A stretch of 64,000 nt of DNA from Thalia democratica (lineage: Eukaryota). The stretch's first letter is position 1. Each line of letters opens with the position of its first letter. This document shows, in pieces, positions 1-64,000 of the stretch. The DNA lies in NCBI GenBank assembly GCA_965202585.1, contig OZ241829.1, forward strand, positions 72,912,001-72,976,000, in the 5' to 3' direction. The translations under genes were made by a program, and so were the position numbers. The notes beneath the pieces are model-generated. The model was given only the letters and a program-made list of their open reading frames with translations. It ran no database searches and had not been told where the DNA came from.

Positions 1-3000
1 ACTTTTTTGTAAAATAAAAATATTTAAATTCGTTTTTAATATATTTTAGAATTTTAGAACAGTTTACAATAGAATCACAGAAAAGTTCTTCTATTTTAGT
101 TTAACTTAATATATAAAATTAATAACCAAAAACAAGTAATACAGCAGTCAAAACTCTAGAACAATTTTACGAAAAACAAAATAAAAAGTTTTGTCAGAAG
201 ACATTTTGTATTCTAAAAGTAGCATTCTCTATGTGTGAACAAAACATGAAAACGTGACTAGAGCTAAAACTGCGTGGGTAAACATTATTTATACAAATTG
301 GCATACGGTCCGATGAAAACTTGAACTTAATAAAGCTTGTTAAGCTTTAAAATAATATATTGAGTATTAAGGTATTGAGCGTTTTTAATGAACAACATAA
401 AGTGTTAGTTTAGTTAATTAATAAAAAAACAATTTTTTAAAAACATCTTTAAAAGCGTTTAGGTATTTATATATTAGTATTTTAATTATTAAAATAAATT
501 TCTGACCAAAAAAAATGCATCTATTAGAAAAATAAGATAATATACTAATAATTGTTATAATTAAACAGTAAGGTTTCTGTCTATGGCCACTAAAATACTA
601 AAACTAATCTTTTGTACTGTTAATTAAAATTTATTTGTTTTCTTTAAACAATATTTTTTTTAATAGTTTTTTAAACAAGTGTCTAGTTTTTTTATGCACT
701 AAATGGTTTCATAACGAAGAACTTAAATAAATAACTAACTAAAGTAAATTTACTACCAAAATTTAAAAGTATATCTAGTAAACATTTAATAAGTAAAGTA
801 TTTTACTTGTGATCAAATACATGATGTCTTGAACGCACAGTAATAAAATTAAGCCTAAATATATGTTGTACTCTTTTATTAGATGATATTTTATAGTTAT
901 AAGTAAAACTATAACTGTAACTAAAGGCTGAAAAAACAAAAGCTGTAACTGTGACTAAAACTAAAACTGCGGTAATTTTTTTTTTCGTTTTCGACTTCAA
1001 AATAGCAGCTGAACATTTACACCAAAATCGCACAAAACATACTATTAGTTACCATTTTAGTGAAGTTTTGATCACAAATAAAAGAACAGGTTCTTTAACG
1101 TTGTATGATATTTATCAGTTAATAAACAAAACTCTAAAATGTTTCAATTTTTTAGAAGAAAAGCTCTTCTTTCAAAAATGACAAACTGTATATATATTAA
1201 GTTTCTTTAAAATTAATTTCAAATGAAATTTAACACTTTTTCAATTGTTATATTGAATTTTACATTTAGTTGGACAAATGAATAATACTCATTGTTAACT
1301 TAGGTTATAACATTATCCTAAAATATTGAAAAATAAGACTACCAATGTCTGCCAACCATTCTTTAGACTTATCTAAAAAAGTTCTAATGGTAATGAAATC
1401 ATACTTTTTTGCAGTTTTTTTTTCCTTAAGATTTTATGTACACAATAAAATATTAATGTACAAAAATTAAATATTTTTTTGTTTTATTTTTTTCTATGAA
1501 AAACGGGTACATGACAATGCAAAATTTCTATATTTGAAACTATTATGAGTCTTAATTGTCGCTTAAAAGCCACTATGACTAAACTTATTAAATATTCTTT
1601 TACTATTTAATAATCAGACCTAAAAAAACGCATTTATGTTTTTTAGACAAAAAATTTTTGAGACTTTTTTTTTAATAGAAGCTAACAAAATAAATGAATT
1701 CTTTTTACTGTCATAATATTCTAATATATACCCAGGTGTTCTTTTTTTTTTTAATTTAAATTACCTTTGATATGTGCATCCTTTTAAAAATTATTGAAAT
1801 ATTGAATTGTCAGAAACTCAATGGACAACTGTCTACTAATCAGTTATAGTTTTAAAACTTACTCTCAGTGAAAATTAAAGTACTTCAAATCTTACTGATT
1901 AGATTAAGAGTAAGTACACAGTTTAACACGACACGAAAATATTGAATACAAACGCATAAAAAAGTTTAGTCAAGTATTCGTTTGTATATTAACAAAAGTT
2001 ATCCACATACGTATTTAAAATATAAAAAGAACTTTAAAATAAAATGTTCGTGCTTTATTTTTGTTTAGAATGTCAGTTTTGATAGTAGATTACGTCAATA
2101 AAGTGTTTTTATACATTCAAAAAAAAGATAAATACTTGTTTTGGTGACCATGACATTACTGTAGTTCAGTAATTTTTGAATTTTTAGAAATTTTTACTTT
2201 AAGTATTTTTACAAAAGTTAGGAAAGTTCTTAAAGATACTGTTTTAAGCTCTAATACTTAAAACAGTATACTAAAGTAAACTTAATAAGTTATGTAAATT
2301 TTACTTTCTCTAAATTTAGCAATTAACGTAATGTGATTTCGCAGAATAGAAGTAAACGGAAAATAGATCAACGGTAATAAAGTAACAAAATATATATTTT
2401 CTAAACACTCAGTCCTTAAGTATTTGATAATATTAATTGTTGTATAAATAAAGATCAATGGCAAAACTTCAATATGCATAAAGGCTACAAAAAGCAAAAA
2501 GAATCGATTTTAAATTATTTTATTATAACGATTAAGTTAAAGGTTTTCTTGCTACTTTTTTTTTACATTAACGTTTTGTCTATCTTTAAAAATAAATTAG
2601 TTCTTAAGTTTTATAAGATTCAGTCTCAAAATTATATTGCAAAACTATATCTTTAAACTAAATTCACTAAAATTTTCGGTAAAATTTAAAATATACTTTT
2701 TTAGTTAACTTTTACTTAATGACCAATCTAAATTTCATAATTTAAAGCAATGTTTGAATAAATTGTAATATAATAATAAAGAAAAGAAAGCTAGTAGCGA
2801 CATGACATGAAATACATAAGACGCAAAGGCGAGTGGTCAAAATATTCGACGCTTCTGGTCACTTACAAAAGTTTCTGTGTGTAGGGAAAACTTGAAACTT
2901 TTGCTTGTGTTTCAAATAAGATAACAACAAAACTTCTAATACATACAATGATTAAGTTTTAGATATCTTTCTATTTTACTTTGTATATAGTTTTAGTCAA

Positions 3001-3574
3001 TAGGATAGTGAACTTCTAGTAAGTGAAGATCTTATCTTTTTTTTTTTTTTTATTTAAGAGTTTATTTATAAAAAAGTATTTGAAAGTACAAATACACTAT
3101 TGGAGACTTAAGTTTTTTATTAAAACTTCTTAATTTACTTAAAACATTACTACAAAATACAAAACTTACTTGTGACTATTTTGTCCACATGTTTTTGTAA
3201 AAAAAAAACCATTTTATAAAAACTCAAATAAGTTACTTTTTTTTTTAATATAGAAAACTTGTTTTTATAAAAAATAATTCTTTGTGACAGTATTTTATTT
3301 TAAAATTATAATGATTTACTAAACAGACATTACATAAGATTAAAGGATGAATAAAATTTTCTATTTTAAATTCTTTGTATGAAGACAAAAAGTGCAAAAT
3401 GTATTAAAGTTTATGTTTTTAATGTTAATTTTTGTTAAAAACTTTAAGTTCAGATTAAGAAACTTAGTCAAAAAACTATATATACATTTTAATACTTTTT
3501 TAATTTGAATATTTTCATTTGACCTTATACTTAATGGATATAACTTTAAAATCATAACTTTAAAAATATTTTAG

Positions 3575-3652
3575 AATTTTTTTGAAACAACTTTTTATGA
3601 CATCATTAGTCCAACAACATCTATAACTTTCTTCAAGTTCAATGATCTTTCG
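3575..3652 (+). other. Candidate coding exon (78 nt, phase 0-0): NFFETTFYDIISPTTSITFFKFNDLS
   Basis: ATTTTAG acceptor, TCG|GTGAGT donor, open frame. Confidence 0.3.
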
Positions 3653-4221
3653 GTGAGTCGTAAATATAAGTTTGTGTTTAAAATAGTCTAACATATGTAA
3701 GTTACACACTATTCAAACTAAATATCTTTTTTATTAATATAGTTTTAAGCTTTTCAATTGTTTAAACCATGTCTTTAACTAATCTGAATGCTTGTGTGTA
3801 CTGTTGACTTTTAAAAGGGTGAACTGGTTAAACTTACATAATATATGAGTAAAATACATATCTACAGTTTCCATTAAAATATATATTGGGCTGTAGCAAC
3901 ATATTATATTAAATAATTTAGCCATGCACAAAAAGTCTCAAATTTAAATACAGTAGCCTATAGCTAGCAAGCGGCAGTAGTCTTTTTAAGGTCTAAAAAT
4001 CAAACCAAGTGCTATATATGTTTGCAAAAGAATGGATTTATCATTTTGTAAACTTTTTTTTTTTGTATTTCAGATGCTAGGTAGCTTGTAATGTGGTCAA
4101 TATTTACTTTTTTAAAATTTAAAGGTACCTTAATATTTAGGTCACTCTACCTCTAAATAAAAACCTAAATAACTACACAAAAGCACCTGAAGTACATATC
4201 AACATTTCTGTCATTTTTTAG

Positions 4222-4289
4222 ATATTTAAAGCAAGGCATCTTAAAGTTGGCGATATTCTCTCATTGAGGCTGATTTTTGATGTCAGGGC
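4222..4289 (+). other. Candidate coding exon (phase 0-2): IFKARHLKVGDILSLRLIFDVR
   Basis: TTTTTTAG acceptor, GC|GTAAAA donor, open frame, phase-compatible with 3575-3652. Confidence 0.25.
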
Positions 4290-4469
4290 GTAAAAAGTTA
4301 ATTGGTAATTAACTGTTAAAGAGGTGTTTTCTGCTAAAATCTTGTTAAGTGGGCGATAATAATGTAAGCTTGAGACACTCTGCTACAAAATATTTTTATG
4401 AAATAAATTGTTGGAAAACTTAAAACCTTTACATATGTTTATTGTTTTGTACAGAAATCTAAGACAAAA

Positions 4470-5945
4470 TTCATTCAAAAACATCTTTATTAAAGCAACA
4501 AACAAGTAAAATCGATTTCGGCTAACGCTTTTCAATTACTTTAGTTAGCAACTAGTTTTAAGATTAAATTTTGAGTATATAAATAGTTAGAGGTTACATC
4601 AGAAAAATCAATTAACACTAATTAGCATAATTGAGCAAAATTAATTAGACATTCACTATTCATAAATGCATATATAAAAAACAGTTTATCAGTAATTTAA
4701 CTAAGATAAACAACATTAAAAATAAAAATAAAATAAAAATAAGCAACAAAATTCAAATAAAATCTATAACAACTTATAAAGATTAGATTTATAAACGTAT
4801 TGTTGCTTACACAATTTAGGTTTACATGTTTTTATAAATAGAGATTCTAAAACACTAAGGTGATAATCGTTACGAGCTTTACTTAAAATTGAAAAGTTAC
4901 TATCACTATAGTTCTTTGCGCAATCTGAATTGTTTAATAAGTGTTCAGCTATCGCTGATGATCTATTAGATGGTTTTTTTAAACCAGTGTCCATCCATCT
5001 TCTGAGGGAATTAAAAACGTGTTGGTCCCTTCTAATATGGAATCTTTGAGACGTTCTGCCAATGTACTCACTGTCACAGTGGCACTTGTACATATAAATA
5101 ATTTTGCTTTTTTCCTGATCGGCAGTACGGTCTTTGCAAATTCCACTTAAGGGCTTTCTTGTAGCATGACTGATTCTTAGTTGTACAGAGTTAAAAGTGG
5201 AGTTTACAGTGTATTTTACAGTCTTTTCTAGAGCAGTTGCTACTTTACCGAGATATGGCAATCTCAAATATACAGGGCATTTTTTAGGACCAAATTTAAC
5301 CGGTTTTTCAAATTTTGAGATTGTATTGTTAATTGTCTTTCTGACTATGTGCGATGGATAACCAAGAGCTTCAAAAATATTTTTTATTTTATCTAATTCC
5401 TCTTCAAACAACTTTTTCGAGCAAATCTTGTGTGCTCTGAATACCAAACAAGAGATTAAACCGAGTTTTTGGGATAAAGGGCAGAATGACTGAAATGGAA
5501 TATATTGACCAGCAAATGTAGGTTTTCTGTACACAGTGGTAAGCAACTCGGAAGATGTACGCAACAGATGTACATCCAAGAAAGGTAAGCAATTGTCTTT
5601 TTCTTTTTCAATAGTAAATTTTAAATTTGGGTGTAAATTCGAAATTTTGCTAAATAATTCATCAATGTTATATTCATCATTGTAAGACACAAAAATGTCG
5701 TCAACATACCTAATATAGTTTATTGGTTTTTGATACTTGGAAAAGAGCAATGTTTCAAAGTATCCCACAAAAATGTTGGCTAAAATAGGGCCAAGTGGAC
5801 TACCCATCGCTACTCCATCTATCTGTTTATAAATATAAGAATTAAATCTGAATTCAACATTTTTTACTGCCATGTTTAACATAATAAGACAAACATCTTT
5901 TGGAATAGAAGGAGCTGTAAGACCAGAATTGTAATTTATAGGTAT
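4470..5945 (-). mobile_element. Penelope-like retroelement copy including 3' tail; boundaries approximate
   Basis: RT plus GIY-YIG architecture is diagnostic of Penelope-like elements. The tail carries a hammerhead-like motif followed by AATAAA on the minus strand. Confidence 0.8.
4505..4540 (-). ncRNA. Degenerate minimal type I hammerhead ribozyme candidate
   Basis: Minus strand reads AGTAA-TTGAAAA-GCGTTAGCC-GAAA-TCGA-T-T-TTACT: stem I AGTAA/TTACT, GAAA, and a palindromic TCGA stem III. The core TTGAAAA has two mismatches to CTGANGA. Confidence 0.35.
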
Positions 5946-6077
5946 TGCAAAATAAACCACTACCAAAGCAATTGTGACGTCACAAAAGAAGCTCCTCATT
6001 GAAACGTTTATCTTCGGTAACAAGCAGCAAAAACAAAGAGATGGTAAAGTTCTGTTAAAAATACTTTGCATCTTCAC
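4764..6077 (-). CDS. Penelope-like element ORF: C-terminal half of reverse transcriptase plus GIY-YIG endonuclease (5'-truncated)
   Basis: The 437-aa ORF contains YKQIDGVAMGSPLGPILANIF and YIRYVDDIF (RT motifs), LPFLDV, VYRKPT and LPYLG (thumb), and IIYMYKCHCDSEYIGRT, SAIAEHL and LESLFI (GIY-YIG). The first ~45 codons do not resemble RT and are probably read-in from flanking DNA. Confidence 0.92.
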   Translation of the reverse strand: MKMQSIFNRTLPSLCFCCLLPKINVSMRSFFCDVTIALVVVYFAIPINYNSGLTAPSIPKDVCLIMLNMAVKNVEFRFNSYIYKQIDGVAMGSPLGPILANIFVGYFETLLFSKYQKPINYIRYVDDIFVSYNDEYNIDELFSKISNLHPNLKFTIEKEKDNCLPFLDVHLLRTSSELLTTVYRKPTFAGQYIPFQSFCPLSQKLGLISCLVFRAHKICSKKLFEEELDKIKNIFEALGYPSHIVRKTINNTISKFEKPVKFGPKKCPVYLRLPYLGKVATALEKTVKYTVNSTFNSVQLRISHATRKPLSGICKDRTADQEKSKIIYMYKCHCDSEYIGRTSQRFHIRRDQHVFNSLRRWMDTGLKKPSNRSSAIAEHLLNNSDCAKNYSDSNFSILSKARNDYHLSVLESLFIKTCKPKLCKQQYVYKSNLYKLL

Positions 6078-6429
6078 AGAGGAAATGTCTTTTTCTACAG
6101 TTATATACAGAACCTGTCGTTACTTTAATAATACATTAAATTCTTCATTAGTTAGACTGCCATAAATCTGAGAAAAAATTCTTGCTTCTTCACAGTGGAA
6201 ATATGTTTTTCCACAGAACCTGTCTTTAATTCTCCAAAGACTTAAATCGTTTGTCATTTAAATTATCACATTTGAACAACTGTTGTTAAATGAGAAATCT
6301 AAATTTAACTAAACACGGCAACTGAAAACTTCCAAGTTGACATCAGTGATGTTAAAAAAACCTCACAACTCACACACACAAATCACCAACACAGAAACGA
6401 GGACTTCCCATACCAGGAAAGAGTTTCTA

Positions 6430-6620
6430 ATTGCGTCATCAGGTTTCCACCAGATGGCGGAATTCAGGTTCACGGCCTGCAACGCGCGACACCATAGCTT
6501 CTCGCACGTGGTTACACAACACCTCTGACGTCATGTTCAGACGCACACGCAAACGAGAAACCAGGCGGTGGGTTGCAGGGAAATGTTCCCGTCATGTTAG
6601 GAGAAACGGGAGACACCATT
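6430..6620. promoter_or_regulatory. CpG-rich island with CTCF-like, E-box and CRE motifs
   Basis: CCACCAGATGGCG at 6447-6459, CACGTG at 6505-6510 and TGACGTCA at 6526-6533, in a locally GC/CpG-rich patch. Confidence 0.4.
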
Positions 6621-7697
6621 TATGGTTATTTCCCTTTTACCATGTTCGGCATCATATCCCAATGTTTTCTTGTTTCATTTTAAAAAATTAAACTTTTAAC
6701 TTGTAATTTGTTAATACTTGCAGCTTTTTATTGAGATATTTAATGATAACAATTACCAACACAATTTTGTAGGCTCGAAAAAATAAAAAGCAGTTGTTTT
6801 AACTTTAATGAGGTCAACTTTGAAGTTTTCATACATGTGCTTAAGTTTAGTGTAAACCTCCGGCAAGCAAGTTATCTGGTGTTATCAGTTTGTTGAGTCA
6901 TACTTAAACAGACACCTTGAAAAGTTGCAAGCTGCCCTGAAAAGCAAAGATTAGGGTTAAAGGTTTTTTTTCTCCGTTGAAATATACTTAAAGAAAAATT
7001 GTGTTAAAAGCTTGCAACTATTTAAAGACATTTTTTCCAAAGGCTCTACTTTTGAGCTTTACACTTGGGCGCAAAACCTAGTTTAGATAAAGCCACTGTC
7101 AGATCAAAGTTACTTCGTCATTTTCAAATTCGAAACTTACCCGAACGTAATATTTGGAACTTGCTGGAATGTAAAAAACGCAAGTGTTTCTTACTGTAGG
7201 GGTGTATAAATATAAAATTTACTTGTTGATAGTGGTGCTTAACGTAGATCTTAAACTTGTACTTAGCAAGATTTTTCGAAGTCGTGAAGTCAAAACTAAT
7301 TAGGGGATTTACCGAACATGTGCGTTACCGACTTAGATGAACTTCCTATAAGTTCATTAAAAAAAAAACCCAGACTGGAAAAATAACAGAACAACTGGAA
7401 AACTTACCGAAAGGCAAGAAATCATGCTACTGAAAACTCTTCTAGTTGCATCGTCTTAAATTTTTAGTTGGAAAAAGTAAGAAATGGAAATTAGAATAGA
7501 CAGTTTTACAAATAGAGATTAAACGAGATTTTGGCTTTTATTTTGGTTTCTGCCAACCTTGGATAATGGTTTGGAGTTATCACAATATTTGTTATTCTTA
7601 AAACATCTGAAAAAAATTGCGTTTTACTCCAAGACAATATGCTGTACTCATCAAGAAGTGTCTGCGGAATTTCAAATGTCACAGAAAATATATTTAG

Positions 7698-7775
7698 CAC
7701 CAAGATTCCGCCGATAACTGAGTCATTCTGTTGTGATCATCAAAGTCTCGTAGTGAAACAATCGAGAAAAAATTA
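7698..7775 (+). other. Candidate exon (78 nt, phase 2-2): TKIPPITESFCCDHQSLVVKQSRKN
   Basis: ATTTAG acceptor, GTAAGT donor, open frame. Confidence 0.3.
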
Positions 7776-8050
7776 GTAAGTGAATGTTGAACGTGTATTA
7801 GTTAAATACTTGTTATACAGTTTTTTTAATATTCTATATACACAAAACTACTTTTGATTAATTTAACTTTTTTGAGCACTCAAACAACGCTTTCGACCGA
7901 CTTTACAAACAAAAATAGCCTTATTAATTAAAAAAGGTTTATTGCATGTTACAGATCTAGTAAGCAACACTATGGGACTTATCCCTCACTTTGATAGTTT
8001 ATTTTCTTACTTTTACATGAGAAAACTTTTATTTATTCTAAAATCTTTAG

Positions 8051-9458
8051 TTGCATGGCTGCATGGCGGTTATTTCTTTGCCTTCGATAAAGGAATAAAT
8101 ATCAAACTATTTACATAAGATATCGTCATTGCTAGTGGTGACGCGTAGTGTTCTTGTTATAAATTTTGAAAATATTATATATAAAATATTTTATAATAGA
8201 CTTCATCATTGGAGGTATGGAGATAGCAACATACGTGAACGGTGACATCCAGAAACTAGACGAGCCACTTGAAGGCGCTGCTTAGGTTGTCGATGAGATG
8301 GATCCCTCGCAGACGTACGCTACAATTGCTGCTGCAGATGCCAGGTTAATGCAATTTTGTTATTTATATACTATATTCTATTCGTGCACACAAACTAATT
8401 TTTGGAGCACAGAGATCATTTACAATTTGTTTTAAAAAGAATGAGCGATATGAAAAGTCAAAATACATTGCAATGTTCAACATAACTCAACATCCCTCGT
8501 ACTAATTATAAACAAGTCATAAAATACCTTCTCATGTTAAATTTAACTTTATAGATATTTAACAGACTTCAGTATGATTAGATTGAAAAATATAAAAAAA
8601 GTAAATCTTAAACTGAAACCTAAGAGAACTTACACATAAAATAAACTTATCATAATCTCTGATTCTATAAATACTTAAAAAAAAGAAGTTGCTAATCAGC
8701 AAATTAAATTACAGTAGCAAAATATTAATGATTTATTAACATGTACATGTATTTAAAATTTATTCTATTCTACCAATTACCTTACAATTTCACAACTTTC
8801 AAGCTTTGTTTAAATTATAACATCCAACAGTAATAACCTGGCAGAGAACTGCAACTGGTACAAGCACATCACCACTCAACCGTGACAAATATGCAACATC
8901 ACGTGTCGTACATGAAGCGGCAGTACTTCCAGTTCAGGAAGAACTTGATGGTCGTCAGGATTTACTGCAACCTAAAGTTGAGAAGGTTGAAGTCCGTCTA
9001 CAAGTCCTACAAGCTCAAGATTTGTGTGTTGCTTTTTTATTAAATTGGTTTTTAAACATTTTAGTAAGAGGTAAGTTTATACAATATCTAAGAAGTTATT
9101 TTACTTCTAATGTTTTACGTGCACCAGATCTTAGGACCGAATACTTTTTATATTTAATGAACAATTTTTATGTCTAAAAATTCAAACCTAGAAGAATGCT
9201 GTTTTAACTCGGCTAATGATTTAAAAAAAAAAAACTGTCCCCTACATTCATGCGTTTATCTTTCTCAAGTTTAAAGGAGGAGACTGTAAAATCTTACTCT
9301 TATTACAGCCATTTTTCCAGTATTCAATATAGAAAGTTATCTTAGGTAATAACATTGGTAGCACATTGACTATGCTAAAGACGTCATATAATTTTATTAC
9401 CTGTAATAATTATGTGTTGTTTCTTTCGTTTAGCTTACCACTTTTCGCTTACTTATGA
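8051..9458 (+). pseudogene. Multi-exon gene remnant of unknown product; exons 8051-8137, 8200-8344, 8831-9070, 9309-9345, 9434-9458
   Basis: GC-richer, protein-like blocks with AG/GT ends. The first two exons are phase-compatible but have in-frame TAA (8116) and TAG (8283). The last three join in frame (ITWQRTATG...VEKVEVRLQVLQAQDL...ILVR-AIFPVFNIESYL-SLPLFAYL*). There is a phase gap between 8344 and 8831. Confidence 0.45.
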
Positions 9459-10903
9459 AGATTTACTTTCATTTACTGAAAAAACGCTTTAGCTCGCTTT
9501 ATACTTGTACTAGCTAATTGGTTCATCTTCATAAGCTCTGAACCAATGCAAACTTCAATAACAGAAATCAACAGCATTTATTATTATTTTTATTTTTTTT
9601 TATTTTTTGTCCGTAAGTCAAGTATCATCAACAACAAAAAGACTAAGTTGGACATTACAATAACAAAATACCTTTCATTTCTTTGGCTTATATTAAAAAT
9701 TTATTATCCACCCTATTGTAAACAATAGAATTTTCATTTTGACCTCCGGACACCCTCGTTTAAATTAGTTAAATATGTATTGTAAATTCGTGAATGACTA
9801 AAAATAATGGGTAATTTAATTACTTATTCAGTAGTGCACTGTTAATCAGTGGTCTAAAATTTGATAACCGAAAGGTTCCCGGTACAACCCTATACAACAA
9901 GTCCTTTGACTAATTTTTTGAGCACTGTTTTTTTATTGTTCACTGAACAATGTTAGCTTTAGTGATGATTAAAAAGACTATTGACGATGAACTTATTGGA
10001 TAACTCTTTATAGATACTTTACTAATAACCACTTACCACGTTACGTAGCTATTTGAGATCCTTCATGACATAATTTTTTATTTACTATAAACATCTGTAA
10101 CGATATTAAATAGCAAAGTAGAAGCAATAAACTAAGTAAACTTTTGGGTGCTTAAAAGATAATAACGTAATTTTTCCTATTGTATTATCTTTGCAAGTTA
10201 TGAACAGTTTTAAAATACCGATCTTTAGATTCAACTAAAACGTACCTAGAAGTCAAATATTAAAACCCATACTAACAATAAACAATGACAGAAAACAAAG
10301 ATCTAGTTAATTATTACGTCACAGTCTCAACACAACATTCCAAAGCTTTAACAATACAAATTGGGTTGATAGATTTTGTTGAATATTAAGTTGAGTTGTT
10401 TTAAACAAATTAAAAAATATTACATCCATTTTAAATGGCTTAAAATTGTATCTTTGACTTTAAAGCTTTTCAGTGCTTTTGAATCTGGATTCACCCGCTG
10501 AAGCGAAAGTGAATTGTGACGTCACACAAAAAAAAAAACGTTTCTTCTGACGTCATAATATTTCTTCTCTGTTTTTTCTTTATGTGTGAATGGCTGTCAG
10601 ATTCGAACCATTGAAACTTTCCTTGCCATTGAAACTTGTATTATACGATACTTAGTTTACCATATCAAACTAGCTTGATGTGACTGACCTTTGACAAAAC
10701 TGAAAAATTTTTAACAAGTTTTGAAAGAAAGGTGTTGTAAAACACCAGGGAACTTCAGTTTAAAGTCAAAGTGAGTGGTATCATCAACATACCTTTCTTT
10801 TTCAAAATTAGCAATAATGGCAGTAAGACATCTATTGTAACAATCACTACACAGTATAAAGTTTTTCGCAACCTTTCAAAGAAAAAGAAAAGTTTTAAAG
10901 TAC

Positions 10904-11014
10904 TTATGACGTTCCCTCCGTGAGTTTCAAAATACCAGCTCAAAGTATCTGTTACTGTCTTTAAGATTTCATTAAAGTGCCATGATCTGATTTGAACTTT
11001 GTCTATTAAGTCCT
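10904..11014 (-). other. Candidate coding exon (111 nt, phase 1-1): DLIDKVQIRSWHFNEILKTVTDTLSWYFETHGGNVI
   Basis: Protein-like core of ORF 10755-11024, bounded by TTAAAAG and GTACTT on the minus strand. Confidence 0.3.
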
Positions 11015-11908
11015 CTTTTAACAATTTTTAAGACTTGACAGACCTACTGTTAAAATAAATGTCCCATTTTATTACAGACCATTATACGATTACCCTAGTT
11101 TACAGTTTCATGAACAGGTAAATTTTTTATGGCACCTGATTTTTTGTCTTAAAGATCTGCTTTAATTTATGCAGCCAATGAGTTGGCTTGTATTTAAATC
11201 AGATGGTTATTTATGACGCTCTCAGCCTACTTCAAAAAAAAGTTTCACTCATTTGCTGGTTTGTGTAAAAATAAATTAAACGTCTTTTAAAGCCGGTTAT
11301 CATTGGCTAACATTTTTTAGACTTGACCTATTTGGTTGATCTTGCTTTTAATTTGTAACTTATATTTTTAAGTCAGTAACCTAAAGTTACATTATAGTGA
11401 CGAGTGTTTAGCTGAACAATATTTTTTAAATCTTAATTAAGAATGACGGTGTGATGATTTAGACCAAATGCCTGTAATTTCCTGTGTATTTTGTAAGTTA
11501 TAATCAAAATTATTATCTCAAGTATCAACAGTTTTAAATTTTCTGATCAACTTTACAACCAAGAAAATTAAAGTATGTTACGATGTTTTTTTTCCAGACA
11601 CTTCTTTATTGAAAAGATAAAACATACTATTACCTGGTAAGAAACATGATGAGACTTATGCCTTACGATGTTCATTCCAGATTATTCATTAGTGGATGAT
11701 CAATAGCAAGAAAAAAATTAGTTTGCTTGTCCTGTACATATTGGAATAAACCAGTAATAAATTTGTCGATAGTTGTTATTAAGACTTATTTATTGTACGA
11801 ATATCTGTCTTTTTAACGACTATTGTTTCGAAAGATAAAAGTTTCAATCTCTAAAGCTTCATTAAAACAGTGATATTGGCACCTTATGGCATATTATATA
11901 TATGTATA

Positions 11909-11992
11909 TAAGTTAATCAACTTATTTCAATATATATATATTTCAATCAATAGGGAAAAATATATATATAGAAATAAGTTGACTAACTTAAT
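11909..11992. repeat. Short AT-rich foldback (inverted repeat)
   Basis: ATAAGTTAATCAACTTATTTC pairs with GAAATAAGTTGACTAACTTA; (TA)n arms lie inside. Confidence 0.6.
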
Positions 11993-12199
11993 AATATAAG
12001 TTTTTTAACACAGAGCTTACCTTTATGGCTTTATTAATGAGAAGTTTATATTAGTTCAATTTCATTTTTAATTTAATATTTTTCCCTATTTTTATCTTAT
12101 CAATTTTCTGTTCAGAGTTGTCACTAACTGAAGTTTGATGAATTTTTGCCAGTTAATTGTCAATAGGGAAGTTAAATTTTGAACATACCGAAGTTAAAT

Positions 12200-12594
12200 T
12201 TCTGCTCGAAGCAGTTTTGTTGCGTCACAAAAAACTTTTTGTGTAAAAATAAAGTATTTTTTTAATATTTTTATTTTTAACAAACTTGTATAGTTAAATT
12301 ATATAATGTTACTATATTTTATTGCCAATTAATTATTGTTTCTAAAATACATGTCCCATAGAATTTTACCTAAACTCTTAGCACTTGAGCAAGAAATCCC
12401 TTAAATAGCGTTGCGAAAACTTAGGTAAAATTCTATGGGTCATAATTTTTTAAAAACATTAGTTAATTGGGAAAAAGTATCAAACAATATAAAACTTAAC
12501 TATACAAGTCTGTAAAAAATAATAATTATTAAATAAATATTTTATTTTTGCATTTAAAGTTTTTTGTGACGCAACAAAACTGCTTCGACCAGAA
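12200..12594. repeat. ~395-bp foldback element
   Basis: 37-bp outer arms with 1 mismatch (12200-12236 / 12558-12594). Perfect 19-bp inner arms CCCATAGAATTTTACCTAA / TTAGGTAAAATTCTATGGG. Imperfect middle arms. Confidence 0.85.
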
Positions 12595-12609
12595 GTTTTG
12601 TGACGTCAC
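12566..12609. other. CRE-armed hairpin, copy 1
   Basis: GTGACGCAACAAAACT...AGTTTTGTGACGTCAC. Confidence 0.6.
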
Positions 12610-13228
12610 TATGTACGTTTGGTTTTAAAGCTAAGATGCTGTAAACTACTTAACGCTTTAACTAAGTCGCCATTCATTTTACGGTCAAAGATTTTTGCTT
12701 TTTAGTTCAGGTCTTGTTGATTTATTACGCTTCCTATTGGCGTTATTAAATGCAAAATGTTAGAAGAATATTAAGTTGTAAATTAAAACTAGTAAATAAT
12801 AAATAAAACTTTTGACAGTTCAAAACTCAGTATTTACTAATTTTTTTGCTCTTTAAACCATTGAGCTGTTGTAACAAAAAGTATATTCTTAAAAAAAAAT
12901 CTCTAAATACAAATCAAATTTCTTAATACTTAATAACAAGATATCAAGGGAATAAGATTCTTATTTTAAACACTGTTGCCTAAGTTTCTATTTAAATAAA
13001 AGTATTGTTTAAACCGATTTAATGGATCAATTAAAGTATAATAAGTGTTTAAAGGCAATTTTATTCATATACATATGGTTCAACAACTGTAGGAAATTAA
13101 CTATTGAGAGTTTAATTAATATCAGGATATTTTTTCTACGGTACAGTTGTTTAAATCTAAAGACATTATTAACAAGACTTATATAAAGAGATATTAGATT
13201 ATTAGATTATTAAAAATATGTTTTACAG

Positions 13229-13293
13229 CTTAGTCATCCGCAAACGAATTGTCTTGTCAGCTTGGATTTAACAAAAAAGCTTTGAACATTCTG
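13229..13293 (+). other. Exon-like cassette (65 nt, first-cassette class)
   Basis: TTTTACAG|...AACATTCTG|GTTAGT. Confidence 0.5.
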
Positions 13294-15024
13294 GTTAGTT
13301 ATAAATTAATATTTTACTACTAAACAATTTTGTAAAAAAAAGGGTACATTTACCATAACTTAATTTAAATAAATAGTTTAATAACAACTATTTATTGTTA
13401 ATATTTTTTGTAACTTATTCAACATTGTCACATATAATACATATGTTGAAAAGTCTTACCATTTAGAATTTAAAACTTTGACTATTTAAGGTAACTTGTA
13501 CAGTTATTACATCAAAGTCGGTAAAAGTATTTATGACTATACTTACTGTTAAAGTGGAATTACTTTTTCAAAGGAAATAAAGTTTTTTCGTCTTTTTATT
13601 TTAACTTACGTTTTTATATTACAAGTAGGGGTCAAAGCTAAAAAAATAATAAACAAAAACTGTACAAAAAGCTTCAATTTTATAGGTTAAGCTCTACTAT
13701 CTAAAAGTAAAACTAAAATAATATTTTATTATTTACTATAAAAAAAACTTTTTAAGAAAAAAAAGTTATATAAGATCTGATCTATAACAGTTTAAGCTTG
13801 AGCAAAAGTCGCGCTTAGAGCAAAAGTCACCCCGTAAAATTGTGATGCTGTTCCACTTTGAACAGTTGCAAAATTAATAACCTTTATAAGTTATTAATTA
13901 GCAACTGACAAAATATAAAACAGCTTTAATCGAAGGGTTAAAATTTTCAATGGCTATAGAATGGTAGTCTCTTTAAAACATTAAGTTAATTCACGTAAAA
14001 ACTCTCGCAAGGCAAGGCTGAAACGTAAATATTAAAATCTACAAAATATTAAATATCTTTAAGCCAAAGTCTACAGTCAAGTGTTTTAATCAACGCTACA
14101 ACTAAAAAATAAAACAACAGTCCAACCACGTGTTAGCAGTCACATATTTTTACCCACAACTAATTGTTGTCAATACGTCATAAACCTGTATTAAAAATTG
14201 TACGAATACGAACAACTACTTTTGTTAAAGTGATAAAACTCATACTTCCAACTGTAGCCTGGTCAATTGATATTTTACAAAACGTTTGTTAGCCAATCAC
14301 TAATTATCTTATTATCATATGAGTGCACTTTGGTTAGTTAATTTTCATGAGAGCTCAAAACATTTACAGAATTTTTAGTTTACCTCAAATGGTAGGGCGT
14401 TTCTTGTTGATAAGGCAAACATACAATTGAATATTATTTTTAAACGACAAAAAAAAACTACAGACTGCTGAAATATACAGTCAAACTACCTCTGATTGAT
14501 TGTTTTAGAAGACATTTTGCTTTTACAAAGAAAAAAGAATAAAATAAAAGTTTACAAAAAGTCTGTTTTTTATACTTTAGACTGCTTCAAATAGAGCCCT
14601 GATTTAGTTGTGAAATATAAAAATAAAACATAAAATATAATAGCCTTAGTGAAAAGTCAAGAAACTGTACTTTAAATTAATACGTTTTTATCATATTTAT
14701 TTTTATTTCAAAATTTTAATTAGTAAACTAAATTTCGGTCAACGACATTAATAATGTTTCACCTTTTACTAGGGTCATACATTATCAAAAAAAAAAAGAT
14801 TTGTTTGTTAATTATAACTTTAAATTTACAATGAAATAAAGCGCTCAAAATGTTTAGTCTAACAACCTGTTAAAAGAGAGAACCTTTTGGTTATTAAGTT
14901 GTACATTTAAAGTACATAAAATCTCTAAGACTAGTAACACATTGATTGCAATTTTAAATAAAGTGTTATGTTCGGTCTGATCCTATTAAATTAATTTAAA
15001 TCTTTATTGCTGAGGTAAATCTCG

Positions 15025-15074
15025 TTTGTGACTTAACATAACTTCTTAAAGCTGAAGTTTTGTTACGTCACAAA
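15025..15074. other. CRE-armed hairpin, copy 2
   Basis: TTTGTGACTTAACA-TAACTTC-TTAAAGCT-GAAGTTT-TGTTACGTCACAAA. Confidence 0.65.
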
Positions 15075-15585
15075 ATGATGATCTGCTTTCAATGCTAAAA
15101 ATCGCAATCTACCTTATGCTTGAACACAGACGCCGTGTTTTTTATGTATTCACTTGTATTATATATTATCTTATTTTTTATGTTTGTACTAATTTATTTT
15201 GCACTCTTATTAACACTAATTTATAACAGCAGAAACATTTGAAATATAAAGTTGGTAAGATAAAGTATAATTAATTTTATTTTATAAGAACACTTTTGAA
15301 GTTTTAATAATAGATAAAAATATTGTGTTATATACACGACTGTCTTAGTTGTTACTTAGAAATATACAGTTTATATCAAATTGAAATGTTACTTTTAAAA
15401 GAGACCTTGTAAATAAATAAAATAAGTTTTTTTGTTTTAAACTTCAAGCAAATTAAAAAAAAAAACATAACGATTTTTATTTAATTTTTATTAAAAACAC
15501 TTTTAAATCATTGATATGTTTCCAGAAATAGTAGCAAAAAACAAACTTATTAAAAATAATATTATTCTGTTATACTTATTTTCAG

Positions 15586-15670
15586 CGGTCTAGTCCTACT
15601 GTACACTGAATTCATCTTGAAGGGATATCCGATGAACTTCTAAATTATCCACACCGGTATAAACATTTTG
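15586..15670 (+). other. Exon-like cassette (85 nt)
   Basis: TATTTTCAG|...AACATTTTG|GTTAGT. Confidence 0.5.
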
Positions 15671-17991
15671 GTTAGTGATAAATTAATTTTACAGTATTTT
15701 TAAATATAGTACTATTGTTATTTTTAAATATAATCGAATAGCCACAATGTACCGGCGTTGACTTTTGTCTTATTGTTATAACTATATTCGGTATTTTACA
15801 AAGTTTCACAATACTAAGGTTATACACTATACAAAATATTCTTATACGTTTAATTGATAATTGTTTTGTTTTTTAACAATGAAAGAAAAGTGCTCAGAAG
15901 TTAAGTCAAATGACTTGGCTAACAAATAAGAACCTTTCGGTTATCGAGTTGTACATTTAGAGTATATAAAACTGTCTAAATAACACATTGTGTGCAATTT
16001 ATGAGTTTATGTGTTTTCTTCGGTCCGAACCTCTTAAATATACATTGTAATAATTGTAGTTTCATAAATGATCGTTAAATTTATATGGGTATTTGAAAAA
16101 GTAAGATCTTTAATAAAAAAGTAGCTTGATTGTTTTAAGTTTAACCAATTTAAAAAAACAGCAGAACTATTTTTATTCCTAACAGAAACACTTTTTACTA
16201 ACAATGAACAGACTTATTAGAAACTGCTTATTTTAAATAAGATATCCGACAATGAAGTCAATTTAAAGGGGTTGAGTATTTTTATAACCAAGAAAGGTAT
16301 CAAAAGAGATTTGAATTTTCGTTAATTAAAAATACAGTTTTTTATATATAAGTCCATTGGTTTGTATGACAACTGTAAATAGTTGTCTGCTGCAATTTAT
16401 TGGCGCTTCTGATAAAAAATTTACTTCTTTTTAATTTAAGTTTATGTTTGTAAAACACGGTTTTAAACTTATTTATTATATGTTTGAGTAAACTGGGTTA
16501 AGGATACAGGTTTATGTTTCATAAAAGTATTGATGTACTAAATATTGGCCTTATTTGCAAAATTTGTTAATAATTAAAGTTCCAAAGTGTTAGTACTGCA
16601 GCCCACCAGTGAAAAAGCTACAATTTTCTCTAAATGTTTTACTTTATCAAGATAATCCAAATTTTATTGAGGTTACTTAGTCATGTTTTATACAAAATAA
16701 TTTCTGCTTACAACTTTAATGTTAAATATATTACATTGATTTAGACTATATAATCAGTTTTTTTTATATATCTCTAAAATATAAACATGTAAAATGAATG
16801 TTAACTAATGTTAAATAGTAATTAAAACTTTGTACAGCTTCAGGTTTTATGTTTAATAAATTTATAGCTCCAAAAAGCCTTGAAAAGTAACAACCTATTA
16901 CAAAAAGTAAACAGTTAAAAAAAAACATTTATAACTTCTAACATTTACTTGTAACATTTACATTTACTTTTACTATAGAAATATAAACAGAAATTGTTTA
17001 AGCATCATCACCTAAACGTTTAATTAAAAAATTAGCTTTGTTAAAAACAACTAAATTAACTAAAATAAAATAAGTTCGTTAAATATAAATTTTTGTCCTG
17101 TACTATTGGTTTAACGAATGTAGAAAACTTCCTACTAATATTTAATTATTGTCTTAAAAACTTTTCAACGATACATTTGTTTTAAACTAAAAATAGTCTT
17201 AGACAGATGATGTAAAACTAATTGAAAAATACTTTTTAAAGATTCCTTTTTTGCAATAGAAGATCGTATTGGTTTTAAAAGCCATGAACATTATGGTTAG
17301 TAATAAATTTCTTTCTCATTACTAACTTTAATTATTGGGAGTTAAAATTAAAAAACTCCTCTCGGTGTATAGCTGTTTTTTAATAAAAAAAGATTGAATT
17401 AAAATTCATGATCATAAAATACCTATAATGCTGTTCATGATGTTTCTTATTTCATTACCAAAATTACATGTAACAAATATATTGCAAAGTCCTATTATAT
17501 GCGATTCAAACTTTAGCGTTTTTGAAATAGTTTGTATAAATATTATACAATATTGGTTGAAAAAAGTATATGTCGCTGTACATGTCGTTAGATTAAAACG
17601 TCTTTCACAAAACTAACAAAGGTTTTAAGTCTTACATTTATTAGAATAAACTAGGCACAATGCGGTAGGGTAGAACGTTGGAGCTATTGCTAAAAAAAAA
17701 AAAAGAATAAAAAGAAGTTTACAAAAAGTTTGTGTTTTATACTTTAAACTTTTAAACCTCTATTACTGGCTGCTTCAAATAGAGCCCTCCTTTAGTTCTG
17801 AAATATAAAAAAAATAACTAAAATGAATTAGCCTTAGCGTTCAATTAAGGAATTGAAATACAAACTGATATGTACTTATTATAATTTTAGTTAGTAAACT
17901 AAGTTTTGGTCAACGACTTTGAAAAATTACACATTTTACTGAGATCATACATTATCGAAAAAAAAATAATAGTTAATTGCTGATTATAGTA

Positions 17992-18754
17992 CAGTAGACT
18001 ACCGCTTAAGAACGCACTTTTTTTGGTACGCACCTCGCCTTAAGTACGCACTTACCTAGAAAGACAAAAAAGTTCTAAATTTTCTTAGACTTAGATTTTT
18101 CTAAAGACTTGTTCCATAGAGTCATTTTCTTACGCTTTCCATCCATTTTTCTAAAATTTCGAAAACTTTTTATTCATAAACTTTCAGAATATCTGCAAAA
18201 CAAAGGCTTATTTTAATGTGACATATTACATAACTAGTTAACCACAAAAACTAGTTACAATTTTATAAAGTCAAAATAAACATATAAAAAGAAGCAACAA
18301 CAACAAAAAACTAAAGTTTAAAAAAAATAATGAGCATCTTATCATTGTGCACTTATACTATAAATGTTTCTATTGATATAAACTTTCTTACAAAAACAGT
18401 CCTAAAACGTTTTTCTTAAAAAAAAAATCAAACACTTTTAAGCTAATGGAAAATTATAATAAATGTATTAACTAAGCTAAACCTAGCTTGACAAGCAATA
18501 TGTAGAAACTTTTTATAGAACAAAAATCATTTAAAATCTATTAGAAAATTTTGCAGATTAGAATTATGTATCAAAAGTTATTTAAAATAAAAATACTTGT
18601 TTATTAGGCTTAATCATTTGGTGGCTAGTTGTAAGAAAGAAAACAAAAAACTAAATTTCATATTATACTATGTCGTCAAAAAGTACGCACTACCCGTGCT
18701 AAGTACGCACTTTTTGGTCGGGTTCAATTTGCGTACTTAAGTGGTAGTCTACTG
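17992..18754. mobile_element. Tc1/mariner-superfamily MITE
   Basis: TIRs CAGTAGACTACCGCTTAAG / CTTAAGTGGTAGTCTACTG, TA on both sides, subterminal TACGCAC repeats; absent from the paralogous segment near 14810. Confidence 0.85.
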
Positions 18755-19012
18755 TACTATTTTTACATTAAAATTAAATACTCAAAACTTTTAGTCTAAT
18801 AACCTGTCTAAAAAAAAAGAACCTTTCAGTTATCGAGTTGTACATTTAGAGTATACAATACTATCTATGACTAATAACACATTGTTTGCAACTTTTAATT
18901 AAGTGTTTCCTTCTATCTGAACCTCTTAATTTTTAAACTGCCTTGTGCGGTGTACAAGTCTTTATCAACTGTGTTGCTTCAGCGCTTCAGCTATTGGAGG
19001 TAAAAGTCGTAT

Positions 19013-19056
19013 GTGACGTAACATAACTTCTTCAAGCTGAAATTTTGTGACGTCAC
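19013..19056. other. CRE-armed hairpin, copy 3
   Basis: GTGACGTAACATAACTTC-TTCAAGCT-GAAATTTTGTGACGTCAC. Confidence 0.6.
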
Positions 19057-19535
19057 TAAACAATGATTTGCTTCAAAAGCTGAAAATCACAATCTAAATT
19101 ACATTTGAACACAGATGCCGTCTTTTTTATGTATACACTTGTATTATGTATTATCTAATTATTTATGATTATACTAATCTATCTTGCACTCTTAATAAAC
19201 CTAGGAAATATAAACTTAATACGACAAAGTTTATAATAAATTATTTTTAATAAGAACATTTTTGATGTTTTAATAATTGACAAAAATATTGTGTTATATA
19301 TACGACTATCTTAGTTGTTGCTTAGAAATATTTAATTGAAATCAATTTGAAATGTTACTTGTAAAAGAGACGATGTAAATAACTAAAATTAGTTTTTCGT
19401 ACCAACTTAAAAAAACCTAAACATTTTTAATTTAGTTCTTATTGAATACATTTTAAGTAATTAATACGTTTCAAGAAATAGTAACAACAAACAAAGTTAT
19501 TATAAATAATATTTTTCTATTGTACTTATTTTCAG

Positions 19536-19626
19536 CGGTCTAGTCCGACTTTACACTGAACATAACTTGAAGGAAATGAGTATCTCAATGGACTCTAAAA
19601 TTATCCACAGAGTTGTGAACATTCCG
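19536..19626 (+). other. Exon-like cassette (91 nt)
   Basis: TATTTTCAG|...AACATTCCG|GTTAGT. Confidence 0.5.
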
Positions 19627-20023
19627 GTTAGTAATACATTAGTTTTACAGTATTTTTCAATACAAAAGTATTGCTATTTTGAAATATTATTTAATAGCGA
19701 CAATGTATCAGCGCTTACTTTTGTCTTATTGTTATAACAATATTCGGTATTTTACTAAGTTTCACATAACTGCGGTCATACACTATACAAAAATATTCTT
19801 ACACTACGGTTTAATTGATAATTGTTTAATTTTTTTACAATGAAAGAAAAGTTCTCAGAAGACGATTTGGCTAACAGAAAAGAACCTTTCGGTTAATGAG
19901 TTGACATTTAGAGTACATAAAACTTTCTAAATAACACATTGTTTGCAATTTATGATTAAATCTTTCTTCAGTCCGAACTTCTTAAACTGCTTTAAACTTT
20001 GATTGCTGAGGTAAAACTCGTTT

Positions 20024-20067
20024 GTGACGTCACAGAACTTCTTTAAGCTGAAGTTTTGTGACGTCAC
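20024..20067. other. CRE-armed hairpin, copy 4
   Basis: 18-bp stem with one G-U pair; 8-nt loop TTTAAGCT. Confidence 0.7.
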
Positions 20068-21541
20068 TAAATGATGTTTTGTTTTCATAGTTGAAACAGC
20101 AGTTTGAAATTGAAAATTGCAAATTTATAAAAGTTTGAACACATTTGCCTTGTAAAGTTCAAGTTCATGCTTTTTAATATCTTTTGCGTTTGTATTGGTA
20201 TCAATTAAATAAATAAAATAATTTAGAAATAATAATAATATTAGTGTAGAATTAAATAGTAAATAAAAATAGTTACTTGTAAAATGACAGTTTTAATGAT
20301 AAATAAAGATTCATTCTTTTATTTTTAAAGATCTTTAATGCCTTGTTCTGAAAAATATCATGAAAACTAGTATTTGTCATCAAAATAAAAATAATAATTT
20401 AGTTGAAATACTACGAGCTTAAATAATTGTTTAATTATTCTTAAAAAAAATGAAAATGTTCTGAATCATACACATTGTTACTTAATGAATTATCGTTTAA
20501 ATTTACATCGGTAATTAAAAAAGTAACATTTTTAATAAAGAAGTAGCTTGATTAGTTTAAGTTTGACAAATTTTGATATATATAATTGATATTTTAAATT
20601 TAGAAAAACAGCTGAAACATTTTTTGTTCGTAACATAAACACTTTTTAATGCTACCTATGTCTTACAAAAAATTAACAATGAAAATACTTAATAGAAAGT
20701 ACATACTTAAAATATTTTTCAATTTTATACAATACGGAACTGAAATCAATTTAAAGGGGTTGAGTATTTTATTTACCAATAAATGTATCAACAGAGATGT
20801 AAACTATTATTAATAATTTGTACAGTATTTTTATATATATAAATCCATTGATTTCTACGACAACTGTAAATAGTTATCCGCTGTAATTTTTAAATGCTTC
20901 TGTTTAATTCAAGTATGTGTTTATATAGAAACTTTTTTAATTTATTTGTTATATATTTGAGTAAACTGGGTTGAGGATAGAGGTTTATGTTTCTTAAAAG
21001 TATTGATTTACTAAATATTTTCAAAATTTGTAAAATCTTAGTACTGCAGGGAAAAAGCTACAATTTTCTCTAAATGTTTTACTTTATCAAGATATTCCTA
21101 GTTTTATTGAGGTTACTTAGTCATATGTTATATAAAATAATTCCTACTTACAGTTTAACCGTTAAATATATAACTTTTATTAAGACTAATACAATCAGTT
21201 TTTATTTTCATTAACCCTTAAACTATAAGACACACTCAGGTGTTTTTAAATAACTTATGTAAATTTTCAATAAAACTTAATAAAAAATAGTCTTTTTTGC
21301 ACTATTTGTTTGAAAAATCTCTTTAATGAAACATTTTTTTATTTATCTTCAAATCTATACGATTAAGTTGAGTTTTTAATAAAGCACAGTAATATTTTTT
21401 TACGGCATTTTATAAAAACCATGCATTTCATATTTTTTTATTGTGTAATTTTATCAAAATACGGATTAATATTTATTACTTCAGTAACAAGTTTAAGCAC
21501 TTAAATCATCGAACTATAAAATCTTCTCTCAAATTTTTTTA

Positions 21542-21710
21542 CGTGTCATCATGAATCGCTCTCGTGTTGAATGACATCACAAGCGAATACCCACGAACGC
21601 TCGTGATTACAACATAAGTCATACTGAAAGTACGCGCGATTGAATGTACTTTCCAAGTGATTTTTAGAGCTGCGTTTCTAATTTGCAAGTCGTATCTTAC
21701 GACTATAAAA
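21542..21710 (+). promoter_or_regulatory. Promoter-like block, unit 1
   Basis: ATTTGCAA at 21681, GTCGTATCTTACGAC, TATAAAA at 21704; YY1-like CGCCATCTT downstream at 21872. Confidence 0.5.
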
Positions 21711-21738
21711 TGTAACGTTTCAAAACTTTGCTGAAAAC

Positions 21739-21808
21739 GCAAAAGCGGATTGTGACGTCACAAAACTTCTTCAAGCTGAAGTTTCGTGACGTCACAATCC
21801 GCTTTTGC
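21739..21808. other. 70-nt hairpin, unit 1
   Basis: Perfect 23-bp arms GCAAAAGCGGATTGTGACGTCAC / GTGACGTCACAATCCGCTTTTGC plus a near-perfect inner stem; loop TTCAAGCT. Confidence 0.8.
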
Positions 21809-22352
21809 TTCCAAAGCTGAAACAGAAGTTTAAAGCTGAAAGTTAAAATTTTTTTTACGCTCGATCACAGTCGCCATCTTTTTTTGCTCGAAGCATTTGC
21901 GCTTTAACTCATGTGTTGTAAAAATTTTTCGCAGTTTAAATTCCATTAGTTTTGTGTAGCATAAATTTTAAAACTAAAATGTTGACAAAAAATGTAAACT
22001 TAAACATAAGTTTGACACAACTTCAAATCAAATGATTATTTAATTTTAAAGCCTTGAGTTTGAAAAAATTAATAACAAGTTCTTGCTCTTTACAAAGAAT
22101 TTTTTTTACAAATTAAAGAAAAAAAGTCTGAACTGTTTTTAATAATAGAAAAAATATGTTGTGGTTTATGGATGTTAACCTAAGTAGTAAATTAAATTAG
22201 TATGAAATTTTCAAATTATACTTAAAACTTGTAACTTATGGTTCAAACGTTTAAGTGATTTTTTAAAACGTTGTTTAATGTTTTATTTATTAAAAAGTTA
22301 ATTTAAATTGACAGTTAACAAGTTTTTGTTTAACTACAATACTTATTTTCAG

Positions 22353-22414
22353 CCGAAGTAACTTGGATTGAACAGGTGGCGTTTGGAAAAAACAAAAGGA
22401 GTATTCACATTCTG
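22353..22414 (+). other. Exon-like cassette, 62-nt class
   Basis: TATTTTCAG|CCGAAG...CACATTCTG|GTTAGT. Confidence 0.55.
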
Positions 22415-23522
22415 GTTAGTTATAAATTGTTGTTTTACATATAATAGCTGATATCTACTTAGATTTAATAAAAGTGCTATCAAAATATTGTATTTTTCAA
22501 CAAATAGCTTTAAATTTTTTAAGCTCTAACAAGCATATTAAGATAATATTTATGTTGTTTTAACAAAATATCATATAATTTTGAACTTTGAATTTTTAAT
22601 TAATTTTCAATATTTGATATCAATGTTCATAATGCAGTTAGTCACTTTAAAAAAAATTAAATTTTCTAGTTTCCATTTGTAGTGAAAATGACACCTAAGT
22701 TTTCATATCAAAAAAATATACTTAACTGCATTAAACTTAGTTATAAATTCAGTGATCCATGAAAAACTTTTTCCAAGTTTTATATGTTTGAAAATTTCAC
22801 ATTACGTCAAACTATATTATATACAACAACTTTCTTTCAAAATACTAATAAATTTTAACTAACTAACTTACAAAATGTAGTTTAGAATATGGTCTTTTAC
22901 TATAACTTCTAAAATTTGTCCTAGTGTTAACTTATCCATATTTTTGTGAGGTTGAAAGCCAGATCTTTTTGTTATCCAGCTTTTCACAGTTAAAATATTA
23001 CAGCAAATATTACGTGTTTAAACTTTATGACGTAACTAAACACGTAATTCGAAAAAACTTAAAAAGTTTATTTAGTTTTGTAAGTTTTATTAAGTTTTGT
23101 AGTCACTATAGTTCATTTTTTCTAAAGTTTTATTATTTTTATAACTCAAAACATGTTTAGAAGTATCAGACCCATTTAACTAACTTCAAAGAAAATTTTA
23201 ATTAATTAAGTATAAATGATATAGACAATATACCAAGTTTAATAACTTCTACCAGTTATTATTTAAGTGTTAATTTTAACAACCTTTTAACGAAAACTTC
23301 TTTTTTTTTTAGGAGTTCATTTAGGTGCAACAAAAGTATTGTTTATTGTTTGAAACTGTTAAACGATTGTGTAACATAACTCTTGTTGAATATACTAACA
23401 GTGTGTAGGCTAGGGGTGGGGAACGTTTTTAATCGGCAGCGCTGATCCAGAAATTTAAGTCTTTTGGTTGCCGGAGCATTTCAAGTTAGTGATTTACCAG
23501 ATACAGTATCCGTATCCACCAG

Positions 23523-23587
23523 GATAACGATTTTGACGCTCATTAATCACGTCATCAGTGTTAAAGCAGCGAGGTGTAAATGATCTG
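23523..23587 (+). other. Exon-like cassette, 65-nt class
   Basis: TCCACCAG|GATAAC...TGATCTG|GTTAGT. Confidence 0.5.
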
Positions 23588-24845
23588 GTTAGTATACACA
23601 ACGTGCAATTGTGCATTTTAATACAGTATAAAAAAAATAAATAATTATTAATATAAAAAGTGTATATAAAATACTTAAGCTTTTTATTATCTACCTAACT
23701 TGTTGTAAATCGAAAGTCTTTTAAAAAGCATCATTAAAAACAGTGTTACTTACTATACTATCTTCAATCAAGCTTTTTACGTTAATAAAAACCTCATAAT
23801 CAACCTGATAGTACCTCTTTTTCAATCGTTTAACAAACAAAGCATAACAAAATTTATGTACTATATATATTTAAATTTCTGTAAAGCTTAATGCTATAAT
23901 ATGCAAATAGTTTAATTGTGTACTATTTTGTAAGTAGTTCAAAACTAATTTTGCTAATTAAATAGAAAAATATAACAATGAATATTGTATTACAGTTTGT
24001 TTTATACTTTTATTAGTGGTAAACACTTTTTAAGTTTCCAATTTTATTGTACTTTTTAACTATATTAAAGTTTGGAATAACTCATTCTCATATTCACACA
24101 CACGGTAGAATTATAAGAGTAACATAATTATGACTCCCTTTAAAATAAATCGCCAATTAAAATAAATTTTATTATCCTTCACGAGTTTATCATTTCTTTC
24201 ACTTGTTAAATACTAATTAATTATTCAGCTTAGCAACATTTTAATTTTTTGAAACATTGTGAAATAACATTGAAGACTTAATTGAGTTTAAGATGCTTTT
24301 ATGAAGGCTTTTATCACTTTTCTATAAATACCCAAAAATTTTGAGAAACAACCTCTTGGCTAAAATTTCAAAACAATATACCACATAAACAAAAATGAAA
24401 TGTATGTTTTTGTAGGCAGGTATAGCTGAAATAAGTTATTAAAATACTAATAGTCATTTTTTTTTTAAGTCTTTCAGAATTTGTTAAACAATTATGACGT
24501 CATAAGTGGGAAAAAACAAATTTTTCACTCAAAAAAAACCCGGTTGGCCAGAACTAATTATTTAAAATTGAATTTGCACAACTTCATATTTTTAGCTTGG
24601 TTTGAAGCTCTTAATGTGTAATATATTTGCTTATTGGCTAATAACCTTTTATTTCCATGTCGCTAGTTCAAGTGAGCAAAAATTTATTTAAGTTGTAAAG
24701 TCAAGATGCGTAGGTAAAACAAAATCGTTTAAAATTAGTTTTACGTTTCTCTTGCTTAACATTATACATATAAAAATGATTTACATGGAATAAAAATTTT
24801 TATTTTGATATTGATAGTCTTGTACAACAAAACTATACATTAAGG

Positions 24846-25194
24846 CAGGGGTCGGCAAACTGCGGCCCAAGGGCCAAATGCAGCCCTTTAAGTCAAAATT
24901 TGCGGCCCGCTAGCTCCTTTTTAGCAAAAAACATACGTTACAAAAACAATAAAAGTTAAAGATTTTGTAATTAAAACTTACATTTAGCATCTTATTTTAA
25001 TAAATACTCTTTATTAGTACTCTATTATTGCTTAACTTAGCATACTTTTGATCTTAATTGATATTTTTTTACTAATTACTAGAACTTTTTTTTTAAATAC
25101 GGCCCTTAAAGATTTTTTTATTAAATAGTGCGTCCCGCGAGCAATTTTTCCTAGGAAAATTGGCCCGCGAGTTACATAAGGCTGCCGACCCCTG
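24846..25194. mobile_element. hAT-superfamily MITE
   Basis: TIRs CAGGGGTCGGCA / TGCCGACCCCTG; 8-bp TSD CATTAAGG on both sides; empty site at 33344-33351. Confidence 0.92.
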
Positions 25195-25318
25195 CATTAA
25201 GGTCAATAACTTTTTTGTCATTATGAAACTAACCTAACAGAATATGTTGAGTATTACCTATTACAAAATGCTTTTGTTTTACTGATTTAAAAAGGTTTTA
25301 TCTAAAGTATTTCAACAG

Positions 25319-25396
25319 CCAGAAGTGAAGCAGCAATGACTTACTCAACTGGGCAATGACGTCACCAGAAAAATGAATCATCAGTGAGATGCTCTG
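25319..25396 (+). other. Exon-like cassette, 78-nt class
   Basis: TTTCAACAG|CCAGAA...GCTCTG|GTTAGT; branch-like ACTGAT upstream. Confidence 0.55.
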
Positions 25397-26554
25397 GTTA
25401 GTACAACATAATTTTTAAACTTTGCTTATTTAAAATGCGATAAATAAGTGGGAAAGTAGTTAAAAAAGTATATGATAATGGCATTTTATGTGGATGTCTA
25501 ACAAGTTGAACAATAAGAATTAACTAAAAAAATTACTTTGAATTGTTTCTTACCTCACCAAAAGCATGTTATGAAATTTTATAACAACAAACTAATAATC
25601 TGTAAGATAGCACAGTATAACTCGTTTATTTTAATTTATTAAGTTATATAAACTATGCATTTTTTACATCAAGTTATGTCTAATTTTAAGCAAAATATTA
25701 TTTACTAATATTTTTCATGAGTGACTTATGTTTACTAATAAATATTTATAGATTAAAAAATGACAATAAATAACTTTAAATCCTTATAATAATATGTTAT
25801 ATATCATATTGTAAGAAATACTCTGTGTTAGTCTATCTTACACTTTTCTGTATAACATAATTTATGTTGATAGAAGTTTTTAAATGAAGCATTCTTGTTG
25901 CCATAGTCTTTTAACTAAATACGTTTTGATTAACTTTTCCTATTTTTAAAATTAAATTTTCAGCGTATTTTCTAAGCTAAATATGGTTTATGAAATTTCT
26001 TTTGCACAACTACAAATAAGTATGCTTATAAAAATTACTAAATTCGAGTATTTAGCTTAGAAACAATTAATTTTTTTTAAATACTACGATACCACAGTTG
26101 ATGAAAAATTAGCTGAATCGTAGAAATTTTCAACAAGGTAATTATTAATTTGCTTTAAAAATATGAAACGTTTGAAAAATGACTTTCATGTGGTAATTAA
26201 AAAATTACTTAAAAAAAATATTGTTATTATAATCTTAAATTAAGTTTAGAAAAATGCAGGGTTTGTTTAAAATACTTTTCATTTTATTTTATTATCTTAA
26301 CTTCGTACACAAAAAACATCTTAAATCTTAAAATACTTAAGAGATAATCATGTATATCACTTAGTTCTCTAAAATTAATTACCATTAGCTAATATGTGCT
26401 TTAAAACTTTTCTTTATCTATAAAAATAAAGCTTGTTATAATAAAAAGCTCAAAACTGCGTTATCTTTTTCATACAATTTAGAAAACGTCTTGAATTGAA
26501 ATGCTCAATTTTAGTGATTATAACTATCAAAAACATTTTCACCAATTGTTACTA

Positions 26555-26700
26555 AGCTGACAATGTTAAACCTAATAAAATCTTTTAAGTTTTAAGTAGT
26601 AGCGATAGTTTTTTAAACTGTATAAAAAAAAAACTTAATTTTTAGTAACACTTTGTACATAAAAGCTTTAAAGATTCTTTTAGGTGAAACAGTGTCAGCT
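26555..26700. repeat. Inverted repeat (relic MITE-like), unit 1
   Basis: AGCTGACAATGTT... / ...AACAGTGTCAGCT. Confidence 0.55.
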
Positions 26701-29700
26701 GAATAACAACCGTTGTACTAACTTTTTATAATTTATTTGTTTTAAAAGTAGTTTTATAGTTGTAAGTTGAAATGTTTATAGATCAAGAAAAACTATGTAC
26801 ACATTTTAAATACTTTAGGTTATAGTTTATTTATACTTTAAAGCTTCTTTGAAAAAGTTCAACACTTATTAAAATTTGTTTAATTATTTATAATATTTTT
26901 AAAGTTTTTCTGCTTTTACGACGACATACTGACAAGAATAATAAAAGTTAGAATGAAAAATATTTTGACCTTCATAGAAAGCCCTCAATTGAAAATGCTA
27001 TTAAACATAAACTATTTTTTATTTTTTGTGAAATTTTTAATTCTAAAATTTACAACTTTGAGGAAGTTTTCCAATCGTTTTAATTTTTTTTTAAGTAAAG
27101 AAACACCTCTGCGAAACTCGATAAACTTATTTTTATTTGTACCTTACCACTCATGCTAAACCTAAGTATAAGTGTGTAATTATCTGACAGATGCCAAATT
27201 TTATATTAACTAAGACTTCGGCTTTAATTGATTTAGTAAGTGTAGTTGATATTTGATAAATTATATTAGCATTCAAATAGATACCTTTAATATATCAGGA
27301 AAATTATAATCATATATTAAAAATTATTTTAGAGTTAAAATAAGTGATATGAAAATTAGTGATAACTAAAAAGATACTTACTAGTTAACTAATATAAAAG
27401 TTTTATATAAACTTTAATATATTTTTATTAGTTATTGAATTTATATCAATTTAGCTTCTACATTTAGAAAAACAAAGCCATACGAACTTAACTAAATTGT
27501 TGTTAGAAAATTCTCTGAAATTAGAATTAAAGCAGTATAAAACATTCTATTTAAAAACTAACAAATATACAAGAAGTTGTCAAAAATGAGAGTACTCTCT
27601 TTTGCACATACTTCATTCAAGTTCATAGTATTGCATCTGCAATCAGTTTTACATTTTATATAAGTAGAGTTTTTCATTGAAACATTATTAATTTTATACT
27701 AAAATTATATTAAAATTAAATTAATTTTGTTTAATTGTAAAATTATTTATTAAGTTTGAACTTGTGCAAAAATAAAGCCTAACTGACTTTATGCAAAATT
27801 GACCCATTACCTAAACAAAAAAAATCTCTCAACAATTACTTTTTTATCTGTAGTGTAGCTTGTAAAAAGTTAAAAAAATGTTGTCTTTTCATAAATTTGT
27901 AGATTTTTGTTCATCATCAATAATCTCATTACTTTTATTTATTTTTATTTTAGTGCAATAGATATATAGATATTTTGAAATGGTAAGTAAGCAGTTTTAT
28001 TAAAAGCTAAATCATTTAATTGTAAACTTTTTAACACCATGAAACAAAAAAGGTTTGACCACTATTTAGATTTTCTATTTAGTGTAGTTTGGAATTATAC
28101 TTTTGAAAATAAAAATAATCATTTCTACAGCTATACAATTTATTTGTATTTAGCAGTGTTATCAACATTAACTTTGGTCTTATGTTTATAACAATATTCA
28201 ACATATAACTAAGTTTGACATTACTGAGGTCATACACTATACAGAATTATTGTTATTTCACGATTTAGTTGCTAACTATAGTAATATTTTATAATAAAAG
28301 AAACGCGCTCGATAATTAAGTCTAACGAAGTTTCGATTATTGAGTTGTATGTTTAAATTATAGTACACTTGGTAAGACTAACAACACATGATTAGCAATT
28401 TTCGATCAAATGTTTCGTTTGTTCTGAGCCTCTTAAATTTTTAAATCACCTTGTGCACTATACAAGTCTTTACAGCATCTAAAGCTTTGATTATTAAACT
28501 TTTTTATGATTAAACAAAACTTTGCTTTCAAAGCTGGAACAGCTGAAAAATTTTCAGATGAAGCTGAAAATCCCAAAGAACCTTACGCTTAGACTTATTT
28601 ACCATCTTTATGAACTGAAATGGTTTAAATTTATGCTTTTTTATATCTTTAGTATTAATTAAATACAAAATACAAACTTCAAAAAAATTGTTAAAAACAA
28701 TTTAAATGGTATGTAACAACTGCTAAAAGCAAAACGAAACTTTTAGTAACAAATTCAAATCCAATTTTTACTGGTTTTAAAGCTCTTAAATGCTTTGTTC
28801 TGTAACAACCATGAATAATAATATTTATCTTCTAATTAAAAAATCTAATTAGTAAAAAAACTAACAATTTATAAAAAAGTTTTTTTTATTCTAAAAATTT
28901 ATATTGATAGACATGGCTATTTAATAAATTATCCTTTAAATTTATTTATATTGCTATTTAAAATAAAAATATCAATAGCTCGTCTACTTTTTCATTAACC
29001 AATTAAGCAAAAAAGCTGCAAGATGTTTATTCTTAAAAACACATTTAGTGATCTGCATACCTTAAATGACATAAGCAATAAACAGACTTATTAGAAAATA
29101 GATATTTTAACATTTTTTCCAATTTTATAGATAAAATACTGCTGTATCATTTTTATCCTTATTCGTAAAATTTATTAGTAGGTAAAAAATCTAAAACCTT
29201 TCTGCAGCAGTCCACCTGTAAAACAGCTAGAATCTTATCAGAGTTGATATGTTTTATCAACAGTTATACAAACTTTACTGGGGTTGCTCAATTAAACATT
29301 ATGAAATATAATGCTTACGTACGATTTATAATTTAGGTATATAAAAGAGTCCAAGACTATAAACATCCTAAAATTAATTTTTTTAATTTATTTTACCTTT
29401 AAACTATAAGGCAAACACAGTCAGTTTAAACTAACTTGTACAAGTATTACATAACAACTTGATTAAAAACTTATCTGTGTCACGTCGCTTACTTATGAAC
29501 TAATATAACTTACTTTATAATTTTTTTTAACTTATGTTCATTATTTGCTTAAATTTTTAAAAAGGACAGTTTGTTTAACATGCTATTATTAAAACATTGC
29601 ATTTAATACTTAAAAAGATAAAACGTAACCTAAAACGGAAATATATTTATCATTTCAATTGCAAATTAAGCACTATAAGTAATTGAACCATGAAACGATT

Positions 29701-29713
29701 CTCTCAACTTCAA

Positions 29714-29881
29714 CGCGTCATCAATTTGCTCTCGTGTAAAACTACGTCACGACAAATTATCACGAACGCTCTCGATGACTTTACAAATTAGTCTCCGGTA
29801 GCTGCGTCCGTTACAATCGCTTTCCAGCGAATTGGCAGTTATTTTGCTTCAATTTGCAAGTCGTTCAAACACGACTATAAA
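29714..29881 (+). promoter_or_regulatory. Promoter-like block, unit 2
   Basis: CpG-rich block, ATTTGCAA, GTCGTTCAAACACGAC, TATAAA at 29876. Confidence 0.5.
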
Positions 29882-29923
29882 TCATATCATTTAGAAACTC
29901 GGCTGGAAGAAGTGATGTTGTTG

Positions 29924-29976
29924 TGTGACGTAACAAACAGCTTTCGCTTGCAAAGCCGAAGTTTTGATACGTCACA
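29924..29976. other. Hairpin, unit 2
   Basis: TGTGACGTAACAAA / TTTGATACGTCACA plus inner GCTTT/AAAGC. Confidence 0.65.
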
Positions 29977-30537
29977 AAAGGCTTTTGCTACTAAAGCTGA
30001 AGCAGCATTTGTAGCTTAAATTATAACTTATTTACGCTTGGACATAGTCGCGAACTCTTTTTATGCTTAAGCTCATATCTTATAAATCCCTTTTGAAATT
30101 TTATCTTCAATAATTTAATGTAGAATATAATTGGAAAATGATGTTAATAAGAGTTGTAAAATTAAACGAAAGGTTTGAATACAATTCCATAACAAATAAT
30201 GCTTAAACTTTATAGCCTTGAGTTAGAAAAACTTGTAACATGTGTTTGCTTATTTTACAAACAAAAAGCAAATTGATTTTATTACAAATAAAAAAAGTCT
30301 AAGGTATTTTAATAAAAAATTAAAAAGTTGTGGTTTATTGATGATTACCTAAATAATAAAATATGTTGTTGAACTATAAAACTTTTAAACCTTATTTAAA
30401 ACTTTAAAACTTGTGATTTATAGTTCAATTACTGTAGCAAATAACCTTCTTAGTGGCTATTTTAAACATTTTTTAATGTTTTTTTATTATATATAAAACT
30501 AATAATCAACAAATTTTTGTTAAACTAATTTTTTTAG

Positions 30538-30599
30538 CCGAAGTAACATGAATTGAATCAGTGGAGTTTATATACAACAAAAGAAGTATTCACATTCCG
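30538..30599 (+). other. Exon-like cassette, 62-nt class
   Basis: TTTTTTAG|CCGAAG...ATTCCG|GTTAGT. Confidence 0.55.
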
Positions 30600-31690
30600 G
30601 TTAGTTATGAATTATTATATCAAATACAGTAGCTGATTTCAATTTTGTTTAAATAAAAATGCAGTCAAAAATGTGTAAATTTTTCAACAAAAGTTGTGTT
30701 TTAGCTTTAAAAATCACATTAAAGTCATACTTATGTTCTTTTAATAAGATTTTGTAACTCTTTTAACTCGAAAAATTTGTGATTTAATTTATTTTCAGTT
30801 TTTAATATCTATGTCCCTACTGCAGTTAGTCACATATAAATAAAATAATGTCAAAATTTCTATTTTCTATATGTGGTGAATAATGACAGTTAAGTTTTTT
30901 TATCAATTGAAATATATTCAACTTCATTACATTTAAATTCAGTAATTCATGAAAATCTTTATTTAAGTTTCACACGTTTAGAAACATTTTCACATGACGT
31001 CAAGAAATATCATACAATAACTTTCTTTCATAATACTTTAATTAATTAACTTACATTCAACTAATTAACTTACAAAGAGCAGTTTAGAATATGGTTTCTT
31101 ACTTTGACTTCTAAAAATTGTCCTTGAGTTAACTTATAACCATTTTAAAGTGGTTAAAGGCCGCAAAAATATTTTGGTATTAAATATTTTCAGAGTTAAA
31201 ATATTACAGCAAATATTATGTGTCTAAACTTCATGACTTCACTAAACATGTAACTCGAAAAAGCTTAAAAAGTCAGTTTGGTTTTTGAGTTCACTATAGT
31301 TCATTTTTATTAAATTTTTAATTCTTGTTTTATTCTTGAAACATGTATAGAAGTATTAGACTATTTTAACTAACTTCATAGAAATTTTAATTGATTAAGT
31401 ATAAATGATAAAGAAAATGTACCATATTTAATAACTTATACCAGTAATTTTTTAAGTGTTAATTATGACATCATTTTAATAAAAACATCTTTACATTTGG
31501 AAATTCAATTAGGTGCAACAAAAGTTTAGTTTATTGTTTGAAACTATTAAACGATTGTGTAACATAACTCTTGTTGAATATACCAACAGTGTCTAGACTA
31601 GTGGTGGGCAACGTTTTTAACCGGCGCTCGGATCCGAAAAATTAAGTCTTGCCGGAGCATTACGAATAAGTGATTTACCGGATTCACCAG

Positions 31691-31755
31691 GTTAACACTT
31701 TTGACGCTCATTAATGACGTCATTGGTGTTAAAGCAGCGAGGTGTAAATGATCTG
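31691..31755 (+). other. Exon-like cassette, 65-nt class
   Basis: TTCACCAG|GTTAAC...TGATCTG|GTTAGT. Confidence 0.5.
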
Positions 31756-33466
31756 GTTAGTGTATCCAACATGCAATTGTGCTTTTTAACATAGTTTAAT
31801 TAAAATGAATAATTAGCAATATAAAAAAGTGTATATAAAACATTTCAAGTCTTTATTTAGGTACTTAACTTGTTGTAAATCGAAAGTATTTTAAAAAGCA
31901 TCATAAAAAACAGTGTCGCTTACCTTACCAGCAATATCTTCAATCTAGCTTTGTTGTGTCTGTTAAAAGCTCTAAAACAACCTGCTTTTACAAACAAAGG
32001 GTAACAAAATTTATACAGTATATATGTTTAAATTTCTGAAAAGCTTAATGCTATAATATGCAAGTAGTTAAATTGTGTACTATTTTGTAAATAGTTTGAA
32101 ACTAATTTCGTTAATCAAATAGAAAGTATAACAACGACTTTTTTATTTTCAGTTAGTTTTATACTTTCATTGTTGTAACAACTTTTAAGTTGTCATTTTG
32201 TTGTCTTTTTTAACGTTTTAACTAGTTTGAAATAACTCATTTTCATATGCACTCACTCGATAGAAGTACAAGAAAATATTTTTTTATTTCCTTTTAAAAT
32301 ATATCGCCCCATTACTACTTTATTACCCTTCACGAGTTTATATATTTTTCACTTCTTAAATACTAACTAACTTTTTCTGTAAGTCACTAGTTATTTCCTT
32401 CTGATAACTTAAATCGACTTAAGGTAAAGATGTCACCCACTTAAGAAACTGAACTACAAAAATTTTTTACACATGTTGCAATTATATATGGTATCAACTT
32501 TTTTTATAGTTTGATAATAAATTAAATAAATTTTAGTGTAAACAGTTTTTATTTATTTGCTTACAGTTCAAGCGATATAAATCTCTTGAGAGAAAATTTA
32601 ATAAGGTTAAAAAAGCATGATCAACCACTTAGTAATAAGTTAATGAGTAATTAACTATTAAAAGGTGAATTGTTAATAAATGCTGCTCTTAAACATTAAT
32701 CTCTTGCACATTCAGGTTTTCAGCTTAAAAACATTTAATTTTTTTTTAAATCGTAAAATAGTTTTGTTTGAAGACTTAAGTGAGTTTAAAATGCTTTTAT
32801 GAAGGCTTTAACACTTTTCTATAAATACACGAAAATATTGAGAAATAATATCTTGGCTTAATATTTAAAACAAGATACCACAGAAATAACAATGAGTGTT
32901 TGTATTTGTAGGCAGGTATAGCTAAAATAAGTTATTAAAACACTATAAGCCAAACTTTTTTATAAGTCTTTTAAAATTTGTTAAACAATTATGACGACAT
33001 AGGTGGAAAAAAAACTGAAAATTCAACCAAAAAACACATAGTATACGAAAACTTATAATTTGAAATTGAACTTGCTCAACATCTGGTGTAAACTTCATAA
33101 GATTGGTTTGAAGCTCTTAAAGTATAATATCTTTGCTTATTGACTACTAACTTTTTTTTCCAAGTCGCTAGTCTAAAAGAGCAAAAATTTATTTAAGTTG
33201 TAAAGCCAAGATGCGTAGCTAACACAAAATCGTTTAATATTTGTTTTACGGTTTCTTTGCTCAAATTTATACATTTAGAAATGCTTTAAATGGAATACAA
33301 ACTTTTTATTTTAATTTTGATAGTCTTGTACGACAAAACTATACATTAAGGTCTATTACTTTTTGTTATTTTGAAATTAACCTAACTAAATTTGTTGAGT
33401 ATTACCAATTATAAAATGCTGTTGTTTTACTGATCTAAAAAGGTTTTATCTAAAGTATTTCAACAG

Positions 33467-33544
33467 CCAGAAAAGAAGCAGCGATGACTTACTCAACTGG
33501 GCAATGACGTCACAAGAAAAATGAATCAGAAGTGAGATGCTCTG
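33467..33544 (+). other. Exon-like cassette, 78-nt class
   Basis: TTTCAACAG|CCAGAA...GCTCTG|GTTAGT. Confidence 0.55.
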
Positions 33545-34728
33545 GTTAGTTTATCATAATTTTTAAATTTTGCTTATTTAAAAGACAGTAAATAAACAAT
33601 ATATTTTTGCTTGTTTAAAATGCGATTAATAAGTGGGTATGTAATTAGAAAAAAAATTATAATGACATTTTATGTGACCGTCCAAAAAGTCAAACAATAA
33701 GAACTAACTTTAAAAATTACTTTAAATTGTTTCTAATCTCACCAAAAGCATCTTAAGAAATTATATAGTAACAAAATAAAAATCTTTTAGATATCACAGT
33801 ATAACTCGTTTATTTTACTTTTTAATATTGTAAAAACTAAGCATACATTTTATCAAGTAATGTCTAACTTTAAGCAAAATACTGTTTACTAATATATTTT
33901 ATGAGTGACTCTTGTTTAGTAATAAATATTCATAGATTTTAAAATGACAATAAATAATTTTCAATCCTCATAACATTATGTTATATATTATATTTTAACA
34001 ATTACTTAATGGTAACCTATCTTACACATTTGTGTATAACTTAATTTATGTTGATAGAAGCTTTATAAATAAAGCATTCCTATTGCCATAGTCGTTTTAA
34101 ATAAATAGCTTTAAAATTAGCTTTCCTTATTCTTAAAACTGTATTGTCAGCGTATTTTCTAAGCTAAATAATGTTTATCAAATAACTCGTGCACAACTAA
34201 AAATAAGTGTGCTTAAAAATTACTAAATTCGAATATTTAGGTTAGAAACATTTAACACTTTGTAAATACTACGAAAACACATTTGATAAAAAATTAGTTG
34301 GATCGTAGAACCTTTTAATAAGGTAATTATTAATTTACTTTAAAAACATGAAACGTATCAAAAATGACTTTTATGTAGTAATTAAAAAATAACTAAAAAC
34401 AATTATTGTCATGTTAATTTTGATTTAATTTAGAAAAAAATTGGTTTTTTTTAAGATACTTTTTATTTTATTTTATTATCTTAACGTCATACAAAAAAAA
34501 CTTCTTCAATCTAAATTTGCTCAGAGACAGGCATATATATCACTTAGATCTCTAAAATTAATTAACATTAGCTAATATGGGTTTCTAAACTTTTTCTTAT
34601 CTATAAAATAAAGCTCGTTATAATAAAAAAACTCAAAGTTTTCTCACTTAATTTAGAAAACTTTTTTGAATTAAAGTGCTCAGTTTTAATGAACATACTA
34701 TCAAAATCTTGTTCAACAATTGTTATTA

Positions 34729-34860
34729 AGCTGACACTGTTTCAACTAAAACTATACTTAAAGTTTTAAGTAATAGCGGTAGTTTTTTAAACTGTTAATT
34801 TTTAGTATCACTTTGTACATAAAAGCTTTAAAGATTCTATTAGGTGAAACAGTGTCAGCT
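34729..34860. repeat. Inverted repeat, unit 2
   Basis: Perfect 16-bp arms AGCTGACACTGTTTCA / TGAAACAGTGTCAGCT. Confidence 0.65.
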
Positions 34861-36985
34861 GAATAACAATCGTTGTACCAATTTTTTTATAATTTATATA
34901 TTTTAAAAGTAGTTTTATAGTTGTAAGTTGAAATGCTTGTAGATCAAGCAAAACTATGTACATATTTTAAATGCATAAGGTTATAGTTTATATGTACTTT
35001 AAAGCATCTTATAAAAAAGTTCAACACTAAATCAAAAATTTCTTTATTATTTATAATATTTTTTTAAGTTTTTCTGCTTTTATGACGACATATTGACAAA
35101 TATAATGAAAGTTAGAAAAAAAAATATTAACTGCTTTGACCTTACTAAAAAGCCCTCAATTGAATGTGCCATTAAATATAAAATAGTTTTTAAATGTTTC
35201 GTAAAATGCTTTATTCTAAAACTTACAACTTTGAGGTAGTTTTCCAATTGTTTTAATATAAACAAATTACAGAATATTTTTTTTGAACTTATTTTCATAG
35301 AATTTCTCAAATTTAGCTTTATTAACCTCTCGACCATATTATACAAAGTAATTTTAGATATTTTGAATATTATTTTTAAGGTTGAATAATTGTTTTATAG
35401 GAAAGACAGCACAAGGTGAAGGCTGATGCAACAAAGGAGAACATTTACTACAGAAGGGAGAATTGGACACTTCCGAAGAATTCAACATTTTACTAAGTTT
35501 CACATTACTGAGCTTATACACTATACAGAATTATTGTTATTTTACAACTTAGTTGCTAACTATAGTATTTTTTTACAATAAAAGAAATGCGCTCGAGAAT
35601 TAAATCTAACTAACCTTCGATTATTGAGTTGTACTATTAAATTATAAAAACACTTGGTAAGACTAACAACACATGATTAGCAATTTTCGATTAGGTGTTT
35701 CGTTTGGTCTGAACCTCTTAAATTTGCGCTATACAAGTCTTTGCAGCATATAAAGCTTTGATTGAAAAAAACGTTTATGATTAAACAATACTTTGCTTTT
35801 AAAGCTGAAACAGCTGAAAAATTTTCAGATAAAACTGAAAATCTCAAAGAACCTTACGCTTAGACTTAACTACCATCTTTATGAACTGAAATGGTATAAA
35901 TTTATGCTTTTTTATATCTTTAGTATTCAATAAATGCAAAATATATACTTCAAAAAAAATGTTAAAAACAATTTAAATCGTAAATTACAACTGCTATATG
36001 TAAAACGAAACTTTTAGTAACAAATTCAAATCCATTTTCTCACTGGTTTTAAAGCTCTTTAATGCTTTGTTCTGTAACAACTCATGAATAATAATATTTA
36101 TCTTTTAATCAAAAAATCAAATTAGTAAAAAAAACTAACAGTTTATAAAAAAGGTTTATTTTATTCTAAAAATTTATATTGATAGACATGGCTATTTAAT
36201 AAATTATCGTTTAAATTTGTTTATTTTGCTATTTAAAATAAAAACATCAATAGCTCGTCTACTTTTTCATTAACCAATTTAGCATAAAAGCTGCAAGATT
36301 TTTATTCTTAAAAACACATTTAGTGATTTACATACCTTAAATGACATAAACAATAAACATACTTATTAAAAAATACATATTTTAACATTTTGTACAACTT
36401 TATAGATAAAATACCGCTGTATCATTTTTAGCCTTATTCGAAAAATTTATTAGAAGCTAAACAATCTAAAATCTTTCTGCTGCAGCCCACTTGTAAAACA
36501 GCTAGAATCTTATCAGATTTGATTCGTTTTATCAACAATAATCCAAACTTTACCGGGGTTGCTCAATTAAACATTATGAAATATAATGCTTACGTACGAT
36601 TTATAATTTAGGTATATAAAACAGTCCAAGACTATAAACATCCTAATAGCAATTTTTTAATTTATTTTACCTTGAAACTATAAGGCAAAGACGGTCAGTT
36701 TAAAATAACTTGTACAAGTATTACATAACAACTTAATTAAAAACTTATCTGTGACACGTTACTTACTTATTAACTAATATAACTTACTATATATATTTCT
36801 TAACTTATGTTCATTTTTTGCTTAAATTTTTAAAAAGGACAGTTTGTTTTACATGCTATTATCAAAACATTGTATTCAATACTAAAAAGATAAAACGTAA
36901 CCTAAAACGGAAATATATTTATCATTTCAATTGCAAATTAAACACTATAAGTAATCGAACCTCGAAACGATTCTCTCAATTTCCA

Positions 36986-37155
36986 CGCGTCATCAATTTG
37001 CTCTCGTGTAAAACTACGTCACGACAAATTATCACGAACGCTCTCGATAACTTTACAATTTAGTCTCCGGTAGCTGCGTCAGTTACAATCGGTTTCCATC
37101 GGAACTGCGGCGTTATTGTTGAACAATTTGCAAGTCGTTCAAACACGACTATAAA
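36986..37155 (+). promoter_or_regulatory. Promoter-like block, unit 3
   Basis: Same block; TATAAA at 37150; YY1-like motif at 37319. Confidence 0.5.
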
Positions 37156-37197
37156 TCATATCACTTAGAAACTCGGCTGGAAGAAGTGATGTTGTTG

Positions 37198-37246
37198 TGT
37201 GACGTAACAGCTTTCGCTTGCAAAGCCGAAATTTTGTTACGTCACA
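37198..37246. other. Hairpin, unit 3
   Basis: TGTGACGTAACA / TGTTACGTCACA plus inner GCTTT/AAAGC. Confidence 0.65.
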
Positions 37247-37768
37247 AAAGGCTTTTGTTACTTAAGCTGAAGCAGCATTTGTAGCTAAAACTTCAACTTA
37301 TTTACGCTTGAACATAGTCGCCATCTTTTTTACGCTTAAGCTCATGTCTGTAAATCGTTTTTGCAATTTTATTTTCAATAATTTAATGTAGCATGTAATT
37401 GGAAGATTATGTTAATAAGAGTTGCATAATTAAACGAAAGGTTTGAATACAATTCCTTATCAAAAGATTTTTTAACTTTAAAGTCTTGAGTTCGAGAATT
37501 TGTAACAGTGTTTGCTTATATTACAAACAAAAAACGAATTGATTTTACTACAAAAAAAAAAAATAATAATAGAATGATAAAAGTGTTTCGGTTAATTGAT
37601 GATTACCTAAATATTAAAATATGTTTATGAACTATAAAACTTGTGACTTATTGTTCAACCACTGTCGCAAATAACCTTCTTAGTGGTTTGTTTAAACATT
37701 GTTATATTTTATATTTATTTATTATAAAATTAAAAATAAACAAAACTTTGTTAAACTAACTTTTTTAG

Positions 37769-37830
37769 CCGAAGTAACTTGAATTGAATCAGTGGAGTTT
37801 GGATACAACAAAAGAAGTATTCACATTCTG
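37769..37830 (+). other. Exon-like cassette, 62-nt class
   Basis: TTTTTTAG|CCGAAG...ATTCTG|GTTAGT. Confidence 0.55.
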
Positions 37831-38934
37831 GTTAGTTATGAATTTTTATTTTAAATACATAAGCTGATGTCAATTTTGTTTAAATAAAAATGCAGTCAAA
37901 TGTGTAAATTTTCCAACAAAAGTTATGTTTTAGCTCTAAAAATCACATTAAAATCATACTTATTTTCTTTTAATAAGATATTGTAAGACTTTTAATTCGG
38001 AAAATTTGTGATTTAATTTATTTTCAGTATTTAATATCTATGTCCCTACTGCAGTTACTCATATTTAAAATTAATTAGTGTCAAAATTTCTATTTTCTAT
38101 ATGTGGTTAATAATGACAGTTAAGTTTTTTTATCAATTGAAATATATTCAACTTCATTAAATTTAAATTCAGCGATCCATGAAAAGCTTTATCCAAGTTT
38201 TACATGTTTAGAAACAATTTCATGTGAAGTCAAGGAATATCATACAATAACTTTCTTTCATGATACTTAAATTAACTAACTTACACTTAATTAATTAACT
38301 TACAAAGAGCAGTTTAGAATGTTGTTTCTTACTTTAACTTCTAAAAATTGTCCTTGTGTTAATTTATAACCATTTTAATGAGGTTAAAGGCCGCAAAAAT
38401 ATTTTGGTATTAAACATTTTCAAATTTAAAATATTACAGCAAATATTACGTGTCTAAAATTTACAAAGTGACTAAACATGTAATCTGAAAAAACCTAATA
38501 AGTCAGTTTAGTTTCTGAGGTCACTAAAGTTCATTTTTTGCTAAAACTTTGTTGTTGTTTATAATTCAAAACATGTATAGAAGTATCAGATTAGTTTAAC
38601 TAATTTTGTAGAAATTTTTATTGATTAAGTATAAATGATAAAGAAAATATACCAAATTTAACAACTTCTACCAGTAATTTTTCGGGTCTTAATCATGACA
38701 ACCTCTTAACAAAAACTTCTTTATTTTTGGGAATCAACTAGGTGCAACAAAAGTTTAGTTTATTGTTTGAAAGTATTAAACGATTGTGTAACATAACTCT
38801 GGTTGAACATACTAACAGTGACTAGGCTAAGGGTGGACAACGTTTTTAACCGGCGGCTCGGATCCGGAAAATTTAAGTTTTTTGGTTGTCGAAGCATTTC
38901 GAACTAGTGATTTATCAGATACAGTATCCACCAG

Positions 38935-38999
38935 GTTAACGATTTTGACGCTCATTAATGACGTCATCGGTGTTAAAGCAGCGAGGTGTAAATGATCTG
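38935..38999 (+). other. Exon-like cassette, 65-nt class
   Basis: TCCACCAG|GTTAAC...TGATCTG|GTTAGT. Confidence 0.5.
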
Positions 39000-40988
39000 G
39001 TTAGTATATCTAACAAGCAATTGTTCAACTTGATTTAATTTATTACAATTGTATAATTATCAATATAAAAAAGTGTATATAAAACATTTAAATTCTTTAT
39101 TCAGCCACCTAACTTGTTGTAAATCGAAAGACTTTTAAAAAGCATTATTAAAAATAGTGTCGCTTACCTTACTATCTTCTATCTAGCTTTTTATGCTAAT
39201 AAAAATCTCTTAAACAAGCTTAAAGGACCACTTTTCCATTCGTTTAACAAACAAAGGGTAAAAAAATTATGTACTATTTGTATTTAAATTTCTGTAAAGC
39301 TTAATGTTAGAAAATATACAAGTGCTTAAATTGTGTGGTATTTTGTTAATAGTTCGAAACTAATTTCGCTAATTAAATAAAAAAATGTAACAACGGCTAT
39401 TTAAATTTCAGTTAATTTTATACTTTTATTGTTGTTAAGCACTTTTTAAGTTTCCAATTTTGTTGTAATTTTTACCGTTTTAACAAGTTTTAAAAACTCA
39501 TTTTCATATTCACACACACGGTAGTAGTATAAGAATAACATAGTTATGACTCCCTTTAATCGCCCTATTACTATTTTATTGCCCTTCACGAGTTTATATT
39601 TTCTAATATATTTCTAGTTAATACATTCTTTAACTTGTTAATTACTAATAAACTCTTCTGCAACTCACTAGTTATTGCCTTCTGATAACCGAAATCGACT
39701 TAAGGTAGCGATATCACCTACTTTAGAAACTGTAGTACAAACAATTTCATACATTTTACAAATACATATTGTATCAACTTTTTATTTGTAATTTGATAAT
39801 AATTTAATCAGCTTTTAGTGAAAATATTTTTTTTTGTTTTCAGTTTAAGCAGTATGATCCACTTTAGAAACTGTAATACAATTGATTGATAGATGAAATA
39901 AGATTGATTGTTTGATAAATTATCGTTTAAATTTATTTATGTTGCTATTTAAAATAAAAGCATCGTTAATTAAAAAGTAGCTCGTCTACTTTTTCATTAA
40001 CCAATTTAGCGAAAAAGCTGCAAGATATTTTTTCTTAATTAAAACAAATTAGTGATCTACATACCTTAAATGACATTAGCAATAAACAGACTTATTAGAA
40101 AATACATATTTAAACATTTTTTCCAACTTTGTAGATATCCGGCAATGAAAAAAACTTAAAGGGGTTAAGTATTAAAATAACTAATAAAGGTATCAACAGA
40201 GTATGAATCTTAATTAATTTTTAATGTATTTATCGAATAATAAACCATTGCTTTATACGACAGTTGTTAAATAGTTGTACTCTGTGATTTCAGTTGCTTC
40301 TGATTGAAAATAATTAAATTCGGTTTAATTTAAGCTATTTTTTGTAAAACAATTTTATTAATTTACTAATTATATGCTTGAGTACAGTTGTATGGGATAG
40401 AGGTTCATGTCTTATAAAAATATGTCATTTTTAGCCTTATACGCATAATTTATTAGTAGGTAAAAAGTCTAAAATCTTTCTGCTGCAGCCCACCTGTAAA
40501 ACAGCTAGAATCTTATCAGAGTCGATATGTTTTATCAACAGTTATACAAAATTTACTGGGGTTGCTCAATTAAACATTTTTAAGTATAACGCCTACGTAC
40601 GATTTATAATTTAGGAACATAAAACAGTCCAAGACTATCTACACCCTAATAGCAAAATTTAATTATTTTTACCTTTAAACTAAAAGAAAAACACAGTCAG
40701 TTTAAACTAACTTGTACAAGTATTACATAACAACTTAATTAAAAACTTATCTGTATCACGATACTTACTTATTAACTAATATAACTTACTTTATAATTTT
40801 TTTAACTTATGTTCATTTTTTGCTTAAATTTTTAAAAAGGATAGTTTGTTTTACATGCTATTATTGAATCATTGCATTCAATACTTAAAAAGATATAACT
40901 TGACCTAACACGGAAAAATATTTATCATTTCAATTGCAAATTAAGCACTATAAGTAATCGAACCATGAAACGATTCTCTCAACTTCCA

Positions 40989-41158
40989 CGCGTCATCAAT
41001 TTGCTCTCGTGTAAAACTACGTCACGACAAATTATCACGAACGCTCTCGGTAATTTTACAATTTAGTCTCCGGTAGCTGCGCACATTACAATTTGTTTCC
41101 ATCGAAATGGAGGCGGCATTGTTGTACAATTTGCAAGTCGTTCAAACACGACTTTAAA
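40989..41158 (+). promoter_or_regulatory. Promoter-like block, unit 4 (TATA changed to TTTAAA)
   Basis: Same block; TTTAAA at 41153; YY1-like motif at 41323. Confidence 0.45.
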
Positions 41159-41200
41159 TCATATCATTTAGAAAATTGGCTGGAAGAAGTGAAGTGGTTG

Positions 41201-41253
41201 TGTGACGTAAAAAACAGCTTTCGCTTGCAAAGCCGAAATTTTGTTACGTCACA
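41201..41253. other. Hairpin, unit 4
   Basis: TGTGACGTAAAAAA / TTTGTTACGTCACA plus inner stem. Confidence 0.65.
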
Positions 41254-41793
41254 CAAGGCTTTTGTTACTTAAGCTGAAGCAGCATTTGAAGCTAAAACAA
41301 CTTATTTACGCTTAGACATAGTCGCCATCTTTTTTTACGCTTAAGTTCATGTCTATAAATCTCTTTTGCAATTTTATTTTCAATAATTTAATGTACATGT
41401 AATTGGAAAATTATTTTAATAAGAATTGCAAAATTAAACGAAAGGTTTGAATACAATTCCTTATCAAAAGATTCTTAAACTTTATAGTCTTGAGTTCGAG
41501 AATTTGTAACAGTGTTTGCTTATATTACAAACAAAAAACGAATTGATTTTACTACAAAAAAAAAAGAAATTTTAATAGAATAATAAAAATGTTGTGGTTA
41601 ATTGATGATTACCTAAATATTAAGTATGTTTATGTACTATAAAACTTTTAAATCTTACTTACAACTTGTGACTTATTGTTCAACCACTGTCGCAAATAAC
41701 TTTCTTAGTGGTTGTTTTAAACATTGTTATATTTTATATTTATTTATTATAAAATTAAAAATCAACAAAACTTTGTTAAACTAACTTATTTAG

Positions 41794-41855
41794 CCGAAGT
41801 AACTTGAATTGAATCAGTGGAGTTTGGATACAACAAAAGAAGTATTCACATTCTG
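41794..41855 (+). other. Exon-like cassette, 62-nt class
   Basis: TTATTTAG|CCGAAG...ATTCTG|GTTAGT; identical to 37769-37830. Confidence 0.55.
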
Positions 41856-42932
41856 GTTAGTTATGAATTGTTATTTTAAATACAGCAGCTGATGTCAATT
41901 TTGTTTAAATAAATATGCAGTCAAAAGTGTGTAAATTTTCCAACAAAAGTTTTGTTTCAGCTTTAGAAATCACATTAGAATCATACTTATGTTCTTTTAA
42001 TGACATATTGTAAGACTTTTAACTTGAGAATTTGTAAATTAATTTATTTTCAGTATTTAATATCTATGTCTCTACTGCAGTTAGTCACATTTAAAATAAA
42101 TTTGTGTCAAAATTTCTATTTTCTATATGTGGTGAATAATGACAGTTAAGTTTTCTTATCAATTGAAATATATTCAACTTCATTAAATTTAAATTCAGCG
42201 ATCCATAAAAAGCTCTATCCAAGTTTTACATGTTTAGAAACAATTTCATGTGAAGTCAAGGAATATCATACAATAATTTTCTTTCATAATACTTAAATTA
42301 AGTAACTTACACTTAATTAATTAACTTACAAAGAGCAGTTTAGAATATGGTTTATTACATTAACTTTTAAAAATTGTACTTGTGTTAAATTGTAACCATC
42401 TTAATGAGGTTTAAGGCAGCAAAAATATTCTGGTATTTTCAAATTTAAAATATTACAGCAAATATTACGTGTTTAAACTTTACGAAGTGGCTAAACATGT
42501 AATCTGAAAAAACCTAAAAAGTCAGTTTAGTTTCTGAAGTGACTAAATTTTATTTTTTGCTAAAACTTTGTTGTTACTTATAACTCAAAACATGAATATA
42601 AGTATCAGACCCATTTAACTAACTGTAAAAAATTTTAATTGATTAAGTATAGATGATATAGACAATATACCAAATTTAATAAATTCTACCAGTAATTTTT
42701 TAAGTGTTGATTATGACAACCTTTTAACGAAAACTTTTTTTTGGGAGTTCAGTTAGGTTCAACGAAGTTTAGTTTATTGTTTGAAACTATTAAACGATTG
42801 TGTAAAAAAATTCTTGTTGATTATACTAACAGTGTCTAGGCTTTGGATGGGTAACGATTTTAATCGGCGGCGCGGATCCGTATAATTTAAGTCTTTTGGT
42901 TGTCGGAGCATTTCGAATAAGTGATTTACTAG

Positions 42933-42997
42933 GATAACGATTTTGACGCTCATTAATGACGTTATCGGTGTTAAAGCAGCGAGGTGTAAATAATCTG
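42933..42997 (+). other. Exon-like cassette, 65-nt class
   Basis: TTTACTAG|GATAAC...TAATCTG|GTTAGT. Confidence 0.5.
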
Positions 42998-44260
42998 GTT
43001 AGTACATCAAACATGCAATTGTGCTTTTAAATTTAATTTAATATAACTGTTTAACTAGCAATATAAAAAAATGTATATAAAATATTTCAACTCTTTATTT
43101 AGCTCCCTAACTTGTTGTAAATCGAAAGTATTTTAAAAAGCATCATTAAAAACAGTGTCGCTTACCTTACCAGCAGTGTCTTCAACCTAGCTTTTTATGT
43201 TAATAAAGACCTAAAAAACAACCTGATAGTAACACTTTTTTTCAATCGTTTAACAAACAAAGCATAACAAAATTTATGTATTGTATATATTTGAATTTTC
43301 TGTAAAGCTTTATGCTAAATATGCAAGTAGTTAAATTGTGTACTTATTTAATAGTTAAAACTTATTTTGCTAATTAAAAAGAAAAATATAAAAATGGTTA
43401 TTGTATTACAGTTTGTTTAATACTTTTATTAGTGCTAAGCACTTTTTACGTTTCCAATTTTATTGTCCTTTTTAACTTTTTTAAAGTTTGGAATAACTCA
43501 TTCTCGTATTCACACATGCAGTAGAAGTATAAGAGTAACATAATTATGACTCCCTTTGAAATAAATCGCCAATTAAAATAAATTTTATTATCCTTCACGA
43601 GTTTATCATTTCTTTCACTTGTTAAATACTAATTAGTTATTCAGCTTAGCAACATTTTAATTTTTTGAAACGTTGTAAAATAACATTGAAGACTTAATTG
43701 AGTTTAAAATGCTTTTATGAAGGCTTTTATCACTTTTCTATAAAAACCAAAAAAATTTGAGAAATAACCTCTTGGCTAAAATTTTAAAACAATATACCAC
43801 AGAAACAAAAATGAAATGTATGTATTTGTAGGCAGGTATAGCTGAAATAAGTTATTAAAATACAAATAGTCATTTTTTTTTAAGTCTTTCAGAATTTGTT
43901 AAACAATTATGACGTCATAAGTGGGAAAAAACAAATTTTCCACTGAAAAAACACCCGGTTGGCCAGAACTAATTATTTAAAATTAATTTGCACAACTTCA
44001 TATTTTTAGCTTGGTTTGAAGCTCTTAATGTGTAATATATTTGCTTATTGGCTAATAACCTTTTATTTCCATGTCGCTAGTTCAAGTGAGCAAAAATTTA
44101 TTTAAGTTGTAAAGTCAAGATGCGTAGGCAACACAAAATCGTTTAAAATTATTTTTACGGTTCTCTTGCTTAACATTATACATATAAAAATGATTTACAT
44201 GGAATAAAAACTTTTTATTTTGATATTGATAGTCTTGTACAACAAAACTATACATTAAGG

Positions 44261-44608
44261 CAGGGGTCGGCAAACTGCGGCCCAAGGGCCAAATGCAGCC
44301 CTTTAAGTCAAAATTTTCGGCCCGCTAGCTCCTTTTTAGCAAAAACATACGTTACAAAAACAATAAAAGTTAAAGATTTTGTAATTAAAACTTACATTTA
44401 GGATCTTATTTCAATAAATACTCTTTATTAGTACTCTAATATTGCCTAACTTAGCATACTTTTGATCTTAATTGATATTTTTTTACTGATTACTAGAATT
44501 TTTTTTTTTTAATACGGCCCTTAAAGATTTTTTTATTAAATAGTGCGTCCCGCGAGCAATTTTTCCTAGGAAAATTGGCCCGCGAGTTACTAAGGCTGCC
44601 GACCCCTG
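44261..44608. mobile_element. hAT-superfamily MITE (duplicated with its unit)
   Basis: Same TIRs, same CATTAAGG TSD and same flanks as 24846-25194. Confidence 0.92.
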
Positions 44609-44732
44609 CATTAAGGTCTATAACTTTTTTGTCATTATGAAACTAACCTAACAGAATATGTTGAGTATTACCTATTATAAAAGGCTTTTGTTTTACTGAT
44701 CTAAAAATATTTTATCTAAAGTATTTCAACAG

Positions 44733-44810
44733 CCAGAAGTGAAGCAGCGATGACTTACTCGACTGGGCAATGACGTCACCAGAAAAATGACTCACCAGTG
44801 AGATGCTCTG
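44733..44810 (+). other. Exon-like cassette, 78-nt class
   Basis: TTTCAACAG|CCAGAA...GCTCTG|GTTAGT. Confidence 0.55.
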
Positions 44811-45950
44811 GTTAGTTCAACATATTCTTAATTTTTGCTTATTTAAAATGCGATTAATAAGTGGGTAAGTAATTTGAAAAAAATATAATAATGAAACTTT
44901 ATGTGGCTGTCTAACAAGTCGAACAATAAGAATTAACTAAAAAAATTACTTTGAATTGGTTCTTACCTCACCAAAAGCATGTTATGAAATTTTATAATAA
45001 CAAACTAATTATTATTAAGATTGCACAGTATAACTCGTTTATTTTGATTTATACAAACTATGCATTTTTTACATCAAGATGTGTCTAATTTTAAGCAAAA
45101 TATTATTTACTAATATTGTTCATCAGTGACTTTGTTTACTAATAAATATTCATAAATTAAAAAATGACAACAAATAACTTTAAATCCTTATAATAATATG
45201 TTATATATTATATTTTATGAAATACTCTATGTTAACCTATCTTACACTTTTCTGTATAACATAATTTATGCTGATAAAAGTTTTATAAACAAAGCATTCT
45301 TGTTGTCATAGTTTTTTAACTAAATACGTTTTGATTAACTTTTCTTATTTTTAAAATTATATTGTCAGCGTATTTTCTAAGCTTAATAATGGTTTATGAA
45401 ATTTCTTTTGCGCAACTACAAATAAGTATGCTTATAAAAATTACTAAATTCGAGTATTTAGCTTAGAAACAATTAATTTTTTTTAAATACTACGATACCA
45501 TAGTTGATGAAAAAGTAGAAATTTTCAATAAGGTAGTTATTAATTTGCTTAAAGAATATGAAACGTTTGAAAAATGACTTTCATGTAGTAATTAAAAAAT
45601 TACTAAAAAAAATTATAGTCATGATAATCTTAAATTAAGTTTAGAAAAAAGCAGGGTTTGTTTAAGATACTTTTCATTTTATTTTATTATCTTAACTTCA
45701 TACAAAATAAAACATCTTAAATCTTAATATATTTAAGAGACAGGCATGTATATCACTTAGTTCTCTAAAATTAATTAACATTAGCTAATATGGGCTTTAA
45801 AACTTTTCTTTATCTATAAAAATAAAGCTTGTTATAATAAAAAGCTCAAAACTGCGTTATCTTTTTCATACAATTTACAAAGAGTCCTGAGTTGAAATGC
45901 TCAATTTTAGTGATTATAACTATCAAAAACATTTTCACCAATTGTTACTA

Positions 45951-46092
45951 AGCTGACAATGTTTCACCTAATAAAATCTTTAAAGTTTTAAGTAGTAGCG
46001 ATAATTATTTAAACTGTAAAAAAAAAAAAGAATTTAGTAACACTTTGTACATAAAAGCTTTAAAGATTCTTTTAGGTGAAACAGTGTCAGCT
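45951..46092. repeat. Inverted repeat, unit 4
   Basis: 39-bp arms with 4 mismatches. Confidence 0.7.
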
Positions 46093-49000
46093 GAGTAACA
46101 ATCGTTGTACAAACTTTTTATAATTTATATGTTTTAAAAGTAGTTTTTCAGTTGTAAGTTGTAATGCTTGTAGATCAAGCAAAACTATGTACAAATTTTA
46201 AATACATAAGGTTATAGTTTATTTATACTTTAAAGCTTTTTTTAAAAAGTTCAACACTTATTAAAATTTGTTTGAATATTTATAATTTTTTTAATTTTTT
46301 TTTGCTTTTATGACGACCTATTGACAAGTATAATGAAAGTTAGAATGAAAAAGATTAACTGTTTTGACCTTCATAGACAGCCATCAATTGAAAATGCCAT
46401 TAAACATAAATTATTTTGTAAATTTTTGGTGAAATTTTAAATTCTAAAACTTACAATTTTAAGGTAGTTTTCCAATCGTTTTAATTTTTTTTTAAGTGAA
46501 GAAACACCTCTGTGAAACTCGAAGAACTTGTTTTAATTTGTACCGTTCCACTCATACTAAACCTAACTATAAGTGTGTACTTATCTGACAGATAACAAAT
46601 TTTAGGAAAATTAAGACTTCGGCTTTAATTGATTCAGTAAGTGTAGTTGATATTTGATAAATTATACTGGCATTTAAATAGATAGCTTTAATATATCAGA
46701 AAAATTATAATAACATCTTAAAAATTATTTTAAAATTAAATTAAGTGATATGTAAACTAGTTATAACTTAAAAGATACTTACTAGTTAATTATTATAAAA
46801 GTTTTATATAAACTTTTATATATTTTTACTAGTTATTGAACTTATATCAAATTCACTTGTTGTTTAGAAAAACAAAGCCATACAAACTTAACTAAATTGT
46901 TGTTAGAAAATTCTCTGAAATTATAATTAAACCAGTATAAAACATTTTACTAAAAAACTAACAAATATATAAGTAGGTGTCAAAAAAGAGGTAACTCTCT
47001 TTTGCACATACTTCATTCAAGTTCATAGTATTACATCTGCAACCAGTTATACTTTTTATATAAGTATAGTTCTTTCATTTTATACTAAAATTGTTTTAAA
47101 ATTAACTTAATTTTGTTTAATTATATAATTATTTACTAAGTTTGAACTTGTGCAAAAATAAAGCCAAACTGACTTTATACAAAATTGACCCATTACCTAA
47201 ACAAAACAAATCTCTCAACAATTATTTTTTATCTGTAAGGTAGCTTGTACAAACTTTAAAAAATGTTGTCTTTTTTTAAATTTGTAGATTTTTGTTCGTC
47301 ATCAATAATCTCATTACTTTTATTTATTATTATTTTAGTGCAATAGATATATAAACATTTTAAAATGGTAAGTAAGCAGTTTTATTAAAAGCTAAATCAT
47401 TTATTTTTGAACTGTTTAACACCATGAAACAAAAAAGGTTTGATTACTATTTAGAATTGGTATTAAGTGTAGTTTGGAATTATACTTTTGAAAATAAAAA
47501 CAATTATTTCTATAGCTATACAGTTTTTTTGTATTCAGCAGTGTTATCAACATTAACTCTAGTCTTATTTTTTTAACAATATTCAATATTTTACTAAGTT
47601 TCACTTTACTGAGGTCATATACTATACAGAATTATTGTTATTTTATGATTTAGTTGCTTACTATAGTTATTTTTTACAATAAAAGTAACGCGCTCAAAAA
47701 TTAAGTCTACTGAACTTTCGATTATTTAGTTGTATATTTAATTTATAGAACACTTGGTAAGACTAATAACACATGATTAGCAATTTTCGATTGAGTGTTT
47801 CGTTTGGTCCTCTTAAATTTTTAAACCGACTTGTGCGCTATACATGTCCTTGCAGCATATAAAGCTTTGATTGAAAAACTTGTTTATGATTAAAAAATAC
47901 TTTGCTTTCAAAGGTGAAACAGCTAAAATATTTTCATATAAAACTGAAAATCTCAAAGAACCTTACGCTTGGACTTCTTTACCATCTTTATGAACTCAAA
48001 AGGTTTAAATTTATGCTCTTTAATATCTTTTGCATTTTTATTACTATTAATTAGATGCAGAAAATAAACTTTTAAAAAATGTCAAAAACAATTTAAATAG
48101 TAAATTACAACTGATAAATATAGAACGAAACTTTTAGTAACTAATTCGAATCCATTTTCTCACTGTTTATAAAGTTCTCTAGTGCATTGTTCTGTAATAA
48201 CTCATGAAAAGTAATAATTATCTTCTAAATAAAAAGGAACAAATTAGTTAAAAAACTAACAACTTATAAAAAAAGTTTATATTATCTAAAAAAATGTTAT
48301 GATTAATAGACATAATTAACTAATAAATAATGATTTAAATCTATTTATATTGCTACTTAAAATAAAAACATCGTTGATGAATAAGTAGCTTAAAGTTAAC
48401 CAATTTAGCTAAAAAGCTGCAACATTTTTGTTCTTAATTAAAACACATTAGTAATTTACATACCTTAAATGACTATAGCAATAAACAGACTTATTAGAAA
48501 ATACATATTTAAACATTTTTTACAACTTTATAGATATCTGGCTATGAAAAAAACTTAAAGAGGTTAAGTATTTTAATAACTAATAAACGTATTAACAGAG
48601 TATGAATCTTAATTGACTTTTTAATGTATTTTTCATACAATAAATCATTGCTTTTTACGACAATTGTTAAGCATTTGTACTTTTTAGTTTTCAGGTGCTT
48701 CTGATTGAATAGAACTTTAATTTGGTTTAACTTAAGCTTTTATTTGTAAAACAATTTAATTAATTTACTTATTATATGTTTGAGTACAATTGTTGTTTTG
48801 GGATAGAGGTTTATGTCTTTTTTTTTATGTTTATGTATCATTTGAGCCTTATTCGCATAATTTATTAGTAGGTAAAAAGTCTAAAATCTTTCTGCTGCAG
48901 CCCACCTGTAAAACAGCTAGAATCTTATCAGATTTGATATGTTTTATCAACAAAAATCCAAACTTTACTGGAGTCGCTCAATTAAACAAGATGAAATATA

Positions 49001-49397
49001 ATGCCTACGTACAATTTATAGTTTAGGTATATAAAACAAACCAATACTATATACATTCTAATAACAACTTTTAATTATTTTTACCTTTAAACTATAAGGC
49101 AAACACAGTCGTTTTAAAATAAGTTGTACAAGTATTACATAACAACTTAATTAAAAACTTATCTGTGACAAGTTACTTACTTATTAACTAATAAAACTTA
49201 CTTTATAATTTTTAGCTTATGTTCATTAGTTGTTTAAGTTTTTAATAAGGAAAGTTTGTTTTACATGCTATTATTAAAACATTGTATTCAATACTTAAAA
49301 AGATAAAACGTAACCTAACACTGAAAATTTTTCTCATTTCAATTGCAAATTAAGCACTATAAGTAATCGAACCATGAAACGATTCTCTCAACTTCCA

Positions 49398-49567
49398 CGC
49401 GTCATCAATTTGCTCTCGTGTAAAACTACGTCACAACTAAATATCACGAACGCTCTCAATAACTTTACAATTTAGTCTCCGGTAGCTGCGCACGTTACAA
49501 TTTGTTTCCATCGAAACGGCGGCGGCATTGTTGTACAATTTGCAAGTCGTTCAAACACGACTATAAA
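49398..49567 (+). promoter_or_regulatory. Promoter-like block, unit 5
   Basis: Same block; TATAAA at 49562. Confidence 0.5.
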
Positions 49568-49637
49568 TCATTTAGATTCTCTATCTCTATTAGATTCATA
49601 TCATTTAGAAACTCTGCTGGAAGAAGTGATGTTGTTG

Positions 49638-49690
49638 TGTGACGTAACAAACAGCTTTAGCTTGCAAAGCCGAAGTTTTGTTACGTCACA
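49638..49690. other. Hairpin, unit 5
   Basis: Perfect 14-bp arms TGTGACGTAACAAA / TTTGTTACGTCACA plus inner stem. Confidence 0.65.
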
Positions 49691-50217
49691 AAAGGCTTTT
49701 GCTACTAAAGCTGAAGCAGCATTTGTAGCTAAAACAACTTATTTACGGTTGGACAAAGTCGCTATTTTTTTACGCTTAAGTTAATGTCTATAAATATTTT
49801 TTGCAATTTTATTTTCAATAATTTAATGTAATTGAAAAATTATTTTAATAAGAGTTGCAAAATTAAACGAAAGGTTTGAATACAGTTTAATAACAAATGA
49901 TTCTTAAATTTATAGCCTTTAGTTCTAGAACTTGTAACAAGTGTTTACTTATATTACAAACAAAAAACAAATTGATTTAACTACAAAAAAAATTTAAGAT
50001 ATTTTAATAATAAAAAAAAAATGTTGTGGTTTATTGATGATTACCTAATTATCAGTTGTTGAACTATAAAGCTTTTGAATCTTACTTAAAAGATTGTGAC
50101 TTATAGTTCAACCACTGTAAGAAATAACCTTTTTAGTGGCTATTTTAAACATTGTTCAATGTTTTATTTTATACAAAATTAAAAATCAACAAATTTTTGT
50201 TAAACTAATGTTTTTAG

Positions 50218-50279
50218 GCGAAGTTACTTGAATTGAATCAGTGGAGTTTGGATACAACAAAAGAAGTTTTCACATTCCG
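50218..50279 (+). other. Exon-like cassette, 62-nt class
   Basis: TTTTTAG|GCGAAG...ATTCCG|GTTAGT. Confidence 0.55.
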
Positions 50280-53200
50280 GTTAGTTATGAATTATTAAAA
50301 TAAATACAGTAGCTGATGTCAATTTTGTTTAAATAAGTCTGCAGTCAAAAGTTTGTAAATTTTCCAACAAAAGTTATGTTTCAGCTTTAGGAATCACATT
50401 AGAATCATACTTATGTTCTTTTAATACGATATTGTAAGACTTTTAACTCGGAAAATTTGTGTTTTAATTTATTTTCAGTATTTAATATCAATGTCCCTAC
50501 TGCAGTTAGTCACATTTAAAAAATGAAATAATGTCAAACTTTCTATTTTCTATTTGTGGTGAATAACGACAGTTAAGTTTTCTTAACAAGAAAAATATTT
50601 TCAACTTCATTAAATTTAAATTCAGTGATCCATGAAAACCTATCTAATTTTTACACGTTTACAAACAGTTTCACGTGACGTCAAAAAGTATCATACAGTA
50701 ACTTTCTTTCATAATTTTAGTTTACTGAATTACATTTAATTAAGTTACAAAGAGCAGTTTAGAGTATGGTTTTTTACTTTCACTTCTGAAAATTGTCCTT
50801 GTGGATCTTAAATACAATAAAAATAACTTATATCTAGTTAAATGAGATTGAAGGTTGACTTAATTTGATAACTAAAAAAAGTTATGTACGAATTGTATTT
50901 AAATTTATTTAAAGCTTAATGTTAAAAAGTAAACAAGAACTTAAATTGTGTAACATTTTTTAAAAGTTTAAAACTAACTTCGTTTATTTAATATAAAAAT
51001 ATAACAATGACTACTTTATTTTTAGTTAGCTTTATACTTTCATTGTTGTTAAGCACTTTTTAAGTTTCTAATTTTATTGTCCGTTTTAACGTTTTACCAA
51101 GTTTGAAATAACTCATTCTATATTCACCCATGGTAGAAGTATAAGAAAACCATATTTACCAATCCTTTTAAAAAATATCGCCAATTACTATTTTATTGTC
51201 GTTCAAGAGTTTATATTTTATTTTACTTGTTAAATACTAATTAATTTTTTCTGCAACTCATTAGTTATTGCCTTCTGATAACCAAATCAACTTCAGGTAG
51301 CGATATCACCCACTTTAGAAACTGTAGTACAAAAAAATCCATACATTTAATACTACATATTGTATCAACTTTTTATTGTATTTTGATAAATTTTTATTTA
51401 TTTGTTTCCAGTTTAAGCGATATGACCTTCTTGAGAGAAATTTTAATAAGATTGAAAGGCAAGATCAACCTTTGGTAAAAATTTAATGAGTAACTAACTA
51501 TTAAAAGGTAGATTTTTAATAAATGCTGCTCATAAACATTAATCTTTTGCACATTCAGGTTTTCAGCTTAGAAACATTTTAATTTTTTGAAACATCGTAA
51601 AACAATTTTGTTTGAAGACTTAGACTAAAATGCTTTTATGAAGGCTTTTATCACTATGTCTTAAATACACTAAAATATTGAGAAATAATATCTTGGCTGA
51701 ATTTTCAAAACAATATACTACAGAAATAACAATAAAATGTTTGTATTTGTAGGAAGGTAGAGCTCAAATATGTTATTAAAATACTATTAGCCAAATTTTT
51801 TTAAGGCCTTTTAGAAATCGTGAAACAATTATGACGTCATAAGTGAAAAAAAAATAAAAATTTATCAAAAATACACCCAGTTGGCGATAACTTATAATTT
51901 GAAAATGAACTTGCACATCTTCTGGTGTAAATTTTATACTTTAAGCTTGGTCTGAAGCCCTTAATGTAATAACATATTTGCTATTGGCTACTAACTTTTT
52001 TCTTCCATGTCGCTAGTTCAAGTGAGCAAAAATTTATTTAATTTGTAAAGTCAAGATGCGTAGGCAACACAAAATCATTTAGAATTTATTTTACGGTTTC
52101 CTTACTTAACATTAGACATATAATAATGCTTCACATGGAATAAAAACTTTTTATTAGAATATTTATAGTCTTATATGACAAAATATACAATAAGGTCTAA
52201 TAAGAGTTGAAAAAATAAGAATTACTATATAAACTACTTTAAGATGTTGCTCACCTCATCAAAAGCATCTAAAGGATTGTATAAATTTCAAAATGATTTA
52301 TTCTTACTTGCACCGTACACACAATGCATAACATAAACTGTGACCTTTTAATTAAAAAATAAGATTTTGAATATTATATAATATTAATAATTTACTTTAA
52401 CTGTCTTAGTTATACAACCTCAACATTCCTTTTTTATCAAATAATGTTTAAGTGTAAGAAAAAACATTATTTACTAAAGGTTTTTTAATGAGTGACGTTT
52501 ACCTATTAATAAATATTTTTGGTTAAAAAAAGCCAAAAAATAATGTTAGCTACTATTACATAATATAGAATTCAATACTTTTAAAAGTAGTTTATGTTAA
52601 CCTATCTTACATTTATCTCATATAGCTTTTATAATTTACGTTGACTAAAGCTTTACAAGTAAGCATTTTTGTTGCCATAGACGTTTCAACTTAATTAGTT
52701 TTACGAAATTGTTCTTATTTTTAAAACCTGTGTAATTAGCATGTTACTAATTAACTATTAAAAGTAGTCTTTTGCAAAATAAGCATTAGTGTGCTTTTAA
52801 ATTTGCTACCTTCGAATTTTCAAACTAGAAAAGCATAATATTTTATAAATACCACGATAACACGATAACATTTTTTGTCAAAGATTAGCTGGTTCGAAGA
52901 TATCTTCATAGAAGTATTCATTAATTTACTTTAAAAATATGAAACGATCGAGTAATGACTTATGTGGTAAATTTAAAACAGACTCAAACAAACTGTAAGC
53001 ATGTTCGTCTTAAATGAAACTTAGGAAAATTAAACGTTTTTTATACATACTTTTACATGATGACGTCATATAAAAAGACTTTTTGGACTTTAATATGCTT
53101 AAACCATAAGCATATATATCATTTAGCTGTCTGAAATTATTTAACACTAACTAATATGGGCTCTAATTTGTTTTATCTACAAAATTTAAGTTTGTTTTAA

Positions 53201-56200
53201 GCAAAGATTAAAAGTTACTTTATCTCTTTATTATAAGTTTCAAAACTATATGAAAAAAATTAAATCAATATTGAAAAGCTTAAACATTAGATTTATCCAA
53301 TGATTATTACTCAGGTGAAACTGTTTCACCTAGAAGGGTCTTCAGAGCATTAAGTAACAATGTTAATTTTCTTAATTTTTAGTAACTGATTTTTAGTATC
53401 AGGTTTTTTTTCGTATGAAACAGTGTCAGCCAAGTAAAAATCGTAGAACAATTTTTTTTTATATTTTGTCTCTTAACCATAAGTTTGAAGTTATAACGGT
53501 CGTATAACACAAAAATTTATGTACGAATTTAAACATAAAAGGTTATAGTTTTTTTTAACATTAAATTTTTTAAATCTCAATATCTACTCCAAAAATTGTT
53601 TTTATTTTTATTTTTTCACATTAAGTGTTTTCTGCGTTTATGACATTTTAATGGCATTAAAATAAAAATTTGGTACAAAAATGCTTTAACGCTCCTAAAC
53701 ATGAAAGTTCCTTTAAAGAAAAATAAATGTTAAGGTGTTTTGTTTAATTGTTTTTCTATAAATTAGAGCTGAAAGGTATGTTTCCGACCTTTCTTTGTTT
53801 TACAGTAAAAACACCTCTATTAAACTCAAAGTCAATTATAACTAAAAGTGTAGTCGTCTAAAATACAACAGAGTCAACTTTTCACTAACTTTATCTATAG
53901 TTGTAATAGAAAATGTTTTGTACAACTGTGTTGATTTATTGAACTTTTACTTTTTTTTTTTAAATTTATGACTAAGTATTTTTAGTTACAACGTCGATTT
54001 AAAAATTAAAGCTTTGTCGATCACCATTTATGTCGTTACTTTGATAAGAAAAAATATAAATACTGTATACGGTAGATATACATTTTTTTTATAAGTTAAG
54101 TTGTAGTTTTATTCAAATATAAATTCTTTAGATATGAGTACTGTGTAGTAACTTAAAACAATATTTTTTGATAATAATATACCATCCGTAGAATAATAGT
54201 GTCAGTTTTTACTTTCCAAACCATAAATAACTATTTCTAAATTTATAAAGTATTAACAAAAATGTGTTCAATATTTTATTGTGTATTTATATATTCGAAA
54301 AATGAATAAGAAACGTTACACTTTCTAGAAACTTTCTAATATTTACATAATGTTTACTACCTTATTAAAACTATTCAAAGCTATTAACAGTTAATTTTAA
54401 CAGATAAATCATTGCAAAACATATTCTCATCATCAGAACCAGACGAACAATCGGAACCAGCTGCAGAATCACCGCGCAAATCGTCATACTATTGTCAAGA
54501 TAAATGCTCAAAAAGAACGTGACGTCACTGAAATACGAGTTTAATACGTCATATATATAATTAAGTTAGTTATGTTTTACATTGATTTTAACTACCTGTT
54601 ATTATATTGTTTCTTTGAAGCCTTTTCATTTGTTGATAAATGGTATTCTGTTGCATGGGTAACAACTGGAATATCGGTTTTATTCCTGAGATTTGTGCGT
54701 TAAAAGGTCACTCCAGCCTTATAAGTCTTTCGCTAAGACACATAACTGATTAAAACAGTTACCAGATAAAAGTTTAATTTAATTTGGCGAAAGGTATTGT
54801 GCCAGGGGCATTATTTAGTCACTAGGAGCAGTTTTTGATTCCACTGGACAACCACTGCCTGCCTTAGGCTCGGCTTAGCCTTAGCAGTGGTTTTTTTCTA
54901 TTACTTCTATTACCTTTGCCATTGAGAGAATAGGGATAGCTGTATTAGTAAAAATGGAACTCAGAATAAGTCACCTGACATAAAAAAGAGAAAAGACACA
55001 TAATATTAATTAGGTAAGCTGGAATGTCCATACCATAACTACTGGTAAGAACACTAAAAAATAACTAATGCAAAAATAATGGTTAAAAAATGTAAGGAGA
55101 AGATGGAGTTTTAGTAAAACAGTCTTTTTTGTTTCGTTTTCGGTATTAGCATTTCATAAGGAGTATATTAAACACACCATTTTGATTACTTATATCTCAA
55201 AAATTACTCTTCTTTTTTTATGATAAAAATGTCAGATAGCTCAGATAAAACAATATTTGATTAAATTGTAAAAATCATGGTAGAACTCGCCCCATCCCCC
55301 TTAAATACTAAAAGTAAATCTTTAAAAGTTGTTGCAATTTATTTTTTAACAACTATGACGTAATAAGGGGAAACACCTAAAATTCAACTATTGGAAAATA
55401 TCGTTGGCAAAAATAGTGCGAAACTGGCAAATCATCTTCTGATGAAAACGAGATTTGAATTTGGTTTGAAGGTCTCAATGTAATAGAATATTTTCTTTTT
55501 AGCTATTAAATTTAATTTTTTATTTAAAAGTTGCTAGCCTACTTTGAGAAAAAAAATTATTTAAGGCGTAAAATTATTATCTTACGGTTTAATAAAAGTT
55601 AGATAGCTTTCAAAAATATACTTCAACAAACTAATAAGAAGAAGCGACAGAATCAAAATATTTAGAAAACGTGCAAACGTGCAGGTCAAGTAGCATGAAA
55701 CTAAAGCAGGCCAGCTAAGAGGTGAAGATAGAAAGTAAGTTGCACAACTTAGCTGGCGCGCGCAAAGAAACAAATCAGTAGGCTACACTAGCTGGTGAAG
55801 AAACTAAGATATTTTACCGAAAACAAGCTAAAAAGCTAACAACTCAAGACAAAAGCTTAAATTAGGGTATTTTTCAAAATAGTTAATTGTTTGCACCCCA
55901 TCACAAATACACTACGCATCACCACTAGCTATTAGTGAAGTTTTTCAATTTATTTATAGCCTACTTAAAATTATATTAAACTTGTTAATAAGCTTAAAAA
56001 AAAAGGAAAACCAGCCTTAAAATTAGAAACATTTGTTGACTTATAAAGTTTGCTTTTTGTGTTGGTATTTCTTTGTACGTTATCGTAGTTTGTGTGTCCA
56101 CCAAGTTTTAAAATAATTTAGGCTATGGTCTGTTTTTAGATATAAGTTTTGTTTTTTTACTTGTTTTAAAATATAGACAACTACATTTTGATAGCCATAT

Positions 56201-56811
56201 AATTTTTTTCTTTATTTATTCCTACACAAATATAAATTTTTATTTGGTCTGCAATCCCATATAACCAAAAAGAATCAAACTATTATCTTTGAAAAACCTC
56301 TCAAGCTGACGAGGTAAAAAGATTTTATGACGTCACTAACATGCTTTAAATAGCAACTGGTTTCGGGTTAAGTCCTTAACTTTTAGATTCGACAAGAATT
56401 GTTACCATAATAAACTTTCTTATTTATACATACTTAGCTATTCGTTTATCTAAGTATAAACAAGGCTTTACATAGTATCAATATATCTAGCTATTTAAAA
56501 AATAATTGATTTATAAGTATTAAGAGTGTAATATGTAATCTGTCACGCAAATTTTACAAAGTCAATAGTTTCAATTAAAAGCAATAAAAAAAACTATACT
56601 TAAATGAAATTCAAGTATTTAATTTAGCACTCAGTATTTATTAAATTTTAGTTTAAACAAAGTTTTCAAATATATTTGCTTTTCAAAACCTTAATTTTTT
56701 TTTTGTATAAAACAGTCTACTTAACTTTCAATTGTAACTGAATCTTTTTTAGTGTAAAACTCAACAAACGAATGTGAAAAATCATCAAATAAAATAAATT
56801 GTATTGTACAG

Positions 56812-56899
56812 CCTAGTTGGAAGGTCATTAACAATGAAGTTGGAAAACTTTAAATAACAGTAGTGGAATTTCTTTGATATCAGAGTCTTTACAGTTCTG
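56812..56899 (+). other. Exon-like cassette (88 nt, diverged)
   Basis: TATTGTACAG|CCTAGT...CAGTTCTG|GTTAGT. Confidence 0.45.
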
Positions 56900-59159
56900 G
56901 TTAGTTATTACTTCTCCCTGATATATTATTACAATTTTTATATTGTTATAGATAATACAATAGATAATTATACATATATATAATAGATTTTGTATTGTAA
57001 ATAAAAGTATTAATTATATTTCAGAATAATAGCTCTTGTTTACTTATCTAAATTTTATTCAACAAAAAATTGTACTTTTAGCTTTTCATGAACGACAATA
57101 TATTCTAACCAATAAACAAACTAAATATATTTACTAATATTTCATGAGTGACTATAACGTAGATAAGGTTTTAATTTAAAGAGTCAAATATTAGTGTTGA
57201 ATATTATAGTATGATTGAATATAGTACTTTAACAAATACTCTATGCTAACCTGTTTTAGATTTTTCTCATATAACTTAGCTTATGTTGATAAAAGCTTTA
57301 TAAGTAAAGCATTTTTGTTGCTACAATCATTTAAGCTAAATGACTTATGATAAATTAAAATTATTTCTAAATGCTATATTCTTAGAATGATTTAATACAG
57401 TACGATTTAGAAGTAATACAGTACGATCATTTAAAATAGTTTGAAAAAGATTTTTTTACTTTAACTTTGCTTTAATCTTTACTAAAGCGCCCTTAAACAT
57501 GAAAGTTCTTTTAAGCATAAATTAGTATTAATGTGTTTTGTTCAAATATTTTTTAAAAAATTACAACTTTATGGTATACTTCCGGTCGTTTTAAGTTTCT
57601 TTTATTAGAAACACCTCTAACAAACTTTAAGTGCTTGTTTTTATTTGAACCCTGACCGTAAAGGCTTACTTGTGTTAAAATTAAAAATTTGGCAATGAAT
57701 TTAATTGTAGCTGATATTTAAAACATCAGCAACTTGATCACCATTTATACAAACAAATAGCTATAATATATCAAGAAACAACTTTTTAGTCCGTCGTTTC
57801 AACAAAAATTAACAAATATAGTTTGAATTATTTTTACAAAATAGGAAAACAGTATAAAACGTTTAAAACAACAAAGCAATAAAATTTATACTGAATTGTT
57901 GCTTGAAAATTCCCCGAAATTTAAAATTAAAACAGTAAAAAAATTTAAAAATAGTAAGTAATAAAAAAATGGGTAGATTTTTAAAATACAAGAGAGTCAC
58001 TTTTTCATTAATTTTATTTATGCTTTTAATAAAATAATTTTTGTACAACTATGTTTATTTACTTGTACTTGATTAAAATTTTAAATTGTTTATTTTAAAT
58101 AAATTACTATCTTTGTTTAATTACAAATTAGTTTTAAAAGTTAAAGTTTGTATAAAATTTATGCTTTGTTGATCAACATTTTTGTCGTTAATTTGATAAA
58201 AAAAATATTTATTTTATTGTATACGGTAGATATACATATTTTTTATAAACTAAGTTGTAGTTTTATTCAGTACTAAATTATTTAGAAATGAGTACTGTGT
58301 AGTAACTTAAAAAATTTTTTTTGATAATCATATATCATCCATATTATTTTAGTGTAGTTTTTACCTTCCTAACCAAAGTTAGTTATTTATAAATTAACAT
58401 AAATTTTAAGAAAAATATGCTCAACTTTTCGTTTTATATAAATATGTTTTAATAATGAACTGTGAATCACTGATACGCAAGAAACGTCTCTTAAATAGTT
58501 TCGTTATAGTTAATATCACTAATTATTACGTCACCGTGACATCCCTTAAACGCACGTATTTACATTATGAATTAATATGATCTTGCGGTGCTAAGCTTGG
58601 AATTTTTGCAGTAATCATGCGCTACTTTACATAACTTACAACTTTCAAGCTAAAGTTTGACGATCTGCTTTCTGCAGTGAAAACAAAAGTCATCAGCTTT
58701 TGTTATTGCTTAAATTATGTTATTGTATTCGCAGTATGAGTCATTACCAAAGTTCGCACTAAAAATTTGTAAGCAGGGTTTGTAGTATCACTTAATCAAA
58801 AATAAAAAAAAAATAAATAAAACTTATGAAACATTTGAGTATTTACTTCTTTCAATAGTTAACAGAACAGAACTGTCCCATTTAATAATATATAATTTTT
58901 CTATAACAAAAAATGAGTTTTTTACTGTATGCTGAATAACAAAATTTTCAAATTCAAAAGTTCAAATTACCAATTTATATTTTATTTAATACCGTTTTCT
59001 ACAACCGTTTGCTGTTCAAATTAAACATTTTTGATCTAAGTAATAAAAATGAGTTTAATTTATTAATTGTCATTTATTTATTTTTTATACTAGTTGCGAC
59101 ACTAGTGAAAGGTAAAAAAATCTCTCAAACACCTACACAACTTTGATTTATCTCAATAT

Positions 59160-59303
59160 ATGACGTCACCGAGACTCGCACAAACGCTTGCATTCACAAC
59201 ACAAACTCTAATCAGAGTGTCGGCGTGTAAGTTGAGTTAAATCTTATTTCATCATCTCTAGACTTTAAGTGCGTTTGAAAGTCGTTGCAAACACGACTAT
59301 AAA
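59160..59303 (+). promoter_or_regulatory. Diverged promoter-like block, unit 6
   Basis: TGACGTCA at 59161; GTCGT-7nt-ACGAC-TATAAA at 59281-59303. Confidence 0.4.
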
Positions 59304-62300
59304 TTCGAAACTAAAAGTAACTAACTGCTTCTAGCTGCAAAGCCAAAAACGGTTTGTTACATTACGTAATTTTTTCACTTGTTTTAGTTATTTTGAAGCC
59401 AATTTTTGAAATCTAACTTTAATGAGTTATTAATCGAAGACTATCGACGTAAGCTTTACATTTATCTATAATTGTTATTGAAAAACATATGATTATTATT
59501 ATTATTGATTATAGTTAGGCATTCATATGACTAACTTATTTTTAATTTCAAACTGTTTAATATCAATATCTTTTTTGCTTTGTGTTATTTTTTTTTTGTA
59601 TATCTTAACGTTTTCAGACTTCTATTGTTAAGTATTCTTATTTCAAAACACGATCAAATATTTTACTTTAAGCGTTGACTTTGTTTTTTTAACTCTTTGA
59701 ATAAGGTTTAATAGTAGTGAATTTTATTTTTAATTCATTTTAAACAAGTATAAACAAGTATGAAAAATGAGCTAAAACCTAAATGAAATATTTCATTGTT
59801 TGTGCTTAATGTTTTGTTTACTATTACTTAAAAAAAGTAATTTTAAAGGCTTAATACGGGCAAAAATATCTGTCTCGCGACGAATGTTATAAATTTAAAG
59901 CCAAAATATTTTTCATATTAATATATGATTATTACAAGAAAAAAGTGTAATCTTAATATAAGTTCTTTTGTTTATTTTTAAAAAGCTTATAAAAGATACT
60001 GTATACAATAAACAAAATGTATTTCACGCTCTTTTCATCAGTGGGACGTAGCAAAAATGAAAGACAATTTTCATTTTATATGGTAATAGTTGTAATAAAT
60101 CTTATTCACATACAAAGTTAATTACACAAAAAATTAACTAAAGTTAATTAAAAACTAAAACACCAAAACAAAGCATCAAGTAAATAAAGCAACACTATAA
60201 CCAAACTATTTTTGCAAACAAGCTTTTACACTTAAAATACTGATTGCCTCCATTTACATTAGTTTAAAAATATTAAAAAAGTCTTTCATTACTTTAATGT
60301 TTTTTGATTTGTTTTTTTTTTGTGTTGTCTAAATAAAACTACTTTGTCTTTATTTTGACTATAAACTCTAATTTTATCAGTAGCTGATCATTTTACTGCA
60401 TGATTTTTACCGCATTAAACATTTTTATTCTTGGATGGCTTCAGGAAACTTGTCAACATAAGATTTAAAAATTACAATCAGTATTACAGCCATTTGCACC
60501 TGAGTTTTTAAATAGAACACCGAATATATTTATAAAGTCTTTGAAATATATTAAAAAATAAAAAATAATTAAATTAAAAAATAAATAAAAATAAAACGGT
60601 TAAATTAAAAAATAAAAACTGTTATAGTTATAACCCCATTATAAAATTTAAGACGTCAGTTCATTTCCTCTAAACTAAAAAGATGTATATTATCTATAAT
60701 AATCTTTAATTGACTTATTTTAATAAGGTATTAAAGTAATATACTTTGTTAAAAGTCATTATAAGCGACATTATCTATATAAGTAAGTATAAAAATTGAT
60801 AACTCTAAATTAATTGTGAAAATGTAGTTTTAAATGTTTTGTGATGCTTAATATTAGAACAGTAGCAATAGTTTTATTTATTTTCTTTCAACATTGAATT
60901 CTAATATATAATAAGTATAATATATAATTTAATGTCTATAAGTGTTAAAATAATAAAAGGTTTAAAATATAATAAACAAATAATTATAGATATATAACGT
61001 AATAGAGATATAATATAGATATATATAATTTTACTACTATAAAAAATAAGATTTTTAAGAATCTGTCAAACAATTATCTCTTACTTATACTGACTAACTG
61101 GATGCAAGATGAAAAAAATTTGTTTCCTACGATTAGAAAATTTTCGAAAAAAAGTTCTAAAAGTTTGCTGAGACAGAATATTTTAAATTTTTCAATATAG
61201 TTTTATATAATGTTTTTGCTAAGCAAGTATTTACTACTTTGAAAGTAAGTTTGAAAGAAACCAATGGCGTCACAAACAAAAACAGTAATTTCGTTAAAGA
61301 CCTAAATATGACGTCACACAAATAAACTATGACGTCAGATAGAACTTTTTCTGCACTGACATCTTGGTTAGTGTACCATATTAAACTACATATATAAATG
61401 TTTTTGAACTCTTTGTGTATTCACCAACAGAGAAAGTGCAATTTAACTAAGGTGTATTCGTTGACGGTACACTCACAATTCAAACTCGATCAATTCCACC
61501 TTTTTATTATTATTTTGATGATTTTATGATTATATTGAAACAGCACATATCCAAAGAATCTTTGTTATATTTTACTTATTGCTGCGTGCAATTTATATTT
61601 ACTTATATTTATGCGCTATTCGTTGTTTTTTAACGTTTATTGTCGATAACTGTTTTGCGTTGTATTATGTTTTTCTTCTACTTTCTTAAACATTTCTACA
61701 ATATTAGGCTTCAAACGCGTTTTGATTTCAATATAAAATAGTTTTTTGCTTTTACTTTTTGTGCAAACTCGTGTATAAATAAGCTTAAAGTTTTTTATTT
61801 ATTTTTAAACATGTATGTTGTTTTTGTAGTATTTTTAAACAAGTACATACAAGTATGATCCACGAGAAAATACCTTGATATTTTTTTGTTTGTTTGAGCA
61901 CAATACATTTTTTAATCTTAATTTAAATAGAGCTAAACAATTATAAGGACTTTACGCTGAGCAACGAATGGTCATGTTGTAGAAATATCTTACCTTAAAC
62001 TTGAAAACTTTTATCTTCAAAACACCTTAAAAAATTAGTATAAAAGTATTAACTTACTTAACAAAAAATTAGTACGTAGTAGAGCTTAATAAGTGATTGC
62101 TTTAGTTTTATTTGTAAATTAAAAAAAAATTGTTTACACTTTATATGTTTTAAGTTAAGCGGCCTGTAAAGCCTATTTTTAACGACTACGCTCAGCGAAT
62201 AACTTTTTTTTTTGCCATCTACACAAGTTTTCAGCTATAAACTTAATCTATAAAAGTTAATGTTTTTATTTGTTTTTAGACTGAATGTGCTGCTTTTGTC

Positions 62301-63350
62301 GTAATTGTTTTAATTGATACTTATATTTTAGTATGAAAATAAATAATTTATTGATTCATCATACAACTATTATGTATAGTTTATTCAATGTTGAAGTGAA
62401 AATAAACGACCTATGATAAAAAATAACTAGTTAAATATATTAAAAATAATTAGCATTTAAAATAGTCTCTAGTTAAAATGGTGTTTTTTTTCAGATTAGC
62501 AGAATGCAACTATTATCAGAATTATAGAAAGATCTCATACTTCACAGTAAGAGTACCCAACAGTTAGTTGTCTATTTAATATGGCTGTAAAAACATTTGT
62601 ATTGAAATCTATAATTTCTGTGTTTGTAGCTAAACTTTTAGTTTGTTGTTTGTTGTTTAATTTTTGATAAAGTATAAAAGTTTATATAAATAGATATATA
62701 TTACGATGTAATGATAAAAATAGATCAAAAATTTTATTTCATTTATTTTTAAACTTTTAGTGTAGATTTCTTATCTACTCACAAACTTTTTCTTTGTGCT
62801 CCTAATTGTTGACTCCAGAATGAAAGTGTGAGTTTCAAAGTTAGTTTTATGCACCGCAACATCAATTTTGTGTTCTTTAGAATGCTTTTTTTACTCTTAC
62901 ATATTTCCAACAGAAACTTTCTTTTCTTTTATCTATTGTTAATTATTTTTTTACATGTTTTTTTGTTCCTCTTAATTATACTATCACTTTTACCCATAAT
63001 TCATACCCTTTGTCGTAAGTTTTTTTGATAAACAATTTTTTTCTTAATATTTTTTTAACTTGTGTGGGAATCGATTTCGAGTAAAATTGTACGGGTGGGA
63101 ATTGTGCGCAGGCTAGAACTGAGCAAGTCTCTTTTTACCCTTAACATTTGCCAAAATTAGCAACCAACTGTTTCAACAAAATCAAATTTGGTTTTTCTAA
63201 CTAAGATTCATTGGGATCCAAGTTAAATCCTTTTTTTAATTTGAACAAACACGCATACAATTCTGTTTTTAAAATGACTTTTGGCCGGATTCTAGATCCT
63301 GTAAATCACTAACCAAAACCTGATAAGTTTTATCAGCCCGCATAAATTAC
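59160..63350 (+). repeat. Array unit 6 (strongly diverged, ~4.1 kb)
   Basis: GTCGTTGCAAACACGACTATAAA at 59281-59303, relic GCTGCAAAGCC after it, TTG|GTTAGT at 61366, next GTCGT/ACGAC-TATAAG at 63359. Confidence 0.5.
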
Positions 63351-63839
63351 ACTTAGTCGTCGTTAAACGACTATAAGGTGTACTCATTAAAACCTGCAGC
63401 TTCTTGTTTTACATTCTAAACTTAAAAAGCTTAAGCATAGTTTATTAACATTTCATTAATCAGTTTTATTCAACTGAACGCTAATGCGTGAGATCGTTTA
63501 AAAAAATATTCTAAATTAGTTTATGTCTTTTTCAACTTAAAGCTCCTTAGGAGGCTCAAGTTTTTTTTTTAATAAATAACCTTGAACTTTTTAAACGTCA
63601 TGACGTGGCAAGCTTTGTTTGATTCAAAAACATTTTTATATCAATTTTGTATAAATATTAAGCTAGAGTGCTTTTTTCACAGGTCAACGTAAAAAGTGAA
63701 CATACATTTAATTATTTCACACCTCATATTACCTCAGGGAAAACCAACTATGACGTCATTCGATGGGTCAAATGTCTTACATGTAAATACTTATTGGTAA
63801 GTCATAAGACTAACTAGTGATTTACCCAACTTTTAAAAC

Positions 63840-64000
63840 TAGGATCCGTCCAGATCCTTGCAAGAAGTTTTTTTTAGTTAGTCAGATCCGGAACTTATTT
63901 TTAAATTATAATTTGGCCTGATCTGGATCTGTTTTTATTTTGGATCCGACTGGACTAGGATATCAATTTTAAATTAGGATCTGGCCGATTCCGGATTTTA
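63840..64000. mobile_element. Probable DNA-transposon/MITE subterminal region with GGATCC/GATCCGG repeats (runs off the window edge)
   Basis: Dense GGATCC, GATCCGG and GGATCT motifs; related words also lie upstream of the 65-nt cassettes (e.g. 38859-38868). Confidence 0.35.

Follow-up and report, generated by a model that had tools for sequence, protein, structure and literature searches.

A locally amplified repeat on one chromosome of the salp Thalia democratica is probably a young family of spliced non-coding RNA units

The window analyzed here, a 64-kb stretch of one chromosome (C5) of the planktonic tunicate Thalia democratica, contains five full units and one relic, delimited by direct repeats of 60–96% identity; each combines a palindrome and a TATA box with a CpG-rich block. 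A preliminary description had reported six related units of this composition, the sixth reduced to a relic, and both the direct repeats and the TATA motifs bear this out. There are exactly six copies of the motif ACGACTWTAAA (at 21699, 29871, 37145, 41148, 49557, and 59293), and the TATA-to-TATA spacings are 8172, 7274, 4003, 8409, and 9736 bp; unit 3 is short, at 4.0 kb. All features described below lie on the plus strand unless stated otherwise. The promoter-like module of unit 1 (21540–21900) comprises the CpG-rich block, TATAAAA (21704), a palindrome with two copies of TGACGTCA (21739–21808), and GTCGCCATCTT (21870). The modules of units 2 (29700–30080; TATA at 29876, palindrome at 29921–29979), 3 (36960–37340; TATA at 37150), 4 (40965–41345; TATA at 41153, palindrome at 41198–41256), and 5 (49380–49790; TATA at 49562, palindrome at 49635–49693) follow, and the unit 6 relic (59151–59450) carries a CpG-rich block and the same TATA motif, ACGACTATAAA, at 59293. 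The CpG-rich block is kept in every unit. The blocks upstream of the TATA box in the five units are the five most CpG-dense 300-nt windows in the whole 64 kb (18–24 CpG per 300 nt; observed/expected 1.6–1.9 versus 0.89 for the window), with the densest of all in unit 3.

Downstream of these modules lie short cassettes with the borders of exons. E1 (62 nt) follows a pyrimidine tract and AG in units 1–5 (22353–22414, 30538–30599, 37769–37830, 41794–41855, and 50218–50279) and ends ACATTCYG/GTTAGTTAT, where the slash marks the cassette end. E2 (65 nt) is found in units 1–4 (23523–23587, 31691–31755, 38935–38999, and 42933–42997) and holds TGACGTCA or a one-off variant, and E3 (78 nt), in units 1, 2, and 4 (25319–25396, 33467–33544, and 44733–44810), holds a perfect TGACGTCA; both end CTG/GTTAGT. 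Every copy of the three cassettes in the units is directly preceded by AG and directly followed by GTTAGT. The coordinates thus match the preliminary account of 62-, 65-, and 78-nt cassettes with these borders at near-constant distances, including the claimed 1844–1883 bp between TATA and E2 donor (1883, 1879, 1849, and 1844 bp). All copies of E1 and E3 are preceded by a pyrimidine tract and AG; the tract at the E2 acceptor is poor, and on the acceptor side pyrimidine tracts and a branch-like CTAAC are conserved. The donor is common to cassettes whose bodies are unrelated (E1 versus E2 or E3, z<1). GGTTAGT occurs 19 times on the plus strand of the window and 4 times on the minus strand; the extended donor ACATTYYGGTTAGTDAT has 24 hits in the genome, 17 of them in four plus-strand arrays and 1 in an inverted partner region. 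Every cassette ends in a donor. A search across units for a conserved first-exon donor between TATA and E1 found none, and no terminal exon or poly(A) site was identified in the units.

The family reaches further upstream than the array start of 21542 given in the preliminary description, to about 12.2 kb, and includes an extra relic unit near 56.3 kb. In the older units from about 12.2 kb, the palindrome, spacing, and donor are all that remains, and they are retained at just 56% overall identity. An E1-like cassette at 13229–13293 ends ACATTCTG/GTTAGTTAT and lies 692 nt past the remains of a palindrome, where TGACGTCA stands at 12601 and GTCGCCAT at 12666. Another, of 85 nt (15586–15670), lies about 620 nt past a palindrome relic at 15026–15073, and its paralogue (19536–19626) comes after the relic at 19012–19056; at 17295, a further relic retains only the donor. 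The further relic unit has an E1-like cassette at 56812–56899, with TGACGTCA 571 nt upstream at 56328. The unit 6 cassette (61267–61366, its start undefined) lies 2068 nt past the unit 6 TATA, contains two TGACGTCA, ends in the donor TTG/GTTAGT, and has a weak likeness to E3 (z 4.3). When palindrome modules were located independently of the donor, 8 of 10 had a GGTTAGT donor 570–700 nt downstream. Truncation varies: E3 is missing from unit 3, unit 5 has neither E2 nor E3, and some relics consist of the palindrome only, such as that at 20021–20070, which has two TGACGTCA and no downstream cassette and resembles relics at 10505–10560 and 12560–12620.

The cassettes lack coding capacity. In every copy of E2 and E3, all three plus-strand frames contain stops, so any joined product would be closed, as had been reported for the joined cassettes. 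E1 has stops in all three plus-strand frames in three of five copies; units 2–4 have stops in the frame left open in unit 1, and the open frame of unit 5 is a different one. Minus-strand frames open in unit 1 are closed in the other units. Since no ATG-led frame is conserved across paralogues and the E1 frame of unit 1 is interrupted in three of the four other units, the micropeptide family suggested earlier is unlikely.

A genome-wide search placed all 17, 13, and 9 copies of E1, E2, and E3 in four plus-strand arrays that span no more than 0.5 Mb of a single chromosome, answering the earlier question of whether the family is confined to one locus. A dispersed transposable element was rejected on the same grounds, since every cassette and promoter copy falls within 72.45–73.62 Mb of C5 and none is scattered. 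Dispersed sequence is limited to the 110 nt preceding E2 and to one MITE that units 1 and 4 contain. The former, a repeat fragment (23410–23518; 575+ candidates genome-wide) with 4 nt between its end and the E2 acceptor AG, occupies an identical position in every E2-bearing unit. No parent gene with these leader exons was found elsewhere in the genome, and metagenome scans found nothing.

Since the copies combine the look of a gene start (CpG-rich block and TATA box) with short splice-flanked exons that lack protein-coding capacity, the repeat probably represents a recently arisen family of spliced non-coding RNAs. The reading we favor, with belief and doubt about evenly weighed, is that of a lineage-specific family of units, amplified locally and transcribed by RNA polymerase II into spliced non-coding RNA. 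In each unit, paired extended TGACGTCA palindromes accompany a promoter-like module that is rich in CpG and contains TATA; a 3' splice site about 650 nt downstream would open E1, and E2 and E3 lie at fixed distances, both with the donor CTG/GTTAGT. The longer word TGTGACGTCACA occurs 1210 times genome-wide versus 17 for the reversed control, and this 70-fold over-representation identifies it as a real signal in this genome; the shorter TGACGTCA occurs 27 times in the window versus 0.19 expected. What the sequence shows is this anatomy, its restriction to one locus, the missing coding capacity, and the extra conservation of E1, E2, and the splice sites, whereas transcription, splicing partners, and any function are predicted. 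Tunicates add a spliced leader by trans-splicing. Since the stretch from TATA to E1 holds no conserved first-exon donor, E1 may receive this leader, in what we infer to be the simplest route, and the 650 nt would be discarded as an outron. That the six transcription units of the preliminary description are independent is doubtful for the same reason and because every cassette is donor-ended and no terminal exon is recognizable. More probably they are linked, and the donors would be spliced to acceptors lying 3' of them, for example E1 of the next unit or a copy of clathrin light-chain exon 1 about 16 kb beyond the array; the outcome would be long, repetitive, multi-promoter non-coding transcripts or leaders.

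Conservation was compared among 10–17 paralogues; mean identity between copies is about 84%. For E1, the exon scored 0.931 versus 0.816 and 0.908 for its flanks, and the donor scored 1.000, an apparent invariance biased by the use of a donor motif search to find diverged E1-like cassettes. The E2 exon scored 0.957 (flanks 0.848 and 0.837), and the E3 acceptor and donor 0.970 and 0.986 (flanks 0.882 and 0.825). Among windows of equal size, E1 and E2 fall in the top ~1%, whereas the E3 body is at background (0.837 versus 0.840). The check proposed against a transposon reading, that cassettes be better conserved than their flanks, is borne out for E1, E2, and the splice sites of all three cassettes but not for the E3 body. 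Because the copies are young and share their descent, few independent events underlie the excess, and gene conversion could account for it.

These data also bear on the most serious alternative, which is possible though rather unlikely: that the units arose by segmental duplication from a single ancestral gene, of which they copy the 5' end (promoter and untranslated leader exons), were carried in a megabase duplication, and are now without a role, such that transcription would be noise and splice-site conservation the product of youth and gene conversion. Whole blocks including introns are 82–96% identical between arrays, and the varied truncation of units and the background conservation of the E3 body fit such decay. 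The arrays lie within a megabase amplicon that also carries copies of clathrin light-chain exon 1. One copy, with acceptor and donor, lies 13 kb upstream of unit 1 (8199–8343) and is broken by a GTG in place of the second ATG and an in-frame TAG; a second lies about 2.8 kb past the window end. Downstream of the present array, the copy has lost its ATG and is frameshifted. Broken flanking copies are as expected of a decaying amplicon. Like the cassettes, the clathrin copies are ampliconic duplications with the same locus, the same strand logic (plus copies on the left, minus copies on the right), and a mixture of intact and broken members; compared with their parent gene, just the exon and about 50 nt are recognizable. 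The cassettes differ in having no parent gene elsewhere in the genome, which counts against decay from an ancestral 5' end, as do the rank of E1 and E2 in conservation, the CpG-rich blocks kept in every unit, and the retention of palindrome, spacing, and donor in the old units.

The distribution of TGACGTCA raises a second alternative, in which the cassettes are not exons at all; the repeats would be regulatory DNA, with clusters of CRE-type (TGACGTCA) sites acting as enhancers or promoters of neighboring genes, and the AG...GTTAGT borders would be inherited accidents. TGACGTCA occurs 27 times in the window, with a density of 3–8 per 10 kb in the sister arrays versus 0–2 in the flanking gene cluster. 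It lies inside E2, E3, and the unit 6 cassette, and the paired CRE-like cores are the sole part of the hairpin common to all 25 copies. Regulatory DNA of this kind is nevertheless a decidedly unlikely account of the cassettes: E1 is without TGACGTCA yet among the best conserved pieces, and a palindromic protein site explains neither the strand bias of the 9–17 nt donor motif nor its sharing among unrelated bodies. The conserved pyrimidine tracts and CTAAC on the acceptor side likewise count against it.

That the locus hosts small RNAs or supplies their precursors, be it through intronic snoRNAs or miRNAs or as a uni-strand piRNA cluster, with exons that would matter solely for processing, is very doubtful. 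Tandem units with non-coding exons on a single strand over 0.5 Mb, transposon fragments inside units, and a strong post-TATA hairpin in unit 1 (31-nt arms, 97% complementary, −52 kcal/mol, z −13.6) would suit it. In units 2–5, the post-TATA hairpins have stems of 13–19 bp (z −2 to −4.8) and contain a T4 run, which argues against a Pol III hairpin RNA. A search of Rfam gave no match at gathering score and, at E<=1, just three chance-level miRNA hairpin hits; no C/D-box and terminal-stem candidates were found on either strand, no conserved GC-containing intronic hairpin was found besides the post-TATA palindrome, and the intronic conservation peaks have no RNA-like features. The suggestion of a small-RNA host thus found no snoRNA or miRNA to rest on, although small RNAs of some novel class may be present. 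In the mammalian tandem non-coding host-gene arrays (SNHG14/116HG with SNORD116 and SNORD115, C19MC, and Rian/Meg8), an intronic snoRNA or miRNA in each unit is the functional product, and one upstream promoter mainly drives the units. The salp array shares with them one-strand head-to-tail units, short non-coding exons, splice sites better kept than the drifting exon bodies, and lineage-specific amplification, but no small RNA was found in it and each unit has a promoter-like module. Drosophila flamenco is a uni-strand piRNA cluster defined by its antisense transposon content and piRNA output. A long single-strand locus, a putative Pol II promoter, a predicted spliced non-coding precursor, and internal transposon fragments recall it, whereas the units here are mostly unique sequence.

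The spliced-leader RNA arrays of tunicates and other trans-splicing animals have a leader exon without an acceptor, followed by an Sm site, in a repeat of a few hundred bp. They resemble the present array in their tandem repeats, short non-coding exon, conserved donor, and upstream promoter, but the cassettes here have acceptors and the units span 4–8 kb. No Ciona-type leader copy was found in the 64-kb window. A spliced-leader RNA gene array was rejected given the pyrimidine tract and AG before E1 and E3, the lack of a Sm-like site flanked by stems after the donor, and the lack of an Rfam SL match.

The protocadherin alpha/gamma and UGT1A loci have clustered variable first exons that are long and coding and join known constant exons. 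Tandem units and donor-ended exons that would need a shared downstream acceptor recall them, but the cassettes here are 62–91 nt, non-coding, and mostly equipped with acceptors, and no constant exon was identified. In those loci each unit has its own promoter; here promoter-like modules are present, with some 650 nt and an acceptor between TATA and the first cassette and no conserved first-exon donor in that interval. Shared constant exons completing a coding frame were rejected, as the cassettes are closed and the sole candidate downstream acceptor exon is a broken copy of clathrin exon 1. It is extremely improbable that a downstream coding gene, either a small ORF derived from clathrin exon 1, 16 kb downstream, or orphan membrane-protein genes 20–70 kb downstream, uses the cassettes as alternative untranslated leaders with alternative promoters. 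In favor of this, all cassettes are donor-ended, acceptor, intact ATG, and donor are present in the exon-1 copy that follows sister array B, and a plus-strand tandem family of intact ORFs (370–650 aa) follows at C5:72.995–73.046 Mb. Against it, the copy downstream of this array is broken, the frame of exon 1 runs only 18 codons into the next conserved block before a stop, and the membrane-protein ORFs are uninterrupted, with their own ATG and no acceptor requirement.

The favored reading of a spliced non-coding RNA family allows a bolder form, which we consider unlikely. The arrays would be the active core of a salp-specific megabase amplicon that makes long repeat-exon non-coding RNAs, stitched from many promoter-bearing units and exonized gene fragments, including the clathrin exon-1 copies, with TGACGTCA marking non-coding exons. 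If this were true, the TGACGTCA signal would be read at the level of the exon or transcript and not as protein code.

The window, from an assembly of 802 Mb, has a G+C content of ~25% and contains neither tRNA genes nor Rfam families at gathering score within its 64 kb. The only long ORF, on the minus strand (positions 4764-6077; 437 aa), encodes part of a reverse transcriptase. It combines an RVT_1 domain (E = 7.6e-10) with a tail resembling GIY-YIG, an arrangement seen in Penelope-like elements. Direct-repeat analysis and self-BLAST resolved units of 4-8 kb arranged head-to-tail with 60-96% identity. The sequence ACGACTWTAAA occurs exactly six times in the window, once per unit, giving TATA-to-TATA distances of 8172, 7274, 4003, 8409, and 9736 bp. 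When the 64 kb is ranked by CpG density in 300-nt windows, the top five places go to the blocks preceding TATA in the five full units, where CpG observed/expected reaches 1.6-1.9 versus 0.89 window-wide. A palindrome lies 3' of each TATA; its arms in unit 1 are 31 nt long (-52 kcal/mol; z = -13.6), and units 2-5 have shorter stems with z between -2 and -4.8. The palindromes are followed by cassettes of 62, 65, and 78 nt (E1, E2, and E3), and every copy is directly preceded by AG and directly followed by GTTAGT. Repeat analysis, self-BLAST, and motif counts thus confirmed the tandem units with CpG block, TATA, hairpin, and cassettes reported in the preliminary description, and the distance it gave from TATA to the E2 donor in four units (1844-1883 bp) was matched exactly, at 1883, 1879, 1849, and 1844 bp. 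In unit 3, the last cassette is E2, after which unit 4 follows directly. A fourth cassette may be present between E2 and E3 on the plus strand (~24470-24507, ~43885-43922, and ~51807-51844), comprising a long T tract with AG, ~35 nt containing the CRE-like palindromic word TGACGTCA, and a weak GTG donor; conservation rises locally to 0.93 here. Two sequencing runs from a single sample that aligned to a 5.9-kb stretch, of which the predicted exons occupy 205 of 5901 nt, proved to be genomic unitigs, at ~40-55x and crossing exon-intron borders. These confirm the assembly locally and are uninformative on expression.

A genome-wide search for the cassettes returned 17 copies of E1, 13 of E2, and 9 of E3. 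All were on the plus strand of contig C5 and fell into four arrays at 72.455-72.469, 72.572-72.605, 72.666-72.676, and 72.934-72.962 Mb, the last being the array of the window. This distribution is not that of a dispersed element, and the question of confinement to this locus raised in the preliminary description was settled in its favor. Within the window, the family begins earlier than first noted. Palindrome relics are found at ~10.5, 12.6, 15.0, 19.0, and 20.0 kb, and three of them have an E1-like cassette 580-690 nt downstream on the plus strand (13229-13293, 15586-15670, and 19536-19626). A further plus-strand relic unit lies at 56.3-56.9 kb. The overall identity of the old units is only 56%, yet the ACATTYYG|GTTAGTNAT block is kept; because these units were located via that motif, its invariance is partly built into the search. 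Counting from independently found palindromes is fairer, and in this case the donor lies at the expected distance in 8 of 10. Only two dispersed pieces occur inside the units, a repeat of ~110 nt before E2 and a MITE carried by units 1 and 4 only. The former (23410-23518, plus strand, in unit 1) is a fragment of a repeat with more than 575 candidates genome-wide and stops 4 nt short of the E2 acceptor. Its end has this position in every E2-bearing unit, indicating that the 3' splice region of E2 arose beside a transposon insertion. The MITE-like insertion (24842-25195 and ~44230-44610) has G+C-rich inverted ends; the genomic unitigs cover it at depths in the thousands, and it is therefore highly repeated in the genome.

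Reading frames were judged cassette by cassette. Every copy of E2 and E3 has stops in each of the three frames, so any joined product is closed; E1 is closed in 3 of 5 copies. The proposal that the cassettes are non-coding was borne out by the frame closure in E2 and E3, and a micropeptide family is unlikely, there being no conserved reading frame among the copies. Coding on the minus strand was also rejected: a frame is open in all three cassettes of unit 1 and shut in the other units, and no minus-strand donor is present. The donor signal is strongly strand-biased, with GGTTAGT occurring 19 times on the plus strand of the window versus 4 times on the minus strand, where a rough arithmetic estimate from composition predicts ~2-3 per strand. 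A genome-wide search with the 17-nt extended donor ACATTYYGGTTAGTDAT gave 24 matches: 17 belong to the four plus-strand arrays, one is a minus-strand match within the inverted partner region, and the other six, identical to one another and located elsewhere, look like an unrelated repeat.

Conservation was assessed in two ways. Using unit 4 as the reference against the other copies retrieved, identity was 0.928 for E1 and 0.930 for E2 against a background of 0.841 ± 0.043, with ~1% of windows at or above either value; E3 (0.837) was at background level (0.840). Column-wise conservation was then taken over 10-17 copies. The values for exon, acceptor, donor, and the two flanks were 0.931, 0.874, 1.000, and 0.816/0.908 for E1; 0.957, 0.923, 0.901, and 0.848/0.837 for E2; and 0.926, 0.970, 0.986, and 0.882/0.825 for E3. 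A further conservation peak was found in the CpG block, over its upstream 100 nt. The direction of the excess is that expected if exons and splice sites were under purifying selection, although the copies are related by descent and few independent events therefore lie behind the figures; gene conversion may be an alternative source of the cassette conservation.

The surroundings of the arrays bear on a second alternative. A G+C-richer exon with acceptor, ATG, and donor recurs around them in at least 15 copies on C5, in plus orientation at 72.48-72.98 Mb and in minus orientation at 73.19-73.67 Mb. The copy in the window (8199-8343, plus strand) is broken, with GTG for ATG and an in-frame TAG, as is another ~2.8 kb past the window end, with ATA and a 1-nt deletion. 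A profile built from seven copies detected 19 relatives among 1.84 billion proteins. One of these database proteins, P0018, runs on into a clathrin light-chain motif; its Pfam Clathrin_lg_ch score of 20.6 bits (E = 4.8e-4) just missed the cut-off of 22. The intact parent clathrin light-chain gene lies 1.6 Mb upstream on the plus strand (C5:71,287,3xx), where the exon encoding LEQLKLEPEKIRIWREENNKRLAEK is found 500 nt after exon 1, and the part alignable between parent and copies is the exon plus ~50 nt only. The amplicon that harbors the arrays is thus megabase-sized and partly inverted, and it has scattered an exon of a housekeeping gene as well. A derivation of the cassettes from decayed clathrin exon-1 copies was considered and rejected, as no significant similarity was found. 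The possibility that the whole locus is a decaying amplicon without function stays a serious rival, since the copies are young and many of their neighbors are broken.

Other features of the amplicon were noted. At 8831-9072 (plus strand), 490 nt past the exon-1 copy, is a 242-nt G+C-rich block (~45%) preceded by CAACAG and ending in GAG|GTAAGT; it has four genome copies, with the first 84 nt in common. Between the plus and minus halves of the amplicon sits a cluster of orphan tandem uninterrupted ORFs (C5:72.995-73.046 Mb, plus strand) of 370-650 aa and no Pfam family, which start with MIKLRLRFDVS and have an N-terminal membrane anchor and internal repeats. Pfam gave no match for the exon-1 peptides, the 8831-9072 block, or these downstream membrane-protein ORFs. 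A G+C-richer segment at ~54430-54480 (plus strand) encodes EPDEQSEPAAE, faintly like the exon-1 peptide QPDEPLEGAAE, and may be a decayed copy or a chance resemblance.

Several of the exon-1 relatives are environmental ORFs. In P0001, P0011, and P0012 (JGI contigs of 1.0-3.2 kb), the ORF spans two exon-1 copies joined precisely border to border, and in P0003, P0004, and P0013, it links an exon-1 copy to a different short exon, Z, which comes before or after the copy. These junctions were read by eye from the peptides; where exact, they would represent either cDNA or processed DNA copies of spliced RNA from a related organism. P0014 (JGI) and P0010 (ENA) instead contain a copy-8 nt-copy junction, with 8 nt of intron, that is impossible as a splice, so DNA-level arrays exist in that organism; P0014 and P0011 come from the same 2509-nt contig. 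Abutted exon-1 copies and exon Z are both absent from the Thalia democratica genome, and two metagenome scans returned no matches. The 3' end of Z, when back-translated, is compatible with the E1-family ending AACATTYTG, but this involves codon guesses and carries no evidential weight.

The window holds 27 copies of TGACGTCA versus 0.19 expected (~140-fold over chance). Its density is 3-8 per 10 kb in the sister arrays versus 0-2 in the downstream gene cluster, and its 12-nt extension TGTGACGTCACA occurs 1210 times genome-wide versus 17 for the reversed control. Sites are located in the post-TATA palindrome, E2, E3, and the unit 6 cassette, where they are among the best conserved columns; TGACGTCA is thus a component of the promoter-like modules and also of splice-flanked cassettes that do not code. 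Candidate transcription starts are the palindrome, ~30 nt past each TATA, and the GTCGCCATCTT motif. The units could on this basis be regulatory DNA only, but that reading leaves unexplained the strand-biased donor common to unrelated cassettes. An RNA role for the hairpin gained no support: the portion common to all 25 copies is a pair of CRE-like cores only, and a single pair covaries (A-U 11, C-G 7, A.G 5). A small-RNA host locus, as suggested in the preliminary description, gained none either: Rfam searches and inspection of C/D boxes, intronic hairpins, and conservation peaks turned up nothing, and no small-RNA cargo was found in the units. A Pol III hairpin RNA is argued against by a T4 run within the hairpin of units 2-5.

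No conserved GT donor was found among the units between TATA and E1. For a tunicate with trans-splicing, the most economical interpretation would have the spliced leader joined at the E1 acceptor, with the 650 nt upstream as an outron. Every cassette ends in a donor and no terminal exon was found, making it unlikely that the units are six separate genes; the cassette donors would have to join acceptors further 3', with the units more likely linked than independent. The preliminary interpretation is thus partly supported, and the predicted spliced lncRNA family is retained as non-coding, locus-confined, and splice-flanked. We classify the locus as a predicted lineage-specific tandem non-coding exon array.

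A silent locus would be no more than a segmental duplication in ordinary decay. At least 17 units of graded age are available, and across them the exon bodies drift against a lasting framework of promoter, spacing, and splice sites. If transcribed as predicted, they would form a compact natural series on what non-coding exons need in a trans-splicing chordate, and a coding-free test bed for the TGACGTCA enrichment in this genome; the locus would also document how a fragment of a housekeeping gene, the clathrin light chain, is scattered and exonized by a young amplicon.
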